A stretch of 64,000 nt of DNA from Candidatus Omnitrophota bacterium (lineage in GTDB: Bacteria > Omnitrophota > Gorgyraeia > 2-01-FULL-45-10). Positions 1-64,000 of this stretch are shown in pieces. Location of the stretch: the NCBI GenBank assembly GCA_003142795.1, contig PLNN01000019.1, forward strand, positions 51,991 to 115,990, read 5' to 3'. The notes beneath the pieces were generated by a model. That model did no database searches, was not told where the DNA came from, and was given only the letters and a program-made list of their open reading frames with translations. The position numbers and the translations under genes were made by a program. Position 1 is the stretch's first letter. The number at the start of each line of letters is the position of its first letter.

Positions 1-3000
1 CTTGCCGCATTCGCCGCTATCATCACAGTATGGCGGCAGCATCCATCGACAGTTTCTCGTATAGTTAAAGCCGCGATCGTTCCCGCAGTTTGCATCGGAG
101 CTTCTTATCTCTTCGGGGATCTTTACGCCGGCCTTTTCAAGAATTCCGCATGGAGTTTGAAAACCATGCTTGCCAGCACGATCATTGGCGGAGCGACTTT
201 AGCAGGCGGAAGCTACATGGAACAGACGGCAAGAGGCGTAAAGGTCGATCGGTCCGAAGTCTTTCGCTGGGCGATAGCAGGCTCCGCCCTCTTAGGGCTT
301 CTCGCTTATGGCGCATGGTTCCCGTTGTTGACTCATTTGACAAAAGATAACAATTTCCTGTTTGCGGCGCTGGACATGTGCGTCTTCGCGCCATTTGTTT
401 TCATTCCTCTCGAATTCCTTGCCAAGAAGTATTTAGTGTCACCAGGGGACACAACAAATACTTTTAAAAACACGCTCCAGACGTGGGCTTTTGTTTCCGT
501 ATTAAATGTCGTTTGGTTCGGTCCTATCTTATTTTTAGGGAGAGCCCTCTGGCCGGACAAGATCGTCCTGATCGATGCCAATGCAGCAGTAATTTGGGCA
601 GGGCCTCTCGTCTATTTCCTTGGGGTTTGGAAAAGGTTCGGCGGTATATCCGGCCTGGCGAAGAAAGTCTTTAAGCTCAAAAAAGAGGCACTGGAAAAAG
701 ATGCCCCACTAGTGATACTGGGAGGCGAGGAAGAGCTGGCTTCCGAACTGCGCGGTTTTGCCAGATATTCGATGGTCGAGCAGGACCAGACCATAAAGAC
801 CGTCGTGGCGCACGGATTTAATGCCGGGAATACAGGGCTCCTACAGGATGATATAGAGATTCTATGGCAGCACTCATGGTTTGTCCGGCTGGTCAACTGG
901 CTTGAGAAAAGGCATCCGTCGATTTATGAAATGATAAGAAAAACTTACAGATCCTTTGGTATAGAGCTCGTCAAGACCGTTCCAACGATGGGTGCGTTCA
1001 TGTACGGATTTGGCGCCGGCGCACATAGGAATGATTTTGAGAAGGTTTTGCTATATCGCTCGACGAAAGGTTCGCGCAGCGCGCTTGCCATTGTCGATGA
1101 GGCCGAAGACGTCTTAAGGCGAAGTAAGGGGAATTTCGATCAGGACGTCAAAATAATAGCGTTCTTTAAAGCGTTGAAAAGATATGCGCGTTTAGTAGAC
1201 GACCAGGCTGCTCGCCACGGCCTTGATCTGACAGGCGTTTGGGGAGATGCGGCCAAGAGGGCGCGGCCGGTGACCATTCAGAACATCCTGGCGCTCGGGA
1301 CTTTTCTTGAATCGGCAAAACCGGGCCGCATCAGCCTGCGTAAATATTACAGGGCCCTCAACAGGGTAAGCTCTATACTCGAATCCCCGGCTGTGCCCAT
1401 ACATACATCTTTATGGAGCCATAAAGAAGCAACGCCGGTGGGATACCTGAAAGAAGCCGAAGAGCTTAAAATGCCGGATGGGTCGATCGTCTTTACCGAT
1501 AAGATAGTAGGACAATGGAATCTTAAAACCGTTAAACATGGTCCACTAGTTAAGATAGATGTTGTAAATACGGGGACTGGTGAGAAAGCCGTTTTGCCAG
1601 TGGTGCCGGAGGCTTTGAGGGCTATAGAAAAAGCGGAAGAGCTCGTCATCGCTCCGGAAAATATTCTGACCGATCTTAGTATGTTCCTTTCGGTTAAAGA
1701 GATCGCGGACGCGCTCGCCAAAAGAAAGGAGGCAGGCAAACCCACCATACTTGTGCTGCCGGTTTCGACCAAAGACGGCAATCCCGGCCTGATCGATGAA
1801 GGCATAGACGCGGCCCTTCGGGCAGGAATGGGTTACGGCATATCTGATATCGCCACGCATGTGATCGTAAACGACATTGAGAATGAGACGGATGTTCTTA
1901 TCAAAATTACCGCAAAAGAGATGTTTGCCAGAGAAGGCATGGAACCCGTTACGATCAGTCCCTCTTTCGAAAAAGTATTACGGGATAACGGCACGACCGT
2001 TTTTAAGGGTCCCTTGGGCGAGATCATCAAAACGCCGAGCAAAAAACCCGGGCTTGGGTCCCTGGAGGACAATTACCAGATAGCGTCGAACAGGCTTGCA
2101 TTCGTCCTGAAGATGATCGAGATATCGCATAAGTATAAGACGGCGCCGCTGTGGATAAGCGATATAGAAGGGACGATCAAACCGTCCGGCCATACGGTAC
2201 TGCCCTCCGAAGAAACGGAAGAGATCGCCTCGTGCTTAAAAGAAAACGTACCGTTCGGTCTCCTCACAGAAGCAGCAGCGGGCGATGCGGAGGAATCGAC
2301 CGCAAATCGCGTCAAAGCCCGGCTCGAATCAGGCGGCGCGACCGGCAAAATGCGCCTTATGCCTATGCAGGCGGTCGCGGGTTTGAGATGTTTTGTTTAT
2401 GATCCGGGTAACGGAAGATACGAGTTCATAACGGGTTTCGATTTAAGAAAAGAGATAGGCGACGATAAGTTCAATCATCTAAAGCAAATATGCGTCGATC
2501 TGGTCGAAAAATTCGGACTCGTGGAGCGTAATAAAAGATTGGGGTTTGCTGGCGAAAATGACAGCGGCTTCTGGGGACCTTATTTCGATGACCGCATAGG
2601 GGGAGTTACTTTTTCCGTGATCGGCAAAGACGCCTTGCAGGGATGGATCAGTCGGTACGAGACCAAAGGCGGCAAGGAGCTTAACCGTGTCTTACTGAAA
2701 TATTTAAATGACCGATGCGCCAACGAAGGCATTCCCGTAAAGTGGACCCTTGGGAGCGAATTCCAGATCGACGGAACGCATGAAAAGACAGACAAGGGGG
2801 ATGGTTTAAAATCCATAAGCGAGTTGACCGGCATTCCGCTGGAAGCCATAATTTTCAGCGGAGATAACATAAGATGGTCGAAAGAGGGCGAGCCTGGCGA
2901 CGACACCAAGGCGGCGCAGAGGGCAGGGTTCAGCCTCAACATGGACGGCAGATTACTTGATGAGCCGGTTGCCGGCAAGACGGTCATTACCGCATCGGAA

Positions 3001-6000
3001 AGGGGCGGTAAACACGGCATCCTTCCATACCTCCGTTTGTATAGGGCTTTTTACGCGACATTGCCGGATAAATATAAAGATTTTGAGAAGCGGCTTCAAG
3101 ACGGTATCGCACGCGAAAAAGAGCACCAGAAAAGGATGAGCCCGGAATGGGCAAGAGAACAGCTTAAGCTCTTTGTTGCGCAAGGTACTATACAAGGTGT
3201 GCCGGGAAAAGAGATAGAGACACTGTTCGATTATGCCGGAATTTTGCTTGATACAAAGACCGGGAATGAAGATGACTTGCAACTGGTTTATAAAACATTG
3301 AAAATAATTTCCCTGCTTGATATTTCTCCCGAATTAAGGCGTTTGACTGAGCATAAGTTACGCGACTTCGCCAGGAATACGCGCGCCAAAGATTTCGGAT
3401 CGTATAGCGGTGCCTACCAAGAAGGGGCTCTCAACATCTCCGTTAATACACCGTCCAAAGGACCTGCCCCGGTAGAAGCGCTTTCTGCGCTGGGCGCTGG
3501 CGAACAGTCCGCAGCCATCCATACCGGACTGGGAGCGTTTAAAGGCGGGAAAGTGGGGCACGTAATTTTATTGGGAGAGAACGAGCTGGACGAAGAATTA
3601 TTCAGCAGTCAAATGGAAAACATTCTTAAAATAGAGACAGCCTTCGGCTGCAAGGCAAGGGTCTGTATAGTTGCCAGCTTTAGGAATCACAGGGCGGTAA
3701 TTGAGCTATTAAAACAGAGAAAATTTTTTGGCCTTGAATCTGATCAGATTGCAATAGAATTTCAGGGGATCTATCAGAGCATGGGCGTGAGGGGACAAGG
3801 CCCATATTATTATCTGGAGGGCGGAAAGCATCTGGCAGCACCGGGTGACTTAGATGCGATATTGACACCGGTCTTGAGCGGAACGTTTACGGAATGGTCG
3901 AACGCCAGTGTCGAAGATATTATCGTATTGTCTTCGGCAGCTAAAGCTCCTGCAAATCCGGAAGAAGATTTTCTGATCCTTGGCCGGCTTATTGACACAA
4001 AGGCCGATATGGTCGTCTCTGTTACCGATAGGACAAAAGAAGACATAGGCGCTTCTCCGTATTATGACGCAGACAATAAACGTATAGTGCTATTGGAAGA
4101 TTATGCCGTTGGGCAAAATGTCACAAGAAATTTGCAGAGCAGCTTTCGCAACGCGGTTTCATTGTCGTCCCTCTTTAAACATATGGGAGTCGATCCTTTA
4201 CAGGCTCATGGCTTAAACCAGGCAGAATTATCAGATAAAGTCCGTGCTTTTATGCATGGATTGCGAGATAAGCCTTATGTCGTTCGAAAGGCAGTAACGG
4301 AAGAAGCCGGCAAGATAAGGCAATACAAGGTTGACCAGTTCAAGCATCCTTTCGGCAATCTCACTTTTAAACTGAAGACGGAGTATGTATATACGCCATC
4401 TCATAAATTAGCTACCGTATCTTCTGTCAGGCTTCGCAGATTCGGGCTTGGTTCGGTGGCGCAGATTATTTTAGCAGCTCTTCTTGTATCAATAGTAGGG
4501 GGAGCCGTTTGGCGCGACGCGCAGCAGCGGCTTGCTGTCGCGCTGCCGTATGGCATAACGATAGCGATAGTGATAGGCGCAATGATCTCAGCAACAATAT
4601 TGATACGTTGGATCATGAGTAATGGGTTTATATATATAAATGTAGGCGGCCAGCATCCTTCTCTCCTCAAAATAGAAAAAAAGATATGGCGCTCCATTGA
4701 TCGCGAAGACCAGGAAGCATTAAAATCGATAGTGGGCGCTGACGAAGCTGCGATAAAAGAGCTTATAGACCGTCCTGACAGCAGGATAGCGGAGTTTAAG
4801 GAGGATCCTATATCGCTGGAAGGAAAACTCGAAGAAGGTTATTGTGATGGGAGGACTATATATCTTCTGCTGAAGAAACCGATAATAACAGATGGCAAAG
4901 AGATAACCAGGTTAAGATTCCAGGGGGTCAGGCCTAAAATAGGCGAGAACGGAAAGATCGCTAATTATTCTGGTTACAGAGAGCTTGTAGCCGGCGAAGA
5001 TGGCCTTCTCCGTGTCGATGAGCCTCCCGCAGCCCGCCCGGCCGGCGCAAAACTTTATGACGGGGCATCGATAGAGTTTGAGGTCATGGATAATAGGTCG
5101 ATCCCCACCGATGTCGCGGTAGGTCTTGGCAAATACACGGGCATCGATTTCCAGGGGCAAAAGGTGGGCTACATCATAGCGGGAATGGAAGAACCCGATG
5201 GCCGCCTTTATACTAAAAAAGATACGATCGGCAGCATGTCTTGTGAATCGTTCAAAGAGCCGTCGAAAAAATTGACGATACTATTTCGCAAAGACAGTTT
5301 TAGCAAAGAAGAGCAAAGACGGATAGGGCGTACACTTAAAGCTAAGTATGAAGAGGGTGCAGGGGGACTTGAAGAGTCCGGCCTGCCCTTTGTTATATTG
5401 AGGGTAAGTAAAACACGAAACGACAGAATTAAAATAAAGCAAAGATATTCCAGCCACCCGGCTCAAAGATCGTCATTTAGATCTATCAGGGACCTTGACG
5501 ACGAAAGCGATATTTACCGTCAGTTTGGAAGGCTCATACGAAGAGCCCATGATAAAGGGTATTATGACCTGTTCCCAATTGTTATGCATCGTGAATACAC
5601 AGGTCCTACTATTCCCGAAGAGCAGACGCCTTCTTATTATGCGAGGTCGCATGAAACAAAAGTCGGCTTACGGCAGATCCGCGAAAGATGGGAAGTGGTT
5701 TCCAGAAATTTTTCCACGCTTAAACGCCGGGGTAAGCGGAATTCCTCAGAGAAAAACGCGGCGGAGCGGTTTATCGATATAACCAGTGTATTATTTGATC
5801 TTACACAGACCAAGATCACGAATATAGAGACAACTTTCGGTAATGCGCTTTACGGTGATGATGCCCCTACTCACACAAGTGCAACATCCATGGATGTTTC
5901 CCGTCTCATAGAGTCGTTCCTGGAAGGTTATTTTTATGATATCGACCCGCGCGACAGGACTTTCAGCGATATGTATGAAACTTGTATTCAATTCGAGCGC

Positions 6001-9000
6001 GATCCGAATAGATTACTAATGCCTGTCAATAAGCTCTACAACGCGATAGGGGTGGCTTTGTGGGAAGAGGAATCCGAGGAATTTGACAAATATCGCGGTC
6101 TCTTTATGCCAAATCTCATTGCGGCAGAGAAAAATAGCCGGCAGTCAGAAGGCGGCGCAGCCCGGTGGTTCAAGCCGCTGATCATGATGGGCGGGCTCGC
6201 AGCATTATCAGCTTTCGCTATAACGGCATTTGCAATATTGATACCTCATGCATCAGCAATACACACACAAGCCGTCACAGCTGCAATGCCGTGGTGGAGC
6301 GCGATACTCGGTATGTTCTTTTTAGGGTCTATCGGAGATTGGCCTTATGACCCAGGCAGGTCGCGCGGTGAAGACCCACACGCATTTGCCCTGCACCATT
6401 ATAACCAGGGGGTGCGTTTATGCAAGGCAGGACAATTAATAAAAGCCGTAGAGTGTTTTGACAAAGCCATCGAGGCTGTCCCGAATCATTACGCAATGCA
6501 TTATAACAGGGGGACGGCTTTGCTCGAATTAAAGAAATATGATGAGGCTATAAAGGACTTCGAACGAGTACTTGAACTAAACCCCGATTTTTCCATGGCA
6601 TATTATAATCGGGGCGAAGCGTACCTGGCGAAAGAAGAATATAGGGAGGCCATTGCAGATTTTACAAAGGCGATCGAGGCCGGACTTAAAAATGGCATTC
6701 TGTATTTCAATCGGGGCGTGGCCAAGCTGATAATTTATAAAGATGAAAGTGATCTTAGCTATAAAGATGACGGAATTCGCGATTTAGAAACAGCCGCGCA
6801 ATTGGAGCACCTGCTTATAGATAGGATCAGGTCGATAGCGGAAAATTATAACTTGGATATTAAATTACCGCCCCCGTCCTCGGGCCCGAGATTTATGTCG
6901 TTCCTCCTGCCGTTTATCATAGTAGCCTACTTTGCGAGCATGGGAGCCGTTTGGCCTGATATGCATCTGAGTTTTGCCGGCATATTAGCAGCCATGCAGA
7001 GTTGGTTCGCGACGGTCGGCGCCTCCGGCGCGCTACCGTGGATTGTAGGTGTAGCTGCAACAATCGCCGTCTTGATAACCACATTTATCGCATATAAAAA
7101 TAAATCCAAACCGTTAGTGTCTTCGCATCAGCCTTTTTTCTTTGTAAGACTGACCGGGCTGAAATATTTAATCGCTATTCCGCAGATATTATTAATGGCG
7201 TTTGTCCTTGGGTGCACCCCGCCAGATTCCGGGTCACAAAAAAATATTGAGAATAGAGCCGAGGAGGCCCAGATTGCCAAATTCGAAGAGGAAGAGGCGG
7301 AGCATGTTGATGAGATCGCCAAAGATAATAAGGACCTTCAGCAGAGAATAGCCGCTTTCGCCAGTATCGCAATGTCTAAATTCAGCGTCCACGGTTTCAA
7401 ATACGAAACGATTAACGATCGCGAGCGTCTAAAATCGCAGGAAGAAGGGACTAGATATCTCTTAGTTTCTGCGCGCGGTATAGACTCCATGTATCCTGCT
7501 GATGATAAGCGGGTAAAACTTGAAGTTTTGATGAAGAAATTTATAGACACCGCGGACGGGATGGTCAAGAATTCGTTCGGGACCGGCGATGTCCTGAACG
7601 AGTGCGATGCGATAATTAATAGAGCAAATAACCTGTATTTTATCCCCAACGGATATTTACTGGACTTCTTCGGCATAAACAAATTCGGCCAAGTCATTAC
7701 GTTCTCATACAAAATAGTCGATAAACAGCCTTATACGTGCAACGGCTACGATATTGGTGTCTGCTATATAGTCGAATTGACAGACTATTTTTCACAACGC
7801 CGTGCCGCCTACGCAACTAGCGGCAAAAAATTGATTATATTTAAGGATAGTTTAAATAAACCAATGGTCCTTCCCAAAAATGCCGGCGGCAGACATCAGG
7901 ACGCGATTAACAAGGAGCTTGCGAAGCTGCAGGCGCGTGACTCAATAGAGGATGCTGTAGATGCGAGCGCTATACATGAAGTTACGCATAGAGCTAATAA
8001 AGGATTTAAGGTGGGTTCAGGCTGGCTTGCGGGAAGCATGAGTCATGAAGATGAGGAAAAATCTGCCAGATTTTCCGCCTATTTTAATGGCAATGGTCAG
8101 GCGGTCGACATTGCTTATTCTCTGAGAAATATTGCTTACAATGCAACGCTGGACCAGGATGATCCAGATGGCGAATGTGCATTTATAGATGCGTTGGTGG
8201 TTCAGGGTATCCGGAAAGGATTATTTGATAAATCAGATTTTACATATGATACCCGAATTGGGCTGAATGGCTTGATGAATAGCCTCAGAAAAGAGACTAC
8301 CAAGATTGATGAAATGAATAAGGCCATTTTGTCGGTCGCTAAAGCATTTAATAAAGGATTTGATGCTGATGAAAAGGGATTTCGCGCCAAATTGAAAGCC
8401 CTTGTTCCCGAAGCGGCAAAACCATTGTTACCATCTTCTTATGTAATACCTGAAATCAAGCGTAAAGCCAGGCCTGCACCGGTAGAGCCGGCTCCTGTAA
8501 AAACTACGGAAGAGAAACCGTCCGCTGAATCTGCGGAACCGTCTAAAGAACAACCCGAGGCTAAAGCTCCTGTGAAACAGGCAGGGCCTGAGTCTGTAGT
8601 ACCTATTGTTAAGCCGGCAGCTCCGAAACCGGTATCGTTCCTCGTGCCTGTTGCCGATGATGCAACGGGTCAATTAAGGGTCGTCTTTAATATTGTGAAT
8701 AAGGCAAAGCAAGCTAATCCCGCCCTTGCCAACAATGGGAAGATCGAGACTCAGTATGGCGCCGGCAAATGGCTGACAAAGGTAAAATTGTCGGACGGCA
8801 AAGCAGCCTGGATATATATAGAACAGAAAGGCGACGGTAAAGCAGCGATTTTCACCGGTAAAAAACCAAAGTGGGTAGAGATCTATTTGATCGGCAAAGA
8901 CAAAAACGGTCTTTGCCTTTTCGACCCGGACGCCAAACAATGTACAGTTATCTCAGCGCGAGGGGATCTTATCGAAACAACCGTGGGTGAGGGGGAGACG

Positions 9001-12000
9001 ATAGAAGATGCGGTCAAAGAGGCACTTCACATGATACATAACCACAACACGCCATTCTACTGGCCTGCGCTCGCCATCGCGCCACAAACAACATTGCCGG
9101 ATCTCGGGTCGGCCGCGATACACAGCTACAATGAATTTAATACCGTCCTGCAGGTCTCCTATCGCTCCTACGGTATTACCATGCCCGCGGAATGGGACCG
9201 CATTATGCCGGCACTCTACGATACAATTTCGAGTCATACGGGATTCCTGTCTTTGAATAATCGTGAGCAGGTCACCATGATCAGGGAGCTGTACGATTTC
9301 CTTCAGCGGAAGCGGTACGAAAAGGCATCCATCAAACTTATGAGCCGCGACCATACCGTGCTCGCGTTCTTCGGCCGATCATCCGGTAAAGAAGGGGATA
9401 TTTTCGAAACCAGGTACGCAAACGTAGTGGATGTATACGGGGGCCATCTCGAATTATTCAAACCCGGCGAAAAAGGCATGACGCCTATGGAGGCGAAGGA
9501 AAAGTTTCTGGATCGTGCAGCGGAGCTGGCGGCAGCCGGAAAATTCGTAACGCTTATGGTGTGGTCTCATGGAGCGAAGACCGGGTTCGAGGTGAGCGGT
9601 ATGATGGGTATCTCCGACGCCGAGATGGCCGGCGCATTATCCGGTTCCCGCATTAAACTTAGTAGAAAGACGATCGACCTGACGAGGGTCAATGGTATTT
9701 TTAACTGTTGTTATGCGACGGATTTTACACTCAATATGCTTTCCGAACTCAAGCGCCAGACGGATGAAATGGGTAGTGCGCTCGTTTTCCCGGGTTCGAT
9801 CGTCGCAAGTACGTCACGCAATAGAGAAGCGCTCAGCACCGCCTTATGGGACAGTATAGGCGAATACCACGTCAGGACTAAGGGTAAAGACTCAAATAAC
9901 CCCTCATTGCCGCTTGGCGCAATCCTGACCTTTGTCGATGCCAATCTTTATACCCAAGGCCGCAAGCCAGAATTTGATGAAAACAATAAAATAAAAGGAT
10001 GGACCGTGCTTAAGCCTGAAATACTGCAGGATCCAGCCGTAATTATTCCGCTTAATGACAAAGACCGTGAGGAGCTACGCCGTATACTTCGGCTGAAGGA
10101 TTCCATGCCGGCGCCTAACTTTATCCAGATCGGGCTTGCTGAGCCCGCGCGCAATTTAAAACAAGAGGTCATCGACAGCGTTCCCGGTCTTGTTTCTGCG
10201 GCTGTGGCCGGATATAAAAGCCAAGGTGGGGCGTGGTTTCCCGGAACATTCTACCGGAAATTCATCGCGCCGCTCGAGACGCCGGTCTCGTTCGGGCTGG
10301 CATTTGCAGTAGCCCAGGCATTCGCGATGCGGATGGGGTGGCATGACATGGCACGGCCGCTTTGGCTTATGACCGCGCTTGTTCCTATAATTTTCTGGGC
10401 AGGACATATTCCCCGCTCGATTTACGACTATTATAAAGGAAATAAGATCACTGCACTTAAAGCAGATGTAAATATTCTTACAATTGCCGCTGCCGCAGGT
10501 ACTGCAGCCTGGCTTGGGGCAACAATGACCTTCCCCGCACTGAACAATATAGCTCCGTTACTGCTTTATTTCGGCATAATATTTCCGCTCACAATTCTGC
10601 ATATATATATCAATTGGAAAGACAACGTGGCCGGACATGACAAGAGGCCGTTTGCACAATTTACTTTAGGTACGCTTCTTACAGTTATGTTATATACCGC
10701 TTTCTTCTTCAGCGGTTATACAACATTCAGCCGATACTTTATTACGAATCCGAACGCTCCTATTCTTGAACAGCTTGAAGTGATCGAGCGAAGGGCTGCG
10801 ATACATAATAAGGTGAAAGGCCGTACCTCTGAACCGGTCTTTGGCATAGAGCCGATCGACGAGTCTATCATGCGGGCAAGTTTATATGAGCGCCTTGCCA
10901 GGGAAGATGCCGAAAATCGAAAAGAAGCCGTTGCAGGACTCCCATGGTATCAATCGCATGAAGACCTTGCCCGGGATGTTATCTATGTTACTCTGGAAGA
11001 CGGGTCGAAAATGGTTTACCTGGGAATAAAAGCAAATGGCATTAACCCGGATCCAAAACGTCCCGAAATGCCGATCAAGTGCATCCGTTTTCATGAAACG
11101 TACCAGAGCGTCATCGACCGCTACAAACCACTCCTGGCCCAGCCTGACGCCGGGACGCGTCTCGAGGCAGTGATAGCGCTCGGCATGCTTAAGGACCCTT
11201 CGCTCGTATCCGATTTTATGAGTGTTATAGAAAAAGATACGGATAGCCGCGTGCGGGGAAAGGCAATTGCCTCATTAGGATACATGGGGTATGGCGCCAA
11301 GCCGGCGATCGAACAGATCGTCCATATTTTTAAAAATAGCAAGGAAGACAGATTTGTCCGCATGATCGCAGCGGATGCTTTAAGCGGTATTGTCAAAAAT
11401 CTTCCGGATTCAAATGAGGACAAGACCGCAGTAATAAATATCCTTATTGACGTCATAAAAGATACGCTCTACGGCAGATTACAGGGCGATGATAAACAAA
11501 TCGGTAATGCAGCAAGTTTTGCGCTTATTAAAATAAAAGATCCGTCCACGGTCCATAAGATCATAGATGACATTCGTAAGGAAAAATCCGAACATGATAA
11601 AATTCAGCAGCCAAAAGATGAGCCGAGCAGCCGCAGTGAGCTCGGGTCCGACGCGTACATGAACTTTGCCGCCATATTCGGTACGCTCTTGTTAGGGACT
11701 ATCGGTAAATGGCCGTTTGCCTGGTTTACCTCGGACGGCGCAGGCTTATCGCAGAAAGCCAACAAATACTTTGAAGAAGCTATGAGGTGCTGCGAACACG
11801 GCAAATATGAAGAGAGCCTAGAGCCTTTTAACAGAACCATTGAACTGGCCCCGTATTATTATGCGGCATATAGAAACTTAGGAAATGCATATTTTATGTT
11901 GGATCGGTATGACGAGGCTATAGATAACTACAAAAAAGCGATCGAACGAAAACCCGATGATAATAATTCATATTTTAACATGGCTCAAGCATATGCCTTC

Positions 12001-15000
12001 AAAGATGAATATTCTGAAGCCGTCAAATGCATTACAAAGGCGATAGAATATCATACCGATGAAGATGAGCCTGAATATGGCGACCTATATTATAAGCGGG
12101 GCATCCTTAATTTTTACGCGGGTAATATAGAAGATGCCGAGCATGATTTGGAAATGGCCGTAAAATTAAAACCCGCACTCATATCCTCCGTCATATCATT
12201 CGTGCATGAGCATAAAGATAAATTAGATGTTAAGTTACCGCCCGCATCCCCGCCACCGGGCCAAGGCCCGAGATTTATGTCGCTCTTCCTGCCTTTTATT
12301 ATTAGTATAGGCATTTTCGCAAGTTTTGGAGCCGTCTGGCGCGACGCGCATCTGAGTTTCGGCAGCATATTAGAAGCTATACAAAGCTGGCTCGCGACGA
12401 TGGACACACCGGCTGTGCTGGGGTGGGCCGGCAGCATCTCAACCGGGCTTGCGCTGATGACAGCGATAATTGCTGCGCCGGAAGAAAGATTTAATTTAAG
12501 CGAACTCATCTCTTCTTATAAAAAAGATGTAAAGATAAGGGGGTATACCGCGTCTGAAAAATACAGCGCTATAATAGCAAGACTTATAAAGGCAGCGGCT
12601 ACAGAAGAGATAATCGAAGCGCTGGATGATATCTTTGTTTCCGGGGTGGTAAAATTCCATATGGGTTTTTATACTACCGCCGGCATCCTGGAATCGAGGA
12701 TGAATCTCGTAACAAGAGTGCTTGCCGATGAATTAAAAATACGCATTGCCGGCAGCAGCGCCGTGCAGTCGCAAGAATTCGCCGCTTTATATAAAAAGAT
12801 AAAAGATATAAGAGATGCCGAAAAAGATGCCAGGCTAGGCTTCGCGCGCTACGCGCTCAAAGTAGAAGGCAAGGGAAGCGGTGTGCGTAAGCGAAATGTG
12901 CCTGAAACACACAGGAGGTTTGACGAGTACGAAAAATTCCTTCATATAAGTTCGCTGGTCGAAGATATAAAAAACCGCAGGGACCTTTTAATCGCGAAAG
13001 GTGTTCTCGGAAAAGACGAAGCGATGAACATGCTCGACATAGGTTGCGGCGAAGGCGTATTTCTTGAACAATTGAGCGAAAAACTTACGGAAGCAGGTAT
13101 AAAGGCGAATCTGACCGGAACGGCCCTGAGAAGGAGTGAGGGATGGGCTGAAATAGAGGCAGCGCATAGCAATATTAAATTCATGGAGGGGATGGCTGAG
13201 GCGATGGATATTGGAATGGGGACTATCCACTATGCCGTAAGCGTCTATATGCTCCATTATTCGGAAGATAAGCTTAAGGTGATAGAAGAAGTATACCGCG
13301 TTCTTAGTCCTTACGGCATAGCGAGGATACATAGCAACGAGGAATCTACTCAAAAAGGCACTCCGCGATGGGAGGTTCTATTCGGCCGGATGGATCTGGC
13401 CGGCAGTTATAAGCTCCGTGTCGAGGACGCATATGAGTATAAAGGTACGGACAAGGACTATGAGGGGCCGGCCCTTGTGATCGAAAAAGACGATCCCCGG
13501 GAAATGCCTTGCGATCTATTATTCCCATATACACTCGACTCAGAGGGATTTTATCATCCTATAAGAATAGCACAGGTTAGACGCGCTGTTCCATGGCTGA
13601 AGACGGTCGCGATGATCCTTTTGGCCCCCCTTGCTCTGTTAGTGTTAGAAGGGGCCGGCTGGCGCGACGCGCACATGAACCTTGGCGGGATATTAGAATA
13701 CATGCAGAGCTGGTTAGTGACGATAACCACCGCGCCCGGCGCGCTGCCTGGGCTAACAACAATTTTTACGATGGCAGGCTTTGCGTTTGGTTCATTTATA
13801 ATAAGCAAAAGAGACATATCATTATTTTTTAACAAATCATCCAAGAAACAAAAAAACCAGCTGCTGAACGGCAAGATCCAAAAGGTATGGCCGGGCAAGC
13901 TCTCTGGCGATAAGATCAATAAAGCGCTCGATAGCGCGATTGGACACCTTCCTGATAATCTGCAAGAAATAGTGATACTTAAATATTACGGCGATGGCGA
14001 TAGCGGGCCCTTAACAGACTACGATATCGCAGATCGCTACAAGGTAACCGTTGCAGCGATAAGGGATTCCCTTAGGCGGGCGCATAAAAGGATAAAAACG
14101 GATCTTTTGGAGCAGAATGCGGTAAAGGATATTCTGCCGTCATATCTCGATCCCAAAAAATTGCTGGAAAAACGCTTTTTTGCAAGATCGCATACAGACC
14201 GCGGCGGATTTGCGTTGCTTGATATAGCGGCAATAATTCCGCTTGCGGGCCTTATCGTGGCACTATCGGGATCATTTATTATTGGCATGGCGCTCGGCAG
14301 CCCGTCTGTATTTCTGCGCGATTACATCCATTTCGCCTCCGGCGCGTTTACCCTCCGAAGCCCCGAATGGTTAATGAATATCGGCGTAGGAGGGCTGCCG
14401 TGGCTTAAATACATTGCAGCCTCTATTTCTTTATCCGGATTTCTGATGGCCAGGTCCCGCAAACGTGATTTACGGCAAGCCCAGTCAATGCAAGCGTCGA
14501 AACCCCAGCCGGTCAGGCCGAGAGAGCGGAAATACCTGCGCCTATTGAGCGATTTCGAAAAGAAGCGCGCCCGGGTTATGAAGTTGGCGGAAGCCCAGCC
14601 TCCGGCGCCTTGCCGCATCGTATTCGACGATAAGAATATCGGTAAAGATAAAATAACGTCTATAGAGGAAACAGTACGCGCGCAATTGCCCCGTCTTCAG
14701 GAGATGGCGAGAACCGGATACGACATCTCTTTCGGAGCGTCCAGCCAGGATATATTACGCACCATATATATAGAAAGAAGCCAGCGGCCGGAAGGAGAGA
14801 TAGAGCTGACTCGTGACCGCGCGTTCCTCGCGCTCCATCTGCCTGTTGAAAACCCTGACATAGCCGCTAGGGCGATGAATGATCTGATGGAAAAAATGGG
14901 TAAATATCTCAAAACCCCGAATGTGGGAGTTACAACTATCGTTCCCGTTGTTCATAGCGACAGTGCCAGCTTTGGAAACATAGATTATCTCATAACCAAA

Positions 15001-18000
15001 TCGTTGCGTGACGCAAAGAATGAGGGCAGGCGCGCCGAGATCATCGTCGAATGCGGTGTAATACAGCCATACTCGTGCTACGAATCGGATCTCGAAGAGT
15101 TTAAAACAACGGATGCGTATAAAAGGATGAATAAGAAGCCAAAAAATCTTTCCAACATTTTATTTGATCCGGGCTTCAAAGACGCCCGCGCCGCGTTCTT
15201 AAATTATGTTCATGATGAAGAGCTCGATATGCAGGACGAAACAAGCAGAATGATATACAGCGGTTTTGATTCGAATATTAAATATATATATCCCAGAGAA
15301 TCTTTCTCAGCCCCGCTTTATATGCGTCTTTTCAAGGCGCAAGCCGTGCCTATCCATGAAGATATATGGGACGATACAACATTATTGTTCCTTAGGCTTG
15401 ATTATAATTCATTCGACCGCCTGAAGCCCAAGATCCCGGTTACCTTTAATGAGCTTACGCGGTTCGAAGATAGTTACCTTCAAACCCAGCTTGACTTCAT
15501 AAAAATAGCTCATATCCGGGACGCCCGCCTGGAAAGGCAGCTTGCCGCATTGCCTCTCGATCCGGATGTCAAGGACCGCCTCTTCATTCTCGGCGGAAAA
15601 CATGCGCGCGGGATCAAGAGATATTCTCCCGTTGCGTCATTATTCCAATTTCAGGATGAATCGGCGCATTGGCGGCAATTGAAAGATGTATATCCATTCA
15701 TGCATGCGCGAGCTACGGCAGAGAGCGTTCTAAGCGACGCGATACACGATTGGATCGACGAGAAATTTCCGGATGGAATTCACGACCCGACACCAGGATC
15801 GGATGAAATGCAATCGTTTATTGCCATGAATATTCCAGACGATGACAACTGGCGCCACATGATAGATATAGATTTCATCGAGTTCCTCCTTGGTTTATCT
15901 AAGGAACGTGCGGATAAGCGGCCGCTTACCGAGAAAAATCAAGTTCGCGTATATGGTATCCTCAAAACTATCGTGGGTGACATGGGCAGTGGAGATCTGA
16001 AAAAATGGCTTATAGATTATTGCAATACCGCGCCGGGATCTCAAAGTGCCGCAACAGACCTGATCAATCAGCGGCTGCGTGAACGGCTGTCATCGGATGA
16101 ACGCGCATTCTTGTTAGGCGATCCGGATTCGCGCATAACCGGCGTAGCATGGATGGGGAAGAAGAATTTCGATAGTCGCAGTATTTATAGCGCAAGTAAC
16201 CCCGTAAGAAAATCCACCGCAATGGTCGGCGGAGTAATTTTACGATCGGACCTTGGAGGGGAAAGCCATCCCGGAAAAGGAAGCGTTCCGGATGAGGACA
16301 GGTTAAGCGAAAGCGTTCTCGAAAACTGGATGAGTGTTATAAAGGATGGAAACAAATTAGGAGAAAAAGCAATACCCGTGGTGCTAAAGGGCGGCGCGGC
16401 ATCCGGAGATGAGAAGAGAGATTTTTATACATGCCTGCACTTCCTTACATTCAATGTGTATGTAGTACCGGCAGAGGAATTAAACGGCCGTAGTTTCTGG
16501 TACAGCGATGCTACAAACAGTGTCTATATAGCAGACCGCGCCTTTACGCAAGCAGAGCTGGCAAAGATAATTGGAGAATTGCAATACATTCAGGATCGTA
16601 TAAATGCCGGCAGGTCCGATGACATAGAGAATAGGGCATTCAATTGGACGTGGACCAATGCCGAACCGCCGCAACTCGAAAAACCCGTTTCGAGCGAAGG
16701 ACAAAATGATACGGCTAATAAAGCTATCGGCGAATCGGATGACAACAAACAGATCAATTCTGGCGGGGAACAGAACAATGGACGAAGGGCCAGAAGGGAA
16801 AAGAAGGTCGAAACGCCCGCCCAGAAGGCGGCAAGTTTTATACCCCCTATCAAGTCGGCGGTGAGTAGGGCGCTCGCCGGAAGCATCCTTCCGAATATGA
16901 CCGCTTTGATAGATCCGAAACTGAGGACCGCTCCGACTATTTTGTTTGACGCGTCTTCTTATAAGAACCCCGTATTAAGTATTATTGGTATAGTCGGCAG
17001 TCCAAAACTTATCCCGATAATCCCCGACCCACGCGTATTGAAGACCCTGGATAATAGCAGTCGGTATACAGCTCAATTTTCTATGGATGAGATCAATTTT
17101 CGTTTAAAGGAACGCCATCCGGAGACGGCCCTGTTAAATGACGAATGGACCGATCTGGCAGTTACCCAGATACAGGCATACCCTTCACAAAAGAAAAGAG
17201 AGTGGTTAACCCGGCAATTTTCCGTGCTCAGGGCCATTGTGGAAAGATCGACAGGCGCTTTTGCAAATGATATGGCCAAATATCCGGCCGAAACTAAGAT
17301 CGTGCGGGACGCCGCAAATAAACTCGAGATGTCGTATAGGACGGTCACGAAAAAGATATTTGAGCTGCAAAGGAAGCTTAAGGCAAAGAGCAATGACGGC
17401 TGGATAACATCCGCAGACGTTGCAGAAAACATGGATTCGCTGAAAGAAGTAATGGCGGCATGGCCTCGCGGCATCTTTGTTTTAGAAAAAAATAAATCGC
17501 TTCTTTCTGGCGATATGAGAAGAATGGACGATTGGATATTGGAGTTGCAGAATACGCTGCTGCCGTCCCTGAAAAATTATGACATCTTCAACCTGCTTTC
17601 CGATAAAGCTGTGGCGCAAATGCCGGCCGGTATATTAAATGAAGTCTATTATGACGCATTTCGGTCGGTGTGGCTCGAGGAACTGCGCGATATCGGGTCG
17701 AGCATTGCGGAATCGGGCGATGAAGAGCTTGATGGCTATGCGTGGGAATGCTGCAGGCTGGCTTCATACGTATTCGCGCTCGAATGGGAATCTGTATTTA
17801 CCGACTTAACCGCCGAAAAGGCGGTGCCTGCAGGGAAAAGCAGTTTCGTTTCAAATACGCCGATAGGCGGGGCGGGTATTTTATTATTAGACGGTGAGAT
17901 GCAGCCGCGCGAATTTATTCCCGGCGCCGGCACGATGGATGCCGGCGACCTTGCATTGAGGCACCATCCGTTCATGTTAAAAGAGCAGTACAGGCCGGGC

Positions 18001-21000
18001 GATCGCATAGTGATAGTCTGCCCTTCTACCACGGGTTTTCCCAATTTCGAACAGATCCACTCATATTTGGAAGACATGTTCGTCCTGCGCAGGATGCTTC
18101 CGGATTCTCCGCAGGTATACCTTGGAGTTGCGACTATTTCGGGAGAGATGCGCCTGTATGGGATGGCCGGGTCGCGCGAAGGCGGTGATCATTGGGCAGA
18201 GCTTATCAATAGTCTCTATGACGAGCTTCCAAAATACCGTAAACTTAAAAAGACATTAAAGGATTCCTTCGCTTTACATGCCGATAGAAAAATATACGAT
18301 AGATATATAGGCGATGATACTGAAAAGGATAAGAAAAAGAGGCCATCATTGCGGATAGGCAATAGCAGTACAGTTATCTCAAAAGAAATGGAGGATATCC
18401 TCGCAAAGAAAGATGAGGGGGAGATAGAAAAGATAGAGAATAATCCTATCTACATGATCATGAAAGATGTAGTGGAACAATTGCCTTTGAACATAAGAAA
18501 GTCTCTTATCGAAGGTTACGGCCGCGAAGAGGCGGACAGGATAATGAATGCGGTCATGAACAGGTTCGAAAAACAATTCAGGGACCTAAAGGCATTTTCA
18601 AAGACCATCTATTCGGTAAACGATCTCGATAAGTTTTTCTGGGAGATATCATCCAAAGTTTCAAGGGTTAACATGTTCATAGCCGAGTGCCGTGGTTCTG
18701 ATCTCCTCGATGAATACATAACTCGAAAAGGGTTTCTGGAGGTCGTAGAGATAGGCGGCCTTACCGTATCTACGAACCCTTCTCCAATACAGGGCCTGGC
18801 TCCTCCCCCTACACAAGGCGAGACTGCCCGCCAGAGCGTCCTGTCCAGGGTTATGCGCAGTCATGCGCAGTCTTTTGCGCCGGACAAGGTCCTTCGCGCG
18901 GGCAAATCTATCATCGATCAGCTCAGGAACGATGCCAGACAATCGCTTGACGGTAAATTGCTTCCGAATTCTGTCAGTATCCGTCCAGAGGTGATGAATA
19001 TGGGCGAAACGCTCATAGAAACAGACAATCTTTCCGTGGACAGACCGCTCTTTAATCTATGCTTCATGCATGATTTTCTTGGCATTTCCACTCAGCCGAA
19101 TTTTGTAGTAATCCCGGACCCAAAGAGCATAGCCCCTTATTTACAGCGATATAAGACCGTTTTGGACAAATATGAATTGACTACGAGGCTCGAAAAGGCC
19201 AACCCGGCCGCTAAGAAATTATACAATATATACCGCGATGAAAAGCCGGCGCCGGATGTTGATCCGGAACTATTGTGGAAATGGACGAGAGACCTCTGCA
19301 TCAACGCTAAAGAGGTGTTGGAAGAGCGTTACGGGAACATTTATAACATTGAACACGATATCGAAGCGCTTAAGGATAAAAACCCGAAAATTGCAGGCGA
19401 GATAGAAGATGCCAAAAACACGGTTGTGGGCCTTGTTAAAAAAGAATTTAAAGTAAGCCGTATGGCTATAGAGGCCTTTGATAGATTATGTAGATTTAAA
19501 AAAGACGATAAAATTCCCGCCTCCGAAGTAAAAAGAGAGATCGAGCAGCTTATAGCTTACCTTGATACATGGCCAAGATTGCAGTTTGGATTGAGAGATA
19601 CCCTTAACGATCTTTCTCAAGGTGAGGATTATGTTGAGTTCGAAATATTGGAAAATATAATATCCGAATTCGGGAAGGCCCTGAGCCAGCACAGGTTCCA
19701 GATCTTTGCAGAGCATTCTTTGCATAGTGAAGCCATGGAGCTGATCTATTATGACGCCTTAAGGCTTGCACTGTTGAAATTATGCACGGACCCCTCAGAA
19801 GGGATATTGCCGCGCATATCGGCATGGGCCGATCATAAACAAAATATCCCGGTTTCGATGAGAACGGACGTCTATCGCTTGTTTGATGAGACTATGGGCC
19901 TTGTGCAATATGAAGTGATCACCGATGCCATAAAAGAAAAAGTGCTTGTAGGAAAATCAGATGATAGATCGAGGGCGCATCCGCCCATAGGAGGCTTGGG
20001 CGTATTATTTCTTAGAGGGGCCGGCGAGGATAACGGTCAATTGCAGGTCCGGCGATATTTGCCCGGCGCTTACCTGTCCAGTCCGGGTAAAACGCAGTAT
20101 AACCCGCAATATGTAAAACGCTGGTATCAGAAAGGCGATAGCATTATTCTGATGTACCCTTCATACAGCGAATATCTCAATGCGGAAAGTATCAGGAATT
20201 TTGCGGAAGACTGTCTGAATCTCCGTAAAGATGTGCCCGGATTATCGGAAATACTGGTCGGCATTATGCAGCCAAACGGCGCTGTGGCGGTCTACCGCCC
20301 GAGGGCGCAGCTGGATGACGCTGCTGCATTGTATCAGTTGACGTTTAAGACCGCTGAGATCTTGAGCCCTTACCTATCGCAGTTCAGGGTTTATGTGGAA
20401 GATGAAACCTTTATATGGTTTTCCAGGGCTTTCACAGAATTTCAGAGCCGCAGCAAAAACATGCCTTTTAATAGCGGGGATGGGAATAGGCTTTTAAAGT
20501 TGAACCCCGATAGGTCGGTATTATTCAATATGTTCCGCCAAAAAGCAAATGACCGCCTGAGAAGCCTGGGAGCTATACTTGTCAAAGGCCTCGAGAGGTG
20601 CGGGTATGATCATAAAACCGCTGTTTCTATGGTAGAGCGGGTAAAAACACGCCTTAACGGTGAATTCAGAAAGATTAAAACGTTCGATGTCGCTATCGAT
20701 GATGGCCAGAGCGTCTTTTTAAATGATAAAGGCTTAAGAGAAGAGATGGAGACCATTGTCTATAAAGCTATAATGGCTGTCGGCGAAGAGATGGCGAGTT
20801 ATTTGATCGAGGACCAGGAATTATTCGAGCCGATCAAGATCCGCGGGCTGACAGATACAGATGAGGCCGCCAGAAAAAGAGAAGCCGCGAAAGCGCAAAG
20901 GCTGAAGAGAGAAGAATTGCGCAGAAAAATTGCAGCTATTCGCAAGACAAATTTTACCGATCCACAGGCTGTCCGTCAAGCATTTGAAGACAGCAAAATG

Positions 21001-24000
21001 CTTTTTGATAATGTTGCCGCGGCCGGAGAGATCAAAGGGGCCCTTGCTGAGCATCTTCATACGGTAATCGGCCACACGTTGGCCGAGAAATTCGTTAGAA
21101 GAACGCTCGATGATTCACAAAATATGTGGGAGGCGTTCCTAGGCGGCGAGGCTGTTGAAGCGGATGCCTTCTTCAATCTCGGCGAACGGCAGGCATTGGC
21201 AGAATTGGTGATGAACGCTGAATCAGGCAGTGAGGTGAATGGATTTAAAGCCGGGATCGATACAGCTCGCCAGCAATTTCCCATAATGGATTCCATCAAT
21301 GGCTGGGCGGAACTTGCCTATTATGTTTTGGAACAGGATGAGATCGGCCGGGACGATATAAACACTGCCGTAGAAATGATCAAGCCTATCGAAGAAAGCA
21401 TTAAAGGGCTTTCCGGCGAGGATTCACAGCGCGCGGAGGATCGTTTCAGGCAAATTCTGAATAGTTTTAAAGATAGACTAACCCCCGGCATTCTCTCCGA
21501 GCTGGAAGAGATGTTTCCTGACGGTAACGGCGCGGAGGATATTGAATGGGAGAGGCTTATAAGGTTATTACCTGGTTTAGAACTTGCGTGCCGTGTGTTC
21601 AGTGAGGCCGGCTTATATTCATCACAGGCTGAGCGGGATAAATTTGAAAAAGGAAAACTTAAAGTCCAAGCAGCCGTGGAGGAGCAGGGAGTGTATTATG
21701 AAATAGCCAGGCTGAATAACGAAGAAAAGGATACTGGGAAAACCTCTAAAGAAAAATCAGCGAAAGTCTTAAGGCTTAATATAGGCAATTCGCTGGTTTT
21801 TTACAACCGGTATAGCGGCAGGCCAATAAAGATAACGCTTAACAGGATTGAAAAAGGGCGGCTATACTTTGACGTTGATACCCCATTCGGACTTGTAGCT
21901 ATAGGGGGCGCTGAGCTGTCAAGAACGGCTTTTAATCATAATGGTGAATGGCGCAGTACTTCTATTAGAGAGCGCGCCGCAGACCATTGGAAAGCGGTAG
22001 ACGGAAGGCTGCGCTTTATCACTCTGTGCGGCATCGACCTGTTTTCAAGAGAGCGGGATTATGGTGTCGAGAACCGTCTCTGGGTTTTTCCGTATAAAGT
22101 GTTATATGGCTTGATAGAAGACGACACTATAATCGTCGAATCTGCCGATACAAAAAAGGACAATAAAAGAGATGAAGATAAAGTAGAATTTAAAAATGTC
22201 GATGCCGGTATATGCCTGCGGATAGATCGTGTATTACCTGACGGGACCGCTAACGTTGCTCTGGAAGACCCGCTTAACCAGTGCGACTACAATAAGGTCG
22301 AAGTTATTGAGCCGGCCGGGCAAAAGCCCGTGGCTAATTCCGCCGTCAATTGGCTGAATCTCGGCCTGGCGTTACTCGGTTTTGTGCCGCTTATCATAAG
22401 TCAATTCTTCGGGTTCGACCTGTATAATTTTATCCAGACCGCTGCGGTTATCAGTTCTATCTATGTTACCTCGTTCCTAATACATGAACTGAACCATTAC
22501 CTTGACCTATATGGCTACTCATGGAAGAACCTGAAGAGTTTCGTGACGGACCGACCAGCGCTTGAAGTGAATGCCGAAGGTATAAGCGTCTCCGGAGCGA
22601 GAGGAACTCCCGGGGTCCTGGTAAGTGCGGCATTAGGATACGTCTCATATCTTTTCATATCGCTGATCCCGCAATACGCGATTCCCGCCTTGATCATAAA
22701 CATAGCACTCATCTCTAAATCAGACCTCACGAATATAATGAAAAGTGATGTTTTTAAAGAACTGATCATTAAGATACGTGGCAGCGAATTTTATAATGCA
22801 CTGTATGAATTCATGTTAGAGATTTACAGTTTCGTCGCAGAAATTTTTAGCGTCTTTAATGATATTTTTCAAACTTTGGTATCTATTATAAAAGATCTTC
22901 TTGCCTCATTTGAAATATTGTTCGAAATATCATTCAAATCTGCCGAAGAGATGGAGCGAGAAAGAGAGCAAAGGAAAGACGAGGCGAGGCAGTTATTGCA
23001 TTTCTTATCCGACAACAGATATTCTCTCGGCCAGTTTAGCGCACAGCAGGTAGTTCGCAGGGTCCTCGATAAAGGTAAAACATTAAGGTCGTTCATATTA
23101 CCGGACGGCGTTTCGAGAGGAGTATCATTGAATGCTGTCATTAATGCATATATAAAAATAGACGGAAACCAAGAGACTGCGCTCAGTCTGAGCCAGAAGA
23201 ACGCCGTCAGCGATAATATGTTTGTCCGGCAGGAAGCGGTAGATTCGCTCTATAATTTCCTTCCATATGCTACGGACCTGGAAACATTCGAGGATATCTG
23301 CGATACGCCGGTAAAGACAGTAGAAGGTGGAGCTTCAACAGCAATAAACCTGTTCCTTAAGAATGCGGCCAGCCCGTTGGAGGCCCACCAGGATCTTACC
23401 AACACTATTATAGCTAAAATAATCTTTGGCAATTGTTCTGATCTACTGATCAAAAAGTTGGTGAAATGTCTGGGCTCAGCCGATAAAGATGAACGTCATA
23501 ATGCCGCGAACCTCTTGATATTGCTGACGAAGAGAGATGATGCCGACATAGTGAGCGCCATTGTCGGCGAGATCCCGAATATAAGAAAAGAATATTTTGT
23601 CTATAACGATGCGGAGATCGCGTATGGCGCGTATAGCCTGCTGGCGGGACTTGCAAGAGAGACAGAAAATGAGGCGATACTCACGGCTATAATAATAGAA
23701 ACACGGCATATAATCAGATATCTGAGCCTGGATGATGAAGCTATATGCGACAGGGTCAGATCAGCGGTCTATCAATTATTGTTAACAGGCAGAAAAAAAA
23801 TAATGGATGCCGTTGCCAGAGAGATCCCGGCCAGGATCATAGGATATATGAAAAATATCGAAGCCCCGCATGCCTGTTATGCCGCTCACGAACTTATGAA
23901 CCTTTTCATAACCAGCGGTTATCCTGTTATAGATGTCGCCATAGAAAAAAATCGCGCGGATATAAGAAAGATACTGATAATAAACAAAGAACTGAACGCG

Positions 24001-27000
24001 GGCCGTTACGATAATATCACCAGGGCGGCTAAAGATGCTTTCAGGGCGCTTAATTCTTTGGGAAGATCGCCCGGCCAGAGAGGACTAGGCGCAGGCGAGA
24101 TACCGCTGCTTAAATTATTGGCGGACAAAGATGTAGCGGCAGGCTGGTACAGTGAAAAGACGGCTATCCGTTTTCAAACAGTCGTTGAGTCGATCCTGTT
24201 CGTTGCATGGCCCTTGATATCGCTTGCCGGTATGCCGATACTGCATCAGGCCGCCATAATATTGGGAAGCGGAGCCTTATTCGGGCTGCTTCACTGGAAT
24301 GGGCTCGTCAATTTCTTCATAAGGCTGTTGACGGGCAGGACGCTTAATCTTCCCCAGGCGCCGCCTCTTTTAAGCGTTATCGGCATAACATCACTGAATG
24401 TTTTAACATTGACCGCAGTCGCTTGCCTTTCATACATTATTCCTTCAGCCGTGAAAGACCCTGTATCGGCGGGTCTTGCGGCAGCCTTCATAACTGTCAC
24501 GGGATTTCTCCTTGCAACAGGAAAACATTATCTCGCCAATATAAAACGTCGCCAAACTCGTCCAGCCGGACTATATGACCCGCAGAAAGGATACAGGTTC
24601 GGGCAACAGGGCATTGAAGATATGGACCAGGTGAAGCTCGCTATCCAGTCTATCATGGACTTAACAAAACACGTCATAAGCAATATTTCTAAAACTCCCT
24701 ACGGAATAAAGAATAAAGATAAATTCAGGAAGTTGATATTATTGTTTTATCAGTCTTTCAATGCGGAACGAATTGCCTATAGTAGATTTGAAGAACGAAC
24801 TGAAGCGAACGGAAACGTCGCAACGATAAAAGTAACGCCTGATAAATATGACACTATAGTGGAAATATCAGACGGTTACAGCTATATGGCGGACTATTTA
24901 TTTAAAGCATTCTCGATATTAGAAGAGTTGCGCGCGCGCCCGGAGAATTTACCGGAAAGTCTTTTGCAGGATATTTACAATCTTGCGAGAGAAACAGAGG
25001 AGCTATTGTGGAAAATCGGAAAAGTATCGCTTAGTTTTAAGCGTATCGAGGACGATATAGCGCGATTCCGGGCCTGGGATCTGCTGGAGGCGAGTTCTGT
25101 GAGGGGTATGTTACGGCAGCCGTCTTTATTGATCGATCAGCCTCTCCGCTCTCTTGTGTACAATGCGCGCGCCAGAGACTATCTCGAACATGTCATTACC
25201 CAGGAGTTGAGGCCGGGAGGCTATACAGAACTCCTGGATATGCCCGCGGGCGAAGTCATTAAAATCGTTATGCTAGCCTTGAGCCACACTTCGTATGAGG
25301 CGCGCATCAGGGCGGCAGAAGGGGCTGAAGCGCTTGCTTTTATTGGCCGCGAAACCAACCATGTTATAAAAAGACGCTCGCTATCAAATGCTGTTATTGA
25401 TACAAGGATCGACATAAACGGGAAGAAGGAAGGCATCGTCAGTCTTTTATTGGCCGGGCTTAGAAATAGAGACACCCATCGTGCCAATGTTAAGACATTG
25501 GCGTATCTTTTGAAAGAACCAGACGATCTTTTAAACAGAAAAATATACAGTAGTATAGCAATAGCCAGCGCGCGAATGGCCGACATAGCGCAAGAGAAAG
25601 CGCCGGACCGTCGCGGAATGACGCTTGAAGTGGTTATTGCAGCGATTGCGATCCTGGCCATTCTTTTGCCATATGTCATTATACCGCTTGTAAGAGACGT
25701 CTACGATCTTGGTTTTAGTCTTGCACTTAAGAGCTGGTGGGAAACGGTCGGATTGATAGGATCGGTATCATTTATTTCAGGGGCCATCGCGACAACGTTT
25801 ATTTTAATTTTCCATACTATTACCATTTCACCGCTTTCTTTCTACGAGGGCCGTCGTGAAAGTCGTGCATCCGAAGACGGATTATTATTGGAAGCGCTGA
25901 TACCGGATGCTGGGTCGGAACGGATAAATTTCCGCCATGAATTAAAACATTATTTAAATAAAGGTAAGAAATTGCTCGGCGAAGGCGAGTATGCAGGCGC
26001 TATGGAATGTTTTGACAAAGGTATCTCAATATACGGCAGATGGCACAGGTCGGGAGCGGCTTCTACCAAGACTGCATCTTATGTGGGCGCGATGGAAGGT
26101 TTTATGCGCGACCTTGCTTCATATACGAAAACAACCATAGAGGAAATTGCCATGTTTGGGACGTTCCAGGATTGCGTGGCGGCATGGAAGATATGCGACG
26201 ATCGGATCAGCGGTCCTTTTTGGCAAATAAGTTGTCAGGATATTCACGAAAGCATTTCAAGACGTCTTTACACAATTGCGAAAAAAGAAGAAATTAAGGT
26301 AGTGGAAAACAAAATCAATTTTGATTTTGAAGATGTGATCTTTGATAATGATAAAGCGTTAGTTCTCAAATACAATGGGATAAATGTAGTGCATGACGAA
26401 AAGAGCGCGCAAAATAACGGAACCAGGGTATGGCTGGTCGGTTCCCACTATGGTTCCGCGCAAATTAGCATGCCGCTGGACACTTTTCTGGCCGACATAT
26501 CCCGCGGAAGATACGTGAAGCTTCTTCCTGACGATGAATTTCCGACGGGTATGCCGCAGATGCCTCAAGACAAATCCGAAATATCAAAGAGTGTCGTAAG
26601 GCTCATCGAGCGCAATGACGCCGCCGCTTTAAGGGTCCTGGGCGCCTGGCTGCAGAATGATGATGCCGTTTCGAGAGAAGCCATATTTCACGTGATCATG
26701 GGATTTGCCAATAAACCGGAGTATGGTGCGATCCATGAGCTGCTGATCAATGAAATTCTCAATAATGATAACATGCCATGGCTACGCCGGGTGCTTACTT
26801 CTAAAAATGATCCCCTGCGCAGTTGCGCGAAAAATCTCATATCGAGTCGCCCGATTTCGGATAACGTCACAGCTCTCTTGAGGGAACTGGAAGCGCCAAT
26901 GATACTCATAGGGATCCCGCGTCTTCACCTTACAGATAAGGGCGAAGCCGAGGCCGCCGAAAGATCCATCTTTGAGAATGCGGTAGAAACGGCGGGCAAA

Positions 27001-27915
27001 GAGATAGCGGCAAAAGCGGAGATCGTTTATTTTGAGGACAGCGGCGACGAAAAAGCCAATCTTGAATATGTTTCCCGTGAAGCAAGGCGGCGCGGGGCGG
27101 CAATGGCTATTCCCGTAAGGAGCGGCATAAAGGCAAGCAAGTTCGAAGAAGAATTAAAGAATGGATTTTTGACAGAGGCCACCTCGTCGCTTATAGAATG
27201 CAAACTCCTGACGATGACCGTCGATGAGCAGAGAGAAAGCATGAAAAGGCTCAGGCAGGTTTTACCTGAAATGCTCGCGGAAATAAATACGCTGAGCCTG
27301 TACAGCATGAATTTCAGGATGAGGGCCATCCATCGCGATTATGTGTCGGCTAACAGAAGTATCGCGGCGATAGCGGATCAACCCGAATTAGAGGGCGTCG
27401 GCGTAAGGGCCGTTGTCGTCCATTCCATCGAGGAGATCAAGTCTCAGGCTGAAGCAAATAACGGCAGGAAAAATTTCAGGATAGTTCTTATCCCAAGCGA
27501 TGACGAAAAGGATAAATGTGCCGATAAACCGGCATTATTAGAACGTGAAGACATAACGAAAGATATGCTAAGGCCCGAAGACCTGATGGTCATGGAAAGA
27601 GGAACGCCGCTGTCGAAGATAAGAGATGAGGTCGCTAGATCCTATGAGAATGAGAAGGGATCCAGGCCGAAGAGGATAGCCATAGCCGACAAGTCTAACG
27701 ACGATGGCATAAAGGCCGAAGTGCCGGATGACGTTTTGTTCCTTGAATACAATGAAGTAGCCGGCCCATGGGTCTACTATGCCCTCTGCGCGGTCATAAT
27801 GAATCCTGATGAGATCGTCAAGTGGAGAAAATGGCTAAAAGCGATAGAAAAGAACGATATCGAACGTTTCCGCAAAGCGATCGAACAGTTTAAGGTAGTG
27901 CTTATGAACGCATAA
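1..27915 (+). CDS. Giant polytopic membrane protein of at least 9,300 aa, incomplete at its 5' end. It is a mosaic of TM clusters, TPR and HEAT repeats, an HAD-IIB-like domain, a SAM-MTase-like domain and a sigma-70 r4-like HTH.
   Basis: Single uninterrupted ORF in frame +1 ending at TAA 27913-27915. The ORF track places the first ATG at 157, but the same frame has no stop back to nt 1 and translates to hydrophobic helix-like sequence (LAAFAAIITVW...), so the gene probably begins upstream of the window. Hydrophobic helix clusters lie at nt ~160-680, 4420-4625, 6880-7110, 10200-10740, 12280-12480, 13600-13810, 14215-14450, 22340-22720, 24180-24540 and 25620-25850. Confidence 0.8.
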   Translation, partial: LAAFAAIITVWRQHPSTVSRIVKAAIVPAVCIGASYLFGDLYAGLFKNSAWSLKTMLASTIIGGATLAGGSYMEQTARGVKVDRSEVFRWAIAGSALLGLLAYGAWFPLLTHLTKDNNFLFAALDMCVFAPFVFIPLEFLAKKYLVSPGDTTNTFKNTLQTWAFVSVLNVVWFGPILFLGRALWPDKIVLIDANAAVIWAGPLVYFLGVWKRFGGISGLAKKVFKLKKEALEKDAPLVILGGEEELASELRGFARYSMVEQDQTIKTVVAHGFNAGNTGLLQDDIEILWQHSWFVRLVNWLEKRHPSIYEMIRKTYRSFGIELVKTVPTMGAFMYGFGAGAHRNDFEKVLLYRSTKGSRSALAIVDEAEDVLRRSKGNFDQDVKIIAFFKALKRYARLVDDQAARHGLDLTGVWGDAAKRARPVTIQNILALGTFLESAKPGRISLRKYYRALNRVSSILESPAVPIHTSLWSHKEATPVGYLKEAEELKMPDGSIVFTDKIVGQWNLKTVKHGPLVKIDVVNTGTGEKAVLPVVPEALRAIEKAEELVIAPENILTDLSMFLSVKEIADALAKRKEAGKPTILVLPVSTKDGNPGLIDEGIDAALRAGMGYGISDIATHVIVNDIENETDVLIKITAKEMFAREGMEPVTISPSFEKVLRDNGTTVFKGPLGEIIKTPSKKPGLGSLEDNYQIASNRLAFVLKMIEISHKYKTAPLWISDIEGTIKPSGHTVLPSEETEEIASCLKENVPFGLLTEAAAGDAEESTANRVKARLESGGATGKMRLMPMQAVAGLRCFVYDPGNGRYEFITGFDLRKEIGDDKFNHLKQICVDLVEKFGLVERNKRLGFAGENDSGFWGPYFDDRIGGVTFSVIGKDALQGWISRYETKGGKELNRVLLKYLNDRCANEGIPVKWTLGSEFQIDGTHEKTDKGDGLKSISELTGIPLEAIIFSGDNIRWSKEGEPGDDTKAAQRAGFSLNMDGRLLDEPVAGKTVITASERGGKHGILPYLRLYRAFYATLPDKYKDFEKRLQDGIAREKEHQKRMSPEWAREQLKLFVAQGTIQGVPGKEIETLFDYAGILLDTKTGNEDDLQLVYKTLKIISLLDISPELRRLTEHKLRDFARNTRAKDFGSYSGAYQEGALNISVNTPSKGPAPVEALSALGAGEQSAAIHTGLGAFKGGKVGHVILLGENELDEELFSSQMENILKIETAFGCKARVCIVASFRNHRAVIELLKQRKFFGLESDQIAIEFQGIYQSMGVRGQGPYYYLEGGKHLAAPGDLDAILTPVLSGTFTEWSNASVEDIIVLSSAAKAPANPEEDFLILGRLIDTKADMVVSVTDRTKEDIGASPYYDADNKRIVLLEDYAVGQNVTRNLQSSFRNAVSLSSLFKHMGVDPLQAHGLNQAELSDKVRAFMHGLRDKPYVVRKAVTEEAGKIRQYKVDQFKHPFGNLTFKLKTEYVYTPSHKLATVSSVRLRRFGLGSVAQIILAALLVSIVGGAVWRDAQQRLAVALPYGITIAIVIGAMISATILIRWIMSNGFIYINVGGQHPSLLKIEKKIWRSIDREDQEALKSIVGADEAAIKELIDRPDSRIAEFKEDPISLEGKLEEGYCDGRTIYLLLKKPIITDGKEITRLRFQGVRPKIGENGKIANYSGYRELVAGEDGLLRVDEPPAARPAGAKLYDGASIEFEVMDNRSIPTDVAVGLGKYTGIDFQGQKVGYIIAGMEEPDGRLYTKKDTIGSMSCESFKEPSKKLTILFRKDSFSKEEQRRIGRTLKAKYEEGAGGLEESGLPFVILRVSKTRNDRIKIKQRYSSHPAQRSSFRSIRDLDDESDIYRQFGRLIRRAHDKGYYDLFPIVMHREYTGPTIPEEQTPSYYARSHETKVGLRQIRERWEVVSRNFSTLKRRGKRNSSEKNAAERFIDITSVLFDLTQTKITNIETTFGNALYGDDAPTHTSATSMDVSRLIESFLEGYFYDIDPRDRTFSDMYETCIQFERDPNRLLMPVNKLYNAIGVALWEEESEEFDKYRGLFMPNLIAAEKNSRQSEGGAARWFKPLIMMGGLAALSAFAITAFAILIPHASAIHTQAVTAAMPWWSAILGMFFLGSIGDWPYDPGRSRGEDPHAFALHHYNQGVRLCKAGQLIKAVECFDKAIEAVPNHYAMHYNRGTALLELKKYDEAIKDFERVLELNPDFSMAYYNRGEAYLAKEEYREAIADFTKAIEAGLKNGILYFNRGVAKLIIYKDESDLSYKDDGIRDLETAAQLEHLLIDRIRSIAENYNLDIKLPPPSSGPRFMSFLLPFIIVAYFASMGAVWPDMHLSFAGILAAMQSWFATVGASGALPWIVGVAATIAVLITTFIAYKNKSKPLVSSHQPFFFVRLTGLKYLIAIPQILLMAFVLGCTPPDSGSQKNIENRAEEAQIAKFEEEEAEHVDEIAKDNKDLQQRIAAFASIAMSKFSVHGFKYETINDRERLKSQEEGTRYLLVSARGIDSMYPADDKRVKLEVLMKKFIDTADGMVKNSFGTGDVLNECDAIINRANNLYFIPNGYLLDFFGINKFGQVITFSYKIVDKQPYTCNGYDIGVCYIVELTDYFSQRRAAYATSGKKLIIFKDSLNKPMVLPKNAGGRHQDAINKELAKLQARDSIEDAVDASAIHEVTHRANKGFKVGSGWLAGSMSHEDEEKSARFSAYFNGNGQAVDIAYSLRNIAYNATLDQDDPDGECAFIDALVVQGIRKGLFDKSDFTYDTRIGLNGLMNSLRKETTKIDEMNKAILSVAKAFNKGFDADEKGFRAKLKALVPEAAKPLLPSSYVIPEIKRKARPAPVEPAPVKTTEEKPSAESAEPSKEQPEAKAPVKQAGPESVVPIVKPAAPKPVSFLVPVADDATGQLRVVFNIVNKAKQANPALANNGKIETQYGAGKWLTKVKLSDGKAAWIYIEQKGDGKAAIFTGKKPKWVEIYLIGKDKNGLCLFDPDAKQCTVISARGDLIETTVGEGETIEDAVKEALHMIHNHNTPFYWPALAIAPQTTLPDLGSAAIHSYNEFNTVLQVSYRSYGITMPAEWDRIMPALYDTISSHTGFLSLNNREQVTMIRELYDFLQRKRYEKASIKLMSRDHTVLAFFGRSSGKEGDIFETRYANVVDVYGGHLELFKPGEKGMTPMEAKEKFLDRAAELAAAGKFVTLMVWSHGAKTGFEVSGMMGISDAEMAGALSGSRIKLSRKTIDLTRVNGIFNCCYATDFTLNMLSELKRQTDEMGSALVFPGSIVASTSRNREALSTALWDSIGEYHVRTKGKDSNNPSLPLGAILTFVDANLYTQGRKPEFDENNKIKGWTVLKPEILQDPAVIIPLNDKDREELRRILRLKDSMPAPNFIQIGLAEPARNLKQEVIDSVPGLVSAAVAGYKSQGGAWFPGTFYRKFIAPLETPVSFGLAFAVAQAFAMRMGWHDMARPLWLMTALVPIIFWAGHIPRSIYDYYKGNKITALKADVNILTIAAAAGTAAWLGATMTFPALNNIAPLLLYFGIIFPLTILHIYINWKDNVAGHDKRPFAQFTLGTLLTVMLYTAFFFSGYTTFSRYFITNPNAPILEQLEVIERRAAIHNKVKGRTSEPVFGIEPIDESIMRASLYERLAREDAENRKEAVAGLPWYQSHEDLARDVIYVTLEDGSKMVYLGIKANGINPDPKRPEMPIKCIRFHETYQSVIDRYKPLLAQPDAGTRLEAVIALGMLKDPSLVSDFMSVIEKDTDSRVRGKAIASLGYMGYGAKPAIEQIVHIFKNSKEDRFVRMIAADALSGIVKNLPDSNEDKTAVINILIDVIKDTLYGRLQGDDKQIGNAASFALIKIKDPSTVHKIIDDIRKEKSEHDKIQQPKDEPSSRSELGSDAYMNFAAIFGTLLLGTIGKWPFAWFTSDGAGLSQKANKYFEEAMRCCEHGKYEESLEPFNRTIELAPYYYAAYRNLGNAYFMLDRYDEAIDNYKKAIERKPDDNNSYFNMAQAYAFKDEYSEAVKCITKAIEYHTDEDEPEYGDLYYKRGILNFYAGNIEDAEHDLEMAVKLKPALISSVISFVHEHKDKLDVKLPPASPPPGQGPRFMSLFLPFIISIGIFASFGAVWRDAHLSFGSILEAIQSWLATMDTPAVLGWAGSISTGLALMTAIIAAPEERFNLSELISSYKKDVKIRGYTASEKYSAIIARLIKAAATEEIIEALDDIFVSGVVKFHMGFYTTAGILESRMNLVTRVLADELKIRIAGSSAVQSQEFAALYKKIKDIRDAEKDARLGFARYALKVEGKGSGVRKRNVPETHRRFDEYEKFLHISSLVEDIKNRRDLLIAKGVLGKDEAMNMLDIGCGEGVFLEQLSEKLTEAGIKANLTGTALRRSEGWAEIEAAHSNIKFMEGMAEAMDIGMGTIHYAVSVYMLHYSEDKLKVIEEVYRVLSPYGIARIHSNEESTQKGTPRWEVLFGRMDLAGSYKLRVEDAYEYKGTDKDYEGPALVIEKDDPREMPCDLLFPYTLDSEGFYHPIRIAQVRRAVPWLKTVAMILLAPLALLVLEGAGWRDAHMNLGGILEYMQSWLVTITTAPGALPGLTTIFTMAGFAFGSFIISKRDISLFFNKSSKKQKNQLLNGKIQKVWPGKLSGDKINKALDSAIGHLPDNLQEIVILKYYGDGDSGPLTDYDIADRYKVTVAAIRDSLRRAHKRIKTDLLEQNAVKDILPSYLDPKKLLEKRFFARSHTDRGGFALLDIAAIIPLAGLIVALSGSFIIGMALGSPSVFLRDYIHFASGAFTLRSPEWLMNIGVGGLPWLKYIAASISLSGFLMARSRKRDLRQAQSMQASKPQPVRPRERKYLRLLSDFEKKRARVMKLAEAQPPAPCRIVFDDKNIGKDKITSIEETVRAQLPRLQEMARTGYDISFGASSQDILRTIYIERSQRPEGEIELTRDRAFLALHLPVENPDIAARAMNDLMEKMGKYLKTPNVGVTTIVPVVHSDSASFGNIDYLITKSLRDAKNEGRRAEIIVECGVIQPYSCYESDLEEFKTTDAYKRMNKKPKNLSNILFDPGFKDARAAFLNYVHDEELDMQDETSRMIYSGFDSNIKYIYPRESFSAPLYMRLFKAQAVPIHEDIWDDTTLLFLRLDYNSFDRLKPKIPVTFNELTRFEDSYLQTQLDFIKIAHIRDARLERQLAALPLDPDVKDRLFILGGKHARGIKRYSPVASLFQFQDESAHWRQLKDVYPFMHARATAESVLSDAIHDWIDEKFPDGIHDPTPGSDEMQSFIAMNIPDDDNWRHMIDIDFIEFLLGLSKERADKRPLTEKNQVRVYGILKTIVGDMGSGDLKKWLIDYCNTAPGSQSAATDLINQRLRERLSSDERAFLLGDPDSRITGVAWMGKKNFDSRSIYSASNPVRKSTAMVGGVILRSDLGGESHPGKGSVPDEDRLSESVLENWMSVIKDGNKLGEKAIPVVLKGGAASGDEKRDFYTCLHFLTFNVYVVPAEELNGRSFWYSDATNSVYIADRAFTQAELAKIIGELQYIQDRINAGRSDDIENRAFNWTWTNAEPPQLEKPVSSEGQNDTANKAIGESDDNKQINSGGEQNNGRRARREKKVETPAQKAASFIPPIKSAVSRALAGSILPNMTALIDPKLRTAPTILFDASSYKNPVLSIIGIVGSPKLIPIIPDPRVLKTLDNSSRYTAQFSMDEINFRLKERHPETALLNDEWTDLAVTQIQAYPSQKKREWLTRQFSVLRAIVERSTGAFANDMAKYPAETKIVRDAANKLEMSYRTVTKKIFELQRKLKAKSNDGWITSADVAENMDSLKEVMAAWPRGIFVLEKNKSLLSGDMRRMDDWILELQNTLLPSLKNYDIFNLLSDKAVAQMPAGILNEVYYDAFRSVWLEELRDIGSSIAESGDEELDGYAWECCRLASYVFALEWESVFTDLTAEKAVPAGKSSFVSNTPIGGAGILLLDGEMQPREFIPGAGTMDAGDLALRHHPFMLKEQYRPGDRIVIVCPSTTGFPNFEQIHSYLEDMFVLRRMLPDSPQVYLGVATISGEMRLYGMAGSREGGDHWAELINSLYDELPKYRKLKKTLKDSFALHADRKIYDRYIGDDTEKDKKKRPSLRIGNSSTVISKEMEDILAKKDEGEIEKIENNPIYMIMKDVVEQLPLNIRKSLIEGYGREEADRIMNAVMNRFEKQFRDLKAFSKTIYSVNDLDKFFWEISSKVSRVNMFIAECRGSDLLDEYITRKGFLEVVEIGGLTVSTNPSPIQGLAPPPTQGETARQSVLSRVMRSHAQSFAPDKVLRAGKSIIDQLRNDARQSLDGKLLPNSVSIRPEVMNMGETLIETDNLSVDRPLFNLCFMHDFLGISTQPNFVVIPDPKSIAPYLQRYKTVLDKYELTTRLEKANPAAKKLYNIYRDEKPAPDVDPELLWKWTRDLCINAKEVLEERYGNIYNIEHDIEALKDKNPKIAGEIEDAKNTVVGLVKKEFKVSRMAIEAFDRLCRFKKDDKIPASEVKREIEQLIAYLDTWPRLQFGLRDTLNDLSQGEDYVEFEILENIISEFGKALSQHRFQIFAEHSLHSEAMELIYYDALRLALLKLCTDPSEGILPRISAWADHKQNIPVSMRTDVYRLFDETMGLVQYEVITDAIKEKVLVGKSDDRSRAHPPIGGLGVLFLRGAGEDNGQLQVRRYLPGAYLSSPGKTQYNPQYVKRWYQKGDSIILMYPSYSEYLNAESIRNFAEDCLNLRKDVPGLSEILVGIMQPNGAVAVYRPRAQLDDAAALYQLTFKTAEILSPYLSQFRVYVEDETFIWFSRAFTEFQSRSKNMPFNSGDGNRLLKLNPDRSVLFNMFRQKANDRLRSLGAILVKGLERCGYDHKTAVSMVERVKTRLNGEFRKIKTFDVAIDDGQSVFLNDKGLREEMETIVYKAIMAVGEEMASYLIEDQELFEPIKIRGLTDTDEAARKREAAKAQRLKREELRRKIAAIRKTNFTDPQAVRQAFEDSKMLFDNVAAAGEIKGALAEHLHTVIGHTLAEKFVRRTLDDSQNMWEAFLGGEAVEADAFFNLGERQALAELVMNAESGSEVNGFKAGIDTARQQFPIMDSINGWAELAYYVLEQDEIGRDDINTAVEMIKPIEESIKGLSGEDSQRAEDRFRQILNSFKDRLTPGILSELEEMFPDGNGAEDIEWERLIRLLPGLELACRVFSEAGLYSSQAERDKFEKGKLKVQAAVEEQGVYYEIARLNNEEKDTGKTSKEKSAKVLRLNIGNSLVFYNRYSGRPIKITLNRIEKGRLYFDVDTPFGLVAIGGAELSRTAFNHNGEWRSTSIRERAADHWKAVDGRLRFITLCGIDLFSRERDYGVENRLWVFPYKVLYGLIEDDTIIVESADTKKDNKRDEDKVEFKNVDAGICLRIDRVLPDGTANVALEDPLNQCDYNKVEVIEPAGQKPVANSAVNWLNLGLALLGFVPLIISQFFGFDLYNFIQTAAVISSIYVTSFLIHELNHYLDLYGYSWKNLKSFVTDRPALEVNAEGISVSGARGTPGVLVSAALGYVSYLFISLIPQYAIPALIINIALISKSDLTNIMKSDVFKELIIKIRGSEFYNALYEFMLEIYSFVAEIFSVFNDIFQTLVSIIKDLLASFEILFEISFKSAEEMEREREQRKDEARQLLHFLSDNRYSLGQFSAQQVVRRVLDKGKTLRSFILPDGVSRGVSLNAVINAYIKIDGNQETALSLSQKNAVSDNMFVRQEAVDSLYNFLPYATDLETFEDICDTPVKTVEGGASTAINLFLKNAASPLEAHQDLTNTIIAKIIFGNCSDLLIKKLVKCLGSADKDERHNAANLLILLTKRDDADIVSAIVGEIPNIRKEYFVYNDAEIAYGAYSLLAGLARETENEAILTAIIIETRHIIRYLSLDDEAICDRVRSAVYQLLLTGRKKIMDAVAREIPARIIGYMKNIEAPHACYAAHELMNLFITSGYPVIDVAIEKNRADIRKILIINKELNAGRYDNITRAAKDAFRALNSLGRSPGQRGLGAGEIPLLKLLADKDVAAGWYSEKTAIRFQTVVESILFVAWPLISLAGMPILHQAAIILGSGALFGLLHWNGLVNFFIRLLTGRTLNLPQAPPLLSVIGITSLNVLTLTAVACLSYIIPSAVKDPVSAGLAAAFITVTGFLLATGKHYLANIKRRQTRPAGLYDPQKGYRFGQQGIEDMDQVKLAIQSIMDLTKHVISNISKTPYGIKNKDKFRKLILLFYQSFNAERIAYSRFEERTEANGNVATIKVTPDKYDTIVEISDGYSYMADYLFKAFSILEELRARPENLPESLLQDIYNLARETEELLWKIGKVSLSFKRIEDDIARFRAWDLLEASSVRGMLRQPSLLIDQPLRSLVYNARARDYLEHVITQELRPGGYTELLDMPAGEVIKIVMLALSHTSYEARIRAAEGAEALAFIGRETNHVIKRRSLSNAVIDTRIDINGKKEGIVSLLLAGLRNRDTHRANVKTLAYLLKEPDDLLNRKIYSSIAIASARMADIAQEKAPDRRGMTLEVVIAAIAILAILLPYVIIPLVRDVYDLGFSLALKSWWETVGLIGSVSFISGAIATTFILIFHTITISPLSFYEGRRESRASEDGLLLEALIPDAGSERINFRHELKHYLNKGKKLLGEGEYAGAMECFDKGISIYGRWHRSGAASTKTASYVGAMEGFMRDLASYTKTTIEEIAMFGTFQDCVAAWKICDDRISGPFWQISCQDIHESISRRLYTIAKKEEIKVVENKINFDFEDVIFDNDKALVLKYNGINVVHDEKSAQNNGTRVWLVGSHYGSAQISMPLDTFLADISRGRYVKLLPDDEFPTGMPQMPQDKSEISKSVVRLIERNDAAALRVLGAWLQNDDAVSREAIFHVIMGFANKPEYGAIHELLINEILNNDNMPWLRRVLTSKNDPLRSCAKNLISSRPISDNVTALLRELEAPMILIGIPRLHLTDKGEAEAAERSIFENAVETAGKEIAAKAEIVYFEDSGDEKANLEYVSREARRRGAAMAIPVRSGIKASKFEEELKNGFLTEATSSLIECKLLTMTVDEQRESMKRLRQVLPEMLAEINTLSLYSMNFRMRAIHRDYVSANRSIAAIADQPELEGVGVRAVVVHSIEEIKSQAEANNGRKNFRIVLIPSDDEKDKCADKPALLEREDITKDMLRPEDLMVMERGTPLSKIRDEVARSYENEKGSRPKRIAIADKSNDDGIKAEVPDDVLFLEYNEVAGPWVYYALCAVIMNPDEIVKWRKWLKAIEKNDIERFRKAIEQFKVVLMNA
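2149..2950 (+). other. HAD-IIB-like phosphatase domain (phosphomannomutase, MPGP or SPP-like) embedded in ORF1
   Basis: Motif-I-like LWISDIEGTI sits at ~2149-2178 as a DxEGT variant of DxDGT. GVTFSVIGKDALQGW resembles the eukaryotic-type PMM FSIGGQ block. Motif III KGDGLKSISELTGIPLEAIIFSGDNI lies at ~2791-2878. Confidence 0.5.
4420..4625 (+). repeat. Intragenic TM-hairpin module, copy A (partial, with GGAVWRDAQQ)
   Basis: Protein-level repeat (SVAQIILAALLVSIVGGAVWRDAQQRL...) with DNA-level similarity (ggagccgtttggcgcgacgcgca) to the copies at 6856, 12226 and 13577. Confidence 0.6.
6376..6740 (+). other. TPR repeat block 1 in ORF1
   Basis: Repeated 34-aa units with the W/LG/Y/A/F/A/P signature: AVECFDKAIEAVPNHYAMHYNRGTALLELKKYDEAIKDFERVLELNPDFSMAYYNRGEAYLAKEEYREAIADFTKAIE. 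Confidence 0.8.
6856..7110 (+). repeat. Intragenic module copy B: KLPPPSSGPRFMS followed by a TM hairpin (GAVWPDMHLSF...QSWFAT)
   Basis: About 80-85% nucleotide identity over ~150 nt to 12265-12415 (for example gggcccgagatttatgtcg and ggagccgt.tggc...catctgagttt). Follows TPR block 1. Confidence 0.75.
11146..11410 (+). other. HEAT/PBS-lyase-type repeats in ORF1
   Basis: DAGTRLEAVIALGMLKDP...DSRVRGKAIASLGYMG...DRFVRMIAADALSGI shows a repeated ~30-aa helical unit with R/A/L/G spacing typical of HEAT. Confidence 0.6.
11755..12180 (+). other. TPR repeat block 2 in ORF1
   Basis: AYRNLGNAYFMLDRYDEAIDNYKKAIERKPDDNNSYFNMAQAYAFKDEYSEAVKCITKAIEY... reads as canonical TPR units. Confidence 0.8.
12226..12486 (+). 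repeat. Intragenic module copy C: KLPPASPPPGQGPRFMS followed by a TM hairpin (GAVWRDAHLSF...QSWLAT)
   Basis: Paralogous to 6856-7110 at both DNA and protein level. It again lies directly after a TPR block. Confidence 0.75.
13009..13340 (+). other. Class I SAM-dependent methyltransferase-like domain embedded in ORF1
   Basis: Motif I MLDIGCGEGVFLEQL (hh-D/E-hGxGxG) is present. The downstream acidic and hydrophobic motifs (EAMDIGMGTIHYAVSVYMLHY and VLSPYGIARI) match the Rossmann MTase post-I, II and III spacing. Confidence 0.65.
13577..13815 (+). repeat. Intragenic TM-hairpin module, copy D (EGAGWRDAHMNLGGILEYMQSWLVT)
   Basis: DNA similarity (ctggcgcgacgcgca...atattagaa.acatgcagagctgg) to copies B and C. 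Confidence 0.7.
13930..14105 (+). other. Sigma-70 region-4-like helix-turn-helix segment embedded in ORF1
   Basis: LPDNLQEIVILKYYGDGDSGPLTDYDIADRYKVTVAAIRDSLRRAHKRIK fits the ECF/sigma-70 r4 pattern Lp.r.R.V..L.y.eg.s..EIA..lg...gTVksrl.RAr..L. Confidence 0.5.
22340..22720 (+). other. TM cluster carrying an HExxH motif (SFLIHELNHYLD) in ORF1
   Basis: Three hydrophobic helices surround a HELNH motif at nt ~22483-22497. A second HExxH (AIHEVTHRA) lies at 7975-7989 in a soluble region. Confidence 0.35.
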
Positions 27916-27957
27916 TATTTATGCCTGCAGGTTCGCCAAGTGTCCTGCGGCATGAAA

Positions 27958-27988
27958 CCGTGCCTGCGCCTCCCAGGTGCAGGCACGG
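27958..27988 (+). terminator. Candidate stem-loop terminator after ORF1
   Basis: Perfect 10-bp GC-rich stem ccgtgcctgc / gcaggcacgg with an 11-nt loop, 43 nt after the TAA. It is followed by A/T-rich sequence with no clean U-tract. A second, imperfect hairpin lies at 27921-27953. Confidence 0.4.
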
Positions 27989-28004
27989 CCTATATAAATA
28001 AGTT

Positions 28005-28146
28005 AAATAACAAAAAGTTATATAATATTATTGACAATGTTATATTAATATTATACCCTATATAAAAGAATAAAAAGTTATAAATAGTATAGAATTTGCT
28101 TAAACATTCACAAAAATATGAAATATGAAGGGCTGAAAAACCAGAA
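28005..28146 (+). promoter_or_regulatory. Extremely AT-rich promoter region for ORF2
   Basis: GC is about 20% here. Elements present are TTGACA at 28031-28036, several TATAAT-like hexamers, an 11-bp direct repeat aaaaagttata at 28011-28021 and 28072-28082, and a 10-codon uORF (28118-28150) whose TGA overlaps the ORF2 ATG. Confidence 0.45.
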
Positions 28147-31100
28147 ATGAATTTTGAGGGCTTAGTTAAAAGTAAATCGGTAAAAAACGAGCTGACTTCC
28201 AAATGTCTTTTTACGGGCTGGCAAAGTCATAGAAAGAAAAAATGGATTTGCCTCATCGCCATTATTCTTACCTGTACCTTCATTCCTCAAAACATAGCAT
28301 ATTCTCAAGATGCCGCTCCTATTTGGTCTAAGGAACAGAACGGGAACGGCGATGTCAGAATTCCTAAAGAAATTGCCGTTATAAAAGAATCTTACGCCGC
28401 CTCAAACGGTAAGACCGTGATCAATATACAAGACGCCCATGCTTCTCTAGGCGCCCAAGAATCGATCGTAGCCGCACTAGACTTTTTGGTGGCTAATTAC
28501 GACTTAAAGTTGGTAGCCATTGAAGGCTCAAGCGGATACATCGATACCTCTCTTTTAAAAACATTTCCCAATGAACGCATGAGAAGGAGTGCCGCTGAAT
28601 ATCTCATGAAACAGGGCAAAATGTCTGCGGGTGAATTCTTTTCCATCACGTCAAATAAACCAATAGCATTATATGGGATAGAAGATAAGCCGTTATATAC
28701 TGAGAACGTAGAGCAATTCCGTAAAATATACGAAATAAACGAGTCGGCAGGCAAAGATATCAAGAAAATGCTTGAAGTCCTGAGATCTTTAAAGGGCAAG
28801 ATCTATTCCGACGATCTGAAAGCGCTTGATGAAGATGCGGATCTGCATATAAACGGTAAGATATCATTTAGCGCACGATGGAAATTAACCCGGGACCTGG
28901 CGGCAAGATACGGGATCGATTATAAAAAATATGATAATCTGGCGAAGCTTATAAGATCTTTTGATCTGGAAAAAGGGATAAATTTTGAGAAAGCGAATAA
29001 AGAACGTAGTTTATTAATAAATGAACTGAGCAAAAAACTTCCTAAAGACAGGCTTGAACAAGTAATATTAAAATCCGCCTCATTCAGCGCTCATAAAATT
29101 GCTCAAGGTGAATACTATGCCTACCTGCAGCGTCTTGTCAGGGAAAATGGCATAGATCCCAGCCCCTATTCCAATCTCATTGCGTATACAGATTATGCAG
29201 CCCTTTATGAATCTGTAGACATTTTAGCGGTTTTTGAAGAAATAAAGGATTTAGAAGGCCGCATCCAGAGTAAGCTATTCAAAAATGAGGACCAGAAGAA
29301 ACTTTACGAATTCTCGCAATACATTGGACAGTTAAAAGACCTGTTCGAACTGAAGCTTACAAATGTGGATTTTAAATGTATTTCTGAGAACGGAAAAGAG
29401 TCTAATGCCCGCGAGATCTCAAAATTCGTAAAAGATGCCGCCGTAAAATATAACGTTAAGATCGATAATAAAGAAAATGACCTCGCTGGAACATTCCGCA
29501 ACATACCCATCGCATTAGAATTTTATAAAACAGCCGAAAAGAGAAACTCTGCGATGCTCGCCAATACGATAAAGCGGATGAGCGCGGAGGGGCAGAGGAT
29601 GGCGGCGTTGATAACCGGCGGCTACCATACAAAAGGGCTGACAGAAAGGCTGAAAGAAAATAAGACCTCTTATTTTGTACTGCTGCCGACATTCGATCCA
29701 TCCAAGGGAGAAAGGCCCTACGCCGCGATACTCACGAATAAAAAACAATCTTATGAATCGTTTCTGGACACAGGCAAATATTATCTTGCCACAAGCGCTT
29801 TGCTCGAAGGCGCCGACTTAACCAAATTCGAAGAAGCCTTCGGGCATATATTGGAACAAACGATCGATGAAATAAAAACCAAAGTTTCTGATCCCGGAGA
29901 AATAGAAACAAGGCTATTATCATCAATACATAGCTGGGTAGAAAACCGCGAGTCTTTCCTCAAGGCTAACCCTCCGCCCGGGGAGTTTCGTCCCATAAGA
30001 TCGGAGGAATTTGAAAAATATCTTTTGAGATTGTCCGGAAAATTACTCAGCAAACCGGAGAAATGGGAAGAAAAGGACAGAGACACAAAAGGCGAGAACG
30101 CCGGCCATGCGCGCGAAATAATAGAGGATTTAATAAAACAAGGTAAAGTGGTTGAAGTCTTCCTTGCAAAAGACCACCTGGTGGCATATCGCGTGAGATG
30201 GATATACGATTACAAGCCGGGACAGATACAAGAACGAGACAATGTCTTCGAGGAAGAGATAAAAGTGAATCAGTTGTTTACCACGGTGCAGCAAAATCAT
30301 ATGATTAGTTGGATAAGAGTCCATCCCATTAACAGGGGCGCGATCAGGCTCCCGCACTTTCGGGTAATTCTTGATGATGTCAGCTTAAGATGGACGGATC
30401 ATATTGAAACGTCTAATATTTGCCATGCCGGACATCGCGATGGCGTTATCTACATAGGCGAACGTCTATTAACGTCCATGTTTGATTATGCCAGCGATCC
30501 CGTTAGAAATCTTGTCCTGGACCAGGATGAATATCAGCATTTATTAGACCCTAATTTTGTCTGTACGGTTGACAAAAAAGTACTGAAAAAAAGATTAAGA
30601 GCGGTTAACGAAAGAATAAAAGATATTTTAAGCAAACCCCCATCAATCGCCAAATATAAACTTAAAGTTTGCACCACGCATGACGAGGCTATTGCTAAGC
30701 ATAGCGGCATCAACCCCGATAACGGTAATATACGATGGGGTAACTTTCGGCCACGGATGAACCCCTATATAACAGATCGGATAGGCCCCATAACGGTTTC
30801 AGCCGGACTTTACATTATAAAAAGCAAGGGAGGCCCTTCTTTAGAAACAGCGGATACAAATATGAAAATATGGGTGGAGGGGAAGGACGAACCCGGCAAG
30901 TGGAATGAAATAAAGATGGATATGATTTACGCCAAGGATCTGGGCGGGGGGATCGCTTTTTCGTTTGTCGGCACTCTACCCGCTTTCTTCAAGGGCAAGT
31001 ACACATTTAGGTATTCAGTGGATGGCGGTAAGAACTGGCAATGGGCCAATAATGGCCCGGGAGACGATAGGGTAATAATCAGGCAGGAAGCCTTGCAACA

Positions 31101-34100
31101 GAGCGGGAAAAAATTGATTGCAAAGCAGGCGGATGAATATCTGATAGGTCCAAGAGGCGGGAAACATCGCACCATACGCCTTTATAAGCACGACTTGAAT
31201 TTAAGGTGGATATTTGATATGCCTTCTGACAGCTCCGGACGCCGGATAATTTTTAGCGACAATAACATAGGGTCTGTCCAAGGAAAGGGTGAAGGCAGCG
31301 TAAGTATGTATTACGATCCTCTAGAGAAAGCCGTCCTGATCAACATGGAGAGCATGGTATCTAATGGGCCGTCACAAGATAGTGTTGGCGTACTTCGAGA
31401 GGCCGGATGGGATTTAGCGCGCATAAAAATACCCATAGATGAAAATGGCATAGCGAAAGAAGTTATCCATGAACGCGAATTTATGGGGATTTCGCGTTCA
31501 GGCATCGCGATTCTTTTAAAACATGCGGGGGTAGATACAAAATTTAAAGATATTTACGCATTAGTTAAGCAGGAGTTAGTTCTTCGCGAAGTAGATAAGT
31601 TTGCTGAGGAGCAGGAAGCTCAAGATACCAAGACACTGTCAATAGATCCTATGAATAAGGTAGATGATTTCTTAAGAGATCCTGAGGCTTTTGGTGTTTT
31701 TGAGAATTTGCGGGGTGACATAAAAAAGATAGAAGATATAATTATATTCGCAAAACCATGGGAATTGAAACAATATGCCTTAGAACGTCTTAAAGGGCTT
31801 GTTAATAAAGGATATTACGGTAGAGATGAGTATTTTGAACTTGCGACCTACGCCGCTGAAAAAGACGGCCTTGAAGAAATGGCCTATATAGAGAGAACGA
31901 TAAGGCAAGATAAGTCTTTTCTTACCGATATGGGTATAGATGCCGCCAGGGTAGACAGCATTACTTTACATTGGCGCGCCCGCGGCCTTACCAAAGCCAT
32001 ATATCACGTGACAATAAACATGGACGACGGTACGGAGCGCATTTTTGCCATAAGCCTTATGAGGCCGCTCTATTCGCAATTAGGGTTTTCGATGGAAGAG
32101 ATCGAGAAGTCATTGGATCTCTGGTCAAAGATGAGCGAGGCAGGCGTAGACTACGTGCCCCACTTTTATGCCGTAAGGCGGATTAACGATTATCGGCCGA
32201 AATTATTCGATAAAGAACTGCCGGTGCATACGACGCCGGGACCTACGATAGTTTCCAACACTATCAATCCGGCAAAGATCATGTACAATGACTTATTGAT
32301 AATAGCAAGAGAGTTCGTTCAGGGCTATGACATGCCCGGATATTGCACACATTGTTGTACTACGCATCAGGAAGAGAGGGATGTATATGTCGCCGGAATA
32401 AGCGCGTACTTCCGGATGTGGAAAGAGGGCAAAAAAACTGTTGCCGACACAGGGCGAGCTCTATTAAATCCCGATCCGCGCAATGTTGTTGTGCATCCCG
32501 AAGGCAATAATTACCATGGCGTTGTTACCGATCTAAATGGTTTGCGGGAAGGGGTCGGCCTGGAGGAACTTTTAACATCATTGCAAAAAACAGGTTATGA
32601 AAAAAAGGACGTCCTGGCTGCCGCGCGGCAGACGCTCGATGGGGCAGAGTATGAATTTGCGAAACAATATTATAGAACAGGCGAGCATCCGGATTTTAAG
32701 GCTGTGTGTACAGAAGCCCTTACACGCGAGAGCATCCAAAAATTAGTTGCCGGAATATTAAAGAATCCGGCCAGGTTAAATAAAGAGGAGCAGGTAATCT
32801 CCCCCAAAAAAGTGAAATTTGCGCTTGACAGCATCTTCCACATCGTAGGAAGAAGTACGAATGATCTATCCGGCGAAGATAGGCGTTTAATACTCTCAAA
32901 GATAAAAAGACTTATTCGCCAGGGATTTCCAAATAAAATAAGATATTTTCGCATGAGAGAAAGCCAGCAACCGGTCGCTGAGATGCTATGTGCATTCGCA
33001 AAAGAAAATACGCACTATCTTGTAGAGGGGTTCCTTAATGATGAAGGGTTTTCTTCCGCAGGGAATAGTTTGGCGCGGGAAGGACACCTGCGCAGAGTGA
33101 TATTACGTCAGATGCTTAGGGAACTTTATCCGAAAGGGGACAAAGCCGATAACATAGAAAAGACTCTATTAGGCCCGGATTTACTGTTTCGCGAAGCCCT
33201 TAGTAACTACGCGTGGAAATGTCGTATCAGGACCGCCATGGAAGACCATGTGCTGTGCCGAAACCTGGTGACCTATCAGAAATCTCGCGACAAAGACGTG
33301 GCCAGGCGCGCCGCGGCAGAATATGTAGAGACTATTTATATGATAATGAAGAAAGAGATGGATGAAGACGGAAGGGTGTTTGGTAGTAGCGAAGAATTGA
33401 TCGATTATCTAAGGACACATTTCGGCGTAAGAAAATTTATTATCGCCGGCGGCAAGGGCACAAGATTCTCCCCCGGTGGTCTTATCCTAAAGCCTCGTTT
33501 TAAACCAGACAACTATAACACCAATATAAAACTCTCCAGGGAATCATCGGCTTTCGGAACGCTTGAAGACGTGATAGTCGTTGACGCCACCACCGTGTTT
33601 TACATACTTAAAGACAAGTGTCCCATAGCTGCATCTATAAAGAGTGGAATACGCGATAGGATAAGCAGCGAGATTTCAAAACTTGTGGATGCAGGTGTTA
33701 TAGATAGCCGAAAAGGGGCGGATTTATCAAGCGCTATACGCAGGATAGTCGATGAAGAGATGCATTACACTCGCAGGCCCGATGGTCTATGGGACCTATC
33801 CATGGTGTTGCGCTCCATAGAAGAAAAGGCAGGCGAGAAAGACTTGAAGAGCCATCTGGTCATTGATAAGATAGCGTACGCGATATTTAAGACAATAATG
33901 GATGACAAGACGCTGATAGATAAAAGTAAGATAGACGAGCTCTTTGGCAGAAATTGCATTGTGGTGTTGGACTCAGGGGAAGGGCACGGAGGCGCTTATG
34001 CTGAAGCATTGTCCGAACTTGAGACTAGCGGTAAATTGCAAGAAGCGCGCTATTCGGTCATAGTGTATGCCGATTCACCCGGATGGGGGCTCGATAGGTA

Positions 34101-37100
34101 TCCCAATTACGTCTTTACGTCTTACCTTGCCACGGTGAACCTTCTTTCTCCGAAAGTGAATGACTTACCGAAAGTTACCATAGCGGTAAAAAACCCGAAA
34201 GACGGCAGGGCTGAAGGACGCGCTCGCGTTTTTACCGAATACACCGAAAAATTTGCCAATACACCTATAGGACTTAAGGAATGGGCAGACATGTCTCCCG
34301 CAGAAAGAGCCGAATCTATCGATATGGCAAGGCAACACGACCAGAGATGGCTTACAAATGCCAATATTCTTATCTATGATACGATGTGGGCCGCAAAGAG
34401 ACGCGGTGTTCTCTATGAGCGCTATCGTCACGAACTCGGAGAAGCCGGCGAGCACAAACAAAGATCTTATGAGTATTGGGCTAGCGATTATTTAAATATT
34501 GCCGCCGCTGAATATGAAGAAACAGCGAAAGAAAACCCGGATGCTTCGCCTATGACACGTCTTGTGTATGTCGGAGAGAGCGCTCCGGACGCATTGAAGA
34601 CCCTACCGACGGCTCTAAATTATAGAGATGATCGCCAAGACATGATAATAAAAAAGATAAGGGCGATGGGAGTCGTTGTTGATCCTGATGTGACGATATC
34701 GATATCCAGCGATGATATGGGTGCGGCAAGTTTTGATCTGTGCAGAGCTATCGATTCTATTTTTGGGGACAATCGTGAAGACGCACCTGGATCCGGTCCA
34801 ATAAGACTTAAGGGCACCATACATCTTAGCGATACCGTAGTTGTCAAAAAAGGAGCTACTTTGGATGGCACCAAAAAAGACATTTCGCTGACAGGCAAGT
34901 GCGTTGTTGAAAGAGGCGTGGAGCTGGGTGGTGTTATCGCAGAAAATGAGCTCTTTACCAACAGCCGCCCATACGAACAGGAAAATGTTTACCTGACAGG
35001 GTTTCCGTTTTCGAGCCAGAGCACCGTTGAATCTGTCCCGGTTACCGGAATAGATTTCAGGGCTATGGGTATTATTGTAAACGATTCCACAAGAGTATGG
35101 ATCGCAAAAAAGGATAAAGATAGAAGTGACCTCGAGATCCTCAAAAACATTTTCGGAAACGACACAGACGGCCACAGGGTGACAGACCAGATATTTTTAT
35201 ATGGCGATATTGTTCTGGATGAAAACGTCAGGGTTGAAAATGGAACTATGTTGGACGGACGGCGTAATAGAGTAATTCTTACCGGTAAGACCCACGTAGG
35301 TAAAGGCGTAAATTTAAAAGGCGTCAAGGCGGAAGACACGGTGTTTGCCGGCATCGATTATCTCGATGTCTACCATTACAGGCAACCGGCACACGACTCT
35401 ATTATCGAGATCAATAATTCTCTTTTTGTTAATTCTTACATAGAGTTCGGCGCCAAGGTGCGTAACTCTATGGCAATAAATTCCTGCGTTATGACAGAAG
35501 CGCTAATAGCCGAATCCGACATTTTAGGAGAAATCGTTGTCCCAGGTAATGATATTACAAATCGCCGGTTAAAAGACATGGTTAATACCGTATCTCTGTC
35601 TGTCGAAATAGGAGATAGGATCGAAAAGGATTATGTGCCCGGGCCATTCCGCCTCGAAGAATTATCTCCGGAAGATCAGGTGGGCATAAGAGAAGGTTAT
35701 CAAAAAGTTGCCGCATATTTTTATGAAAGGATTATCCCAGTTAGATCGGTAAGGAAAAGATTGATCGAAGATACACAAAAGTTCTTATACAGTGATGTTA
35801 CGGCCAAGCTTACAATAGAACAGCTGAAGCAATATATATTCGCCAAGGCAAGGGAAAATATCAGAAGATACGGCTCAAAAAGCAATGAGGCGGAAAGGCC
35901 TGCGCGGCTTGCGGCAGTTATCAGGGCACATTTGCAGCCGGTAATGGAAGAAGCGCATAGCGTGGACATGGGAAATGCGCCGGTCGCCAGGAACACGTTT
36001 CGCAGACTGGCCATATTGAGCGCCAGGTTCAATTTTGTGGACTATTCTATAAATCCGGAAATTTTCGACACCGGCCATCTGGATGCGGCTGCAAAAAACC
36101 CCGAAAAAGATTTTACGCTTCTGGATCAATTTGCCGAAAAAGAACTTGCCATTGACGGTCTGAATAAATTTGAGGAGATGGTCTTTGGCAGCCGCAAAGG
36201 AACGTTCTTATATCTCACTGATAATATAGGAGAGACCGAAGCTGACGCGCCGATGTGGGAATTTCTGGTCAGGATGGGGCACACCGTAGTTATCGGTGCC
36301 AAAGATGAATTTTGCTTTGGAGACATCGACGTTGAGGGAGTAGAAAAGATAATAGCTGACCATCCATCTCTTTCGGAATACGAGAAAAGCGGGGGAATAA
36401 GAGTTATTAAGACCGGTTCTGCGAGCGAGGGTGTATTCGCCCATAGTTTTAGCCATGAAGTGCAGGAAGTCTTAAAAGATAAATCTCTCATAGCGTTAAT
36501 TTCTAAAGGTCAGGCCAACATATTCAGTCTATCCGCCCGGAACAACATGAAAATGCCGGTAGTAGCTATGCTTGTGTCAAAGTCTATTACAGCAAAGAGG
36601 ATCACCGGTATCGCGCCCAAAGTTGTCGGCGACAAAACGACATTTTGGCCCGTCATCGCCGTGATCCCGGCAGGGAGCCATATAATGGACTGTAAAGGGC
36701 CGAGCCAATTCGAGGGAACGCTTCAAAGGTTTGGCACCGTTCGTGACGAGCTGGTTTCCGGGGAAAGGTCGAGTTTCATCGTAGGTTTACCGAAAGGCAC
36801 ACCAAAAAAAATTGCGAGCATGGTAGAAACGGCGGTCAATGCCTCCCCGCTTCTCGGCAAAACGGCAAAAATAGAAGTATTCAGCGAAGGAGCAGAAGAG
36901 TTCGATGAAATGTTGGCAAAGGAAAGGACGAACGGTGTTTATCTTGACGAAAGCGTTTTGAGCCAGCTGGCTGCTCAACAAGATGCCCAGGACTTGATCA
37001 ATTCTGTGAGCGTCACCGTTTCAAGTATACTTATAGATTCCAGGACGCGCGAGGATCTGGAAAATATTTTGATCGAAATCGAGCAGAATATTGAAGCGAT

Positions 37101-37842
37101 CAAGAAATGCGACATCGACGAAGATAAAGCAAAATTGGAAGAGCTAATGAATAAGCATTCTAGCTACATAAAAGATCTCAAGTTGCTCATCTCCCGTAGA
37201 AAGCAAATAATAGAAAAGGCCTACAACAGTAATATTGATAGAATAGTGAGAGAGGCTACATCGTATGACAACAAGATAGCGGTGGCGACCACCGAAACTG
37301 TGGCCGGGTTCGATCCGTTCACATTCGACAACATAGGGAAAGCTGCGGCTCAAGGCATCGTAAACTATTTTATTTTTGGCGATATATTAAAAAGTCCCGA
37401 AGAGGCTGAAGCTTTTGTGAAGGCCTGCGGATACGAAGGCGATATGGCCGCTATACGATTCATAGACAAAAGAGGCCTTTCGTACAGGGAGTTAGCCGCC
37501 AGAATAGCCGCAGAAACTAACTTGCCCATGGAGAAAATAGGCATAAGGGCCGCTGCGGGCGAGCTTGAACTTCCGAAAAACGGGGAAGAAGCCGTACCTG
37601 GCGTATTATTAGAAGTACAGGCCAAGGGAGATATCTATTTAGCGATGAATTCCTACCAGGCACTGCTTAAGATACTAACACAACTAAAAGAAGGCGCTAC
37701 TCTTGAAGAGATTAAGATATCCGGCGTGGAAAAGACTGGTCGAAGGGGCGTATTCAATTATTCACCTCGAATAGATTACGATAAAGATATGAAAGATTAT
37801 AGAAATGCCATTGGGCTAATTTTGGTACGGACAAATGCGTAG
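28147..37842 (+). CDS. Giant secreted or anchored multidomain protein (3231 aa): N-terminal conserved domain, sugar-nucleotidyltransferase-like segment and left-handed beta-helix
   Basis: Uninterrupted ORF. The N-terminal KKKWICLIAIILTCTFIPQNIAYSQD reads as a signal peptide or anchor. It is paralogous to ORF3 over the N-terminal ~430 aa and over the NTP-transferase motif. Confidence 0.8.
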   Translation: MNFEGLVKSKSVKNELTSKCLFTGWQSHRKKKWICLIAIILTCTFIPQNIAYSQDAAPIWSKEQNGNGDVRIPKEIAVIKESYAASNGKTVINIQDAHASLGAQESIVAALDFLVANYDLKLVAIEGSSGYIDTSLLKTFPNERMRRSAAEYLMKQGKMSAGEFFSITSNKPIALYGIEDKPLYTENVEQFRKIYEINESAGKDIKKMLEVLRSLKGKIYSDDLKALDEDADLHINGKISFSARWKLTRDLAARYGIDYKKYDNLAKLIRSFDLEKGINFEKANKERSLLINELSKKLPKDRLEQVILKSASFSAHKIAQGEYYAYLQRLVRENGIDPSPYSNLIAYTDYAALYESVDILAVFEEIKDLEGRIQSKLFKNEDQKKLYEFSQYIGQLKDLFELKLTNVDFKCISENGKESNAREISKFVKDAAVKYNVKIDNKENDLAGTFRNIPIALEFYKTAEKRNSAMLANTIKRMSAEGQRMAALITGGYHTKGLTERLKENKTSYFVLLPTFDPSKGERPYAAILTNKKQSYESFLDTGKYYLATSALLEGADLTKFEEAFGHILEQTIDEIKTKVSDPGEIETRLLSSIHSWVENRESFLKANPPPGEFRPIRSEEFEKYLLRLSGKLLSKPEKWEEKDRDTKGENAGHAREIIEDLIKQGKVVEVFLAKDHLVAYRVRWIYDYKPGQIQERDNVFEEEIKVNQLFTTVQQNHMISWIRVHPINRGAIRLPHFRVILDDVSLRWTDHIETSNICHAGHRDGVIYIGERLLTSMFDYASDPVRNLVLDQDEYQHLLDPNFVCTVDKKVLKKRLRAVNERIKDILSKPPSIAKYKLKVCTTHDEAIAKHSGINPDNGNIRWGNFRPRMNPYITDRIGPITVSAGLYIIKSKGGPSLETADTNMKIWVEGKDEPGKWNEIKMDMIYAKDLGGGIAFSFVGTLPAFFKGKYTFRYSVDGGKNWQWANNGPGDDRVIIRQEALQQSGKKLIAKQADEYLIGPRGGKHRTIRLYKHDLNLRWIFDMPSDSSGRRIIFSDNNIGSVQGKGEGSVSMYYDPLEKAVLINMESMVSNGPSQDSVGVLREAGWDLARIKIPIDENGIAKEVIHEREFMGISRSGIAILLKHAGVDTKFKDIYALVKQELVLREVDKFAEEQEAQDTKTLSIDPMNKVDDFLRDPEAFGVFENLRGDIKKIEDIIIFAKPWELKQYALERLKGLVNKGYYGRDEYFELATYAAEKDGLEEMAYIERTIRQDKSFLTDMGIDAARVDSITLHWRARGLTKAIYHVTINMDDGTERIFAISLMRPLYSQLGFSMEEIEKSLDLWSKMSEAGVDYVPHFYAVRRINDYRPKLFDKELPVHTTPGPTIVSNTINPAKIMYNDLLIIAREFVQGYDMPGYCTHCCTTHQEERDVYVAGISAYFRMWKEGKKTVADTGRALLNPDPRNVVVHPEGNNYHGVVTDLNGLREGVGLEELLTSLQKTGYEKKDVLAAARQTLDGAEYEFAKQYYRTGEHPDFKAVCTEALTRESIQKLVAGILKNPARLNKEEQVISPKKVKFALDSIFHIVGRSTNDLSGEDRRLILSKIKRLIRQGFPNKIRYFRMRESQQPVAEMLCAFAKENTHYLVEGFLNDEGFSSAGNSLAREGHLRRVILRQMLRELYPKGDKADNIEKTLLGPDLLFREALSNYAWKCRIRTAMEDHVLCRNLVTYQKSRDKDVARRAAAEYVETIYMIMKKEMDEDGRVFGSSEELIDYLRTHFGVRKFIIAGGKGTRFSPGGLILKPRFKPDNYNTNIKLSRESSAFGTLEDVIVVDATTVFYILKDKCPIAASIKSGIRDRISSEISKLVDAGVIDSRKGADLSSAIRRIVDEEMHYTRRPDGLWDLSMVLRSIEEKAGEKDLKSHLVIDKIAYAIFKTIMDDKTLIDKSKIDELFGRNCIVVLDSGEGHGGAYAEALSELETSGKLQEARYSVIVYADSPGWGLDRYPNYVFTSYLATVNLLSPKVNDLPKVTIAVKNPKDGRAEGRARVFTEYTEKFANTPIGLKEWADMSPAERAESIDMARQHDQRWLTNANILIYDTMWAAKRRGVLYERYRHELGEAGEHKQRSYEYWASDYLNIAAAEYEETAKENPDASPMTRLVYVGESAPDALKTLPTALNYRDDRQDMIIKKIRAMGVVVDPDVTISISSDDMGAASFDLCRAIDSIFGDNREDAPGSGPIRLKGTIHLSDTVVVKKGATLDGTKKDISLTGKCVVERGVELGGVIAENELFTNSRPYEQENVYLTGFPFSSQSTVESVPVTGIDFRAMGIIVNDSTRVWIAKKDKDRSDLEILKNIFGNDTDGHRVTDQIFLYGDIVLDENVRVENGTMLDGRRNRVILTGKTHVGKGVNLKGVKAEDTVFAGIDYLDVYHYRQPAHDSIIEINNSLFVNSYIEFGAKVRNSMAINSCVMTEALIAESDILGEIVVPGNDITNRRLKDMVNTVSLSVEIGDRIEKDYVPGPFRLEELSPEDQVGIREGYQKVAAYFYERIIPVRSVRKRLIEDTQKFLYSDVTAKLTIEQLKQYIFAKARENIRRYGSKSNEAERPARLAAVIRAHLQPVMEEAHSVDMGNAPVARNTFRRLAILSARFNFVDYSINPEIFDTGHLDAAAKNPEKDFTLLDQFAEKELAIDGLNKFEEMVFGSRKGTFLYLTDNIGETEADAPMWEFLVRMGHTVVIGAKDEFCFGDIDVEGVEKIIADHPSLSEYEKSGGIRVIKTGSASEGVFAHSFSHEVQEVLKDKSLIALISKGQANIFSLSARNNMKMPVVAMLVSKSITAKRITGIAPKVVGDKTTFWPVIAVIPAGSHIMDCKGPSQFEGTLQRFGTVRDELVSGERSSFIVGLPKGTPKKIASMVETAVNASPLLGKTAKIEVFSEGAEEFDEMLAKERTNGVYLDESVLSQLAAQQDAQDLINSVSVTVSSILIDSRTREDLENILIEIEQNIEAIKKCDIDEDKAKLEELMNKHSSYIKDLKLLISRRKQIIEKAYNSNIDRIVREATSYDNKIAVATTETVAGFDPFTFDNIGKAAAQGIVNYFIFGDILKSPEEAEAFVKACGYEGDMAAIRFIDKRGLSYRELAARIAAETNLPMEKIGIRAAAGELELPKNGEEAVPGVLLEVQAKGDIYLAMNSYQALLKILTQLKEGATLEEIKISGVEKTGRRGVFNYSPRIDYDKDMKDYRNAIGLILVRTNA
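28415..29700 (+). other. Conserved N-terminal domain shared by ORF2 and ORF3, possibly a TraB/GumN/Tiki-like fold
   Basis: ORF2 has INIQDAHASLGAQ...AIEGSSGYIDTS...ERNSAMLANTIKRM...ALITGGYHTKGLTERLKE. ORF3 has IHIQDAHCNYEAQ...SVEGADGFVDTA...VLITGGFHTTGISKILEG. The C-terminal RN...GG.H.G motif resembles the TraB/GumN GaaHLxG motif. The fold assignment is tentative. Confidence 0.35.
33439..33474 (+). other. Sugar-phosphate nucleotidyltransferase glycine-rich motif (IIAGGKGTRFSP) in ORF2
   Basis: Matches the GGxGTR(L/F)xP signature of ManC, GalU and RmlA-type NTP-transferases. Confidence 0.5.
34800..35540 (+). other. Left-handed beta-helix (hexapeptide-repeat) region in ORF2
   Basis: Successive [LIV]-G-x-x-x-x hexads: IRLKGTIHLSDTVVVKKGATLDGTKKDISLTGKCVVERGVELGGVIAEN and VRVENGTMLDGRRNRVILTGKTHVGKGVNLKGVKAED. 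Confidence 0.5.
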
Positions 37843-37957
37843 CTTATTAAGCTATAAAAAAGTTAGATTTTATGGATTGACAAGATTTTCAATTATGGTA
37901 TAGTTTATATACTATAATTAAAGCGATAAAAAGTCATTAATGATAGTTATCCACAAA

Positions 37958-37983
37958 GTAGTGGACGTTTAAACGTCCACTAC
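37958..37983 (+). promoter_or_regulatory. Perfect 26-bp palindrome (gtagtggacgtttaaacgtccactac) 18 nt upstream of the ORF3 start, a candidate operator or RNA hairpin
   Basis: gtagtggacgttt is the exact reverse complement of aaacgtccactac and the site is centred on tttaaa. It lies between the AT-rich promoter-like region (TTGACA 37877-37882, TATAAT 37913-37918) and the RBS aaggagag at 37988-37995. There is no downstream U-tract. Confidence 0.55.
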
Positions 37984-38000
37984 AACTAAGGAGAGTATAA

Positions 38001-41000
38001 ATGGTCAAACCATTATCCGGTTTCAGGAACACAATAGTCTGTAAAACCATCTCACTTTTTCTATTACAAGCTTTTCTCTTCTATAACACCTCCTTTGCAT
38101 CCATCGACAAGGCAGCCTCGCAGCCACTTACTAAAGATGTTAAATTTAAACAGGCATCCATTGATGATATAGGCATATCCAAAGACATAGGCACTATAAA
38201 GACGAAATTCAAAGGCAGCGGCGAAAAACTTCTTATCCACATCCAGGACGCCCATTGTAATTACGAAGCCCAGACGAATATCGCGAAGATCCTCGAAACT
38301 CTATCTAAAGATTACAATATTAACACAATATCGGTAGAAGGCGCTGACGGTTTTGTCGATACCGCGTGGTTCAAATCATTTCCGGACGCCGATATCCGCA
38401 AAGAGGTTGCCGACTACTTCATGAAGAAGGGCGAGATAACCGGCGCCGAATTCCTCTCTATTACAAAAGATTATCCGATCAAGCTGTACGGCGCAGAAGA
38501 CCGCGACCTATATATAAAGAACCTCAATGCCTTCACCCAGATCTACCCCCACAAGCAGGAGATAGAAAAATACCTCTTAGGCGTAAAGACCATCCTCGGT
38601 AAGCTTAAATCATACATCTACTCCAAAGACCTGATGAGTTTCGACGCTGTGACCGAAGACTATAAAGATAAGAAGAAGACGCTGTCTGATTACGCTAAGG
38701 TGTTGAGCATCCAGCTGAAACGCCATAATCTGGACCTTAAAGCCTATCCCGATTTCTCAAAGTTAGTCTATACGCTAATCTACGAAGATAAGATCGATTT
38801 CAAGGTCGTCGACCAGGAAAGGGCGAACCTTATAGATGCGATCTCTAAAGCCATTCCGAAAGACAAGCTCCAGGATATGGTGGTAAAAAGCTTCTCTTTC
38901 AAGACGGGCAAGATCACCGCGTCCGAATATTATGAATATTTAAAAACAATCGCCATAGATAACAATATCGATTTTATGAAATTGTATCCGAACCTTTCGA
39001 ACTATGTTATCTATACGAAACTTTACGACAAGATAAACACTGAACATCTCTTTGACGAAATAGACAGGATAAAGATCGCCGTAAAGGATAAGCTTTTCGA
39101 GAACGACGACCAGCGCATTTTAAGTGATGCATGGGATAACGTAAACATCCTCGTGGGATTTATCAACATCAAGTTATCGAATAAGGAATACGATTATTAC
39201 AAGGCCCACAGGGACAGGTTCAAGGTAGAATTTTTCAGTGATTTTATTAAATCCAAAGTCGGCCAATATAATCTCGCCTATAATATAGACGAGCCGACCG
39301 AGAACGTAAAGACGAACATTCCGCAGCTGGAGACATTTTACGAGACGGCTTCCAAGAGGGACAAGGTGCTTGTCGATAATACAGTCGGTTCTATGAAGAA
39401 AGAGAAGGCAAACGTCGCAGTCCTGATAACAGGCGGTTTTCACACTACAGGCATATCGAAGATCCTTGAGGGAATGAACATATCATATATAGTAGTATGC
39501 CCGACCATCACCAAAGACGTCGAATCTCCGTATATCCAGGTCCTCACAAACCAGAAGACACCGTTCGAGGAGATACTGACAGAGAGCGCAACGCCCACGA
39601 AGAAGGATTCACTGCTGGGACCGTATCTACTCGCACGTAAGATCATGATGCGTTTGAACGGTGAGAAGGGTGCAATCAAGGCGCTTCAGGGCGCCGTAAA
39701 CCAGGCCGGCGGAGAAGCCGATCCTGTCGGGGCGATACAGTCGTGGGTGGCGTTCTATGTCGATCGTTATGTAGCCGCGATCAGAAGTGATGAACGGGCA
39801 AATAATAGCACGCCGCAGTCACTCGAAACATTGCGCAATGCCTTCGTTTTAGCGTTTTACAACTCTTTAGACACGCCTCGTATTTCACCGGAAGAGAAGA
39901 AGCAATTCGAACGGGAAACGCCTCCGCTCATAGAAGTGGAATTCAATAAGCTTATCAATACACAGACCGCGTCCGAATCTGCGCCGACGCAGCAGAATAT
40001 TCCCACGATAGTCAGAAAATCGCCTACGGATAATTCTGACGAATTGGATAAAAACGGCTTAAGGAAGCCGGGCGATTCTAGGCGGGACTACCAGAAACCG
40101 GACTCGCTGATACGCAACATCGGTGAAGGACGCGCGGCGGCTGAAAAAGCCATAAAGAATTTTGATATCCAAAGCGATGCCCGTAAGGCTTTGATCAAAA
40201 TTTTTGTTGATAGTTGGACGGCGAGAGGCCCTGAAGCTTTCTCAAAAGATCTGGAACGTTTTCAAGCAGATCCTCTTGGATTTGCACAGGAACAGTTGCA
40301 AAACACGGAAAAGAGACTCACGGCCATCAGACAAAATCTGGATAGAGTAGCATATTCACCAAGTTCTAAAAAAAGGCCTGTTGCGCAAGATTTGAAAAAA
40401 GACTTAGAAAGTGCAATTTGGCTTAAAAACGCTTTAACAAACTTCATTTCGGAACTCGAAAACAAGAACACGGCAGGGGCGGACCATAAAAATACGGTGC
40501 AATCCGTGTCCGAAGCGCGCGCGGCGGCAGAAGCTGCTGTTGCCAAGGCAGGCCATGGCAATATTAAGTATTATTTAGAACCAGTGGACAGAAATCCTGC
40601 ATACAAATTTTTTATCGACTATTTAGTGGGGAAATGGAATAAAAACTCGTCTGTCGAGTTTACGCAAGCATTGGAAAGACTCAACGCATATCCTCTCGAT
40701 ATTTTTGATGAGGTTCAGGCTGCGGCGAAAAAAAATAGCGCAGATGCTATCATTAAATGGACCGGTGTTCATAAATCTACCGAACCTGGAAAACTACCAG
40801 CTCCCATAAGTCCTGAAGAGAAAAACCTGCATGATGCATGGGAGAGGGCAAGCGCTATAGAGGGCCAGTTTAATGGCTACATTCACCATCTCGAACAGGC
40901 AAGCTGGAAGCGCGCCCCGCAATCCATGCCGGTGAGGAAGGGTGCTGGCGATAAGGCGACTGACAGCGGCATATACGGTATGATGGAACTTAACGATGCC

Positions 41001-44000
41001 GAAGTCGCGGCGATGCGCGAAATACAACGCCAAAGTTTCGTGGAAGGAACTTATAGAATAGCCACGGCCAAGGAGCTTGGGTTTACGGAATTGGGCGATT
41101 TCCGGTTTGTCGTGCATTACGGCCTCGAAGCCAGGATAGAGAAATATAATAAAGAGCACGGAACGAACCTTAAGACCGACAGGATCGACGCAGGCACAGG
41201 CGGCGAGGAATACGGTTATGGGCTCAGGCAGGCGCATATAAGCGCATATCGCTTTAATTCTCTGATCAGAACGAAATCCGGCAAAAGAGTGCTGGAAGTA
41301 ATAGCCACTCACGAATCTTTGGGCCACATCGCGATCGCGAATAAAGAAGGCGGCTCAGCTGCCTATAAAATGAAGCTTGCCGACCCGGCCATGAACGAAG
41401 AGGATGTCGTGGACTTTCATGTCCCCGGAGCTAATACAAGATGTGCATACGACTGGCTTCCAGGCAACATTACCATACGGCAGTTATTAGCGCAGATAGA
41501 TGAAAGCCGCAAAAACGATGAATTATACCAGATGGAAGAAGGGCTTCTCACCGATACCGCTTATGGTACAGCCGCTCGTGACGAGATAGTAAGACTGAGA
41601 AAAGAAGGCAAGGATTATGAGGCAGGCGAATTTGCAAAGTTAGTTTACGCAAGAAGAGCCAATATCGACAGGATGAAGAAAGTGCTTACAGAGCCTTATA
41701 AAGATTATGACGTCATCATCATAAGCTCTACAACCGAAGCTGAAGCAAAAGACCAGGAAGCTAATCTCAGGAAAATTTTCGGCGGCATCAAGACATCGAA
41801 CAATGCGATGGGTAACAAGGTGTGCGTCCTCTCTATGCTTGACACTTCGGAAGGTAACAACCTGATAGGGCAAAATGTTACAGAGGCCGAGGCAATAGAG
41901 GCGTTTAAGAAATGGGCAACCGAGAACGGCTTACCGGAAACGGACCTTACTAAGCTCCAGGCCGAAAAAAAGGTAAAAGTGGCAACATATCATAACGGCG
42001 GCAAGGCCGAGAGATTTTCTCCGGCCGGCCAGGCATTGAACCTGTCAAGGGCAGACCAGCTGCTTGTTGGAAGCGTCTTTGACATGAATGGCAAACCTAT
42101 AGAATTAAATCTTCTTTTGACCGTCATTCTATCCACTGCATTTAACGCTGAAACGAACGATGGATCGATGCACGATGTGTATTGGGCGAACCAGGCAGAA
42201 GTTGGCGCAGTGTTGAGTGTGATCAGGCATGGATACGTCTTTAACAAATTTGCAGTTGCGGTGCCGGCAAATCCCAGCATGAAAGACCTGTATGATTACG
42301 GGACGTTGATCGCGACAAAAGATGGCCGTATACTGAAGTTCCTCGGCAATAAGAAACTTACCGAGAAAAATAGTGCCGGCAGGTATATCCCAACCTCAGA
42401 TCCATACTGGCGTGCTAAATATGACGAGCTGATGGAGGCCGCCAAAGAGGGCAGGGCATATTTTGATTACGGTTCATTCAGCATGAGCTTAGATATGCAG
42501 AATGCTCTTCTCGAATATTGGCGCGACGTTAAAAAAATATTTACTGTTATGCAGAATGATGTAAATGGCAGAGCAGGTATATCGCGCGAGATCGATCCTC
42601 AGATGACCCAGAATATTGTTCCGATAGTAAATGGTGTAATGGGCCATGAGGCTGAGCTAAGTCAGCTTCCGACTATCACAGAATTGGATTCAGCTGCTGA
42701 TAAGAACGCGATTTTGCACAAAGCCTATCTTGCATTATTAAATATAATGGCTCCCGAATACAAAACCATATTAGAAGGTCTATATACGAAAGCAAAAGAG
42801 GATTTAGTAAAAAAGGAAAAAAAGGAGCCCGGGAAGAAAGATAACGATCAGAATCTCCAGGCTATATACGAAACGATCGAATTTTTCATCAGATACAAAG
42901 ATACTGTTAATTTAATGAAAGGATTTGGTATAATAGATTTCGGGCCCGGCAGCCATTGGTTCGCATATAAGAGGCTGCTCGATATGGGTAACGAGAAATT
43001 CTTTATGTTGGCCGATATGACCGGGCAGAGCATGGAACTCGAGCCCAATGGTAATGATCTACGTGCGACCGCGACTGTCCAGGATAAGGTAAAGGCTGAA
43101 GATGCCCGCAGGCTAAGGAGTATACCAAACAGCGCTGTCTGCGTATTTGAGGTGAACGGGCAAAAGGTAACGCTTAGCGCCGGGCAGGCGGCTAAAGGGT
43201 GGGAAGGCCATGGCGTTAAAGTAAAGGGCTCTATTATACAAGGGAATACCGTTCTTCTGCCCGGCTCAGAGATCGTAAATAGCGGCGTCAATAATTCCCA
43301 GGGCCGGATAGCGGCTGCAAATTCATATATAGATTCATCGACCGCCCCGAAAATAGAGGCTAAGAATAGCATTGTAGTAAACGGCGTTGATGGAAAACTT
43401 ATTATCGCGAATAGCGAAATTGTAACCGACGCGTTCAGGCCGGTTATACATGACGACAGGTTCGCGGACGGGCATACGAGGATGCGAGCGCCCGTAGGAT
43501 ACGATCCTAAGCCGGGCGATGAAGCCCTGGCGGCCAAAATGTCGGATGCCGTCAGGTTCGGCGATAACAAATATTCATTTGAGGAGATCAGGAATATGTC
43601 GTGCGACAAGGACGCGAACAAGGCGATCGAGAAGACGGCAAGAGATAGTGTACATGCGAGGCTCCAAATGATATCCGAACGCTGCAAATATTGTATAGAT
43701 CATTTCAAGCTGTTGAAATTCGGAACAAGCGGATTGAGAGACAATGACTCCGCTCTTACCGATATGGAGGTATATATAAACGTCCGCGGCCTTGTGAGAT
43801 ATCTTACCGGCATCAACTCGAGGATGGACGTGCCGGACCATATTAAGAAACTGGTATATGAAGGAGCTATTCAAAAATTGTCCGACATAGTGCTTGCAGG
43901 AGATCTCAGGCCGTCCACCCCCCGGATTTTAAAAGCAGTCGCAGTTGGTATAGTAGCGGAAGGCGGCGCGCCTGTATATATAGGAAAACAGCCAACGCCC

Positions 44001-47000
44001 CTGCAAGTTCTCTACTCATTGAAGAAATCAATGGCAGGATTCATGACTACAGGCAGTCATATCCCGCTCGGTATGAACGGCCTTAAAGGTAACAGGCCAA
44101 ACGGTGAGTTGTTAAAACAAGAAGAGAAACTCATCCTGACGGAAGTCGCCAAAGTGAGAAACGGGGAATATCTTCAAACCGATGCCGAAAGCATGTTCGA
44201 TAGGAACGGATTTTTCAGGACGGACGGCAAGATTTCCGGAAACCAGCGCAATATCATTTCGAAAGCCGAAGAAGCCCTTGATCCGGAGAATCCGAATAGA
44301 CGCGAAGCGGAGAAACTATACGAAGACCGTTATTTAGGCGGTCTGGGAAGGTGCCTCGAGGGCGTCGACGTTCTCTTCTGGCAGCATTCTGCGGTTGGCC
44401 GCGATATCATTCCCGATATTATGAGAAAGATGGGAGCCAACATTACGACCGTTGCGCCTCTCGATGTGAGTAAAGGCGAATTCTGCTCACTAGATACGGA
44501 AGATGTTAAGCCGCAATTCAAGCAGCTGGTAAAGAAATTGATGCAAGATAATAATAAGAAGGTCCTTATCACAACCGATGGCGATTCCGATAGGCCCGCC
44601 GTATTTATACTGGCGAAGAATCCTTTTAAGAATGGCGAGGAAGACGTTTATTATTTAACCGGAGATAAGCTCGCTATAATTACGGCGTTGTTATTGAAGC
44701 CCAAGTTCTTTGCGATACCGGTTACGTCAAACCATATAGCTCTGCAGAAATTACGTGATGCGGTCCCCGGCATTAAAATAGAGCTTACAGATGTAGGCTC
44801 TCCTTATATTGCCGAGGCTATGTATGCGAATAACGAAGGCGATCAGGCCAATGGCTGCGAGGTCAATGGAGGATATTTCATAGGGTCTCAGGTATTCAGG
44901 ATGCCCGAAGAAACAATAGCGAAAATAAGGGCATTGAACAGGAGCTCCTCTTCTCCGCTCGCTGAGCCCACCGGCGAATTTTCATATCTTCCTTCGCGGG
45001 ACGCGTCAATCGCGTTAATAAGCATACTGCTTTCGGCGAAACTGAAGAATATGACGGTCGAGGAGTTGATAAGGGACACGTTCAGCGGAAAATACGCGGC
45101 TGAGACATCGGCCGGGCTCGTTGAGAACGTATCCGATAAGCAGCGCACGCCCGGATGCGAAGATTACCAGAAAGAGATGGGACCTGCAATAGCGAAGAAC
45201 CTTTCTCCGAAAAACGCAAATATACTCGAGGTGATATTTGAGGGAGATGAAGTAAGGTATGTGCTTAAAGACGATGCCTCAGGAAAAAAACGCGATGCCG
45301 ACAAGCCGTTGAAGGCAGAGGCATTGGCTATAAAGTCACGGCTTGAGGCGAGATTGAAAACTATAGCCGGCTTGCAGGGCCAAAATATCGTACAGATCAA
45401 TTTTAAAAACGGCGTTCGTGTATTCTGGTCGAACAGGGAAACTATACATTTACGAGCGTCCAGCAACGCGGCGCAGTTCAGGGGATATACCCTGGCACCC
45501 GGCGAGATGTTCGATCCCCGGCCGGAGCAGATGGTTGAAGAGATGACCGCGCCAAGCACCGGGCCGCTCGTTAAAATAATTCAAGATTATATAAATGAAA
45601 CTACCGGCAAAGCTGTCTCTACTGCCGCGGCATCGGCCTCGTCTTCCAGGAAATCGCCCGGCAGGTTCGCGACATCGGCAGACGCGCCGCAGGGCGGACA
45701 CTTGCGCGAGCTAGTTGCTATCGGTACAAAATACTCGCTTGATTCGGTCGATCCCGACCTGATAGATAGAGAGATCGCCAACGGAGCCACCAGTGCTACG
45801 TCTAATCCTATTATAATATCGAACCTTGTCAAAAAAGTGCTTGCGAATATCGAGAAGAACGGCGGTCCGCAGACTGAATTCGAGAAAGGAATTTATTCGA
45901 TCCTCGCAAAATCTCCCAATGAGGAAGTCGCGACCAGAGAAGCGACCAAATTTATCATAGGTTTCGTCGCGGCAAAATTCAGGCCCGTTTATGACAGAAC
46001 AAGCAAGAATGACGGATATGTAAGCATTGAAGTCGATCCTCGGCTAGAGGACACGAAAGAAGGCCCGTATGCAACATGGACGCATGAAGAGCGGGTGGCC
46101 GAAGTTAAGCGTCAAGCCGTCGAATTCAGCAAGATCGCGCCTAATATCCTGATAAAGATACCTGCTACTAAAGCCGGACTTGACGCCCTGGAAGATCTCG
46201 CCTATCAAGGCATAAACCTTAACGTTACTCTTATATTTACGCCTGAACAGGCTTATGCGGCAAGAGAGAATGTATGGAAAGGCCTCCAAAGAAGAAAAGC
46301 TGAAGGGAAGTCCTTAGACATAAAGAGTGTTTATAGCATCTTTGTCAGCCGGACCGATGATTATACGGCTAAGAAAGCCCCGGATCTGCCTTCAAATGTT
46401 CAGGGAGAGATTGGAATATACATCGCGAAGCTCATATATCTTCAGAATAAAGAATTCTGGCAGGATAAAGGACTTTCCTTGAGCCAGGAAATGATATTTG
46501 CTTCTACCGGCAGTAAATCAAAATTGGTAGCCGGGATCAAGACCGAAGCGGATGTTTTAAAACTAGTCGAATTAGCGACATCCGGATCCAAGGAAGCAGA
46601 AGATGCGATGAATGCATTAAAAGAAATGTGTAGATATGTCTATGAACTTGCAGGAGACGATATTCAGACCAATCCGCCCCTGACAGCATTTGCCGTGAAT
46701 GTCGCACCATTTGCGATAACCGAAAAAAGAGTAGGTGCATTACCTGCTTCCGAAGTTCGGAAGATAATGATACAATATTTAGATTCTCACATGCAGGAAC
46801 TTTATGAGGCACTAATGACTGATGGCATTGCGAAATTCGTGAATCCGCAAGTTGAGTTGGTAAAGAACGTTGCAGCGGCTATGGCAAAAATTCCGAGATC
46901 GCCTGCCGCAACTCCGGAGAATATCGTGAAAACGCTCGTAGATAATCGTAATCCTCAGGCTGCTGTGGCCGGCATATTCGATAATCGCCAGGAGAGTGAA

Positions 47001-50000
47001 TATCTGCCTGCCCTGAGTGCAGTCGCTAATGAATTGAATAAGCGCTACGCAACTCTTACGTCCGATCAGAGGGATGAGCTTTGGCCGGTATTAGAAGAGT
47101 TTTATTCTACCCTGACCAGACGAGCGTGGAGCACCGTAAATGACGTAAATATAGCACGCGGCCTTCAGATAATGACCGGCAATACCATTGCCATTCAGAA
47201 TCTGATCGAGATAGGCCTGAGCGGAGCAAAGAGTATACAACTTACCGATAAGGCCGACGAGATGTTGAAAGCCGAAGATAAAGATAGAGGGCCAAGCTAC
47301 ATTAAAGCTTTTTCTATTCCTAAATCAATAGGCATTGCCGAAAGCGAAGGCCGCCCGGGTGTTTATTGGAGAGGCGCCGAAGGCATTACAAAACTGGGAC
47401 CCAATGGCGAAAATATATTGCCGTGGGCCGCATACGCAGCGAATCAGCATGATGAATATAAGAAATTCATAGGTTATACTATGCTTCATGTGAGCGATTT
47501 TCACGTTACTGTGTTTGTAAATCAATTTCTTCCAAATTCGATCCAATATACGAGCACGGGCGCAGGCCACTATCAGGGAGATAAACTTGATGTAAAAGTT
47601 GTTACAAGAGGTGCCCTTCGCCAGATGCAGGACGTATATAATGCAACCGGCAATCGGACAACAACGACAGCGCAGGATGCAGGAAAAGGTAGATGGGTAT
47701 TTGCATCTCCGCGCACAGTCGACTATACCGTTCCGCTTAGGCCAATAACGGTATTCAATGATGAAAGCATATTACCGCTGGGTACAAATATGCGCGCAAT
47801 CGGACCTGAAACAGTGCAGGTTGCTCCTTACGCGACTATTGATTTCAATGGTAAGCCTGTATTGGTCAAAGCTGTCAGCGACGCTCCCGTGTTAACGCAA
47901 CTGGAATCATATCCCGACCGTAGCGCCGTCCTGACTAGAGCGCCGGTACAAATAGCAGAATCGGAAAGGGTAACTGTTTTGGATGCGAACACAGTAACAG
48001 CTATAGGAAGGTTGAATGATCTTATCGAATCCGGACACCCGCTTAATATCACATCAACATATAATTTAGGAAAGAACGGTTACAAGTGGGGCGAGCCAGC
48101 CGGAGTGAGTTTCATAATCGGGCTTGAAAGTAATACTCTGCCAGCCGTCCTGCAGGAAGCCATCAGCACCAAAGACCGCGTTGCCGAAAGATTGATAGCC
48201 GCAGGCGTGATAGACTTGGGTGAAGGCTATAGCCTTCCGACGAGCGTATTGTCATCGTATTTTGGCCAGGAGCCTGAAATTACAACTAAGGTGCTTGCTT
48301 CAGCGATGCCTCTGTCTGTGCAACTGCATACTTTTGCCGAGATGATAATCCCTCTCGAAAAAGGGACTGCATGGATAGGGGTCAAAGAGAATGTCACAGC
48401 CGAACAATTAATAGAAGCGGCTAAAGAAGGCAGGATCCAGGATGTTCTGCAGGAAGTTGAGCTTGAGACGGGAGTGCCGATGATCGTTCCTGCTTATCTG
48501 CCGCATGCTTACGGAAAAGTGAGGGTCTATGAGGTTAAGGCAGTTACGCCTCAAGAAGACGCTACCGGCACAACCTCATTCTTTGACAGGCTGAAATATT
48601 TAAGCCCTGAATTTGAAGCTCAATTGAAGGCTTTGAACATTACATCGTTACAGATGACTCCGGAGCAGTTAAGACAGCTCAATCCCGGAAGAGAGAAGAA
48701 AGACGTTCTTACGATGCCTGAAGCAACTTTGGCCGAGACGAAGAAACGATTGGCTGAGGCCGAAAGCTCAGGCGCTTTGAATAAAACGAATATCGAGAAT
48801 TTGAAGTTTACACCGGTCATTGTGAGCGCGCCATCCATGAAGAATACCGAAGAGGCGAGGCTTGAGGTAATGGGCGTGGCAGAAGGACGTTTTATAACGG
48901 TCCGTTATACGGTTGCGGAGAATCAGTCGATCCAGTCGGGCCCGATTCTATCCGGCAGAAAGCACACGCTTTTTGTATCAGAAGGCGAGATCGAATTAAA
49001 TACCGATCAGGGCGTTACTACAACATTGAAAAGAGGCCAGGATATAACTGTGACGCCTAATATGCAGTATTACACCATCAGGTCACTGAAAGGCACGGCC
49101 GTTATTTATACACAGGTTCCGCCGAAGAAAGAATTGCCCGCAACTGAAACCGCGAGGCTTGCAGCGCAGATCAATAATAATCAGAAAAGCCTGAAGGCTG
49201 CCGTATCGAAAGGAAGAGAGGTCATTCTCGCCCCGAACGACAGGACCTCCGAAAGATTATCTGTTACAAGCAGCGCGAAACAGGATATCCCGCAGGCGAA
49301 AGAGAAAGAGGTGGCCTTATCGCTCGAAGACGGCAAAGCGGCTATCGTTAAAGAGAATGGCGATACGGTAGAATTAAAGCCTGGTAATCCCATAATCGTT
49401 CCGGCAGGCATGCCGTTATCGATACAGTCACCGGTTGTGGCGATAGTGAAAATTGCTTATACGGAATCTCGTGAAGAGAGCGCTTCATTTACGTCCATTA
49501 ATGTCACAAAGCGTAATCTCGCGGCGATCACAGCCACAGGTAAGATAGACCTGCTGGTTAACGACAGCCTTTACCAGAAGGACGGCGACTATGCCAATTC
49601 TGTCGCAAAAGAGCAGGAATTCTGGAAGGGGTTGAACGTCGACGTCGTATTGGTAAAATATAGCGATGAGCTTGGATTGAGCGACGCGGCCGATAAGTCG
49701 ATCAGGAACGGCGCTATTCCCATTTTGGTCGGAACGGCAGAAAATTTCCAGAAGGCGGATGTTTCTGATCCAAAGATAGCGAAATTGTTGTTGAAGGCAA
49801 AGATATTGCCTCCAATCGATCTGGCGAAGATAGAAGGTCGCCGCGGCTGGTTCTTTACAAGAGAAATAGAAGCCAGCGCGATCCTTTTGGCTGCTACAAC
49901 CGTCCAGAATATACGAGATCATGATCCGATAGCGGAAGACCTGCAGAAATTGATGCAGAAATTCGGTTTGCCGATAGACGACATCAACCAGCTCTTATGC

Positions 50001-50177
50001 ACGATGTCTTTCGAGGAATTGCAGAAGCTGGGAAGCGATTTCCTCGATGCGAATGGCATGCCTAGCCTGTTAGCGAAGATAGAACTGGTAAAACGGCTAT
50101 TGATAACGCTGCCTGCTAAACCATTCAATGCCGACGACGATCTTCACAGGCGCCGCGAAGTTCTCTGGAGCGTGTAA
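38001..50177 (+). CDS. Giant secreted multidomain protein (4058 aa): N-terminal conserved domain, NTP-transferase-like motif, LbH, phosphohexomutase domain, transaldolase domain and cupin-like segments
   Basis: Uninterrupted ORF with a strong RBS (aaggagag, 6-nt spacer, ATG 38001). The N-terminal signal-peptide-like segment is [22 protein letters not shown]. The embedded enzyme domains are listed as separate features. Confidence 0.85.
   Translation: [4058 protein letters not shown]
38225..39515 (+). other. Conserved N-terminal domain, paralogue of ORF2 28415-29700
   Basis: See the ORF2 domain feature. Protein identity across the domain is about 30-35% by eye. Confidence 0.35.
41987..42031 (+). 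other. Degenerate NTP-transferase glycine-rich motif ([15 protein letters not shown]) in ORF3
   Basis: Aligns with ORF2 IIAGGKGTRFSPGG but has GKAER in place of GxGTR. Confidence 0.3.
43200..43440 (+). other. Hexapeptide-repeat (LbH) segment in ORF3
   Basis: [70 protein letters not shown]. Confidence 0.4.
43700..45520 (+). other. Complete alpha-D-phosphohexomutase (PGM/PMM superfamily) domain embedded in ORF3
   Basis: It has the N-terminal [10 protein letters not shown] motif, the catalytic-serine loop [11 protein letters not shown] (equivalent to TASHNP), the metal loop TTDGDSDRP (DGDxDR) and the phosphate-binding loop [15 protein letters not shown] (RxSGTEPxxRxY-like). It is collinear with the free-standing paralogue at 58964-60622. 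Confidence 0.8.
45700..46560 (+). other. Complete transaldolase-family domain embedded in ORF3
   Basis: It is collinear with E. coli TalB. [13 protein letters not shown] aligns with [28 protein letters not shown] aligns with [57 protein letters not shown] aligns with [40 protein letters not shown], with the Schiff-base Lys conserved. [11 protein letters not shown] aligns with ISPFVGRILDW. Confidence 0.8.
48900..49450 (+). other. Cupin-like segments in ORF3, possibly mannose-6-phosphate isomerase type II-like
   Basis: [57 protein letters not shown] and [34 protein letters not shown] have the G(X)5HXH...E...G...P.G..H...N shape. No strict motif was verified. Confidence 0.3.
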
Positions 50178-50196
50178 TCTATACGAGGTTATAACT

Positions 50197-52446
50197 ATGA
50201 GTAAGACAATTAAGAGGGCGCTCGGCGCCCTCTTAATTTTAGTGTTTGCCGTCCAGACCTGCTATTGCGGGGATATTTCATCCGCTCCCTCAAAAGCACG
50301 CACAGACAAACTTGCCCCGAAAACCCTTTTCCAGAAAGCGTTCGCTCCCGAAAATTCCGAAGAATTCAGGAATTCCATCCTATCCGATGTCCGTTTGCTG
50401 ACACTCTCATTTTCTATCGCATTTCATTTTCTGGAAGACCGTCCCAACTACCCGAATTTAAAAGGCCCCCACGACCTTAATACTATCGTAAGAAATGAAT
50501 TCAGGAATGACAAGTCTCTTATAGATACTTTGGACAACAACATCAATCTTGCCGGTGTTCGCCACGAAGACGGCATAGTCTATGTCCCGGTTAAACGGGA
50601 CGGCAAAAATTACGAAGTCAAAATATGCACGAAGAAGGCATTCGACTCGCTCGGCTCAATAGAATCCCAGTGGTGCGTCTCGCCGCGTTTCGTAATACAG
50701 GCAGTTGAGATAAAAGCGAATCGAGACAAAAGGCGCGAGGCGCTGAGCGGCAATGATGCGGCAGTCCTCGCAAAATTCGAAGAGACGATAAGAAGGTTAG
50801 TCGGTGAAGGCAGGACAATAATCTGGTTTTCCGACATGGATGGGACGTTTACGGCTTCCGGCGGCAAGGCCGCCGATCGAGCCGTGCGAAACGTGCGGTG
50901 TATAACCACGCATAAAAATGATTTTTTTGTTGTCATAACGGGCGTTGGTTCCAACGCTTTGCGCCGACAGATACTCGACTTAAGCCAAAGGGAAGCAATG
51001 TCGGCAGACTCTGAAAGGGATTTGAGAAATCTGTTCGGCGCGTCGAATAACGGTTCCGAAATATATGTCTATAGCCTGAAAAACCACACTTTTGTGCGGG
51101 AATCATATGTGAATATAAAAGATTTTCTCGGGGGTAAATATCTGGAGCTTATAAATGCCCTCAACAGGTGCATACTTGGGATGAAGATGCAAAAGATGCT
51201 TAAAGACGTGACGGGTCAAGACGATTTTAGAGGGAGTCCGATCGACGCACGGCCAAGCCCGGAATACCCGTCTCAGATATCGTTAATGGTCCTGGGCAGT
51301 AAGGCGACGGATGAGGACAAGGATCATTTCGAAAAAGCGGAGAAAGATCCGAAGTCGCCGTATTACGAGGTGAGGGAGAGGGTCTATCTGCCTTTTCTTA
51401 AAGAAATGCTGCGCTCCTTAGGGATAAATGTCGAAGTGAGGGTATCCGGCAAGAGCTCCCTCGATATCACGGTCATCAACAAGGCGGATGCCATCCGGAT
51501 GATACTTTACAGGCTTAAAAAAGTCGGCAGGCTGCCAAAGAAAGAGGCGCCCGTAATCATCTTCTCCGGCGACGCCTTCGGCGCCAACGAGAACGATGAG
51601 CCGGCAATCGATGTAGCGGACATCGTCATAAACGTCGGCAAAGATATCCCGCGCGCAAGATTCGAAGGCAGGGAATATTTCTCTCTTCCCGATACCAACC
51701 AGGACGGCCTTAATAAGTTTTTAGAAGCATACATCATGGCGAAATTCCCGAATCCATCCATGAGCGACAACGAGCCACTCATCGGTAACGGCTTTAACTC
51801 TGAGGACATGGCAAGAGACGAAATAATAAAGACATCGGAAGAAAAAAGGATGGAACGCATCCATGATATCCACATGAGTCTCTATCCTGGCGTTCCCGAA
51901 GGCAAAACCCTTTATCGCGTAATGCAGGTCGAACATGTCCCGATTTCGATGCGCGCGAAACTTATCCCGGCCATTTCCAGATTGAATAGGGAACATCCGG
52001 AGTTGCAGGAAAAGATAGAGATAGTGGAAGGGAAAGATATTATCGGCAGGGTAAAAGAACTTATAAATGACCCGAACAATATAGTGATGGTCGCCGTAGC
52101 GGACGAGCAATATTTAAAGGACCTTCCCGAGCTTCCGGATACGAAGGATAAGGAAAAAAGCAGGTTAAGGGCGCTTGTTTTCCGGGGAGATGCCCAACTG
52201 GAATGTGTCCTAGCCGCGCTGAGGGCTCTTTATCTGGATGATATCGGCGCATTAAGGGAACTTTATGAGTTGGCGTCAGGCAATAAATTGGCAGCGAGCG
52301 ACCAGGAGATTATCAACGCTATAAACAATCCTCGGGAACTTGCCCGTAAGATCATATTCAATTTTAAGCCTATCCGCGTAGAGACACAGGACATGCAGGA
52401 GAGGCTTGACAGAAGGCTCGTCGAGCTGATCCGCGAGGCGGCATAA
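50197..52446 (+). CDS. Secreted HAD-IIB family hydrolase-like protein, about 750 aa
   Basis: RBS acgagg 9 nt upstream of ATG 50197. The ORF-track start at 50128 lies inside ORF3 and is rejected. The signal peptide is MSKTIKRALGALLILVFAVQTCYC. HAD motif I FSDMDGTFT is perfect (50833-50847). Motif III K...IIFSGDAFGANENDE is IIB-type, as in MPGP, SPP and T6PP. Confidence 0.7.
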   Translation: MSKTIKRALGALLILVFAVQTCYCGDISSAPSKARTDKLAPKTLFQKAFAPENSEEFRNSILSDVRLLTLSFSIAFHFLEDRPNYPNLKGPHDLNTIVRNEFRNDKSLIDTLDNNINLAGVRHEDGIVYVPVKRDGKNYEVKICTKKAFDSLGSIESQWCVSPRFVIQAVEIKANRDKRREALSGNDAAVLAKFEETIRRLVGEGRTIIWFSDMDGTFTASGGKAADRAVRNVRCITTHKNDFFVVITGVGSNALRRQILDLSQREAMSADSERDLRNLFGASNNGSEIYVYSLKNHTFVRESYVNIKDFLGGKYLELINALNRCILGMKMQKMLKDVTGQDDFRGSPIDARPSPEYPSQISLMVLGSKATDEDKDHFEKAEKDPKSPYYEVRERVYLPFLKEMLRSLGINVEVRVSGKSSLDITVINKADAIRMILYRLKKVGRLPKKEAPVIIFSGDAFGANENDEPAIDVADIVINVGKDIPRARFEGREYFSLPDTNQDGLNKFLEAYIMAKFPNPSMSDNEPLIGNGFNSEDMARDEIIKTSEEKRMERIHDIHMSLYPGVPEGKTLYRVMQVEHVPISMRAKLIPAISRLNREHPELQEKIEIVEGKDIIGRVKELINDPNNIVMVAVADEQYLKDLPELPDTKDKEKSRLRALVFRGDAQLECVLAALRALYLDDIGALRELYELASGNKLAASDQEIINAINNPRELARKIIFNFKPIRVETQDMQERLDRRLVELIREAA

Positions 52447-52500
52447 GGTCCTTTTTGCCCTTGACGGAATAAATGCTGTATGATAACCTAATCTTCCATT

Positions 52501-53529
52501 ATGAAGACACTCAGATCTGGCATCATTGGATGCGGCACCATCTTTCCGATGCACGCCCAATCGATCAAGAATATAAAAGAAGCACGGCTTGTCGCCGTAT
52601 GCGACATTAAAAAAGACCGCGCAAGGGATAAAGCTAAAAAGTATGCCTGCGCCGGTTATACCGATTACAAAAAGATGTTCGCCGAAACACATCTCGACGT
52701 AGTCCATATCTGCACTCCTCATTACCTTCACATGCCGATGATCATCGAAGCGGCCAAACGGAAAATAAACGTAATAAGCGAAAAGCCGATGGCCCTCAAC
52801 CCGGAACAGGCCAAAAAAGAGATCGCGGCAGCAAAAAAGAATAAAATTACTTTTGGTGTAATATTCCAGAACAGGTTCAATCCCGGCTCGCAGCTTGTAA
52901 AAAGCAGGATAGACGACAAAAGTCTTGGTAAATTAAAAGCCGCGAAACTCGTTCTCACATATCATAAACCGGACAGTTATTATAAGAAGAGCGACTGGAA
53001 GGGCAGGCTCAACAAAGAGGGCGGCGGCGTAGTAATTGACCAGGCCATTCATTACCTGGATATAGTCCGATGGCTTATCCCAAGCCCCATCGGCTATGTC
53101 GAAGCGAAATGCTCGAACCGCATGCACACATTTACGGATGTCGAAGACTCAGCCGAGGGCATAGTTAAATTCAAGAACGGATTTTACCTGTGTTTCTACC
53201 TGATCAATTGTTATTCATTCGATGACGATCCTTTTATCGACATCGATTGCGAAAAGGCAAGGGTTCACATAGTCAAAGACTCGGCTTACATAGGATACAA
53301 GAACGGCAGGAACGAGAAGGCTGAGCCCGGAGCGGATGAATATATAGATTATGGCGACGGAGTAAGGGATTACTGGGGTTATTGCCACTTTAACGAGATA
53401 CGCGAGTTCTATCGCTCATTGGCTGCAGGTAAGAAGCCCGCCGTAACCGCGGAAGACGCTAAAAAGACACAGGACCTCATATGGGCTATATATGAATCGT
53501 CCAAACGCGGCAAAAAAATATATCTATAA
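52501..53529 (+). CDS. Gfo/Idh/MocA family NAD(P)-dependent oxidoreductase
   Basis: N-terminal Rossmann motif GIIGCGTIFPMHAQ, the EKP motif (ISEKPMAL), and a C-terminal alpha/beta dimerisation region typical of the family. Confidence 0.85.
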   Translation: MKTLRSGIIGCGTIFPMHAQSIKNIKEARLVAVCDIKKDRARDKAKKYACAGYTDYKKMFAETHLDVVHICTPHYLHMPMIIEAAKRKINVISEKPMALNPEQAKKEIAAAKKNKITFGVIFQNRFNPGSQLVKSRIDDKSLGKLKAAKLVLTYHKPDSYYKKSDWKGRLNKEGGGVVIDQAIHYLDIVRWLIPSPIGYVEAKCSNRMHTFTDVEDSAEGIVKFKNGFYLCFYLINCYSFDDDPFIDIDCEKARVHIVKDSAYIGYKNGRNEKAEPGADEYIDYGDGVRDYWGYCHFNEIREFYRSLAAGKKPAVTAEDAKKTQDLIWAIYESSKRGKKIYL

Positions 53530-53538
53530 AATAAGATT

Positions 53539-53580
53539 TTGATTTTTTAGTATGATTTTAGTATAATAATCATACTTTTT
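53539..53580 (+). promoter_or_regulatory. Near-consensus sigma-70 promoter (TTGATT-17-TATAAT) overlapping an inverted repeat and T-tract (agtatgatt/aatcatact, then tttt)
   Basis: The -35 TTGATT is at 53539-53544 and the -10 TATAAT at 53562-53567, with an exact 17-bp spacer. The -10 sits in the loop of a 9-bp AT-rich inverted repeat (53549-53576) followed by TTTT. This could act as a promoter for 53619, a weak terminator for 52501, or both. Confidence 0.45.
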
Positions 53581-53618
53581 GTTAGATTAGAACCAAAATT
53601 TTAGAAAGGGAAACAGCA

Positions 53619-54656
53619 ATGGCAGTAAGGATCGGAATTATCGGCTGCGGGAAGATAGCTGATAGGGCAAGTTTACCGAATCTGGTGAACTATAGGGGGA
53701 AAGCGGAAGTAAAGGTATTGTGTGATGTCGATGTGTCAAAAGCTAAGGCTCTGAAAGATAAATTCGAACTATGCGGCGCCGATGTGGTAAAGGACTGGAA
53801 GAAGCTCATTACCAGAAAAGACATCGACGCTGTTTTTGTCGATACTCCAAATTATTTACATGAGGAGATGACGGTAGGGGCCGCGGAAAATAAGAAGCAT
53901 ATCCTTGTGGAAAAACCTATAGCTATAACGGTCAAGAGTGCCGATAAAATGATAAAAGCCGCCAAATCTAACGGCGTCTATCTTATGGTCGAGCAGACGC
54001 ACAGGTTCAATCCCATTCATCAGGCGGCGAAGAAGGTCCTTGAATCGGGGATGCTCGGGAAGATACATAATATAAGAGGCAGGATCGGGCATGCCGGCCC
54101 GGAATACTGGTCTGAGGGCAAGGCTCACTGGTTCTACGACAAGAAGAGATCCGGCGGCGGCGCCATGGTAGATATAGGCGTGCACATCACAGACCTCATC
54201 AGATGGTTCGCGGCTAAGCCGATCACTGAAGTATTTGCTACGATAAGGACTATCGAAAAGGGCGTAAAGGTTGACGACAACGCGACGGTACTATTAAAAT
54301 TCGAGGACGGCTCAAAGGGCGAGATAGAATGCAGCTGGACGACAAGGCCGTATGAGGTCATGACGTTCGCTTACGGCACAAAAGGCAAGATGATGACAAA
54401 CCTCGGCGCTGATAAACCGATCAAAGTGGTCATAGCCAATACGAATAAAGGTGAAGATCCGAACTGTACCCTCGAAGAATTATATCCTGAGGTCGGACCG
54501 GGCGGCGACTGGGAAAATTCAGTCCATTACTTTGTAGATTGCCTGGTTAAGGGCGAGCGGCCATCCGTTTCGGGCGAAGAAGGCCGTGAGACGATCCGCA
54601 TTATCAGCTCAGCGTATGAGTCGAATGAATCGGGAAAGTGGGTAAAAATAAAATGA
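53619..54656 (+). CDS. Gfo/Idh/MocA family oxidoreductase
   Basis: RBS aaaggga upstream. Motifs are IGIIGCGKIADRA and VEKPIAI, followed by the conserved HRFNP region. Confidence 0.85.
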   Translation: MAVRIGIIGCGKIADRASLPNLVNYRGKAEVKVLCDVDVSKAKALKDKFELCGADVVKDWKKLITRKDIDAVFVDTPNYLHEEMTVGAAENKKHILVEKPIAITVKSADKMIKAAKSNGVYLMVEQTHRFNPIHQAAKKVLESGMLGKIHNIRGRIGHAGPEYWSEGKAHWFYDKKRSGGGAMVDIGVHITDLIRWFAAKPITEVFATIRTIEKGVKVDDNATVLLKFEDGSKGEIECSWTTRPYEVMTFAYGTKGKMMTNLGADKPIKVVIANTNKGEDPNCTLEELYPEVGPGGDWENSVHYFVDCLVKGERPSVSGEEGRETIRIISSAYESNESGKWVKIK

Positions 54657-55468
54657 AGCTCGGGCTTTGCACTTGGTCATACAACAGGACATTTGCCGCA
54701 AGAAAAATGGACCTGGAAAAACTGATGCACGTATGCGCGGATGATCTGAAAGTGGGCGGCATGGATATAATCGACGTTCATTTTAAGTCAGGTGACCCCG
54801 CCGTTCTTTTGAAAGACATGGATTATCTCTTAAAGATAAAAAGATTAGCGACGGACCTCGCGATAACGATATCGGCAGTCTCGCCTGGAAACAGCTTTGG
54901 CAAGGATAAGGAGTCCGATGAGAAGGCGGAAGTAGAAAAGATAAACAAATGGACCGATGTGGCCTATGTCCTCGGCTCGCCGAACTTAAGGATATTCGCA
55001 GGATGGGCGCCAAAAGAGAGACACGAAGAGCTTTGGCCGAAGGTCGTGAAGAGCATTAAAGAGTGCGCCGCTTATTCGGCGAAAAAAGGCATTACGCTCG
55101 CGATCGAATCTCACAACGGCGGCGGATACCTTCCGACGTCGATAGAGACTCACAAGCTGCTCAATGACGTGAATTCTCCCTGGGTTAAGCTGAATCTTGA
55201 TACAGGAAATTACCAGGACCCGGATATGTATGACGCCCTGAAAAGATCCATGCCTTATACAACACACATGCACTGCAAGATCCATGAGCTTTCGAAAGAT
55301 GGCAAAGAGCTGCAGTTCGATTTCGATAAGATATTCAAGATACTAAAGGAAACAAATTACCGCGGTTTCTTCAACGTAGAATACGAAGGCAAGGAAGAAG
55401 AATTGTCCTATGTTCCGATCGCGTTCGCGATGGTGCGGCAGTTCATGAAAAAATACGAGGTATTCTGA
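54653..55468 (+). CDS. Sugar phosphate isomerase/epimerase (xylose-isomerase-like TIM barrel)
   Basis: The start ATG at 54653 overlaps the upstream stop (ATGA), indicating translational coupling. The upstream in-frame ATG at 54638 is rejected. MKLGLCTWSYNRTF and the E/H metal-ligand pattern (ESHNGG...DTGN...EYEG) are typical of AP-endonuclease-2/XylA-like TIM barrels. Confidence 0.75.
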   Translation: MKLGLCTWSYNRTFAARKMDLEKLMHVCADDLKVGGMDIIDVHFKSGDPAVLLKDMDYLLKIKRLATDLAITISAVSPGNSFGKDKESDEKAEVEKINKWTDVAYVLGSPNLRIFAGWAPKERHEELWPKVVKSIKECAAYSAKKGITLAIESHNGGGYLPTSIETHKLLNDVNSPWVKLNLDTGNYQDPDMYDALKRSMPYTTHMHCKIHELSKDGKELQFDFDKIFKILKETNYRGFFNVEYEGKEEELSYVPIAFAMVRQFMKKYEVF

Positions 55469-55499
55469 GATATAGGGACCGGTAGCCAGAGGATAACGG

Positions 55500-56411
55500 A
55501 TGAAAAAAAAGCGCGGATTTTTCGCAAAGCTTAACGAGCAGAAGTGGTCATTCCTTTTTATAGCGCCCGCCGTGCTTCTGTTCGTCATATTCGTATTGGG
55601 CCCATTGGTCGCTTCCCTGTACTGGTCATTCACGGAATATAACGGCATCACCGCTCCGAAATGGGTAGGCCTGGCCAATTACAAGAACATATTCTTTAAC
55701 GATCCGCGTTTTTGGACGTCCATCCGGAATACGGTATTTTACACCGTAGGCATAATTCCAGCGGGAGTTATCTTATCACTGCTCCTGGCAATGGCCATTG
55801 ACCAGCGCATAAGGTTCAAGAATTTTTTCATGGTCATATATTTCATCCCGTCGGTAACATCGGTCATAGCGCTCTCAGTAATATGGAAATGGCTCTTCGC
55901 CGGAGAGAAATACGGGCTCATCAATTACTTTTTGATATCGATCGGCCTGAAGCCGATAGACTGGCTGATGAGTCCTATCTGGACGCTGCCCGCTATCATT
56001 ATAATGTCGATCTGGGCCGGCATAGGATACAACATGATACTCTTCCTGGCGGGCCTGCAGACCATTCCCACGAGTGTATATGAGGCGGCCGACATTGACG
56101 GCGCGAATACCTGGGAGAAATTCTGCAACATAACGCTCCCTCTCTTAAAGCCGACGATGGTCTTTGTAGTCATAATGGGCTTCATAGCGTCATTCCAGGT
56201 CTTTGAACGTATATATATAATGACCGAATCGGAATTCGGCATAGGAGGCGTGCTCGATTCCGCGCTCACGGTAGTCGCGTACTTGTACGACATGGGCTTC
56301 AGGAAACTCCAGATGGGCTATGCCTCGGCGCTCGGTTACATAATCTTCATGGTAATATTCGTGATCACATTGATAAACCTGAGATTCATAAAGGCAAAGG
56401 TCGACTATTAG
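55500..56411 (+). CDS. Carbohydrate ABC transporter permease (MalF/UgpA-type)
   Basis: Six predicted TM helices and the EAA loop YEAADIDGANTWEKFCNITLPLLKP. Confidence 0.85.
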   Translation: MKKKRGFFAKLNEQKWSFLFIAPAVLLFVIFVLGPLVASLYWSFTEYNGITAPKWVGLANYKNIFFNDPRFWTSIRNTVFYTVGIIPAGVILSLLLAMAIDQRIRFKNFFMVIYFIPSVTSVIALSVIWKWLFAGEKYGLINYFLISIGLKPIDWLMSPIWTLPAIIIMSIWAGIGYNMILFLAGLQTIPTSVYEAADIDGANTWEKFCNITLPLLKPTMVFVVIMGFIASFQVFERIYIMTESEFGIGGVLDSALTVVAYLYDMGFRKLQMGYASALGYIIFMVIFVITLINLRFIKAKVDY

Positions 56412-56423
56412 TAAGCCCCTTCA

Positions 56424-56452
56424 TTGACAGGCAGTTATGGAAGTGCTATAAT
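56424..56452 (+). promoter_or_regulatory. Consensus sigma-70 promoter with extended -10 (TTGACA-17-TGcTATAAT) upstream of the GH130 gene
   Basis: TTGACA 56424-56429, TATAAT 56447-56452, exact 17-bp spacer, TG at 56444-56445. RBS agagagga precedes ATG 56511. Confidence 0.7.
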
Positions 56453-56510
56453 TTCCATCTATTTATATAAAATATAACTGATAAACAATACACACAAAGA
56501 GAGGAAAATA

Positions 56511-57455
56511 ATGATGAAGGCAGCCAAATATCCTATATGCAAGCGGTATGAGGGGAATCCTATATTGACGGGTAAAGATTTCCCGGCCGAGGCCGATATT
56601 AAAAATGTTTTTAATTCCGGCATCGTGAAACACAATGGTAAGTATCTGATGATCTGCCGGGTGGAGAATTCCGCTTTGCTTGACCGCTTCTGGATAGCGG
56701 AGAGTGCGGACGGTTATCATTTTAAGCCGTGGCCGAAGCCGATGGATATGCCCCACGACGATCCGTTATTCAAGCAATATTCCTCCAGCATGTATTATGA
56801 CCCGCGCGTGACAAAAATAGGGGATACATTTTACATGGTCCATGCCGCGCACAGCGGACATACCTGCCGGTTGAGCCTGATGAAGACAAAAGACTTTAAA
56901 AAGGTTCAATGGATGGGGTTTATTTCCGAAACAGATAATCGCAATGGGGTGCTTTTCCCGGAGAAGATCAACGGGTTGTACGCGCGCCTCGACCGGCCCA
57001 ATACCGGATCCAATAACGGCGATATCTGGATATCTTATTCTCCGGATCTGGTTTATTGGGGAAAGAGTGAATGCGTCTTCAGGAACTGGGAAGGGATACG
57101 CTGGGCCTGGACAAAGATCGGGGCCGGAGCCGTTCCTATCAGGACAAAAGAGGGATGGCTGACCATTTTCCACGGAGTACGCACTCAATGCCATTCTCAT
57201 TATGTTTATCAATTAGGTGTTTGTCTTTTGGACCTGAAGGATCCTGCAAAAGTCAAGGCTATGGCTGAAGACGCGATCTTGATCCCCGAGGAGCAATACG
57301 AACTTGTGGGACAGACTCCCAGCGTGGTCTTTACCTGCGGCGCTGTGGTGGAGGATAACGGCGAGGTTAAAATTTATTACGGCGGCGCTGATACGGTTCA
57401 ATGCGTAGCTACCACAAGCGTCCAGCGGCTTATCGACGCATGTCATAATCGCTAA
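56511..57455 (+). CDS. Glycoside hydrolase family 130-like beta-mannoside phosphorylase or hydrolase
   Basis: GH130 hallmarks are present: an N-terminal YEGNPIL-type motif, GIVKHNGKYLMI, DPRV and NRNGVLFPEKINGLYARLDRP. Confidence 0.7.
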   Translation: MMKAAKYPICKRYEGNPILTGKDFPAEADIKNVFNSGIVKHNGKYLMICRVENSALLDRFWIAESADGYHFKPWPKPMDMPHDDPLFKQYSSSMYYDPRVTKIGDTFYMVHAAHSGHTCRLSLMKTKDFKKVQWMGFISETDNRNGVLFPEKINGLYARLDRPNTGSNNGDIWISYSPDLVYWGKSECVFRNWEGIRWAWTKIGAGAVPIRTKEGWLTIFHGVRTQCHSHYVYQLGVCLLDLKDPAKVKAMAEDAILIPEEQYELVGQTPSVVFTCGAVVEDNGEVKIYYGGADTVQCVATTSVQRLIDACHNR

Positions 57456-57493
57456 AGCTTAAAAGCGCAAAAAATAAAAAGGAGAGAACACCA

Positions 57494-58963
57494 ATGGAAG
57501 AAGCTGTCCCTGTTAATAGGAGGAAAGTTGAGAGGCGGAAAGCTCTGCGAGATCGTCTTCCGTGGTTTACCAAGTTAGCCTATAGTCTTGGCACGGCCGT
57601 TGATATGTGGGGTCTATGGTTATACCCGGCCGTTGCTTTTGCGGTCTTCAACATGTATTTGGGTGTTCAGCCGTGGCTGGTAGGCTTGGCGCTTACGTTG
57701 ATCCGGATATGGGATGCCCTTATCGACCCTATAGTGGGATGGCTGTCCGATAATTTGCGTACCAAATGGGGCCGCCGGCGTCCATTTATTTTGATAGGTG
57801 GTATTTTAAGTGGACTATGCCTGCCGGTTTTGTTCCTGGTGTCACCGTCCTGGGCGTCGATGAAATTCCTAGGCGTGTCTGTGGTGTTCTGGTATATGAT
57901 GTTGTCCACCATGTTGTATTATCCGATAGTCAGCTGTTTTACCGTACCCTACTATAGTTTGGGCGCGGAAATGTCGCCTGATTATGAAGAGCGCACCTCC
58001 ATCATGTCTTATCGCAGTATGACACAAAAGGTCTCGGAATTGGGCAATTTTTATGCTTTGCGTTTTACCAACCTGGCCTGGTTCCTTATTCCCGGAACGG
58101 CACAAAAAAATACTCTCCTGGGAATGCGGATCTACACATGCATATTGGGCGTGGTAATGGCTCTTTTTGCCGTAATAATTTTCTTCAGGGTCAAAGAACG
58201 CTACTACCATACAGTGGTGGTGAAGGTTAAAGAAAAGGTTTCGATCTTGAGTTCCCTGGGTGAGACCCTTAGGTGTAAGCCATTCCGTCAGCTGATGGTC
58301 ATGGGCGGCGCTTTTACTTTGGGTACGAGTATGGTGGGCTCGCTTGGATATTATGCCACGGTTTTTTATGTAGCCGAGGGCAACAGGATCATGGGAGATA
58401 ATTGGCAGTTTTGGATGGGTGTGGCCTTTATGATAGGCGGCCTTATAGGGGTTCCGCTGCATGCGCAGCTTGCGCATAAGATCGGCAAGCGCGAGGCAGC
58501 AGTGGTAGCCTGCGTCATAGGCATATGCGGTTACGGCGGTTCATGGTTCCTTTATACGCCGGCGATCAAGTGGCTGCAGATGATATCATCGGCTTTGATG
58601 GGGATGGCTGCGGCTTCTCTCTGGATGCTGCATAGCGCAATCGGCGCCGACATTATGGACTACGACGAGCTAAATACGGGCAGACGAAGGGAAGGTTCTT
58701 TCACTGCCTGTGGTTCCTATATCCTAAAATTAGGAAATTCACTCGGGTATTATGTTTCCGGCCTTATTTTGACATGGGCGGGTTTTACCTGGAATCTCAA
58801 GGTGCAGGCGCCGCAAACCATATTCTGGATCCGCTCAAGCCTCGCTTCTTTGCCGGTCGTAGGCCTGATCGTCGCTATCATTTTTGTTATGCGTGTTCCG
58901 CTCACAAGAGAAAGATCCGAGGATATCCGCGATAGTCTCGAAGAGCGCAGAGGCACGGTGTAA
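57494..58963 (+). CDS. MFS transporter, glycoside-pentoside-hexuronide (GPH):cation symporter family
   Basis: RBS aaggagag. Twelve TM helices. GPH signature LIRIWDALIDPIVGWLSDNLRTKWGRRRPF. Confidence 0.8.
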   Translation: MEEAVPVNRRKVERRKALRDRLPWFTKLAYSLGTAVDMWGLWLYPAVAFAVFNMYLGVQPWLVGLALTLIRIWDALIDPIVGWLSDNLRTKWGRRRPFILIGGILSGLCLPVLFLVSPSWASMKFLGVSVVFWYMMLSTMLYYPIVSCFTVPYYSLGAEMSPDYEERTSIMSYRSMTQKVSELGNFYALRFTNLAWFLIPGTAQKNTLLGMRIYTCILGVVMALFAVIIFFRVKERYYHTVVVKVKEKVSILSSLGETLRCKPFRQLMVMGGAFTLGTSMVGSLGYYATVFYVAEGNRIMGDNWQFWMGVAFMIGGLIGVPLHAQLAHKIGKREAAVVACVIGICGYGGSWFLYTPAIKWLQMISSALMGMAAASLWMLHSAIGADIMDYDELNTGRRREGSFTACGSYILKLGNSLGYYVSGLILTWAGFTWNLKVQAPQTIFWIRSSLASLPVVGLIVAIIFVMRVPLTRERSEDIRDSLEERRGTV

Positions 58964-60622
58964 GTGGAATTAAAGTTCGGCACAAGCGGATTAAGAGATA
59001 CGGTTGAGAATATGACCGATATGGAATGTTATGTTAATGCAAGGGGTTTCATTGCGTATCTTAAAGAGACAGGAGAATTTAAAGAAGGCGATTGTATCGC
59101 AATAGGCGGGGATAGAAGGCCCAGCACGTATAAGATAAAAAGGGCCGTTGCAGGGGCTACTTGTGATATGGGCGGCATAGCAGACGATCAAGGACAGGTT
59201 CCCAGTCCTGCTTTAGCTTATTATGCAATGCGCAATAATATGGCCAGTATCATGGTTACAGGCAGTCATATACCGGCTGATAGGAATGGTATAAAGTTCA
59301 CAAAACGAACGGGCGAGATATTGAAATCGGATGAGCCGGGTATTCTGGAAAATGTCCGAAAAGAAAGAATAAAAGTTCATTTCAATCTTGAAGAAGATTC
59401 GATTTTTGATAAAAAAGGAAATTTTAAAACAACAGTTGAGCCCAAGTTTAATGAGCTCTTAAGAGATAAATGTTATACAGGCAAGGCTCGCGAATTATAT
59501 ATAGACAGGTATAGAAGCGTATTCGGGAATAATTTTTTTCCTGAGGGGACAAAAATATTCCTGTATCAACATTCTGCCGTGGCTAGAGACATCGTAAAAG
59601 AGATCTTTGAAAGTTTAGGCGCGCAAGTTTTTGCGCCTGATATCGAGATAGATAATGTTCCTTTAAGAAGCGATGAGTTTGTCCCGGTTGACACCGAAAG
59701 TGTTTCTGACAAGACTTTATCGCTCTTTAAGAAGGTTCTCCTGGATAATGATCTCGATATCGGGATAACGCTAGACGGCGATTCGGATAGACCGCTTCTT
59801 GTTTACAGGGAATGTGAAGAAGGTAAACCGAAAAACTCTGTAAAATATATAACAGGCGATATTTTAGGGTTGCTTGCCATATTGGGTCTGGAAAAATTAA
59901 ATATAAAAGTAGACGCCGTGTGTGTTCCTGTCAGCGCAAATGACGCTATTATAAAGGTCTGTAAAGAAAAAGGCATAGAATTGACCCAGACCAGGATAGG
60001 GTCGCCTTTTGTTATTGCCGCAATGAATGATTCTATCGCAAGCCATTCAGGCGAATGGAATGTGTTTGCGTGGGAATCGAACGGCGGTTTTCTAACAGGG
60101 ACCGATCTTAAGATAGGAGATAAAACCCTTAGGGCTTTACCTACCAGAGATGCGGTGCTTCCGTTAATAAGCGTTATACATTTGGTCGTAAAAAGCGGAA
60201 TGGGCGTTTCAGGATTAATAAAAACGCTCCCTAAAAGGTTCACGCATGCGGATAGAAAAAAAGAATTTCCTGTGGAAATGAGTAAGCGCATAATCAGTTA
60301 TTTGACTCCTAAAGATCTGAATGACGCGGAAGAGCTGGAAGAAATTAAAAAAAGAATAGAGGAAGCGTTCTTGAGTGAGGATGGTTTTGGAAAAGTTAAG
60401 AGCATAGATTATACAGATGGGATAAAGATATTTTTTGATAATGGTGAGATATCGCATCTCAGGCCATCCGGTAATGCGCCGGAGTTCAGGAATTATGCTA
60501 TCGCGGATTCGCAAGGCAGAGCGCGGGAAATGGTGCGGATAGGGATCGAGAAGGTAATGCCGAGGTTAGCTGAGACCGGCGGGCAGAAAGTGGGCATAAA
60601 ACGAGCGGTATGGAAAATCTAA
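58964..60622 (+). CDS. Alpha-D-phosphohexomutase (phosphoglucomutase or phosphomannomutase family)
   Basis: GTG start immediately after the MFS stop. Motifs are FGTSGLRD, TGSHIPADRNG (catalytic Ser), TLDGDSDRP (metal loop) and HLRPSGNAPEFRNY (phosphate loop). It is paralogous to ORF3 43700-45520. Confidence 0.8.
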   Translation: MELKFGTSGLRDTVENMTDMECYVNARGFIAYLKETGEFKEGDCIAIGGDRRPSTYKIKRAVAGATCDMGGIADDQGQVPSPALAYYAMRNNMASIMVTGSHIPADRNGIKFTKRTGEILKSDEPGILENVRKERIKVHFNLEEDSIFDKKGNFKTTVEPKFNELLRDKCYTGKARELYIDRYRSVFGNNFFPEGTKIFLYQHSAVARDIVKEIFESLGAQVFAPDIEIDNVPLRSDEFVPVDTESVSDKTLSLFKKVLLDNDLDIGITLDGDSDRPLLVYRECEEGKPKNSVKYITGDILGLLAILGLEKLNIKVDAVCVPVSANDAIIKVCKEKGIELTQTRIGSPFVIAAMNDSIASHSGEWNVFAWESNGGFLTGTDLKIGDKTLRALPTRDAVLPLISVIHLVVKSGMGVSGLIKTLPKRFTHADRKKEFPVEMSKRIISYLTPKDLNDAEELEEIKKRIEEAFLSEDGFGKVKSIDYTDGIKIFFDNGEISHLRPSGNAPEFRNYAIADSQGRAREMVRIGIEKVMPRLAETGGQKVGIKRAVWKI

Positions 60623-61467
60623 AGAGCAAGCACTTCCAAAATGTCGCGATAAAGGGCGTGATATACGCATTCCTTTTCATCGGCGCGATCTCCATAGCGA
60701 TCCCCTATGTCTGGATGTTCGTCACCAGCATAAAGCCCGTCGAAGAGGTGCAGTCGTACCCGCCTTCATTCATAGTGAAGCATCCGACGCTCTTACCTTA
60801 TCACGACCTCTTCCGGCTTATCCCGATACTGAGGTACGTCTGGAACTCCATATACGTCTCGGCTACCGTCACCATTGCCAACGTATTCTTCTGCTCGCTG
60901 GCAGGTTACGCATTCGCCAAACATCGGTTCTGGGGCCGCGATAAGATATTCTTTGTCCTCTTAGGTTCGCTCATGATACCGTGGCAGGTCAATCTCATTT
61001 CAGGATTCATATTGATAAGGAAGCTGGGTTGGCTTAATTCGTATAACGCATTGATCGTCCCGGTCATGGCAGGCGTATTCGGCATATTCCTGTGCAGGCA
61101 ATTCATAATGGCCATACCCGACGACCTGGTGGACGCGGCTAAGATAGACGGATGCAGCGAATTCACTATCTACAGGCTCGTCATACTTCCCCTGATAAAA
61201 CCGGTCCTCGCGACGCTGGCGATATTAACGTTCCTGCAGCAGTGGAACAACTTCATATGGCCTCTCATAGTGATAAACTCGAGCGAGATGCGCACGTTGC
61301 CGCTCGCCCTTTCCGTTCTCAATGGCCAATTCGGCACGAGATTCGCGATAGTCATGGCAGGCGCAGTCGTGGCGACGACGCCGATGCTCATTGTTTTCCT
61401 CGCGTTCCAGAAGTATTTCATGGAGGGGGTAGCGATGACGGGGCTTAAGGGATATAGCAAAATGTAG
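60610..61467 (+). CDS. Carbohydrate ABC transporter permease (MalG/UgpE-type)
   Basis: Overlaps the upstream gene by 13 nt. EAA loop DAAKIDGCSEFTIYRLVILPLIKP. Six TM helices. Confidence 0.85.
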   Translation: MENLKSKHFQNVAIKGVIYAFLFIGAISIAIPYVWMFVTSIKPVEEVQSYPPSFIVKHPTLLPYHDLFRLIPILRYVWNSIYVSATVTIANVFFCSLAGYAFAKHRFWGRDKIFFVLLGSLMIPWQVNLISGFILIRKLGWLNSYNALIVPVMAGVFGIFLCRQFIMAIPDDLVDAAKIDGCSEFTIYRLVILPLIKPVLATLAILTFLQQWNNFIWPLIVINSSEMRTLPLALSVLNGQFGTRFAIVMAGAVVATTPMLIVFLAFQKYFMEGVAMTGLKGYSKM

Positions 61468-61504
61468 GCCTGGTGCCTAATAAATAGGAGATAAGGAAAA
61501 TAAA

Positions 61505-63157
61505 ATGAGACCAAAGATAAAAAAAATAATTCTATACACGATCTTTAGTTTATTTCTATTTACGAATGTTTCGTGCGCACAGGCTAAAGATGAGCCCTCT
61601 TCCGGCAAAAGGGCGGCACAAGGCTCAAAACCTCCTGCAAGTTCGGAACTTGTAAACCCGCAACATGAGAATGATAACAGCCTGGTCTACCTGAAGGTCC
61701 TCAATGCCGTTGCATCTGGCTTCGACGAGACGCCGGAGTGGGCGCCAAAACCAGACGCCATGGCTGTGGTGGACAGGTCGTTTGAGACCAGGTGGGCTTC
61801 CGGTTATAAGGATGGCGAATGGGTATATATCGATTTCGGTAAACCAAAGACGATGTCCAAGGTAGTGATAAAATGGGAACAGGCTTACGCGCCTAACTAC
61901 GAAGTGCTGACGTCCGATGATGCGAAAACCTGGAAACGGCTTGTCCTTATGGAAGGCCAGACAGGCGGAACGAGCGAAATAGGATTCCAGCCCGTTACGT
62001 GCAGGTATGTAAAATTGGTCGGGCTTACGAGGGTAAACCCTGAATGGGGAATATCTGTATGGGAATTCGAAGCCTATGGCCCCGCGGATAAGAACCCGGG
62101 CGATGTTGCGAACGTAGCGGCCGTTACCAAGAAAGAAAAGACTGCGGAAGAGAAAAAGCTGGAAGCGATAAGGCTCATTACCAACCCGATAGTCCCGTCT
62201 CCCGGCGCCATTACCGTAAATGAATTCCAGAGAGGTGTGAATTATACTTCCTGGTCTACCGACGAACTTAATACAGACATGTCGGATTACAGCCTCATCC
62301 ATCTTTCACAGCTCGGCGTGGGGCACGTTGCCTTGATGGCCGTCTATTACCAGGTCAATCCCGAGTCGAAGGCTATCACTGCGGATGAAAAGAAGACGAC
62401 GAGCGATGAGTCGGTTGGACATGCGATAAATATTATCCATGCGCTTGGCATGAAGGTCATGCTGAAGCCTCACGTGGATCTTGTCGACGAAGAGGCCAGG
62501 ACGAATATCATTCCCAGCGATGATTGGTTCGTAAGCTATAGAAATTTCATACTTCACTACGCGGAACTGGCGGCAAAATATAATGTCGAACTTTTGTGCA
62601 TCGGTACGGAGCTGTCGAATACGACTACGTCGAAATGGAAAGACAAGTGGACCGACATAATAAAGGATATACGCAAAGTTTATAAGGGGTCGCTTACCTA
62701 TGCTGCCAACTGGGATGAGTACGAGACCGTTTCTTTCTGGCCGGAGGTCGACTATATAGGAATGGACGCATATTTCCCGCTTACCAAAGAAAATAATCCC
62801 CCCCTGCAAGCTCTTATAAAAGCATGGGAAGGACAGGCCGCTATCTTAGAGAAATGGCTGAAAGACAATAACCTCAATAAACCCATAATATTTACTGAGG
62901 TGGGCTACGATACCATAGAAGGCTCGAACAGGCAGCCGTGGCGCGTGCTGCCGACGCTTGCTACGCGCAAGGAGAGCCAGGACGAACAGGCGAATTGCCT
63001 ATCCGCTCTTCTGGAGGTCATGACCCAAAAAAGCTGGTTCAAGGGGTTCTACTGGTGGAATTACTTCCCGCGTCCTGACATAGGCGCTTTCGGATACACG
63101 CTTCGCGATAAAAAGGGCGAGAAGATTTTGTCGGAATGGTATAAGAGATTGAAATAA
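61505..63157 (+). CDS. Lipoprotein with F5/8-type-C (discoidin) carbohydrate-binding domain and clan GH-A TIM-barrel glycoside hydrolase domain (mannanase-like)
   Basis: Lipobox FTNVSC after a signal peptide. Discoidin block FETRWASGYKDGEWVYIDF...VWEFEAYG. The C-terminal (beta/alpha)8-like region has candidate catalytic Glu in GTELSN (acid/base) and FTEVGY (nucleophile). Confidence 0.65.
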   Translation: MRPKIKKIILYTIFSLFLFTNVSCAQAKDEPSSGKRAAQGSKPPASSELVNPQHENDNSLVYLKVLNAVASGFDETPEWAPKPDAMAVVDRSFETRWASGYKDGEWVYIDFGKPKTMSKVVIKWEQAYAPNYEVLTSDDAKTWKRLVLMEGQTGGTSEIGFQPVTCRYVKLVGLTRVNPEWGISVWEFEAYGPADKNPGDVANVAAVTKKEKTAEEKKLEAIRLITNPIVPSPGAITVNEFQRGVNYTSWSTDELNTDMSDYSLIHLSQLGVGHVALMAVYYQVNPESKAITADEKKTTSDESVGHAINIIHALGMKVMLKPHVDLVDEEARTNIIPSDDWFVSYRNFILHYAELAAKYNVELLCIGTELSNTTTSKWKDKWTDIIKDIRKVYKGSLTYAANWDEYETVSFWPEVDYIGMDAYFPLTKENNPPLQALIKAWEGQAAILEKWLKDNNLNKPIIFTEVGYDTIEGSNRQPWRVLPTLATRKESQDEQANCLSALLEVMTQKSWFKGFYWWNYFPRPDIGAFGYTLRDKKGEKILSEWYKRLK

Positions 63158-63175
63158 TACCACCCCCGCGCAATT

Positions 63176-63841
63176 ATGCGTATACTGATCGTTGAAGACG
63201 AGAAAAAGATCGCCGAATTCATGAAGCGCGGCCTGAAAGAAGAGGGCTATGCGGTCGACGTTGCCTATGACGGAGAAGAAGGGCAGTTCCTCGCCAGGAC
63301 AAATACCTACGACCTCATCATCCTCGACCTCATGCTTCCGAAGCTCGATGGCATCAGCCTCTGTAAAGGTTTGAGAAAAGAAGGTCTTGCCGTTCCTGTA
63401 ATAATGGTGACAGCGAAGGATGCCGTAGAAGATAAGGTTGCCGGCCTCGATTCCGGAGCGGACGATTATATTACAAAGCCTTTTGCCTTCGAAGAACTTC
63501 TCGCAAGAATAAGGGCGTTATTGAGGAAGAAAGGCGTCCCCGCCACCACGCTCCTTGTAGACGAGCTAACGCTTGATCTGGTCACCCACAAGGTGACGCG
63601 CCGGGGGGCTGAAATAATACTCACCGCTAAAGAATACGCGCTCCTCGAATACATGATGCGCAACGCCGGGAAAGTCATTACCCGTACGATGATCTCGGAA
63701 CACGTCTGGGACACCGATTTCGATACATTCACCAACGTTATAGACGTTTATATAAATTACCTGCGAAAGAAGATAGACGCGGGCAACAGTAAGAAACTGA
63801 TACAGACCGTGCGCGGCCGCGGTTACATGCTGAAAGGCTAA
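63176..63841 (+). CDS. OmpR/PhoB-family response regulator
   Basis: Receiver domain MRILIVEDE...DLIILDLMLP...VIMVTAK and a winged-helix C-terminus ending RGRGYMLKG. Confidence 0.9.
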   Translation: MRILIVEDEKKIAEFMKRGLKEEGYAVDVAYDGEEGQFLARTNTYDLIILDLMLPKLDGISLCKGLRKEGLAVPVIMVTAKDAVEDKVAGLDSGADDYITKPFAFEELLARIRALLRKKGVPATTLLVDELTLDLVTHKVTRRGAEIILTAKEYALLEYMMRNAGKVITRTMISEHVWDTDFDTFTNVIDVYINYLRKKIDAGNSKKLIQTVRGRGYMLKG

Positions 63842-63848
63842 GGTCGGG

Positions 63849-64000
63849 ATGTTCCTCAAAACTATCCGTTTCAAAACCACCATCCTTTATACGGCAATAC
63901 TGGCCATTACGCTGACTTCTTTCAGCGCCATCTTGTACCACAACGTGGCGACCAGCCTTTACAACGGTATGGATACGCTCCTGACCTCGCGCGCAGGCGG
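63849..64000 (+). CDS. Sensor histidine kinase, N-terminal fragment; the 3' end runs off the window
   Basis: ATG is 8 nt after the RR stop. The N-terminal TM helix is TILYTAILAITLTSF. Its position downstream of an OmpR-type RR supports the call. Confidence 0.5.
   Translation, partial: MFLKTIRFKTTILYTAILAITLTSFSAILYHNVATSLYNGMDTLLTSRAG

Follow-up and report, generated by a model that had tools for sequence, protein, structure and literature searches.

Giant proteins of Omnitrophota

Omnitrophota are described as host-dependent or predatory bacteria and have been proposed to live as epibionts. Peptides of their giant ORFs rise in attached cells, and giant proteins at the cell surface have been suggested to act as adhesins (PMC10066038). 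Two bioRxiv preprints (10.1101/2023.11.21.568195 and 10.64898/2026.06.07.730766) report glycolytic domains of such giants that are predicted to be extracellular. The later one gives DeepTMHMM signal peptides for 435 of 916 long Omnitrophota proteins (48%), with no calls specific to ORF2 and ORF3. It also places the metabolic content of a 147,155-aa giant on the periplasmic or extracellular face and lists hexokinase and PGI as absent, as ordinary genes, from most complete genomes. West-Roberts et al. suspect mislocalisation and offer overlooked transmembrane segments as an explanation (10.1101/2023.11.21.568195). A sequence-only reading of the present locus had called the pairing of signals with cytosolic enzymes unusual biology; taken as a claim of something previously unseen, this was overstated, because the same paradox already stands in these two preprints.

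The function and location of very long proteins matter in Omnitrophota, a widespread phylum of ultra-small, host-dependent cells. Proteins of more than 10-30 kaa carry dozens of predicted transmembrane helices, so one miscounted helix is enough to explain away any enzyme predicted to be extracellular. ORF2 and ORF3 pose the problem in its simplest form, with one signal, no other hydrophobic segment and intact enzymes (PGM and transaldolase in ORF3). This simplicity makes the localisation question directly testable.

Locus and family plan

The DNA comes from Candidatus Omnitrophota bacterium (GCA_003142795.1, contig PLNN01000019.1, positions 51,991-115,990, forward strand), and "the window" denotes the whole analysed stretch of 64,000 nt (Table 1). 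Judged by sequence, ORF2 and ORF3 are members of a modular family found only in Omnitrophota. Its members begin with a signal peptide, continue with a hydrolase module of about 470 aa resembling TIKI, erythromycin esterase and ChaN (the N-module), carry variable cargo, and finish with a module that occurs only at C-termini (the C-module). The family appears at 80 genomic loci, nearly all from Omnitrophota, with 32 complete ORFs holding more than 1500 aa beyond the motif. Stand-alone proteins of about 500 aa, consisting of signal and N-module, also exist among the relatives. All named relatives belong to Omnitrophota, a host-dependent or predatory phylum (PMC10066038), so the link to a host-attached lifestyle that had been proposed for this locus fits the lineage.

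ORF2, ORF3 and ORF4 are separate genes built on one Omnitrophota-specific plan, with the N-module in ORF2 and ORF3, and their common architecture of signal, modules and cargo can be stated with high confidence. A single giant gene interrupted by stop codons was considered and rejected, because an AT-rich, promoter-like stretch precedes every ORF, and every one has a separate signal and a C-module of its own. In ORF4, Hydrolase_3 is matched only at E 0.056. Upstream, ORF1 contains TPR/HEAT repeats, a methyltransferase and a CofD-like region, and its C-terminal tail (...IEQFKVVLMNA) is similar. It shares the gene grammar of ORF2 and ORF3 and is a possible scaffold.

Table 1. Features of the locus, numbered from the first nucleotide of the window
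Feature	Position	Strand	Description
ORF1	1-27915	+	at least 9304 aa; 5' end open at window edge; about 25 hydrophobic segments
ORF2	28147-37842	+	3231 aa: signal peptide, N-module, about 2000 aa unannotated, ARMT1-like phosphatase, C-module
ORF2 signal-like N-terminus (aa 1-54)	28147-28308	+	n-region ends HRKKK; h-region WICLIAIILTCTFIP; c-region QNIAYS
ORF2 N-module	28354-29826	+	QDAH aa 95-98; Glu aa 125-126; GGYHT with His494
ORF2 GGKGTRF motif (aa 1768)	33448-33468	+	read from sequence
ORF2 ARMT1-like damage-control (sugar-phosphate) phosphatase (aa 2561-2814)	35827-36588	+	PF01937, E 7.6e-13
ORF2 C-module	37210-37839	+	ends ...NYSPRIDYDKDMKDYRNAIGLILVRTNA
ORF3	38001-50177	+	4058 aa: signal peptide, N-module, HExxxH region, pyrophosphorylase-like region, PGM/PMM, transaldolase, cupins, C-module
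ORF3 signal-like N-terminus (aa 1-33)	38001-38099	+	n-region MVKPLSGFRNTIVCK; h-region TISLFLLQAFLFY; c-region NTSFA
ORF3 N-module	38163-39560	+	alpha/beta core split by a helical insert of about 300 aa
ORF3 HESLGH (aa 1104)	41310-41327	+	one residue longer than HExxH of most orthologues
ORF3 YDVIIISS ... HNGGKAERF (aa 1236-1339)	41706-42017	+	motifs read from sequence; no profile match
ORF3 alpha-D-phosphohexomutase (PGM/PMM; aa ~1919-2512)	43755-45536	+	Pfam/NCBIfam; PDB 4hjh, E 3.9e-35
ORF3 transaldolase (aa 2579-2955)	45735-46865	+	PF00923 (TAL_FSA), E 4.8e-36
ORF3 two cupin matches (aa 3655-3690, 3767-3805)	48963-49415	+	weak, below Pfam cut-offs
ORF3 C-module	49395-50174	+	ends ...ITLPAKPFNADDDLHRRREVLWSV
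ORF4	50197-52446	+	signal-like N-terminus MSKTIKRALGALLILVFAVQTCYCGD; HAD-like DMDGT motif; C-module

Signal-like N-termini

Signals were called by classical rules (n-, h- and c-regions, the -3/-1 rule and the positive-inside rule) rather than by a trained predictor. ORF2 begins with MNFEGLVKSKSVKNELTSKCLFTGWQSHRKKKWICLIAIILTCTFIPQNIAYSQD and ORF3 with MVKPLSGFRNTIVCKTISLFLLQAFLFYNTSFASID, and both show the positive n-region, hydrophobic core and Ala-x-Ser/Ala-like site that the sequence-only reading had described. By the -3/-1 rule, the cut in ORF2 is predicted between AYS and QD; in ORF3 it is predicted between SFA and SID. Each small-x-small site has Asn at -5 (N-I-A-Y-S before Q; N-T-S-F-A before S). 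The cores, 15 aa in ORF2 and 13 aa in ORF3, are shorter than a transmembrane anchor, and the flanking charges on the N and C sides are +5/-2 and +4/+2, respectively. In the AF2 model of ORF3, a helix (residues 7-28) is followed by a disordered linker (29-46) ahead of the domain. A mis-called start codon was also rejected, since no in-frame alternative start would bypass the hydrophobic segment of ORF3, a ribosome-binding site (GGAG, 37990-37993) lies 8 nt 5' of the ATG, and conservation runs through the hydrophobic segment.

Kyte-Doolittle hydropathy gives one strongly hydrophobic N-terminal segment in each protein. Other 19-residue windows reach 1.6 or more at 107-125 of ORF2 and at 2224-2242 and 3798-3816 of ORF3; they would be domain cores rather than transmembrane helices, because they lie within folded domains (N-module, PGM and cupin). 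With a single hydrophobic segment per protein, the overlooked-helix explanation of 2023 does not apply here. Inspection of the ORF2 and ORF3 N-termini found no RR motif, in-register lipobox or prepilin motif of the Tat, lipoprotein and prepilin types.

Conservation indicates that these export-type N-termini are not chance. ORF4 is likewise signal-like, and 112 of 120 database homologues of the N-module keep the hydrophobic segment. Among these 112, the flanks average +3.5 in charge before the segment and -0.4 after it, with the N flank more positive in 106 and less so in only 4; a small-x-small candidate is present in 100, and the median uncharged stretch, c-region included, is 21 aa. Counted from the predicted cleavage site, positions -9 (F25) and -5 (N29) do not vary in 15 full-length relatives, and position -1 (A33) is at least 90% conserved. 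A subgroup motif, [ND]-[IV..]-[SAGT]-[FWY..]-[AS], occurs in 31% of family N-termini and in 3.5% of shuffled ones. The GH113 mannanase of the same window, a secreted-type protein, has a comparable signal (FLFTNVSCA before QA, resembling FLFYNTSFA before S in ORF3). Both ORFs thus combine a positive n-region, a short uncharged h-region, small residues at -3/-1 and a helix-breaker near -5, and their N-termini are probably Sec-type signal peptides that signal peptidase I could cleave.

An uncleaved anchor with the bulk of the protein in the cytoplasm had been put forward as one way out of the paradox. It finds no support, as a reverse signal anchor needs an N-out/C-in orientation, yet the positive charge lies on the N side, the cores are short and the small-x-small site is conserved. 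A related proposal is a membrane-tethered cytoplasmic metabolon, in which the N-terminal helix holds the protein to the inner face, either because it is inserted in reverse or monotopically or because it packs on the many transmembrane helices of ORF1, and the enzymes work in the cytoplasm beside glycan or "coat" synthesis. Standard topology rules would then mislead for this lineage. In the ORF3 subgroup, the h-region shows unusually high sequence conservation. Its invariant Phe and Asn are what a helix with a partner would show, and it could be a retained interacting helix instead of a disposable signal. Against such tethering stand the N-side charge in 106 of 112 family members, cores of 13-15 aa that are short for an anchor, a cleavage-type site that an anchor gives no reason for keeping, the lack of a second hydrophobic segment in ORF2 and ORF3 to flip the topology, and the likeness of the stand-alone signal and N-module proteins to ordinary exported proteins. 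Weighed with the cargo evidence given below, which speaks for it, these points leave tethering at the inner face a rather unlikely account.

Enzyme cargo

The domains behind these signals are cytoplasmic-type phosphosugar enzymes: PGM and transaldolase in ORF3, both named in the sequence-only reading, and an ARMT1-like phosphatase in ORF2, the sole enzyme domain that Pfam matches in the latter. The GGKGTRF motif of ORF2 resembles a sugar-1-phosphate nucleotidyltransferase signature and marks a putative domain; its region has no Pfam match, and two orthologues in each of two cargo surveys score NTP_transferase, at positions unmapped relative to GGKGTRF. In ORF3, most relatives have HExxH at the site of HESLGH (11 of 15 and 12 of 16). 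The motifs at aa 1236-1339 presumably belong to a putative NDP-sugar pyrophosphorylase of the fucose-1-P guanylyltransferase type. One of the two weak cupin matches is to a mannose-6-phosphate isomerase cupin. A relaxed Pfam scan (E <= 5) of ORF2, ORF3 and ORF4 brought no further credible domains, and SecA-DEAD, C39 and S8 domains were not detected in ORF2 or ORF3. The nucleotidyltransferase, kinase-like and beta-sandwich regions of the two proteins are by-eye, putative readings.

The catalytic residues of the two ORF3 enzymes are retained. Pfam places PGM_PMM domains I and II at aa 1958-2202 with significant scores, with domain III weak and domain IV unreported. Alignment with PDB 4hjh and with the ordinary PGM of the window shows all four loops intact: TGSHIP (Ser), DGDSDR (metal), EVNGG (sugar) and RASSNA (phosphate). 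The transaldolase, aligned to 3clm/7bbw, keeps IKIPAT with the Schiff-base Lys, SIEVDP with Glu, NVTLIF and FVSRTD. An ordinary, signal-less PGM at 58964-60622 adjoins mannan-utilisation genes; the ORF3 copy is 29% identical to it over the full length and has large insertions. Domain order and catalytic residues in ORF3 are as in canonical PMM/PGM and transaldolase, and the difference is that here both are highly diverged and form part of a 4058-aa polypeptide that starts with a signal peptide.

Relatives carry a similar load. Two surveys gave PGM in 11 of 15 and in 14 of 16 proteins, and further cargo includes NTP_transferase, PGK, PFK, UDPGP, PGI/GPI, TAL, CofD and ARMT1. Well-scoring enzyme domains such as PGK (4e-67) and Gln-synt_C (3e-69) dominate the cargo. 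Other signal-bearing neighbours carry FBPase_3, PPDK, F420_oxidored, Gln-synt_C with SIS, and HEAT with GNAT. The puzzle of a signal ahead of cytoplasmic enzymes is conserved across the phylum.

Catalytically dead folds, or folds that now serve a surface adhesin as sugar-binding modules, would remove the puzzle, and carbohydrate-binding modules had been suggested for this locus. The PGM and transaldolase of ORF3 do score well below NCBIfam equivalog cut-offs, the divergence from the ordinary PGM is in keeping with such a change of role, and an adhesin role has been proposed for surface giant proteins (PMC10066038). The active sites argue otherwise, since the four phosphohexomutase loops and the transaldolase Lys, Glu, Asn, Thr, Ser and Arg positions are kept, and the relatives' cargo is enzymatic, including very well conserved PGK and glutamine synthetase. 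Moreover, about 31 full-length members contain no adhesin, CBM, Ig, FN3 or dockerin domains, nor any bona fide binding module. A binding role is thus very improbable.

Terminal modules

The N-modules of ORF2 and ORF3 are 33% identical; the module has a parallel beta-sheet core with flanking helices. In ORF3, D83, H85, E113, R453 and H481 are invariant, and D83, H85, E113 and H481 hold across 33 sequences as well as across 15. On this basis the N-module appears to belong, as a hydrolase, to the TIKI/TraB/erythromycin-esterase/ChaN superfamily, with the catalytic Asp/Glu-x-His, Glu and His retained. The D83-x-H85, E113 and H481 positions reproduce the 2His/2Glu spacing of TIKI proteins, represented by E3900-x-H3902, E3930 and H4030 in RRSP and by H85/E113 in Bcr135; the His-to-Glu spacing of 28 residues is identical in all three (PMC6254334). 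The N-module differs from the superfamily by its all-helical insertion of about 300 aa and by the lack of a Pfam profile match. No Pfam model (PF01963, PF05139 and PF04187 included) and no NCBIfam model matches aa 1-560, and PDB sequences searched with the N-module and with ORF2, as profiles or single queries, yielded nothing useful. Many superfamily members, such as Tiki, PrgY and ChaN, function outside the cytoplasm. To our knowledge, there is no prior report of this superfamily fused to enzyme arrays.

Among the closest structural neighbours of the N-module are HopBA1, RRSP and PMT, effector or toxin domains that act in the host cytoplasm. They raise the idea of exported metabolic effectors, delivered into a host or prey cell or acting on its leaking contents, where ATP and sugar phosphates are abundant and host carbon could be redirected to forms that the epibiont can import. 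The signal peptides, the proposed predatory or epibiotic life and the rise of giant-ORF peptides in attached cells (PMC10066038) are consistent with this idea, and it would solve the cofactor problem discussed below. Foldseek against the PDB returned nothing at E <= 0.001 for the N-module; its top rows, helical toxins of the ClyA/AhlB/YaxA type (E >= 0.1), are driven by the helical insert and were treated as noise. No translocation or pore-forming domain was found, the 64-kb window holds no secretion-system genes, and strings of housekeeping-type enzymes of 3-4 kaa are unlike known effectors. Delivery as effectors, a purely inferential reading, is improbable.

A phmmer search with the ORF3 C-module against 1.84 billion representatives gave 66 matches, each ending at the last residues of its protein. 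Word-indexed homology searches with a single C-module sequence and with a 39-row profile had no matches, and the AF2 model from a 13-row alignment is unusable (pLDDT 45). By way of the shared N- and C-modules, the full range of cargo could be catalogued and the partner machinery sought.

Where the enzymes act

In the main reading, the N-terminal segment would be a working export signal, which would thread the polypeptide across the cytoplasmic membrane so that its enzymes act outside the cytoplasm. They might operate in the periplasm, in a surface "coat" or at the site of contact with host or prey cells. Possible roles are processing or tethering of the protein for the N-module and docking for the C-module, with the TPR/HEAT-rich, multi-pass giant ORF1 as one conceivable partner. 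The cargo string here would comprise PGM/PMM, transaldolase, a cupin-type isomerase and the ARMT1 phosphatase, probably with NDP-sugar pyrophosphorylases. The shared architecture together with functional export of ORF2, ORF3 and ORF4 is given a probability of about 0.47, and extracytoplasmic location taken by itself is at best an even bet.

Several observations weigh against export. All recognisable cargo belongs to cytoplasmic enzyme families, and several members need ATP, NTP, acetyl-CoA or SAM, which are absent from a normal periplasm; PGK, PFK, PPDK, glutamine synthetase, NDP-sugar pyrophosphorylases and GNAT are among the cofactor-dependent ones. By the positive-inside rule, two large ORF1 loops have consistent flanks (CofD/HAD, 207-1480, and methyltransferase, 4158-4529) and both come out cytoplasmic, while four others conflict, so that this is a hint only. 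That hexokinase and PGI are missing as ordinary genes from most complete genomes in the 2026 preprint hints that the copies on giant proteins may supply the cytoplasmic metabolism of the cell itself. These points, along with the intact active sites and the mislocalisation suspected by West-Roberts et al., speak for enzymes tethered to the inner face of the membrane. The unusually conserved h-region, the absence of adhesin, CBM, Ig, FN3 and dockerin domains from about 31 full-length members, and the lack of a significant PDB or Pfam match for the N-module weigh against export as well.

The enzymes that bear these signals form a coherent glycolytic, gluconeogenic and nucleotide-sugar set, and the signals might instead target an internal membrane-bounded compartment, a metabolic organelle rather than the periplasm. 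The analogy is with another lineage of the PVC group, in which anammoxosome enzymes have signal peptides; some lineages of this group possess internal compartments. The available accounts of giant proteins report no such compartment in Omnitrophota, the cells are ultra-small, and nothing within the window bears on it, which makes this analogy hardly credible as an explanation.

If export is real, ATP-dependent central metabolism would run outside the cytoplasm; if it is not, signal-peptide rules would fail systematically across a whole phylum. A stronger form of the main reading, in which Omnitrophota perform hexose-phosphate and nucleotide-sugar steps, including ATP/NTP-dependent ones, outside the membrane on Sec-exported polyproteins with a TIKI start and a docking or sorting end, is distinctly doubtful. 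If true, it would imply an energised extracytoplasmic metabolic space, either a host-fed periplasm or "coat" or a direct interface with the host cytoplasm, a form of metabolic compartmentation undescribed in bacteria.

Comparison with known systems

The closest published classes are the "Archaeovorins" of West-Roberts et al. and the "multi-enzyme metabolic cluster" class of 2026, which share phylum and N-terminal signal peptides with the ORF2/ORF3 family. A cargo theme of PGM/PMM, PGI, FBPase, PPDK, F420 oxidoreductase, HEAT/TPR and methyltransferases is common to the family and the giants described there. ORF2 and ORF3 are much shorter, at 3-4 kaa against at least 30 kaa or at least 10 kaa in the 2023 and 2026 preprints. 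They fall outside the 2023 "giant gene" class (at least 30,000 aa, numerous transmembrane segments, divergent SecA-DEAD) and agree with it in origin and in sugar-phosphate enzyme, HEAT and TPR content; ORF1, whose 5' end lies beyond the window, is nearer to that class. The available text of the 2026 preprint does not mention erythromycin esterase, TraB or Tiki, and neither preprint, in the parts available, describes a TIKI-like N-module or a C-terminal module. The single-segment topology and the N- and C-terminal "bookend" modules therefore look new.

Two better-known systems offer looser parallels. In cellulosomes, which work through dockerin-cohesin pairing, diverse catalytic proteins likewise end in one conserved terminal module, and, as an analogy, the genes here lie next to that of ORF1, a giant membrane protein rich in TPR/HEAT repeats. 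The C-module, whose model is unusable (pLDDT 45), has no sequence or structural similarity to dockerins. The moonlighting surface enzymes of Gram-positive bacteria show that cytoplasmic-type glycolytic enzymes can occur outside the cell. Those enzymes are ordinary single-domain copies without signal peptides, whereas the proteins described here combine a conserved signal with dedicated, fused paralogues.

Gene layout

The window holds four long co-directional genes, ORF1 to ORF4, followed by a sugar-utilisation cluster. ORF1 encodes a giant multi-pass protein with TPR/HEAT blocks, a SAM methyltransferase and a CofD-like domain, and a hydropathy scan marks about 25 hydrophobic segments in it. 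Hydrophobic triplets adjoining its TPR blocks occur repeatedly (MSFLLPFIIVAYFASMGAV at aa 2299, SLFLPFIISIGIFASFGAV at aa 4094), a pattern that suggests internal duplication. In its longest reading ORF4 would begin at 50128 and share 50 nt with the end of ORF3. The more plausible start is the ATG 20 nt past the ORF3 stop (MSKTIKR...), which yields a canonical signal-like N-terminus. Upstream of ORF3, a sigma-70-like TTGACA-17-TATAGT is followed by a perfect hairpin, AGTGGACGTTTAAACGTCCACT, directly before a GGAG ribosome-binding site; this hairpin could be a regulatory stem-loop. A promoter-like AT-rich region also precedes ORF2.

The mannan/mannoside cluster comprises two Gfo/Idh/MocA oxidoreductases, a xylose-isomerase-like TIM barrel, two ABC permeases, a GH130 mannoside phosphorylase, an MFS_2 transporter, a signal-less PGM/PMM, and a GH113 mannanase with an F5/8 type C domain and a signal peptide. 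Its mannose theme agrees with the PMM and PMI-cupin content of ORF3.

Features of the window (nucleotide positions; residues where given)
Feature	Window	Residues	Remark
ORF1	1-27915		at least 9304 aa, open at window edge
Region upstream of ORF2	27990-28140		promoter-like, AT-rich
ORF2	28147-37842		3231 aa
Region upstream of ORF3	37879-37995		promoter-like elements, hairpin
ORF3	38001-50177		4058 aa
ORF4	50197-52446		best start
N-module helical insertion	38502-39401	ORF3 168-467	
HESLGH	41310-41327	ORF3 1104-1109	
PGM_PMM I/II		ORF3 1958-2202	
Transaldolase		ORF3 2579-2955	E 4.8e-36
Cupin/PMI		ORF3	weak matches
C-module, ORF1	27283-27912		
C-module, ORF2	37210-37839		
C-module, ORF3	49395-50174		
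C-module, ORF4	51814-52443		
Mannan/mannoside utilisation cluster	52501-63157		downstream of the long genes
Signal-less PGM	58964-60622		

Export-type signals

The sequence-only reading had placed signal peptides in front of cytosolic-type sugar-phosphate enzyme domains, and the N-termini it quoted for ORF2 and ORF3 are exact translations. A Kyte-Doolittle scan with 19-residue windows finds one strongly hydrophobic segment each in ORF2, ORF3 and ORF4, at the N-terminus; the few other windows of ORF2 and ORF3 that pass the threshold all fall within folded domains. Both leaders have a basic n-region, an uncharged core of 13-15 residues and a small-x-small end, with predicted cut sites N-I-A-Y-S↓Q in ORF2 and N-T-S-F-A↓S in ORF3. 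The ORF3 ribosome-binding site is good, and neither gene has an alternative in-frame start that would bypass the hydrophobic segment. No Tat, lipobox or prepilin motif occurs in either N-terminus. The GH113 beta-mannanase of the window, with its discoidin-type domain, is taken to be secreted and begins with a closely similar leader (FLFTNVSCA↓QA).

A search with the N-terminal ~560 residues of ORF3 gave 180 proteins, every named one from Omnitrophota. The hydrophobic segment is present in 112 of the 120 that were read; the remaining eight seem to be truncated at the N-terminus. In these 112, flank charge averages +3.5 before the segment and -0.4 after it; the N flank is the more positive in 106, and 100 carry a -3/-1 cleavage candidate. 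All 15 full-length relatives that were compared have Phe at -9 and Asn at -5, and Ala occupies -1 in at least 90% of them. A subgroup N-terminal motif is enriched nine-fold against shuffles. AlphaFold models the ORF3 N-terminus as a helix (residues 7-28) followed by a disordered linker (29-46).

By classical rules, these N-termini are predicted to be cleavable Sec signals with N-in/C-out orientation, and the n/h/c layout, small-x-small end and phylum-wide conservation bear out the signal-peptide claim. An uncleaved anchor with the bulk of the protein in the cytoplasm, offered earlier as one way out, would need the reverse charge bias and is disfavoured in that form.

Enzyme cargo

An ARMT1-like phosphatase is the sole domain recognised in ORF2, and large parts of ORF2 and ORF3 lack annotation even at relaxed Pfam thresholds. 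Aligned with solved structures and with the signal-less PGM of the window, the ORF3 PGM keeps all four phosphohexomutase loops (TGSHIP, DGDSDR, EVNGG, RASSNA). The transaldolase, aligned to solved structures, keeps the Schiff-base lysine (IKIPAT), the glutamate (SIEVDP) and the NVTLIF and FVSRTD motifs. Both score under NCBIfam equivalog cut-offs, and the PGM is 29% identical to its ordinary counterpart; their sequences mark them as diverged paralogues, not decayed copies. The retained catalytic motifs count against the other earlier proposal, that the enzyme folds serve as carbohydrate-binding modules.

HExxH is absent from ORF2. It occurs in 11/15 and 12/16 ORF3-type relatives, about 250-350 aa past the N-module (the hydrolase-like module after the signal) and following a conserved HPGRG-like stretch; this region may form a second, zinc-peptidase-like domain. 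ORF3 itself has HESLGH, one residue more than HExxH.

Two Pfam surveys of 15 and 16 full-length family members found PGM in 11 and 14, respectively, along with NTP_transferase, UDPGP, PGK (4e-67), PFK, PGI/GPI, TAL, PMI, CofD and ARMT1, and no adhesin-like or CBM-like domain. Nearby proteins that have a signal but lack the N-module contain FBPase_3, PPDK, F420_oxidored, glutamine synthetase plus SIS, HEAT plus GNAT, and PGM. Because several cargo enzymes require ATP, NTP or acetyl-CoA, the paradox is broader and sharper than first described.

Bookend modules

ORF2 and ORF3 share the ~470-aa N-module at 33% identity, which in other Omnitrophota also forms a standalone signal-bearing protein of ~500 aa. 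It is likened to the TIKI/TraB/erythromycin esterase/ChaN superfamily, whose members are often extracytoplasmic. The model is of high confidence (pLDDT 86), with a core interrupted by a ~300-aa helical insertion. The invariant residues D83-x-H85, E113, R453 and H481 match the superfamily's 2His/2Glu catalytic set and spacing, as in RRSP (E3900-x-H3902, E3930, H4030) and Bcr135 (H85/E113) (PMC6254334). Neither Foldseek nor sequence profiles return the relationship, so the placement is a distant structural assignment supported by motif agreement; the module is a putative active hydrolase, a peptidase or esterase. For the insertion, the top Foldseek rows are ClyA/AhlB/YaxA/MakE-type alpha-pore-forming toxins, which fall short of significance (E 0.1-0.9, prob <= 0.18); the resemblance is noted as a lead, given that a predatory way of life has been proposed for Omnitrophota.

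Scanning species-representative genomes for the N-module gave 191 confirmed stretches, of which 80 were kept, nearly all from Omnitrophota MAGs. About 25 loci, CAZ*/CAY* loci among them, lie in MAGs labelled 'uncultured Planctomycetia', and one (L081, JAJCYG010000042.1) in a MAG labelled 'Actinomycetes'; since all other named matches are Omnitrophota, these MAGs are probably mis-binned or mis-classified. Among the kept loci, 32 complete cases place the module at the front of an ORF that continues for more than 1500 residues past the motif, and in five it stands alone. On a related 283-kb Omnitrophota contig (L001, 10001-21494), the standalone gene shows that the module can be encoded apart from cargo; on one side lies a 6624-aa protein in which methyltransferase and FAD-binding domains abound, on the other three signal-bearing proteins with FBPase_3, PPDK and F420_oxidored.

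A similar tail, the C-module, ends ORF1 to ORF4 and most long signal-bearing proteins of related loci. Its consensus reads hydrophobic-x-hydrophobic-P-x(2-4)-P-[IF]-[DN], followed by a terminal helix that finishes with [SA]-[VLA]; the ORF3 subgroup has ~200 conserved residues ahead of it. Exhaustive phmmer searching gave 66 cluster representatives, each match ending at the protein C-terminus, and the AF2 model is of low confidence (pLDDT 45). The tail may serve in docking or sorting. Proteins of ~930 aa made of signal, N-module and C-module alone make the enzymes look like cargo placed between two 'bookends'.

Where the proteins sit

Sequence rules favour export: flank charge is biased, the core is short, the cleavage-type site is conserved, a second hydrophobic segment is lacking, and the N-module superfamily is often extracytoplasmic. 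Biochemistry favours the cytoplasm, as the enzymes are NTP-dependent, catalytically intact and of housekeeping type, without extracellular-type domains. True export to an extracytoplasmic space is given a probability of roughly 0.45-0.5. The main rival, a non-canonical tether such as the conserved helix packing against ORF1, is unlikely. Delivery into a host cytoplasm, or into an internal compartment, would reconcile the sequence rules with the biochemistry, but nothing in this analysis directly supports either; the former is improbable and the latter very improbable.

Relation to known giant proteins

The observation is confirmed, with conservation across the phylum, and the paradox is already known. 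According to two preprints, giant 'Archaeovorins' carry TIM, PGI, FBPase, PGM/PMM and FBA domains (West-Roberts et al. 2023, bioRxiv 10.1101/2023.11.21.568195), 94% of 916 long proteins have signal peptides or TM helices, and most complete genomes lack ordinary genes for hexokinase and PGI (2026 complete-genome preprint, bioRxiv 10.64898/2026.06.07.730766). The observation behind the sequence-only reading stands, and its interpretation is supported in part. In term searches and a reading of both preprints, neither the TIKI-like N-module nor the C-module came up; both modules are apparently undescribed. If ATP-dependent metabolism does run outside the membrane, the interest would be very high. 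What is new relative to the preprints is a minimal, single-segment version of the paradox together with the bookend architecture; this locus offers a cleaner and more testable variant.

Follow-up and report, generated by a model that had tools for sequence, protein, structure and literature searches.

Does this locus encode a fused set of enzymes that converts hexose phosphates to sugar nucleotides, as the initial annotation proposed? The window, i.e. the whole stretch of 64,000 nucleotides analysed here, contains two genes for giant proteins, ORF2 (28147..37842, 3231 aa) and ORF3 (38001..50177, 4058 aa), which like all features given below as coordinate ranges lie on the + strand. ORF2 is identical to database protein P0121 from metagenome scaffold WOOD18-1_SAMN07125087_METAG-scaffold_48, and the host of both proteins (~3,200 and ~4,000 residues) is an uncultured Omnitrophota bacterium. 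Judged from their sequences, both belong to an Omnitrophota-specific family of proteins of 2,200-5,600 aa, in whose predicted architecture a short hydrophobic signal at the N-terminus and a conserved N-terminal domain of ~500 aa are combined with shuffled glycolytic and sugar-phosphate/sugar-nucleotide modules. The family-defining N-terminal domain, of unknown fold, was located at aa 68-560 of ORF2 (28348..29826) and aa 55-545 of ORF3 (38163..39635), with 34% identity between the two copies. All 120 listed relatives carried the ORF3 version (~45-60% identity).

The nucleotidyltransferase motif of GGxGTRL type reported for ORF2 was found exactly at window position 33439. Across the four large ORFs, 17,313 aa in total, the pattern GG.G.R matches nowhere but at this G-loop, IIAGGKGTRFSP (aa 1765-1776, 33439-33474). 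The loop belongs to a predicted GlmU-like sugar-1-phosphate nucleotidyltransferase with a helical arm and a beta-helix region (aa 1750-2500, 33394..35646) that also contains the motifs VYADSPGW (34063-34086), NAN (34351-34371) and EYWASD (34471-34488). The structural neighbour GlmU (N-acetylglucosamine-1-phosphate uridyltransferase / glucosamine-1-phosphate acetyltransferase) works on GlcNAc-1-P with UTP and shares 13-15% identity with ORF2, with no Pfam or PDB sequence match. Compared to GlmU, ORF2 has a helical insertion of ~100 residues after the second strand and an interrupted beta-helix region whose model is poor. The transferase model was of moderate quality (pLDDT 65) with a poorly modelled G-loop region, and the helix was confident for its first turns only, model residues 520-751 having pLDDT <50 and the second half being unreliable. 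Matches to the ORF2-type transferase numbered 30 among 1.8 billion representatives and occurred only inside giant proteins. Further downstream, ORF2 encodes an ARMT1-like (DUF89) damage-control sugar-phosphate phosphatase domain (aa 2561-2814, 35827..36588; PF01937, E 7.6e-13 for the whole protein and 3.6e-14 for the slice).

The corresponding module of ORF3 (aa 1226-1885, 41676..43655) is predicted to be an FKP-type (GDP-fucose-pyrophosphorylase-like) nucleotidyltransferase followed by a left-handed beta-helix (LbH), which is clear in the model. Its G-loop YHNGGKAERFSP (aa 1330-1341, 41988-42023) is the counterpart of IIAGGKGTRFSP. In this loop the fourth glycine of the family consensus GGKGER(F/A)SP is replaced by alanine, while the spacing H1331-x-G-x4-R1338 matches that of His73/Gly75/Arg80 in FKP, residues that hold GTP (PMC11982464). 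Since G109 and R113 were invariant in 16 sequences and dN/dS was 0.11, the weaker motif of ORF3, suspected earlier to mark a pseudo-enzyme beside an active ORF2, is by these sequence criteria probably the normal motif of another transferase subfamily. Its best structural neighbour is found in L-fucokinase/GDP-fucose pyrophosphorylase from Bacteroides fragilis (FKP/GFPP, PDB 9IIS, 9IIT), whose N-terminal half, the GDP-L-fucose pyrophosphorylase (fucose-1-phosphate guanylyltransferase), uses fucose-1-P and not mannose-1-P. Identity is ~9-11% with no sequence-level match. Unlike FKP, ORF3 is without the fucokinase (GHMP) half, carries a helical insertion of ~130 residues (model residues ~290-410), and has its transferase fused 5' of a phosphomannomutase-type mutase in a 4058-aa protein.

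The assignment of nucleotidyltransferase and LbH domains to both proteins thus held at the level of predicted folds, the LbH of ORF2 being confident for its first turns only. The domain scan itself, whose failure the initial annotation had named as its refutation, was silent for PF00483, PF00132 and PF01050 in ORF2 and ORF3, even with ten slices at E<=1. Transferase profiles A1 and A2 found no PDB sequence match, and profile-profile comparisons with known families were not significant (2.6-16% probability). Structure prediction rescued both putative transferase modules that Pfam missed, with a Foldseek probability of 1.0 against ADP-glucose and GDP-mannose pyrophosphorylases for the transferase fold, and the predicted folds place the evidence for the modules far beyond chance. 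The proposed ManC-type identity was rejected for both, as the folds were GlmU-like in ORF2 and FKP/GDP-fucose-pyrophosphorylase-like in ORF3 and neither matched PF00483.

Directly following its transferase, ORF3 encodes an alpha-D-phosphohexomutase (PGM/PMM; aa 1900-2520, 43698..45560), in agreement with the initial annotation. It was recognized by Pfam (PF02878 6.3e-11, PF02879 3.5e-7) and matched PDB 4hjh, a Brucella phosphomannomutase, at 5.5e-35 with all four catalytic loops aligned, namely TGSHIP (44049-44066), DGDSDR (44577-44594), EVNGG (44859-44873) and RASSNA (45453-45470). The loop types TGSHIP..NGLK, TDGDxDRP, E.NGG and RASxNA are shared with 4HJH, whereas the ORF3 mutase is embedded in a giant protein, shows no detectable Pfam domain IV (PF00408), and differs far more from one close ortholog to another than the sequence on either side of it. 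A transaldolase follows (aa 2579-2955, 45735..46865; PF00923 E 4.8e-36, PDB transaldolases 2.6e-14) with the Schiff-base lysine motif LIKIPAT (46149-46169). The next block, of unknown fold and with invariant His/Asp positions (aa 2956-3345, 46866..48035), was present in 17 of the 120 listed relatives.

The cupin-like part of ORF3, below Pfam threshold (E 2.5e-4 to 6e-3), proved to belong to a predicted mannose-6-phosphate isomerase with a catalytic part and a C-terminal cupin (aa 3352-3715, 48054..49145). For a profile of this region built from 12 sequences the top 15 PDB matches were all mannose-6-phosphate isomerases (1zx5 4.3e-7, 2wfp 2.2e-5, 1pmi 4.4e-5), and the putative zinc ligands Q3441, H3443, E3447 and H3502 were invariant. 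The cupin fold proposed earlier therefore stood, but as class I (ManA-like) and not as the type II cupin of PF01050. Like the bifunctional ManC/CpsB-type PMI-GMP enzymes, with which the initial annotation compared the modules, ORF3 joins a nucleotidyltransferase for sugar-1-P to a mannose-6-phosphate isomerase of cupin fold in one polypeptide, but both PF00483 and the PF01050 type II cupin that make up those enzymes are absent, and its class I isomerase lies ~1,500 residues 3' of the transferase with mutase and transaldolase in between. A small extra cupin-like segment (aa 3767-3805, 49299..49415) stayed sub-threshold (PF21621 E 0.006, PF05899 E 0.0088), and a conserved C-terminal domain (aa 3860-4058, 49578..50174) is common to 54-55 of the 120 listed relatives.

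From sequences and structural models we consider the modules real but highly diverged, and probably serving the conversion of sugar phosphates to activated sugars. We regard it as slightly more probable than not that ORF2 and ORF3 are Omnitrophota-specific multi-module giants whose modules are active on one chain in this conversion. By sequence or fold, ORF3 contributes, in this order, an FKP-type guanylyltransferase-like module with beta-helix, a phosphomannomutase-type mutase, transaldolase, unknown domain and class I isomerase, and ORF2 a GlmU-like nucleotidyltransferase with beta-helix and the ARMT1-like phosphatase. Because mutase, class I isomerase and guanylyltransferase-like module were all identified, the three steps from fructose-6-phosphate to GDP-hexose probably reside on the ORF3 chain. 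The isomerase would convert fructose-6-P to mannose-6-P, the mutase would form mannose-1-P, and the transferase would yield GDP-hexose, while the transaldolase may supply or drain fructose-6-P. Mannose-1-P could also come from the GH130 phosphorylase operon next door, ORF2 may activate another sugar-1-phosphate, perhaps that of an amino sugar, and the activated sugars might feed glycan or coat synthesis. All reactions of the proposed pathway are reversible, and we infer substrates, flux direction and location. The earlier observation of a fused toolkit beside a mannoside operon was confirmed by the modules found, and its interpretation was partly supported.

Among the 120 listed relatives, the ORF3-type transferase lay upstream of the mutase in all 14 having both, mutase and isomerase occurred together in 18, and P0001 and P0004 had all three. 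In P0070, P0035 and P0037 the same slot directly 5' of the mutase is filled by a genuine PF00483 domain (1e-14 to 1e-23), and in other cases by UDPGP variants. The transferase-then-mutase adjacency is the most conserved within the family and points to a sugar-1-P that is activated and not solely degraded. It argues against a catabolic role, which we consider unlikely, in which mutase, isomerase and transaldolase would serve the neighbouring operon from mannose-1-P via mannose-6-P and fructose-6-P into the pentose-phosphate/glycolytic pool, with the nucleotidyltransferases as side branches or regulatory modules. Such a role would fit the mannoside catabolic operon directly downstream of the giants (GH130 mannoside phosphorylase, GH113 mannanase, MFS_2, a stand-alone PGM/PMM and ABC permeases), as had been noted before, and the PFK, PGK, PGI, FBA and GlpX modules of relatives. 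A scan of ten genes downstream turned up no stand-alone mannose-6-phosphate isomerase, and the window's only one therefore appears to be inside ORF3. The transaldolase ties to central carbon metabolism, but was found in only 1 of 120 listed relatives, and the operon has its own PGM/PMM. It is quite unlikely that the giants are instead exported to the periplasm, the surface or a host or prey cell and process sugar phosphates and nucleotides there. By hydropathy and reading of the sequence, ORF2, ORF3 and ORF4 each have a hydrophobic stretch of 13-14 residues, preceded by basic ones, as their sole membrane segment, and the N-terminus of ORF2 and ORF3, which looks like a Sec export signal, is what suggests the export considered in the initial annotation. 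With such a signal, enzymes that need NTPs would end up beyond the cytoplasm, a location difficult to square with biosynthesis, and NTPs and phosphorylated sugars, required by nucleotidyltransferases and phosphomutases, are not usually available outside cells. In a 2026 preprint, 9% of long Omnitrophota proteins are classed as signal-peptide-only and the multi-enzyme content of the largest is put on the outer face (10.64898/2026.06.07.730766). West-Roberts et al. predict an extracellular location for sugar-phosphate domains of this kind and suggest sugar pre-processing, but caution that overlooking a membrane segment might lead to a wrong location (10.1101/2023.11.21.568195).

Very improbable is a non-catalytic role in which the modules, with folds kept, would merely bind sugars or nucleotides or serve as building blocks of a large surface or coat protein. 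The extreme divergence, with Pfam silent on both transferases and the isomerase, the Gly to Ala exchange in ORF3, the large unannotated stretches flanking the modules, and the mosaic evolution of the mutase (36-56% identical to its closest ortholog versus 76-82% for its flanks) would agree with it. Against it, catalytic motifs are intact, and each module amenable to checking has retained its catalytic residues, namely the serine and metal loops of the mutase, the lysine of the transaldolase, all four zinc ligands of the isomerase and the Gly-loop Arg and Lys of the transferase. Recurrent pathway-consistent pairings would also be unexpected for scaffolds. Moreover, dN/dS to the closest relative was 0.08-0.16 for transferase, beta-helix, ARMT1-like (0.14) and transaldolase (0.08) modules, which places all measurable modules under purifying selection. 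That the GGxGxR strings are coincidental, leaving only mutase and transaldolase, is extremely improbable; the silent PF00483/PF00132 searches and unmatched A1 and A2 profiles are in line with it, but the predicted-structure matches of both transferases contradict it.

Sugar-metabolism domains in giant proteins of the same phylum ('Archaeovorins' and related) are already known from two preprints, West-Roberts et al. 2023 and the 2026 complete-genome study. Described there are long Omnitrophota proteins, predicted to be extracellular, with domains for triosephosphate isomerase, glucose-phosphate isomerase, FBPase, PGM/PMM and aldolase, as well as a Pfam module termed 'sugar metabolism' that includes PGM/PMM and ROK. 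The proteins treated in these preprints mostly measure 10,000-147,000 aa and have numerous membrane helices, in contrast to the single N-terminal hydrophobic stretch of ORF2 and ORF3. The searched passages of both preprints name neither modules for nucleotidyltransferase, mannose-6-phosphate isomerase or transaldolase nor the N-terminal domain common to the family or the pairing of transferase with mutase.

Against the proposed pathway, the adjacency to the mannoside operon was not seen to be conserved in a gene-neighbourhood comparison, the GFO/IDH gene being the only one to recur (in L003). The HAD-IIB phosphatase domains proposed for ORF1 and ORF4 fell below the PF08282 cut-off. The weak HAD-like candidate in ORF1 (aa 668-907, 2158..2877, E 0.0024) shows SDIEGT ... 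SGDNIRW. The HAD-IIB-like candidate in ORF4 (aa 234-505, 50827..51642, E 0.01) covers profile positions 2-230 of 255 and contains SDMDGT (50830-50847) and GDAFGANEND (51568-51597), both recognized by eye.

The window carried three very long plus-strand open reading frames in tandem, followed by a 772-aa ORF (ORF4) and a mannoside operon. ORF1 (157-27915, +) comprised 9252 aa within the window and 10,511 aa on the full contig, ORF2 (28147-37842, +) encoded 3231 aa and ORF3 (38001-50177, +) 4058 aa. The operon (52501-63157) encoded two GFO/IDH oxidoreductases, a xylose-isomerase-like TIM barrel, ABC permeases, a GH130 mannoside phosphorylase, an MFS_2 transporter, a PGM/PMM of its own and a GH113 mannanase, and thus bore out the mannoside operon that the initial annotation had placed beside the giant genes. 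The window sequence was identical to metagenome scaffold WOOD18-1_SAMN07125087_METAG-scaffold_48 (162.5 kb). Two loci of relatives, L003 (1-30365) and L004 (1-20181), likewise have kept their giant genes in tandem. In L004 the orthologs of ORF2 and ORF3 adjoined, and in L003 the ORF3 relative stood between a 4677-aa protein (GT2, NAGPA) and one of 3109 aa (ROK, Fe-ADH_2, SIS), with the giant genes followed by a GFO_IDH_MocA gene as in the window.

ORF2 and ORF3 belong to a protein family that is defined by an N-terminal domain of about 500 aa (28348-29826 in ORF2, 38163-39635 in ORF3). This domain was common to all 120 best relatives, contained the invariant motifs IQDAH..AQ, VEG..G and GG.H, and had no sequence relatives in Pfam or PDB. 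A Tiki/TraB/ChaN-like identity was considered for it as a guess and is not claimed here. Hundreds of Omnitrophota proteins of 2,200-5,600 aa shared it at about 45-60% identity, and the named relatives were all Candidatus Omnitrophota. Behind the N-terminal domain the relatives carried variable sets of PGM/PMM, PF00483, UDPGP, PFK, PGK, PGI and cupin-PGI domains, and further class II aldolase, GlpX, CofD, ROK, HAD and transaldolase domains.

The initial annotation had described a set of GDP-mannose-pathway-like modules fused into the giant proteins, among them ManC-type nucleotidyltransferases, and had proposed a Pfam scan as its own test. PF00483, PF00132 and PF01050 were absent from the whole proteins and, at E<=1, from ten slices. 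Pfam recognized only an ARMT1-like domain (7.6e-13) in ORF2, and in ORF3 only PGM_PMM I/II, a transaldolase (4.8e-36) and cupin matches below threshold. A ManC-type PMI-GMP, in which a PF01050 cupin lies C-terminal to PF00483, was not supported, neither domain being found in whole proteins or slices. By the terms of the annotation a negative scan counted as a refutation, and therefore homologs and structure were examined. With whole proteins and 24 slices Pfam likewise had no match to the transferases, to the beta-helices or to the N-terminal domain, and none in ORF2 aa 540-1760, ORF3 aa 540-1260 or ORF3 aa 2950-3360. Sequence and profile searches of PDB were empty for ORF2, the N-terminal domain and the block at ORF3 aa 2956-3345, and profiles of the ORF3 and ORF2 transferases retrieved only designed helical or TIM proteins. 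Hhalign probabilities were unusable both between the two transferase profiles (16%) and for the ORF3 and ORF2 profiles against PF00483-type modules of relatives (2.6% and 10%, respectively), despite G-loops in register in these comparisons. A count of beta-helix hexad periodicity gave the same result as shuffled sequences and was uninformative.

The strong G-loop motif noticed in ORF2 was readily located: IIAGGKGTRFSP occupies aa 1765-1776 (window 33439-33474), exactly at the start of the region described, and is the sole GG.G.R string across the four large ORFs. In a word-indexed database the body of ORF2 matched only itself and one 77% relative, and an exhaustive phmmer search of 1.8 billion representatives yielded 30 relatives of the module (aa 1750-2500), nearly all within proteins of 1,000-6,000 aa. 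Ten homologs shared the invariant residues G20, R24, K33, D227, N322 and E360, which map to GGKGTR...K, YADS, NA and EYWxTD. The module thus carries a nucleotidyltransferase signature, with a GGKGTRFSP...K loop and lysine and the acidic D227 after the central strand. Its AlphaFold2 model was of moderate confidence (pLDDT 65, residues 1-520 mostly 70-90) and showed a left-handed beta-helix behind a nucleotidyltransferase domain of alpha/beta fold. If 1fwy is, as we assume, a truncated GlmU consisting of the pyrophosphorylase domain, helical arm and first beta-helix turns, the ORF2 transferase and the start of its beta-helix are both matched. The proposed combination of transferase and left-handed beta-helix therefore held for the fold and the first part of the helix; the distal beta-helix region was poorly modelled. 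The module had no PF00483 match at E<=1 on slices and no real profile match in PDB.

The counterpart loop of ORF3, YHNGGKAERFSP (window 41988-42023), lies in a transferase module at aa 1226-1885 (window 41676-43655). The region from about aa 1000 to 1885 was common to 22 of the 120 best relatives, and an alignment of 16 sequences (45% mean column identity) gave the loop consensus YHNGGKGER(F/A)SP, with the loop Gly and Arg invariant. AlphaFold2 modelled this alignment confidently (pLDDT 88.8, pTM 0.88) as a Rossmann-like domain with a helical insertion, together with a series of short strands as is usual in left-handed beta-helices, in agreement with the beta-helix annotated in ORF3. Foldseek matched the model to ADP-glucose pyrophosphorylases, human GMPPA/B and VTC1 in PDB at a probability of about 1.0. 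The FKP enzyme combines an N1 transferase domain with an N2 beta-helix of three turns that bears a helical cap; its GTP is held by His73, Gly75, Ser78, Arg80 and Lys89, and its catalytic lysine is Lys187 (PMC11982464). The ORF3 module has this FKP-type fold, and its H1331-x-G1333-x4-R1338 is spaced as His73-x-Gly75-x2-Ser78-x-Arg80 of FKP, with the Ser78 position being Ala in ORF3 and Gly in the family consensus. At the sequence level no FKP match was seen, neither in Pfam, where PF07959 was sought, nor among the chains retrieved by the profile. By loop spacing and family consensus, the ORF3 motif, described as degenerate in the initial annotation, is probably the ordinary motif of another, guanylyltransferase-type subfamily, with Ala in ORF3 in place of one Gly.

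Directly after the transferase, ORF3 aa 1900-2520 (window 43698-45560) matched the Brucella phosphomannomutase 4hjh (5.5e-35). On the slice, PF02878 (6.3e-11) and PF02879 (3.5e-7) were above cut-off and PF02880 (0.0082) was below. The module showed the four-domain architecture of alpha-D-phosphohexomutases, and its four catalytic loops aligned to those of 4hjh (serine loop TGSHIP..NGLK, metal loop TDGDSDRP, sugar loop EVNGG, phosphate loop RASSNA), which confirmed the annotated phosphohexomutase. It was followed by a transaldolase (aa 2579-2955; PF00923, E 4.8e-36, 125 bits against a cut-off of 27) with the Schiff-base lysine motif ILIKIPATKAGLDALEDL, which we take to fit the PROSITE transaldolase active-site pattern.

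The supposed cupin of ORF3 could be retained as a module and was reassigned, without PF01050, to the class I mannose-6-phosphate isomerases. By eye aa 3430-3520 resembled these enzymes (K.L....LSVQLH.F.EM ... HAYG.V.VYEVKA ... GT.SF.DRL), and a profile of 12 sequences had top matches in PDB exclusively to mannose-6-phosphate isomerases (1zx5 4.3e-7, Salmonella ManA 2.2e-5, Candida 1pmi 4.4e-5, B. subtilis 1qwr 5e-5). LSxQxH (LSVQ.H) and HAY were in register in the alignments to 2wfp and 1zx5. The putative zinc ligands Q90, H92, E96 and H151 (profile numbering), the Gln, His, Glu and His set of class I isomerases, were invariant in all 12 sequences, with Glu a presumed ligand. The class I HMMs PF20511 and PF21621 gave no match above threshold (PF21621 E 0.0028-0.05; Cupin_2 2.5e-4), and weak cupin matches fell in the C-terminal part of the profile and at ORF3 aa 3767-3805. 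No stand-alone mannose-6-phosphate isomerase was detected in the ten downstream genes scanned, so the ORF3 module is the sole one seen in the window. Between transaldolase and isomerase lies a block of about 390 aa (aa 2956-3345, window 46866-48035) that was present in 17 of the 120 relatives and without detectable relatives in Pfam or in a PDB profile search. Its motifs RGPSY, YWRG.EG, STG.GH.Q and FND accompany invariant H208, H213, H235 and D242, and by sequence these His and Asp residues look like a metal site.

The modules recurred in combinations. Of the 120 best relatives, 57 carried the mutase, 29 the isomerase-like module, 22 the ORF3-type transferase and one the transaldolase. Wherever transferase and mutase shared a protein (14 of 14), the transferase lay upstream; the mutase was accompanied by the isomerase in 18 proteins, and two (P0001 and P0004) combined both with the transferase. 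Three other relatives (P0070, P0035, P0037) had a genuine PF00483 domain (1e-14 to 1e-23) at the corresponding position upstream of the mutase, which identifies this as a slot for sugar-1-P nucleotidyltransferases that different subfamilies occupy. When one genome per GTDB species was scanned for the motif, the ORF3-type module turned up in 18 loci, of which 15 were labelled Omnitrophota and three 'uncultured Planctomycetia' (L008, L009, L010). The latter may be mislabelled bins, since the remaining records were all Omnitrophota.

Comparison to the closest relative (L004, Nei-Gojobori) gave dN/dS values of 0.16 for the GlmU-like transferase, 0.15 for the ORF2 beta-helix region, 0.14 for the ARMT1-like domain, 0.11 for the FKP-like module, 0.08 for the transaldolase and 0.04-0.14 for the N-terminal domains. 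The mutase was left out because its synonymous sites were saturated and the module was mosaic between orthologs: it was only 36-56% identical to the L004 ortholog (10312-20181), whereas its flanks were 76-82% identical. ORF3 aa 784-1214 did not align to this ortholog at all. Together these differences suggest that modules of the giant genes have been replaced or have recombined.

The observations of the initial annotation were thus upheld and its interpretation in part. Its fused toolkit leading from sugar phosphate to sugar nucleotide is reflected in the folds, motifs, conservation and recurrent pairings observed here; that the modules are active and hand intermediates along the chain we infer. 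The simplest pathway for ORF3 would lead from fructose-6-P via mannose-6-P and mannose-1-P to a GDP-hexose; the transaldolase would tie this line to the pentose-phosphate pool, and mannose-1-P could come from the GH130 phosphorylase encoded nearby. A different sugar-1-P would be activated by ORF2, perhaps an amino sugar with UTP to judge by the modelled GlmU-like fold. Rival readings are that the line runs in the catabolic direction, that the proteins form a non-catalytic scaffold, or that the toolkit is extracytoplasmic or delivered.

This last reading touches the main point at issue, the location. ORF2, ORF3 and ORF4 each have one N-terminal hydrophobic stretch of 13-14 residues after basic residues and no other membrane segment, which from its sequence looks like a cleavable signal. 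If this signal is real, NTP-dependent enzymes are placed outside the cytoplasm. We consider it improbable that the signals are functional and that a full sugar-activation line of isomerase, mutase, guanylyltransferase-like and GlmU-like transferases and phosphatases crosses the cytoplasmic membrane, so that synthesis or consumption of nucleotide sugars would take place in the periplasm, on the cell surface, or within a host or prey cell to which the bacterium is attached and from which it draws NTPs and sugar phosphates. If true, this would represent extracytoplasmic or trans-cellular nucleotide-sugar metabolism, which to our knowledge is not known in bacteria. The answer to the paradox of NTP-dependent enzymes behind an apparent export signal would decide between tethered multi-enzyme lines building coat glycans and metabolic enzymes deployed outside the cell.

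The giant proteins of the Omnitrophota pose an acknowledged puzzle. In the passages available, 'Archaeovorins' of this phylum are described with triosephosphate isomerase, glucose-phosphate isomerase, FBPase, PGM/PMM and aldolase domains that were predicted to be extracellular, with caution about topology (West-Roberts et al., 10.1101/2023.11.21.568195), and a 2026 preprint reports a 'sugar metabolism' Pfam module with PGM/PMM and ROK as well as giants with a signal peptide only (10.64898/2026.06.07.730766). In the passages searched, neither of these two preprints refers to modules of the nucleotidyltransferase, mannose-6-phosphate isomerase or transaldolase type or to the family with the shared N-terminal domain. 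Judged by these passages, sugar-metabolism domains in Omnitrophota giants were already known; new details are the individual modules, the subfamilies to which they belong and an architecture consistent with a pathway. Published surveys depend on Pfam and are blind to three modules that fold-level analysis revealed here, namely a class I mannose-6-phosphate isomerase and two new, deeply diverged subfamilies of nucleotidyltransferases, one GlmU-like and the other FKP-like. With pathway-matching combinations of transferase beside mutase and mutase with isomerase, vague 'sugar metabolism domains' become a specific hypothesis in which one polypeptide would lead from fructose-6-P to GDP-hexose. Unlike Archaeovorins, which have many membrane segments and HEAT, TPR and GT domains, ORF2 and ORF3 lack further membrane segments and had no Pfam match to HEAT, TPR or GT domains. 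ORF1 is closer to the Archaeovorin type in its full length, its at least 20 hydrophobic segments and its TPR and HEAT repeats; its first 4,700 aa also showed CofD-like and methyltransferase matches, and its last 4,652 aa had zero Pfam matches.

Additional candidate activities were seen in the array. ORF2 encodes an ARMT1-like (DUF89) damage-control phosphatase (window 35827-36588), predicted to be a further sugar-phosphate-directed activity on the chain of the GlmU-like module. At ORF2 aa ~1320-1560 (window 32100-32800), where Pfam was silent, LLNPDPRNVVVH and VVTDLNGL by eye recall catalytic and DFG-like loops and resemble aminoglycoside- or sugar-kinase-like folds. PF08282 (HAD-IIB) scored 16-18 bits on ORF1 and ORF4 against a cut-off of 20.9; ORF1 has DIEGT with the second Asp changed to Glu, and ORF4 has SDMDGT, ITG and GDAFGANEND. 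As mechanically called, ORF4 shares 50 nt with the 3' end of ORF3 (window 50128-50197), and Met24 (window 50197) is the likelier start because the hydrophobic signal-like segment begins after it.

Follow-up and report, generated by a model that had tools for sequence, protein, structure and literature searches.

A palindrome in the leader of a giant Omnitrophota gene as a probable copy of a dispersed GTAG-tagged repeat

A 12-kb gene of Candidatus Omnitrophota is preceded by a perfect palindrome that ends a few nucleotides short of its ribosome-binding site. Is this palindrome a switch dedicated to the gene, a terminator of the gene before it, or an element that belongs to neither? We addressed this question with the 64,000-nucleotide stretch of DNA in which the gene lies (the window, meaning this whole stretch), with orthologous loci and with Omnitrophota DNA from genome and metagenome collections.

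The palindrome and its setting

Three consecutive giant ORFs of 9252, 3231 and 4058 aa, with embedded metabolic-enzyme domains (ARMT1-like, PGM, transaldolase and cupin), occupy positions 157-50177 of the window; homologues are annotated as Candidatus Omnitrophota. Downstream of the giant ORFs is a mannan-utilisation cluster (GH130, GH113, MFS and ABC permeases), and synteny is conserved at four other loci (L011, L012, L016 and L020). ORF2 and ORF3 are both on the forward strand and are separated by a gap of 158 bp, inside which the palindrome lies. The features of this region are as follows.

28147..37842, + strand: ORF2, 3231 aa, with an ARMT1-like domain; gene 5′ of the element
37847..37862, + strand: motif TTAAGCTATAAAAAAG (TTAAG-N-ATAAAAWAG), from the alignment of 8 orthologous loci
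37877..37904, + strand: predicted ORF3 promoter, 11/12 consensus match; conserved in L009, L011, L012, L016, L020, L024 and L025
37945..37955, + strand: one-sided flank AGTTATCCACA; the same 11-mer or a variant in 7/12 members of the family
37958..37983, no strand: palindrome, hairpin body of the probable repeat, from self-complementarity, shuffles, identical copies and a covariance model
37988..38003, + strand: Shine-Dalgarno sequence AAGGAGAG (37988-95) and ORF3 ATG (38001-03), from sequence and folding
38001..50177, + strand: ORF3, 4058 aa, with a signal peptide (secreted) and PGM, transaldolase and cupin domains; gene 3′ of the element

The 26 bp from 37958 to 37983, GTAGTGGACGTTTAAACGTCCACTAC, are identical to their own reverse complement, as the first-pass annotation of this DNA had claimed, and are laid out as GTAG-TGGACG-TTTAAA-CGTCCA-CTAC. 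The flanking bases are a on either side, so that the palindrome does not extend beyond 26 bp. None of 100 dinucleotide shuffles contained a match to its 20-nt core, and perfect hairpins with a stem of 10 bp or more number two in the 64-kb window, where shuffles give approximately 0.5. To the left of the palindrome is the 11-nt sequence AGTTATCCACA, the two together forming an element of approximately 39 nt. To its right are aact, the sequence AAGGAGAG (37988-37995), tataa and the ATG at 38001. The position originally described was confirmed: the palindrome is 3′ of a promoter close to consensus, and 4 nt separate it from the ribosome-binding site AAGGAGAG. So was the lack of a following U-tract: the palindrome runs into AACTAAGGAG, a terminator scan does not call the hairpin, and it is not a canonical U-tract terminator.

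Other inverted repeats are present nearby. One spans the −10 region within the same gap (AATTATGGTATAG-TTTAT-ATACTATAATT, within 37893-37921) and another, TAGCTTATTAAGCTA (37840-37854), overlaps the ORF2 stop codon. Past ORF1, the 9252-aa gene, a GC-rich hairpin with 14-nt arms that are 93% complementary (27958-27988) follows the stop codon at a distance of 43 nt and precedes a TTGACA at 28031. It resembles a terminator but has no U-tract, which suggests from the sequence that the source organism may use U-less terminators. A perfect hairpin with 14-bp arms, AATTAAGAGGGCGC-TCG-GCGCCCTCTTAATT (50208-50238), starts 9 nt after the likely ATG of the gene that follows ORF3 (50197), within its signal-peptide codons, and is not a member of the GTAG family described below.

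The predicted promoter of ORF3 comprises a −35 element TTGACA (37877-37882), a 16-nt spacer and an extended −10 element TGgTATAGT (37896-37904), matching the consensus at 11 of 12 positions plus the TGn. It places a transcription start near 37911, approximately 47 nt 5′ of the start of the palindrome. We compared seven orthologous or syntenic loci (L009, L011, L012, L016, L020, L024 and L025); the closest homologue, P0001, offered no usable upstream region. The −35/−10 pair is conserved in position and sequence before the orthologues at all seven, in the shared order TTAAG-N-ATAAAAWAG, approximately 20 nt, TTGACW, 16-18 nt and −10 element. The upstream motif stands approximately 20 nt before the −35 element in 8/8 orthologous promoters, the window included, and may be an UP-element or the site of a factor, possibly a shared regulator of the giant-gene cluster. 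Since ORF3 has its own conserved promoter, the palindrome lies in a predicted 5′UTR.

Although the promoter is kept, none of the seven orthologous ORF3-type leaders contains a member of the palindrome's family. These leaders are 56-173 nt long and unrelated in sequence. Because they are unrelated and lack a family member, the element appears to be a lineage-specific addition to the ORF3 leader and not an ancestral regulatory device of the gene. The proposal that the palindrome gates ORF3 independently of ORF2 is therefore upheld in one part only: ORF3 does have a predicted promoter of its own, conserved at the seven orthologous loci, but a dedicated gate is not supported, the seven leaders doing without the palindrome. 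The giant-gene cluster is more likely to be regulated through the conserved promoter and the motif that precedes it.

The leaders at L012 (9892-9921) and, at the same site, L016 contain a hairpin of their own followed by a U-rich tract (TAGACCATTTTT...AAAAATGGTCTA tttctgtttttt). The two hairpins differ by one compensatory change and one G:U change, and from their sequence they look like an attenuator or terminator in these orthologues.

A family of copies with complementary arms

The palindrome is not confined to this locus. At least four other Omnitrophota assemblies contain the same 26-mer, the surroundings being unrelated. When GTDB was scanned with the 20-nt core, at one genome per species, two further Omnitrophota MAGs (L002 and L004) proved to contain the complete 26-mer. 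A scan of JGI metagenomes added L006 and L008, with a variant in L007. The genes neighbouring the four exact sites (L002:6267, L004:5934, L006:2652 and L008:1224) are all different. Core matches in L003 (Cochleicola, a flavobacterium) and L005 (an unclassified metagenome contig) were dismissed as chance, being ordinary terminators with an A-run and a T-run at their sides, and a match in a viral contig, L023, is not a palindrome. No copies were found in plasmid, phage and IMG/VR collections.

We then searched the available Omnitrophota DNA with the pattern GTAG-N4-9-TTTAAA-N4-9-CTAC, which does not require the arms to be complementary. All ten matches nevertheless had no stem mismatch. Their stems are TGGACG (five matches), CGGACG, CCGACG, GGGAGG, GGCACC and GTGGACG, the last (L007:2188) having 1 bp inserted symmetrically in each arm. 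The centre is altered in two other members: L004:2599, GTAGTGAACAGGCATGCCTGTTCACTAC, has a different yet palindromic centre, GCATGC, and L025:6455, GTAGCGCACCTTTTAAGGTGCGCTAC, has a single central mutation. The centre behaves as a loop, since this single mutation is tolerated. The family formula is hence GTAG-N6-TTTAAA-N6′-CTAC, in which stems vary and complementarity is always perfect. GTAG is at the 5′ end in 12/12 members with the complementary CTAC at the 3′ end of every copy, and the arm varies at five of its six positions, each change being matched in the other arm.

This covariation was quantified on five distinct 26-mers and three length or centre variants. In the gap-free alignment 100% of cells are paired, 5 of 11 pairs are changed on both sides and there is no G:T pair; none of 500 shuffles reached the covariation score. 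Covariance-model scores over 241 kb are bimodal, with 11 sites at 35.8 bits or above and the next best at 13 bits. The copy in the window scores 48.2 bits, the background not exceeding 13 bits, and is the only family copy that the model finds in these 64 kb. Two copies were found in approximately 148 kb of loci fetched by protein homology, compared with one in the 64-kb window, and two members each in the loci L002, L004, L006 and L008 (2-8 kb each), so that the element is multi-copy in other genomes. The 26-mer is identical across species, as is the 11-nt flank where present.

We conclude that the palindrome probably belongs to a family of small palindromic repeats dispersed in Omnitrophota genomes, of the GTAG-tagged REP (repetitive extragenic palindrome) kind. 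The family is apparently undescribed so far. Rfam 15 has no matching family (best score 20 bits against a gathering score of 104, E ~1), literature searches on Omnitrophota giant genes and genomes turned up neither palindromes nor hairpins, and the REP literature that we searched covers no Omnitrophota genome. A sequencing or adapter artefact was also considered (a PmeI site lies inside the palindrome) and rejected: the copies occur in Omnitrophota contigs only, come from independent projects, are contig-internal and include stem variants and an in-frame copy. The family could serve as a sequence marker for Omnitrophota contigs.

Three features of this small sample point to a constraint on the DNA itself: Watson-Crick symmetry is strict, wobble pairs are lacking and the one insertion is symmetric. 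Such a constraint could be a single-stranded hairpin or cruciform, or the homogenization of quasi-palindromes by template switching. The same pattern argues against selection on RNA structure only and against a dimeric repressor that reads the sequence.

The sites of the copies are varied: some follow a stop codon, some separate convergent genes, some directly precede a start codon, and one is in frame within an ORF. Those within 25 nt of start codons are the copy in the window, which occupies the ORF3 leader, L004:2599 (followed after 8 nt by GAGGAG, the ribosome-binding site of an SMC-like gene, smc), L002:6267 and L002:4775 (in the very short spacers of a pilin-like array, 11 nt before start codons) and L006:590. 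The last of these overlaps the TAG stop codon of one gene, the TAG of its GTAG tag doubling as the stop, and the next start codon is 22 nt away. L004:5934 is 37 nt past the stop codon of the same SMC-like gene. The copies in L007 and L009 are between convergent genes, the box-bearing end of the L007 copy abutting a stop codon, and L008:1224 is between two minus-strand genes with the stop codon of the upstream gene abutting the box of the element.

In-frame insertion of the palindrome into Omnitrophota proteins is exemplified by L006:2652, which lies within an 800-aa ORF resembling a membrane spermidine synthase. Alignment with homologues places the copy in a length-variable loop. The closest homologue of this ORF, at 66% identity, has ATTTCCAC...GCGTGGA...CCATACTAT at the same place, which looks like a decayed remnant of the element.

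Two side observations concern these loci. The minus strand of L002 (3084-6621) carries approximately eight small pilin-like genes in tandem, with N-termini such as RAQSTLEYALVIAAV; the GTAG palindromes in its spacers are 11 nt before the starts with no Shine-Dalgarno sequence in between, and in one case AAGGAG is found just upstream of the hairpin, possibly as a split ribosome-binding site. A second hairpin family, with stem CGAAGCAATCT / AGATTGCTTCG and differing loops, occurs in different genomes at L006 850-878 and L009 20555-20583, the former inside the same 800-aa ORF as the GTAG palindrome.

Local effect and alternative readings

Transcribed into RNA, the palindrome folds into an 11-bp stem with a 4-nt loop (−17.0 kcal/mol; −10.9 kcal/mol as DNA). 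Folding of the 5′-UTR, which had been suggested as a check on a regulatory hairpin, gave this stable −17.0 kcal/mol structure with the ribosome-binding site largely free, its unpaired probability being 0.59 with the element and 0.72 after deletion of the element in silico. A folding scan found no other strong or GC-rich hairpin between the ORF2 stop codon and ORF3. Read-through transcripts from ORF2 would therefore reach the palindrome.

As a repeat, the element would have entered the ORF3 leader in the source lineage. Its copies may be spread or maintained through a single-stranded DNA hairpin or a cruciform, in the way that REPs are by Y1 HUH transposases (RAYT/TnpA-REP). Once transcribed, it would fold into a hairpin of −17 kcal/mol that leaves the ribosome-binding site, 4 nt further on, accessible. 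Read-through transcripts from ORF2 would end or pause in this hairpin, whereas in transcripts initiated at the promoter it would occupy about +47 to +72. The hairpin would hence act generically, for ORF2 transcripts as a barrier to 3′-5′ decay or to read-through with partial termination, and in the ORF3 leader as a structural stabilizer, processing barrier or insulator. By analogy with REPs, its local roles would be those of a 3′ exonuclease barrier, partial terminator and leader structure, with no ligand- or repressor-controlled gate at ORF3.

An operator or regulatory hairpin dedicated to ORF3, as the first-pass annotation had envisaged, is not supported, given the seven orthologous 5′UTRs without it, the copies beside unrelated genes and the varying arms. 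Nor is the half-site GTGGACGTTT in excess in the window. A broader version makes the palindrome the operator of a conserved dimeric transcription factor with a phylum-wide regulon, ORF3 being repressed by a roadblock between promoter and ribosome-binding site. A dyad that is perfect through its centre, a 26-mer that is identical across genomes and several copies within 25 nt of start codons are what such an operator would look like; we nevertheless consider it highly improbable. The arms range from TGGACG through CGGACG, CCGACG and GGGAGG to GGCACC with each change matched in the other arm, and L007 has a symmetric insertion. Moreover, copies lie between convergent genes (L007 and L009), in an ORF (L006) and over stop codons, the site is absent before the seven orthologues and the half-site is not in excess in the window. 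Because the half-site varies at five of six positions while complementarity is perfect, the element is better understood as a hairpin-forming repeat than as a repressor recognition sequence. The palindrome, striking as it is, should not be taken for a dedicated switch of the 12-kb gene.

A plain terminator or attenuator, serving ORF2 read-through or the ORF3 leader and unrelated to any repeat family, is very unlikely. In its favour, the stretch from the ORF2 stop codon to ORF3 has no second strong hairpin, the one that follows ORF1 (27958-27988) likewise has no U-tract, and the orthologous leaders of L012 and L016 do have a hairpin followed by a U-tract. However, the palindrome is without a U-tract and is placed downstream of the promoter, and its identity with copies in other genomes, one of them inside an ORF, goes beyond what terminator function alone would explain.

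The repeat reading leaves the flank to be considered. AGTTATCCACA (37945-37955) contains TTATCCACA (37947-37955), which fits the DnaA-box consensus (TTWTNCACA, as quoted in PMC6006769) and ends 2 nt from the GTAG. In 7/12 members AGTTATCCACA or a variant (TTATTCACA in L009, TTACCCACA in L007) is present 2-3 nt 5′ of the GTAG, on one side only and whatever the stem, and gives the otherwise symmetric element a polarity; it is missing from the other 5/12 copies. A toggle in which TCCAC of the box pairs with GTGGA of the left arm was rejected: the box is kept when the stem is CGGAC or GGCAC and hence is not a pairing partner of the stem. Another perfect TTATCCACA lies inside ORF3 at 38233-38241, in the same orientation and 286 bp downstream of the first. 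In the window there are 16 boxes with at most one mismatch (14.8 expected) and 3 perfect boxes (approximately 0.7 expected).

These boxes allow a reading in which DnaA binds TTATCCACA, the palindrome forms a cruciform, and dispersed copies titrate DnaA or couple transcription of neighbouring genes to the replication cycle; in the ORF3 leader the box would be at about +36 to +44. Consistent with this are an exact box consensus at a fixed offset of 2-3 nt in 7/12 copies, independent of the stem, an AT-rich palindrome centre that would suit extrusion, and the second perfect box at 38233. We consider it unlikely all the same, as 5/12 copies have no box, boxes with at most one mismatch do not cluster (16 against 14.8 expected), and the monotonic cumulative GC skew across the site indicates neither an origin nor a terminus. 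An oriC, a terminus or dif site and parS were rejected on related grounds: there is no skew switch and no DnaA-box cluster, hence the site is not an origin, and symmetric compensatory variants would be unexpected at such sites. Only one or two TAG triplets follow the box, a count made with an origin core of the DnaA-trio type in mind.

The box may instead relate to mobility. The second-largest subclass of RAYT-like Y1 proteins (TIRYT, or TnpA-Y1 subclass 2.1) has a C-terminal HTH that resembles DnaA domain IV (Bac_DnaA_C) (Quentin 2018, PMC6006769), an architecture that would be expected to recognise a duplex DnaA box beside a GTAG-footed hairpin. DnaA boxes were sought in the repeats flanking TIRYT genes and not found, these repeats being GGGGWSAS terminal inverted repeats (PMC6006769). 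The published flanking repeats are thus unlike DnaA boxes, and no such gene was found near the copies studied here. A phmmer search of all ORFs at the copy-bearing and orthologous loci, with three approximate Y1 consensus queries that match Pfam Y1_Tnp, found no Y1_Tnp ORF. A database search with an approximate RAYT consensus returned RAYTs from phyla other than Omnitrophota only, with one family dominating.

By analogy, we hypothesize that a protein combining Y1 and DnaA-like domains would be an attractive partner of the element, with binding by host DnaA as the alternative. More specifically, and as a tentative suggestion that we consider unlikely, the element could be the cognate DNA of Y1 HUH transposases with a DnaA-domain-IV-like HTH, the repeats could spread high-affinity DnaA boxes, or both. 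In the former case the duplex TTATCCACA would dock the HTH, and the AT-centred palindrome would extrude as a cruciform, so that the HUH core meets a hairpin with GTAG at its foot on either strand; in the latter, genuine high-affinity boxes would be distributed around Omnitrophota chromosomes. If true, this would tie a mobile repeat to the control of replication initiation. The juxtaposition of box and REP hairpin would also yield a concrete and testable hypothesis on the substrate of a domain so far unexplained, the DnaA-like one of many RAYT-related proteins.

Comparison with known systems

Among known systems, CIRCE/HrcA is the model closest to the operator originally proposed. CIRCE is a conserved inverted repeat between the promoter and ribosome-binding site of groESL and dnaK leaders, where it is both an operator and an mRNA hairpin. 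It has fixed arms, a 9-nt spacer and one regulon, and is conserved at orthologues, whereas none of this is true of the Omnitrophota repeat.

Correia elements of Neisseria insert in leaders and intergenic regions, to which they add hairpins, processing sites or promoters. Rickettsia palindromic elements (RPE), for their part, insert in frame into ORFs (PMC3733652), and both kinds resemble the Omnitrophota family as small, mobile palindromic repeats. Both differ from it, however, in their much greater size of approximately 100-150 bp, in their terminal inverted repeats around an internal region and in the lack of a GTAG tag and a DnaA box.

The closest likeness is to GTAG-tagged REPs, the hallmarks of which are a terminal GTAG, stems of 6-13 bp, short loops and subfamilies distinguished by complementary stem changes (Di Nocera 2013, PMC3733652). 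They lie between unidirectional or convergent ORFs and near 3′ ends, their TAG can be a stop codon and in-frame intragenic copies occur; examples are E. coli REP/BIME, Stenotrophomonas SMAG and Opitutus terrae GTAG-17 to -20 (PMC3733652). Members are already known in Verrucomicrobia and Planctomycetes, relatives in the PVC superphylum (PMC3733652), and the RAYT/TnpA-REP transposases of REPs have been described (PMC3479197, PMC8266576). The Omnitrophota family shares the short stem, fully paired and footed by a 5′ GTAG, the loop of 2-4 nt, the subfamilies arising through compensatory stem changes, the copies after genes and between unidirectional or convergent ORFs, the use of the tag's TAG as a stop codon and the occasional in-frame intragenic copy.

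A published descriptor requires GTAG or GTGG 0-2 nt 5′ of a fully paired stem of 7-20 bp with a loop of 2-5 nt, and the accompanying RNAMotif rule asks for at least three G/C among the first four basal stem positions (PMC6006769). In the Omnitrophota family GTAG is at the foot of the hairpin in 12/12 members, and beyond it the stem continues for 7 bp (11 bp when the tag is counted) to a 4-nt loop. Among its first four stem positions the TGGA variant, which is the commonest and the one in the window, has two G/C, one short of the rule, and CGGA, CCGA, GGGA, GGCA and CGCA have three to four.

The family also departs from canonical REPs. Their tag is unpaired at one end, whereas every tag in the Omnitrophota family is paired by CTAC, so that GTAG is present on both strands. 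The centre of the Omnitrophota element is a conserved, AT-rich TTTAAA that is usually itself palindromic, and G:T pairs, frequent in classical REPs (PMC3733652), are absent. In addition, an 11-nt DnaA-box-like module is found on one side, and the identity of the 26-mer across species is unusually high for REPs; such identity could also mean a conserved protein-binding site. From these likenesses and differences in sequence, we rate the family as a new form of GTAG-type REP, distinguished by a paired tag and an adjoining DnaA-box module. GTAG-type REPs would thereby extend to an uncultivated phylum and gain an unusually symmetric form that is conserved across species.

What the first reader, a model, noticed from the sequence alone, without database searches (positions are those of the whole stretch)
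43700..45520. Complete phosphohexomutase domain inside ORF3 with a free-standing paralogue 14 kb downstream
All four alpha-D-phosphohexomutase signature loops are present inside ORF3: FGTSGLRD, TGSHIP with the catalytic Ser, DGDSDR and the R-x-S-G-x-x-P-x-F-R phosphate loop. The separate 552-aa gene at 58964-60622 begins with the same ELKFGTSGLRD and ends with the same SHLRPSGNAPEFRNY. This gives natural domain boundaries, and it suggests that one copy derived from the other through a gene-to-domain capture or release event.
Basis: seen in the sequence. Interest (0 to 1): 0.75.

Follow-up and report, generated by a model that had tools for sequence, protein, structure and literature searches.

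The report
Phosphomannomutase module in giant protein
A complete, probably active sugar-phosphate mutase domain does sit inside a 4,058-residue protein, but it is a long-standing module of a widespread family of giant multi-enzyme proteins in Omnitrophota-type bacteria, and it is only a distant cousin of the free-standing copy 14 kb downstream.

Summary
ORF3 (38001-50177) has a full alpha-D-phosphohexomutase domain at aa ~1900-2515. The 552-aa gene at 58964-60622 is a full-length homologue (30% identity, E 1e-68). One misquote: ORF3's phosphate loop reads RASSNAAQFR, not R-x-S-G-x-x-P-x-F-R.

The interpretation, that one copy derived from the other, is not supported for this pair. Both belong to the 4HJH-like phosphomannomutase (PMM) subfamily but to different clades.
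- The embedded copy groups (87-97% bootstrap) with PMM domains embedded at the same position in homologous 2.2-3.9-kaa proteins from other genomes.
- The free copy groups (100%) with 77-83% identical free-standing orthologues in a syntenic mannan-utilisation operon (GH113, GH130, MFS).
- In a 254-sequence sample, the free copy ranks 173rd of 253 among the embedded copy's neighbours, and the embedded copy ranks 241st of 253 among the free copy's.
- A second genome (L001) carries the same two lineages side by side.

ORF3 belongs to a large family with a fixed module order: signal-like peptide, ChaN/Ere/TIKI-like head, PMM, PMI-like cupins and a conserved C-terminal tail. ORF3 also has a rare transaldolase insertion. 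The catalytic residues are invariant in 43 of 43 embedded homologues, apart from one Gly at the first Mg ligand. PGM/PMM domains in Omnitrophota giant proteins are already reported in two preprints, so this is a new member of a known kind.

The parts
38001..50177 (+). ORF3, a 4058-aa multi-module protein. It belongs to a family of 2.2-3.9-kaa proteins with the order head, PMM, PMI-like region, tail.
   Evidence: ORF list and translation. Collinear homologues: L001 3059 aa, L002 at least 2659 aa, L004. About 35 cluster representatives have the same module order.
38001..38102 (+). N-terminal signal-peptide-like segment (MVKPLSGFRNTIVCKTISLFLLQAFLFYNTSFA|S). There are no other hydrophobic segments of membrane-spanning type in ORF3.
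   Evidence: Kyte-Doolittle scan. The same pattern ...YN(V/I/T)SFA occurs in about 20 family members. No signal-peptide predictor was available, so cleavage is inferred.
38148..39590 (+). Head module (aa ~50-530), with no real Pfam match. It has a ChaN/erythromycin-esterase/TIKI/TraB-like alpha/beta core with a ~300-aa helical insert.
41643..43670 (+). Module of unknown function (aa ~1215-1890) with a GGKAERFSP motif and a beta-helix-like C-terminal part. It occupies the position where relatives carry a Pfam NTP_transferase.
   Evidence: Five free-standing homologues of 543-717 aa, none with a Pfam hit. AF2 model poor, pLDDT 57. Foldseek gives only weak left-handed beta-helix, GlmU and AGPase matches, E >= 0.1. 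hhalign matches only the GG-x-ER-x-SP motif. No PDB hit. L001 and P0247 have NTP_transferase there.
43698..45545 (+). Embedded alpha-D-phosphohexomutase (PMM-type) domain, aa ~1900-2515. It contains Ser2019, Asp2193/2195/2197, Glu2287 and Arg2485/Ser2487/Asn2489/Arg2494.
45735..46886 (+). Transaldolase domain (aa 2579-2962) with the Schiff-base lysine motif IKIPAT (aa 2718-2723). It is an insertion relative to most family members.
   Evidence: Pfam TAL_FSA E 4.8e-36. PDB transaldolases 7bbw and 3clm, E 1e-15, with IKIPAT aligned to IKVPAT. Absent from L001. Only 1 of 60 large relatives has any TAL match.
46908..47930 (+). Module of unknown function (aa ~2970-3310), shared with some family members.
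   Evidence: phmmer matches in P0256, P0259, P0263, P0336, P0339, P0340 and P0348. No Pfam hit.
47928..49490 (+). Phosphomannose-isomerase-like region plus cupin domains (aa ~3310-3830), with SVQLH (aa 3439-3443) and PHAYG (aa 3501-3505).
   Evidence: hhalign against the PMI half of PMM-PMI fusion proteins: probability 97.9%, E 3.4e-13, 288 columns. The family profile hits PDB 1zx5, a putative mannose-phosphate isomerase, at E 1.4e-6 and type I PMIs at E 0.14. Pfam MPI_cupin_dom E 2e-5 and Cupin_2 E 4.5e-6 on the sub-sequence, both below gathering score.
49488..50174 (+). C-terminal tail module (aa ~3830-4058) ending in the family-wide motif ...LPAKPFNADDDLHRRREVLWSV.
   Evidence: Matches in about 30 family representatives. 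The terminal motif is aligned.
58964..60622 (+). Free-standing 552-aa phosphomannomutase, standard type of the same subfamily.
   Evidence: Pfam domains I-IV. 4hjh E 5.3e-68. Orthologues at 77-83% identity. Conserved operon position.
52501..63841 (+). Mannan/mannoside-utilisation operon around the free PMM: two GFO/IDH/MocA oxidoreductases, a xylose-isomerase-like TIM barrel, ABC permeases, GH130 mannoside phosphorylase (56511-57455), an MFS sugar transporter (57494-58963), the PMM, GH113 mannanase (61505-63157) and a response regulator.
   Evidence: Pfam. Gene-for-gene synteny in L006 around the 83%-identical orthologue P0103.

Best explanation
The two phosphomannomutase (PMM) copies are ancient paralogues with separate roles. 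They are not a donor and recipient pair.

The embedded copy:
- It is a conserved, catalytically intact module of a large family of secretion-signal-bearing multi-enzyme proteins, mostly labelled Omnitrophota.
- The fixed module order is: signal-like peptide, ChaN/Ere/TIKI-like head, variable middle, PMM, PMI-like cupin region, conserved C-terminal tail.
- The PMM and the PMI-like region together are homologous to the common two-domain PMM-PMI fusion enzymes. The module therefore most likely entered the family once, long ago, as a PMM-PMI cassette.
- ORF3 later gained a transaldolase and another module between the two halves.

Inferred mechanism for the embedded copy: it interconverts mannose-6-phosphate and mannose-1-phosphate through its phosphoserine and Mg2+ site. 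It sits beside an isomerase-like domain (fructose-6-P to mannose-6-P) and a transaldolase that makes fructose-6-P. In some relatives a sugar-1-P nucleotidylyltransferase would make NDP-mannose.

The free copy is the PMM of a mannan-catabolic operon. GH113 cuts mannan, transporters import the oligosaccharides, and GH130 phosphorolysis releases mannose-1-phosphate. The free PMM then converts that to mannose-6-phosphate.

Shown: homology, phylogenetic separation, conserved architecture, conserved catalytic residues and operon synteny. Inferred: substrate (mannose rather than glucose), enzymatic activity, the channelling role and cellular location.
For: Domain and residues:
- Full-length homology, E 1e-68.
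- Ser, the second and third Mg-binding Asp, the sugar-loop Glu/Asn and Arg2198/Arg2333 are invariant in 43/43 giant-embedded homologues. The first Mg ligand is Asp in 42 (one Gly). The phosphate-loop residues are present in 39-40, with most of the remainder alignment gaps.

Separate lineages:
- Identity and bit-score tables.
- NJ bootstrap: 97.5% and 87% for the embedded clade, 100% for the free clade.
- Clade-specific sugar loop: GCEVNGG-x-FIG with one extra residue in the embedded clade, against (W/F)E(S/A)NGG-x-L in the standard type.
- Neighbour ranks 173/253 and 241/253.
- No DNA similarity beyond the motif patches.
- The L001 four-way comparison pairs like with like.
- In L004 the giant's PMM is only 33-56% identical to the neighbouring PMM-PMI gene.

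Family architecture:
- L001, L002 and L004.
- 60 of the best 150 representatives are at least 1300 aa, and about 35 have head, PMM and tail in the same order.

PMM-PMI cassette: hhalign probability 97.9%. P0011, in the embedded clade, is PMM followed directly by PMI.

Free-copy role: GH130, GH113, MFS and ABC genes surround it, with identical synteny in L006. GH130 mannoside phosphorylases release alpha-mannose-1-phosphate (established knowledge of the family).

Organism: relatives are named Omnitrophota/Omnitrophica in NCBI records.
Against: - The trees are distance-based NJ only, because no ML program was available. Deep nodes are unresolved (bootstrap below 20%), so the order of capture and release events at family level is unknown. 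Giant-embedded PMMs are not recovered as one clade.
- The embedded clade sits on a long branch. Its grouping with 600-650-aa Pacearchaeota-type PMMs drops from 98% to 58% with more taxa.
- Mannose specificity rests on context only.
- Pfam does not score domains III and IV of the embedded copy. Its phosphate loop has Gly to Ser and Pro to Ala changes.
- An N-terminal signal-like peptide implies export, which fits poorly with sugar-phosphate metabolism.
- The nucleotidyltransferase step is not demonstrable in ORF3 itself.
Confidence: 0.82

Rival explanations
1. One reading: a recent gene-to-domain capture or domain release within this genome, so that the 58964 gene and the ORF3 domain are donor and recipient.
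For: They belong to the same subfamily, share the best PDB hit 4hjh, have the same four loops and similar length, and lie 14 kb apart on the same strand.
Against: - 30% identity, with no DNA similarity outside two motif patches, and a GC3 difference.
- More than 170 sampled proteins are closer to the embedded copy than the free copy is.
- Well-supported separate clades.
- Both lineages are already separate in L001 and L004.
- The free copy's operon is conserved in L006, where the giant gene immediately upstream carries ROK, Fe-ADH and SIS domains and no PMM. Only 10 kb upstream was examined.
Confidence: 0.03
2. The embedded domain is a degenerate pseudo-enzyme that serves as a scaffold or sugar-phosphate-binding module.
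For: - Pfam scores are weaker than for the free copy, and domains III and IV go undetected.
- The phosphate loop is altered to RASSNAAQFR.
- It sits on a long branch, carries insertions in domains III and IV, and lies in a protein with a secretion-type N-terminus.
Against: - The phosphoserine, His, Lys, the second and third Mg Asp, Glu/Asn of the sugar loop and Arg2333 are present in 43/43 giant-embedded homologues. The first Mg ligand is Asp in 42 of 43. Arg, Ser, Asn and Arg of the phosphate loop are present in 39-40, with most of the remainder alignment gaps. This pattern indicates purifying selection on catalysis.
- Ala at the Pro position of the phosphate loop also occurs in the solved enzyme 4hjh (RASGNAPELR).
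Confidence: 0.1
3. ORF3 is an artefact: a mis-assembled contig or a read-through of separate operon genes. In that case the 'embedded' PMM would really be a normal gene.
For: - Every module tested in the protein-database searches also exists as a free-standing protein elsewhere: head ~500-550 aa, the aa 1215-1890 module as 543-717-aa proteins, and PMM and PMM-PMI genes.
- In L004 the homologous gene is split into four gene calls.
Against: - ORF3 is a 12,177-nt open frame with no stop.
- Independent assemblies show the same order in single ORFs of 2.2-3.9 kaa, with the same N-terminal start and the same C-terminal ...WSV end.
- The L004 splits are overlapping frame changes in a contig of 2.27x coverage.
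Confidence: 0.03

Closest known systems
Brucella melitensis phosphomannomutase, PDB 4hjh (alpha-D-phosphohexomutase superfamily)
   Same: It is the best solved-structure match of both copies (E 5.3e-68 for the free copy, 2.8e-35 for the embedded copy). It shares the LKFGTSGLR start, TGSHIP, DGD(A/S)DRP, E-x-NGG and R-x-SGNAPE-x-R loops.
   Different: 4hjh is 481 aa. Both window copies carry an extra ~40-70 aa between domains I and II. The embedded copy has further insertions in domains III and IV and a changed phosphate loop.
Two-domain PMM-PMI fusion proteins of ~940-960 aa, common in Omnitrophota metagenomes (for example P0034, P0049, P0061)
   Same: The order is the same: PMM, then a type-I-like phosphomannose isomerase and cupin. 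ORF3 aa 3335-3706 aligns with their PMI half (probability 97.9%, E 3.4e-13). Their PMM halves belong to the same subfamily.
   Different: In ORF3 the two halves are separated by ~800 aa (transaldolase plus an unknown module) and lie inside a 4058-aa protein with head and tail modules. The PMM halves of the fusions cluster with the free copy, not the embedded one.
Multi-enzyme giant proteins of Omnitrophota (West-Roberts et al. 2023, bioRxiv 10.1101/2023.11.21.568195; 'multi-enzyme metabolic clusters' in bioRxiv 10.64898/2026.06.07.730766)
   Same: - Both preprints report PGM/PMM and other sugar-phosphate enzyme domains inside very long Omnitrophota proteins. They also report HEAT, TPR and methyltransferase content, as in ORF1.
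- They raise the same puzzle: a signal peptide on a protein full of cytoplasmic-type enzymes.
   Different: - Those surveys set thresholds of at least 10 or 30 kaa. ORF3 (4.1 kaa), ORF2 (3.2 kaa) and ORF1 (9.3 kaa) fall below them.
- In the passages I read, neither paper describes the head-PMM-PMI-tail family, its C-terminal motif or the phylogeny of the embedded PMM.
GH130-based mannan catabolic loci (mannoside phosphorylase pathway known from Bacteroides and Ruminococcus; recalled knowledge, not tested here)
   Same: The free copy sits between an MFS sugar transporter and an ABC permease, next to GH130 and GH113 genes. GH130 produces mannose-1-phosphate, which needs a PMM.
   Different: No separate PMI gene is present in the operon within the window. 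The PMM is of the long 4HJH-like type.

Membership tests
alpha-D-phosphohexomutase superfamily (embedded copy) | Phosphoserine loop T-(A/G)-S-H-x-P in domain I | tested here: met
   TGSHIP aa 2017-2022, Ser2019. Ser is present in 43/43 embedded homologues.
alpha-D-phosphohexomutase superfamily (embedded copy) | Metal-binding loop D-x-D-x-D-R in domain II | tested here: met
   DGDSDR aa 2193-2198. The motif is invariant across the 122 aligned family sequences.
alpha-D-phosphohexomutase superfamily (embedded copy) | Sugar-binding loop with a conserved Glu in domain III | tested here: met
   EVNGG aa 2287-2291. E, N, G and G are invariant in the family.
alpha-D-phosphohexomutase superfamily (embedded copy) | Phosphate-binding loop R-x-S-x-(N/T)...R in domain IV | tested here: met
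   RASSNAAQFR aa 2485-2494. Arg, Ser, Asn and Arg are kept. The Gly and Pro of the subfamily consensus are replaced.
alpha-D-phosphohexomutase superfamily (embedded copy) | Four-domain architecture I-IV | tested here: met
   Pfam scores only domain I above its cut-off and domain II just below it. The end-to-end alignment with the free copy, which has domains I-IV in Pfam, and with 4hjh covers all four. No structure of this domain was predicted.
alpha-D-phosphohexomutase superfamily (embedded copy) | Mutase activity through a phospho-enzyme and a bisphosphate intermediate | not testable with these tools
   Needs an enzyme assay.
Phosphomannomutase (substrate-specific assignment, both copies) | Preference for mannose-1-P/mannose-6-P | not testable with these tools
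   Context only: GH130 and GH113 neighbours for the free copy, fusion with PMI in relatives, and a PMI-like region in ORF3. NCBIfam scores are far below every equivalog cut-off.
Recent in-genome paralogue pair (capture or release between these two loci) | The two copies are each other's closest relatives | tested here: not met
Recent in-genome paralogue pair (capture or release between these two loci) | Residual nucleotide similarity and similar codon composition | tested here: not met
   Only 26-29-nt matches at two motif sites. GC3 is 0.54 against 0.40.
Head-PMM-PMI-tail giant protein family (defined here) | N-terminal signal-like peptide plus head module, PMM at ~aa 1400-1900 or later, C-terminal tail ending ...RR-x-V-(M/L)-WSV | tested here: met
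   ORF3 matches L001, L002, L004 and about 35 representatives in the same order.
Omnitrophota 'giant protein' classes of the two preprints | Length at least 10 kaa (2026 preprint) or at least 30 kaa (2023 preprint) | tested here: not met
   ORF3 is 4058 aa, ORF2 3231 aa and ORF1 9252 aa. The domain content is of the same kind, but these proteins fall below the surveys' thresholds.
ChaN / erythromycin esterase / TIKI / TraB superfamily (head module) | Shared alpha/beta core with paired His motifs and a Glu | tested here: inconclusive
   [not shown]

The most novel reading that the evidence does not exclude
ORF3-type proteins would be exported through their conserved N-terminal signal-like peptide and sorted by the conserved C-terminal ...KPF...RR-x-V-x-WSV tail. 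A working fructose-6-P to mannose-6-P to mannose-1-P (to NDP-mannose) enzyme line would then operate outside the cytoplasm, for example in the periplasm, at the cell surface or inside a prey or host cell. The ChaN/Ere/TIKI-like head could act as a hydrolase that anchors or processes the polyprotein. This would be a new kind of extracytoplasmic sugar-activation machine in a putatively predatory or epibiotic phylum.
Probability: 0.12. Interest if true: 0.8.

Novelty: new member of a known kind. Interest (0 to 1): 0.38.

Why it matters
The case shows that a striking same-window pair, an embedded domain plus a free gene, can be a coincidence of two old lineages and not a snapshot of domain capture.

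The follow-up also delimits a large, unnamed family of ~3-kaa multi-enzyme proteins with a fixed module order, intact catalytic sites, a secretion-type N-terminus and a conserved C-terminal motif. At ~3 kaa these are far more tractable for expression and localisation experiments than the 30-150-kaa Omnitrophota giants. They could be used to test whether the metabolic domains of such proteins act inside or outside the cell, a question both preprints leave open.

Tried and rejected
- BLAST and phmmer of ORF3 regions outside the PMM against the first 120 PMM hits found nothing. A profile-profile comparison was needed to link the PMI-like region.
- Pfam on ORF3 sub-sequences gave no credible hit for aa 560-1900 or aa 2950-3400.
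- Module aa 1331-1900: the AF2 model was poor (pLDDT 57). This was partly because I cut the module ~115 aa short at its N-terminus. Foldseek gave only non-significant beta-helix, GlmU and AGPase matches.
- hhalign of that module against the NTP_transferase regions of L001 and P0247 matched only a 14-residue GG-x-ER-x-SP motif, probability 1.3%. A profile search of the PDB found nothing. I therefore do not claim a nucleotidyltransferase in ORF3.
- A single-sequence PDB search of the ORF3 C-terminal third found nothing.
- The window's own genome was not found among the GTDB species representatives. The organism is inferred from relatives' names only.
- Assembly artefact was considered and rejected (see rivals).
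- Grouping of the embedded clade with Pacearchaeota PMMs as evidence of cross-domain transfer was considered, then left open because support fell from 98% to 58%.
- The metagenome contig scan was not used, because the representative search already gave enough family members.

Full report
**Layout of the window**

All large ORFs are on the + strand.
- ORF1: 157-27915, 9252 aa.
- ORF2: 28147-37842, 3231 aa.
- ORF3: 38001-50177, 4058 aa.
- A 772-aa ORF follows, and then a run of ordinary-sized genes.

Pfam annotates the downstream run as a mannan/mannoside-utilisation operon. It holds two GFO/IDH/MocA oxidoreductases, a xylose-isomerase-like TIM barrel and ABC permeases. It also holds a GH130 mannoside phosphorylase (56511-57455), an MFS sugar transporter (57494-58963), the 552-aa phosphohexomutase (58964-60622), a GH113 mannanase (61505-63157) and a response regulator.

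ORF1 carries CofD, TPR, HEAT and methyltransferase domains. ORF2 carries an ARMT1-like phosphatase domain.

**The observation**

ORF3 contains the following motifs.
- FGTSGLRD: aa 1907-1914.
- TGSHIP: aa 2017-2022.
- DGDSDR: aa 2193-2198.
- EVNGG: aa 2287-2291.
- RASSNAAQFR: aa 2485-2494.

Further support:
- Pfam scores PGM_PMM domain I at E 1.9e-9. Domain II reaches E 1.8e-6 at 28.8 bits, just under its 29.3-bit gathering score.
- The best solved relative is the Brucella phosphomannomutase 4hjh, E 2.8e-35.
- The free-standing protein matches domains I-III above threshold and domain IV weakly. It hits 4hjh at E 5.3e-68.
- The two window copies align end to end: 30% identity, 221 bits, E 1e-68.

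The only faults are in quotation. ORF3's phosphate loop lacks the Gly and Pro of the quoted pattern, and the terminal strings are similar, not identical.

**Is the embedded copy intact?**

In a 122-sequence family alignment, nearly every column that is at least 85% conserved is kept in ORF3. This includes the phosphoserine, His, the NG-x-K segment, the DGDSDRP loop, E-x-NGG and the R-D pair of domain III. It also includes Arg, Ser, Asn and Arg of the phosphate loop.

Across 43 PMM domains embedded in homologous giant proteins:
- Ser, His, Lys, the second and third Mg-binding Asp, Arg, Glu, Asn and Arg2333 are present in 43/43.
- The first Mg ligand is Asp in 42 and Gly in one.
- The phosphate-loop residues are present in 39-40, and most of the rest are alignment gaps.

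This is the pattern of an enzyme under purifying selection, not of a decaying scaffold.

**Are the two copies each other's closest relatives?** No.

1. *Database hits.* A word-indexed search with the embedded domain found 2,436 relatives.
   - Its best matches are a 440-aa fragment (P0001, 49%) and an Omnitrophota fragment with PMM followed by PMI and cupin (P0011, 43%).
   - Next come 580-650-aa proteins at 35-36%, two of them labelled Pacearchaeota.
   - Scored against the same 120 proteins, the free copy has orthologues at 77-83% identity: P0086, P0087, P0096, P0103, P0109 and P0115.
   - It is also 43-48% identical to more than 60 proteins, including ~945-aa PMM-PMI fusions.
2. *Small NJ tree.* It has 127 sequences, 543 columns and 200 replicates, and is rooted on 1wqa.
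   - {embedded copy, L001 giant PMM, P0001, P0011} has 97.5% support.
   - {free copy plus six orthologues} has 100%.
   - The smallest clade holding both window copies has 103 members.
3. *Large NJ tree.* With 254 sequences from the exhaustive representative search, the embedded copy falls in an 8-member clade of giant-protein PMMs (87%). The free copy falls in a 9-member clade (100%). Deep nodes are unresolved.
4. *Neighbour ranks.* By identity on trimmed columns, the free copy is 173rd of 253 neighbours of the embedded copy. The embedded copy is 241st of 253 neighbours of the free copy.
5. *Clade-specific sugar loop.* The embedded clade shares GCEVNGG-x-FIG with an extra residue. The standard type has (W/F)E(S/A)NGG-x-L.
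6. *DNA.* The two regions share only 26-29-nt patches at the FGTSGLRD and TGSHIP sites. GC3 is 0.54 against 0.40.

**Independent genomes**

- *L001.* A scan of GTDB species representatives found L001, labelled Planctomycetia.
  - It has a 3059-aa ORF homologous to ORF3: 44% identity over the N-terminal 580 aa, 39-41% over the PMM and 27% over the C-terminal 876 aa.
  - The next gene encodes a 1233-aa protein whose PMM is 44% identical to the window's free copy and is followed by a PMI domain.
  - In the four-way comparison, embedded pairs with embedded (423 bits) and free with standard (436 bits). The cross pairs score 235-259 bits.
  - The split between the two lineages therefore predates the divergence of these organisms.
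- *L004.* This locus shows the same neighbourhood: a giant gene, fragmented by frameshifts at 2.27x coverage, and a PMM-PMI gene one gene downstream. The two PMMs there are only 33-56% identical.
- *L006.* This locus carries the 83%-identical orthologue of the free copy in a gene-for-gene syntenic operon. The giant gene immediately upstream is a different one, with ROK, Fe-ADH and SIS domains. The free copy therefore travels with the mannan operon, not with ORF3.

**What ORF3 is**

An exhaustive HMMER search of 1.84 billion cluster representatives gave 937 hits at E <= 1e-3.
- Of the best 150, 60 are at least 1300 aa long.
- About 35 of those contain ORF3's N-terminal module, a PMM at roughly aa 1400-1900, and ORF3's C-terminal module, in that order.
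- Many also contain the aa 1331-1900 module and the PMI/cupin region.

ORF3 is therefore one member of a populous family of 2.2-3.9-kaa proteins. Its main modules:

- **Signal-like peptide.** Family members begin with a positively charged stretch, a 12-15-residue hydrophobic stretch and ...YN(V/I/T)SFA. ORF3 has no other hydrophobic segment of membrane-spanning type.
- **C-terminal tail.** Members end with a well-conserved ...MP(I/V)KPF(D/N)....L..RR.V(M/L)WSV carboxy-terminus.
- **Head module (aa ~50-530).**
  - It has no credible Pfam match.
  - It has 179 homologues, mostly Omnitrophota, many of them free-standing ~500-550-aa proteins.
  - It models confidently, pLDDT 88.8.
  - That is the ChaN/erythromycin-esterase/TIKI/TraB superfamily, with invariant D-x-H, E and GGFH motifs.
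  - ORF2 starts with a paralogous head.
- **PMI-like region.**
  - ORF3 aa 3335-3706 is homologous to the PMI half of PMM-PMI fusion proteins (hhalign probability 97.9%, E 3.4e-13).
  - SVQLH aligns to SVQFH and PHAYG to LHALG.
  - A family profile hits a putative archaeal mannose-phosphate isomerase, 1zx5, E 1.4e-6.
- **Transaldolase (aa 2579-2962).** It is bona fide: Pfam E 4.8e-36, and the lysine motif IKIPAT aligns with solved transaldolases. It is an insertion: L001 lacks it, and only one of 60 large relatives has any TAL match.
- **Module aa ~1215-1890.** It stays unassigned. L001 and P0247 carry a Pfam NTP_transferase at the equivalent position.

**Most likely function**

*Shown:*
- two old PMM lineages;
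- an intact catalytic apparatus in the embedded one;
- a PMM...PMI cassette inside a conserved giant protein;
- a catabolic operon around the free copy.

*Inferred:*
- The free copy converts the mannose-1-phosphate released by GH130 phosphorolysis into mannose-6-phosphate.
- The embedded copy works within ORF3 next to an isomerase-like domain and a transaldolase, linking fructose-6-P, mannose-6-P and mannose-1-P.
- In relatives with a nucleotidyltransferase this would continue to NDP-mannose.

Where this happens is open. The conserved signal-like N-terminus argues for export, which is odd for sugar-phosphate enzymes. West-Roberts et al. raise the same puzzle, as does the 2026 preprint.

**Comparison with what is known**

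- PGM/PMM, triosephosphate isomerase, glucose-phosphate isomerase, FBPase and aldolase domains in giant Omnitrophota proteins were noted in bioRxiv 10.1101/2023.11.21.568195.
- bioRxiv 10.64898/2026.06.07.730766 counts PGM/PMM Pfam domains in 88, 65 and 64 long proteins and defines a 'multi-enzyme metabolic cluster' class.
- The presence of such a domain is therefore known.
- In the passages I read, neither paper describes the ~3-kaa head-PMM-PMI-tail family, its termini or the phylogenetic separation shown here.

I rate the finding a new member of a known kind, of moderate interest.

**Limits**

- The trees are NJ with Kimura-corrected distances, not ML.
- Deep branching order and the number of capture or release events are unresolved.
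- Substrate, activity and location are inferred.
- The source organism is inferred from the labels of relatives.

Noticed in passing
[not shown]
   Followed up: partly
window 50100-50174 (ORF3 C-terminus); also the ORF2 end ~37750-37839 and the ORF4 end ~52350-52443: The family ends in a strongly conserved motif...MP(I/V)KPF(D/N)....L..RR.V(M/L)WSV-COOH, seen in about 20 members. ORF2 and ORF4 end with loosely similar P-(R/I)-...D-...-R-... tails. It may be a sorting or assembly signal. I know of no match.
   Followed up: no
window 45735-46886: A transaldolase domain with an intact lysine motif is inserted between the PMM and the PMI-like region of ORF3. L001 lacks it, and only 1 of 60 large relatives has any TAL match.
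   Followed up: partly
window 50128-52446 (772-aa ORF4): - The last 208 aa are 75% identical to the C-terminus of a 3134-aa ROK/Fe-ADH/SIS giant protein that precedes the syntenic mannan operon in L006. The rest does not match. ORF4 may be a remnant or variant of another giant gene.
- The listed start overlaps ORF3 by 50 nt. A start at Met25 (nt 50200) would give a signal-peptide-like N-terminus.
   Followed up: partly
window 41643-43670 (ORF3 aa ~1215-1890): This module has a GGKAERFSP motif and a beta-helix-like C-terminal part. It has five free-standing homologues of 543-717 aa and no Pfam or PDB match. Relatives L001 and P0247 carry a Pfam NTP_transferase at the same position.
   Followed up: partly
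L001 14783-18484; L004 18758-20085: In two other genomes a standard-type PMM-PMI gene lies next to, or one gene after, the ORF3-like giant gene. The pairing of an embedded and a separate PMM therefore recurs, although the two are always divergent, at 32-56% identity.
   Followed up: partly
proteins P0002-P0010 (two labelled Candidatus Pacearchaeota): Free-standing 580-650-aa PMMs, some from DPANN archaea, group with the giant-embedded clade: 98% bootstrap in the 127-sequence tree but 58% in the 254-sequence tree. This could be cross-domain transfer or long-branch attraction.
   Followed up: partly
L005 1-21494: In another genome a free-standing head-module gene (497 aa) lies between a 6624-aa giant gene (methyltransferase, FAD-binding and succinate-dehydrogenase flavoprotein domains) and large fusion genes carrying FBPase_3 and PPDK domains. 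The head module seems to be generally linked to clusters of fused central-carbon enzymes.
   Followed up: no
window 157-27915 (ORF1) and 28147-37842 (ORF2): ORF1 (9252 aa) has CofD, TPR, HEAT and methyltransferase domains in its first half and no Pfam match at all in its last 4652 aa. ORF2 (3231 aa) has only an ARMT1-like damage-control phosphatase domain besides the head module.
   Followed up: no
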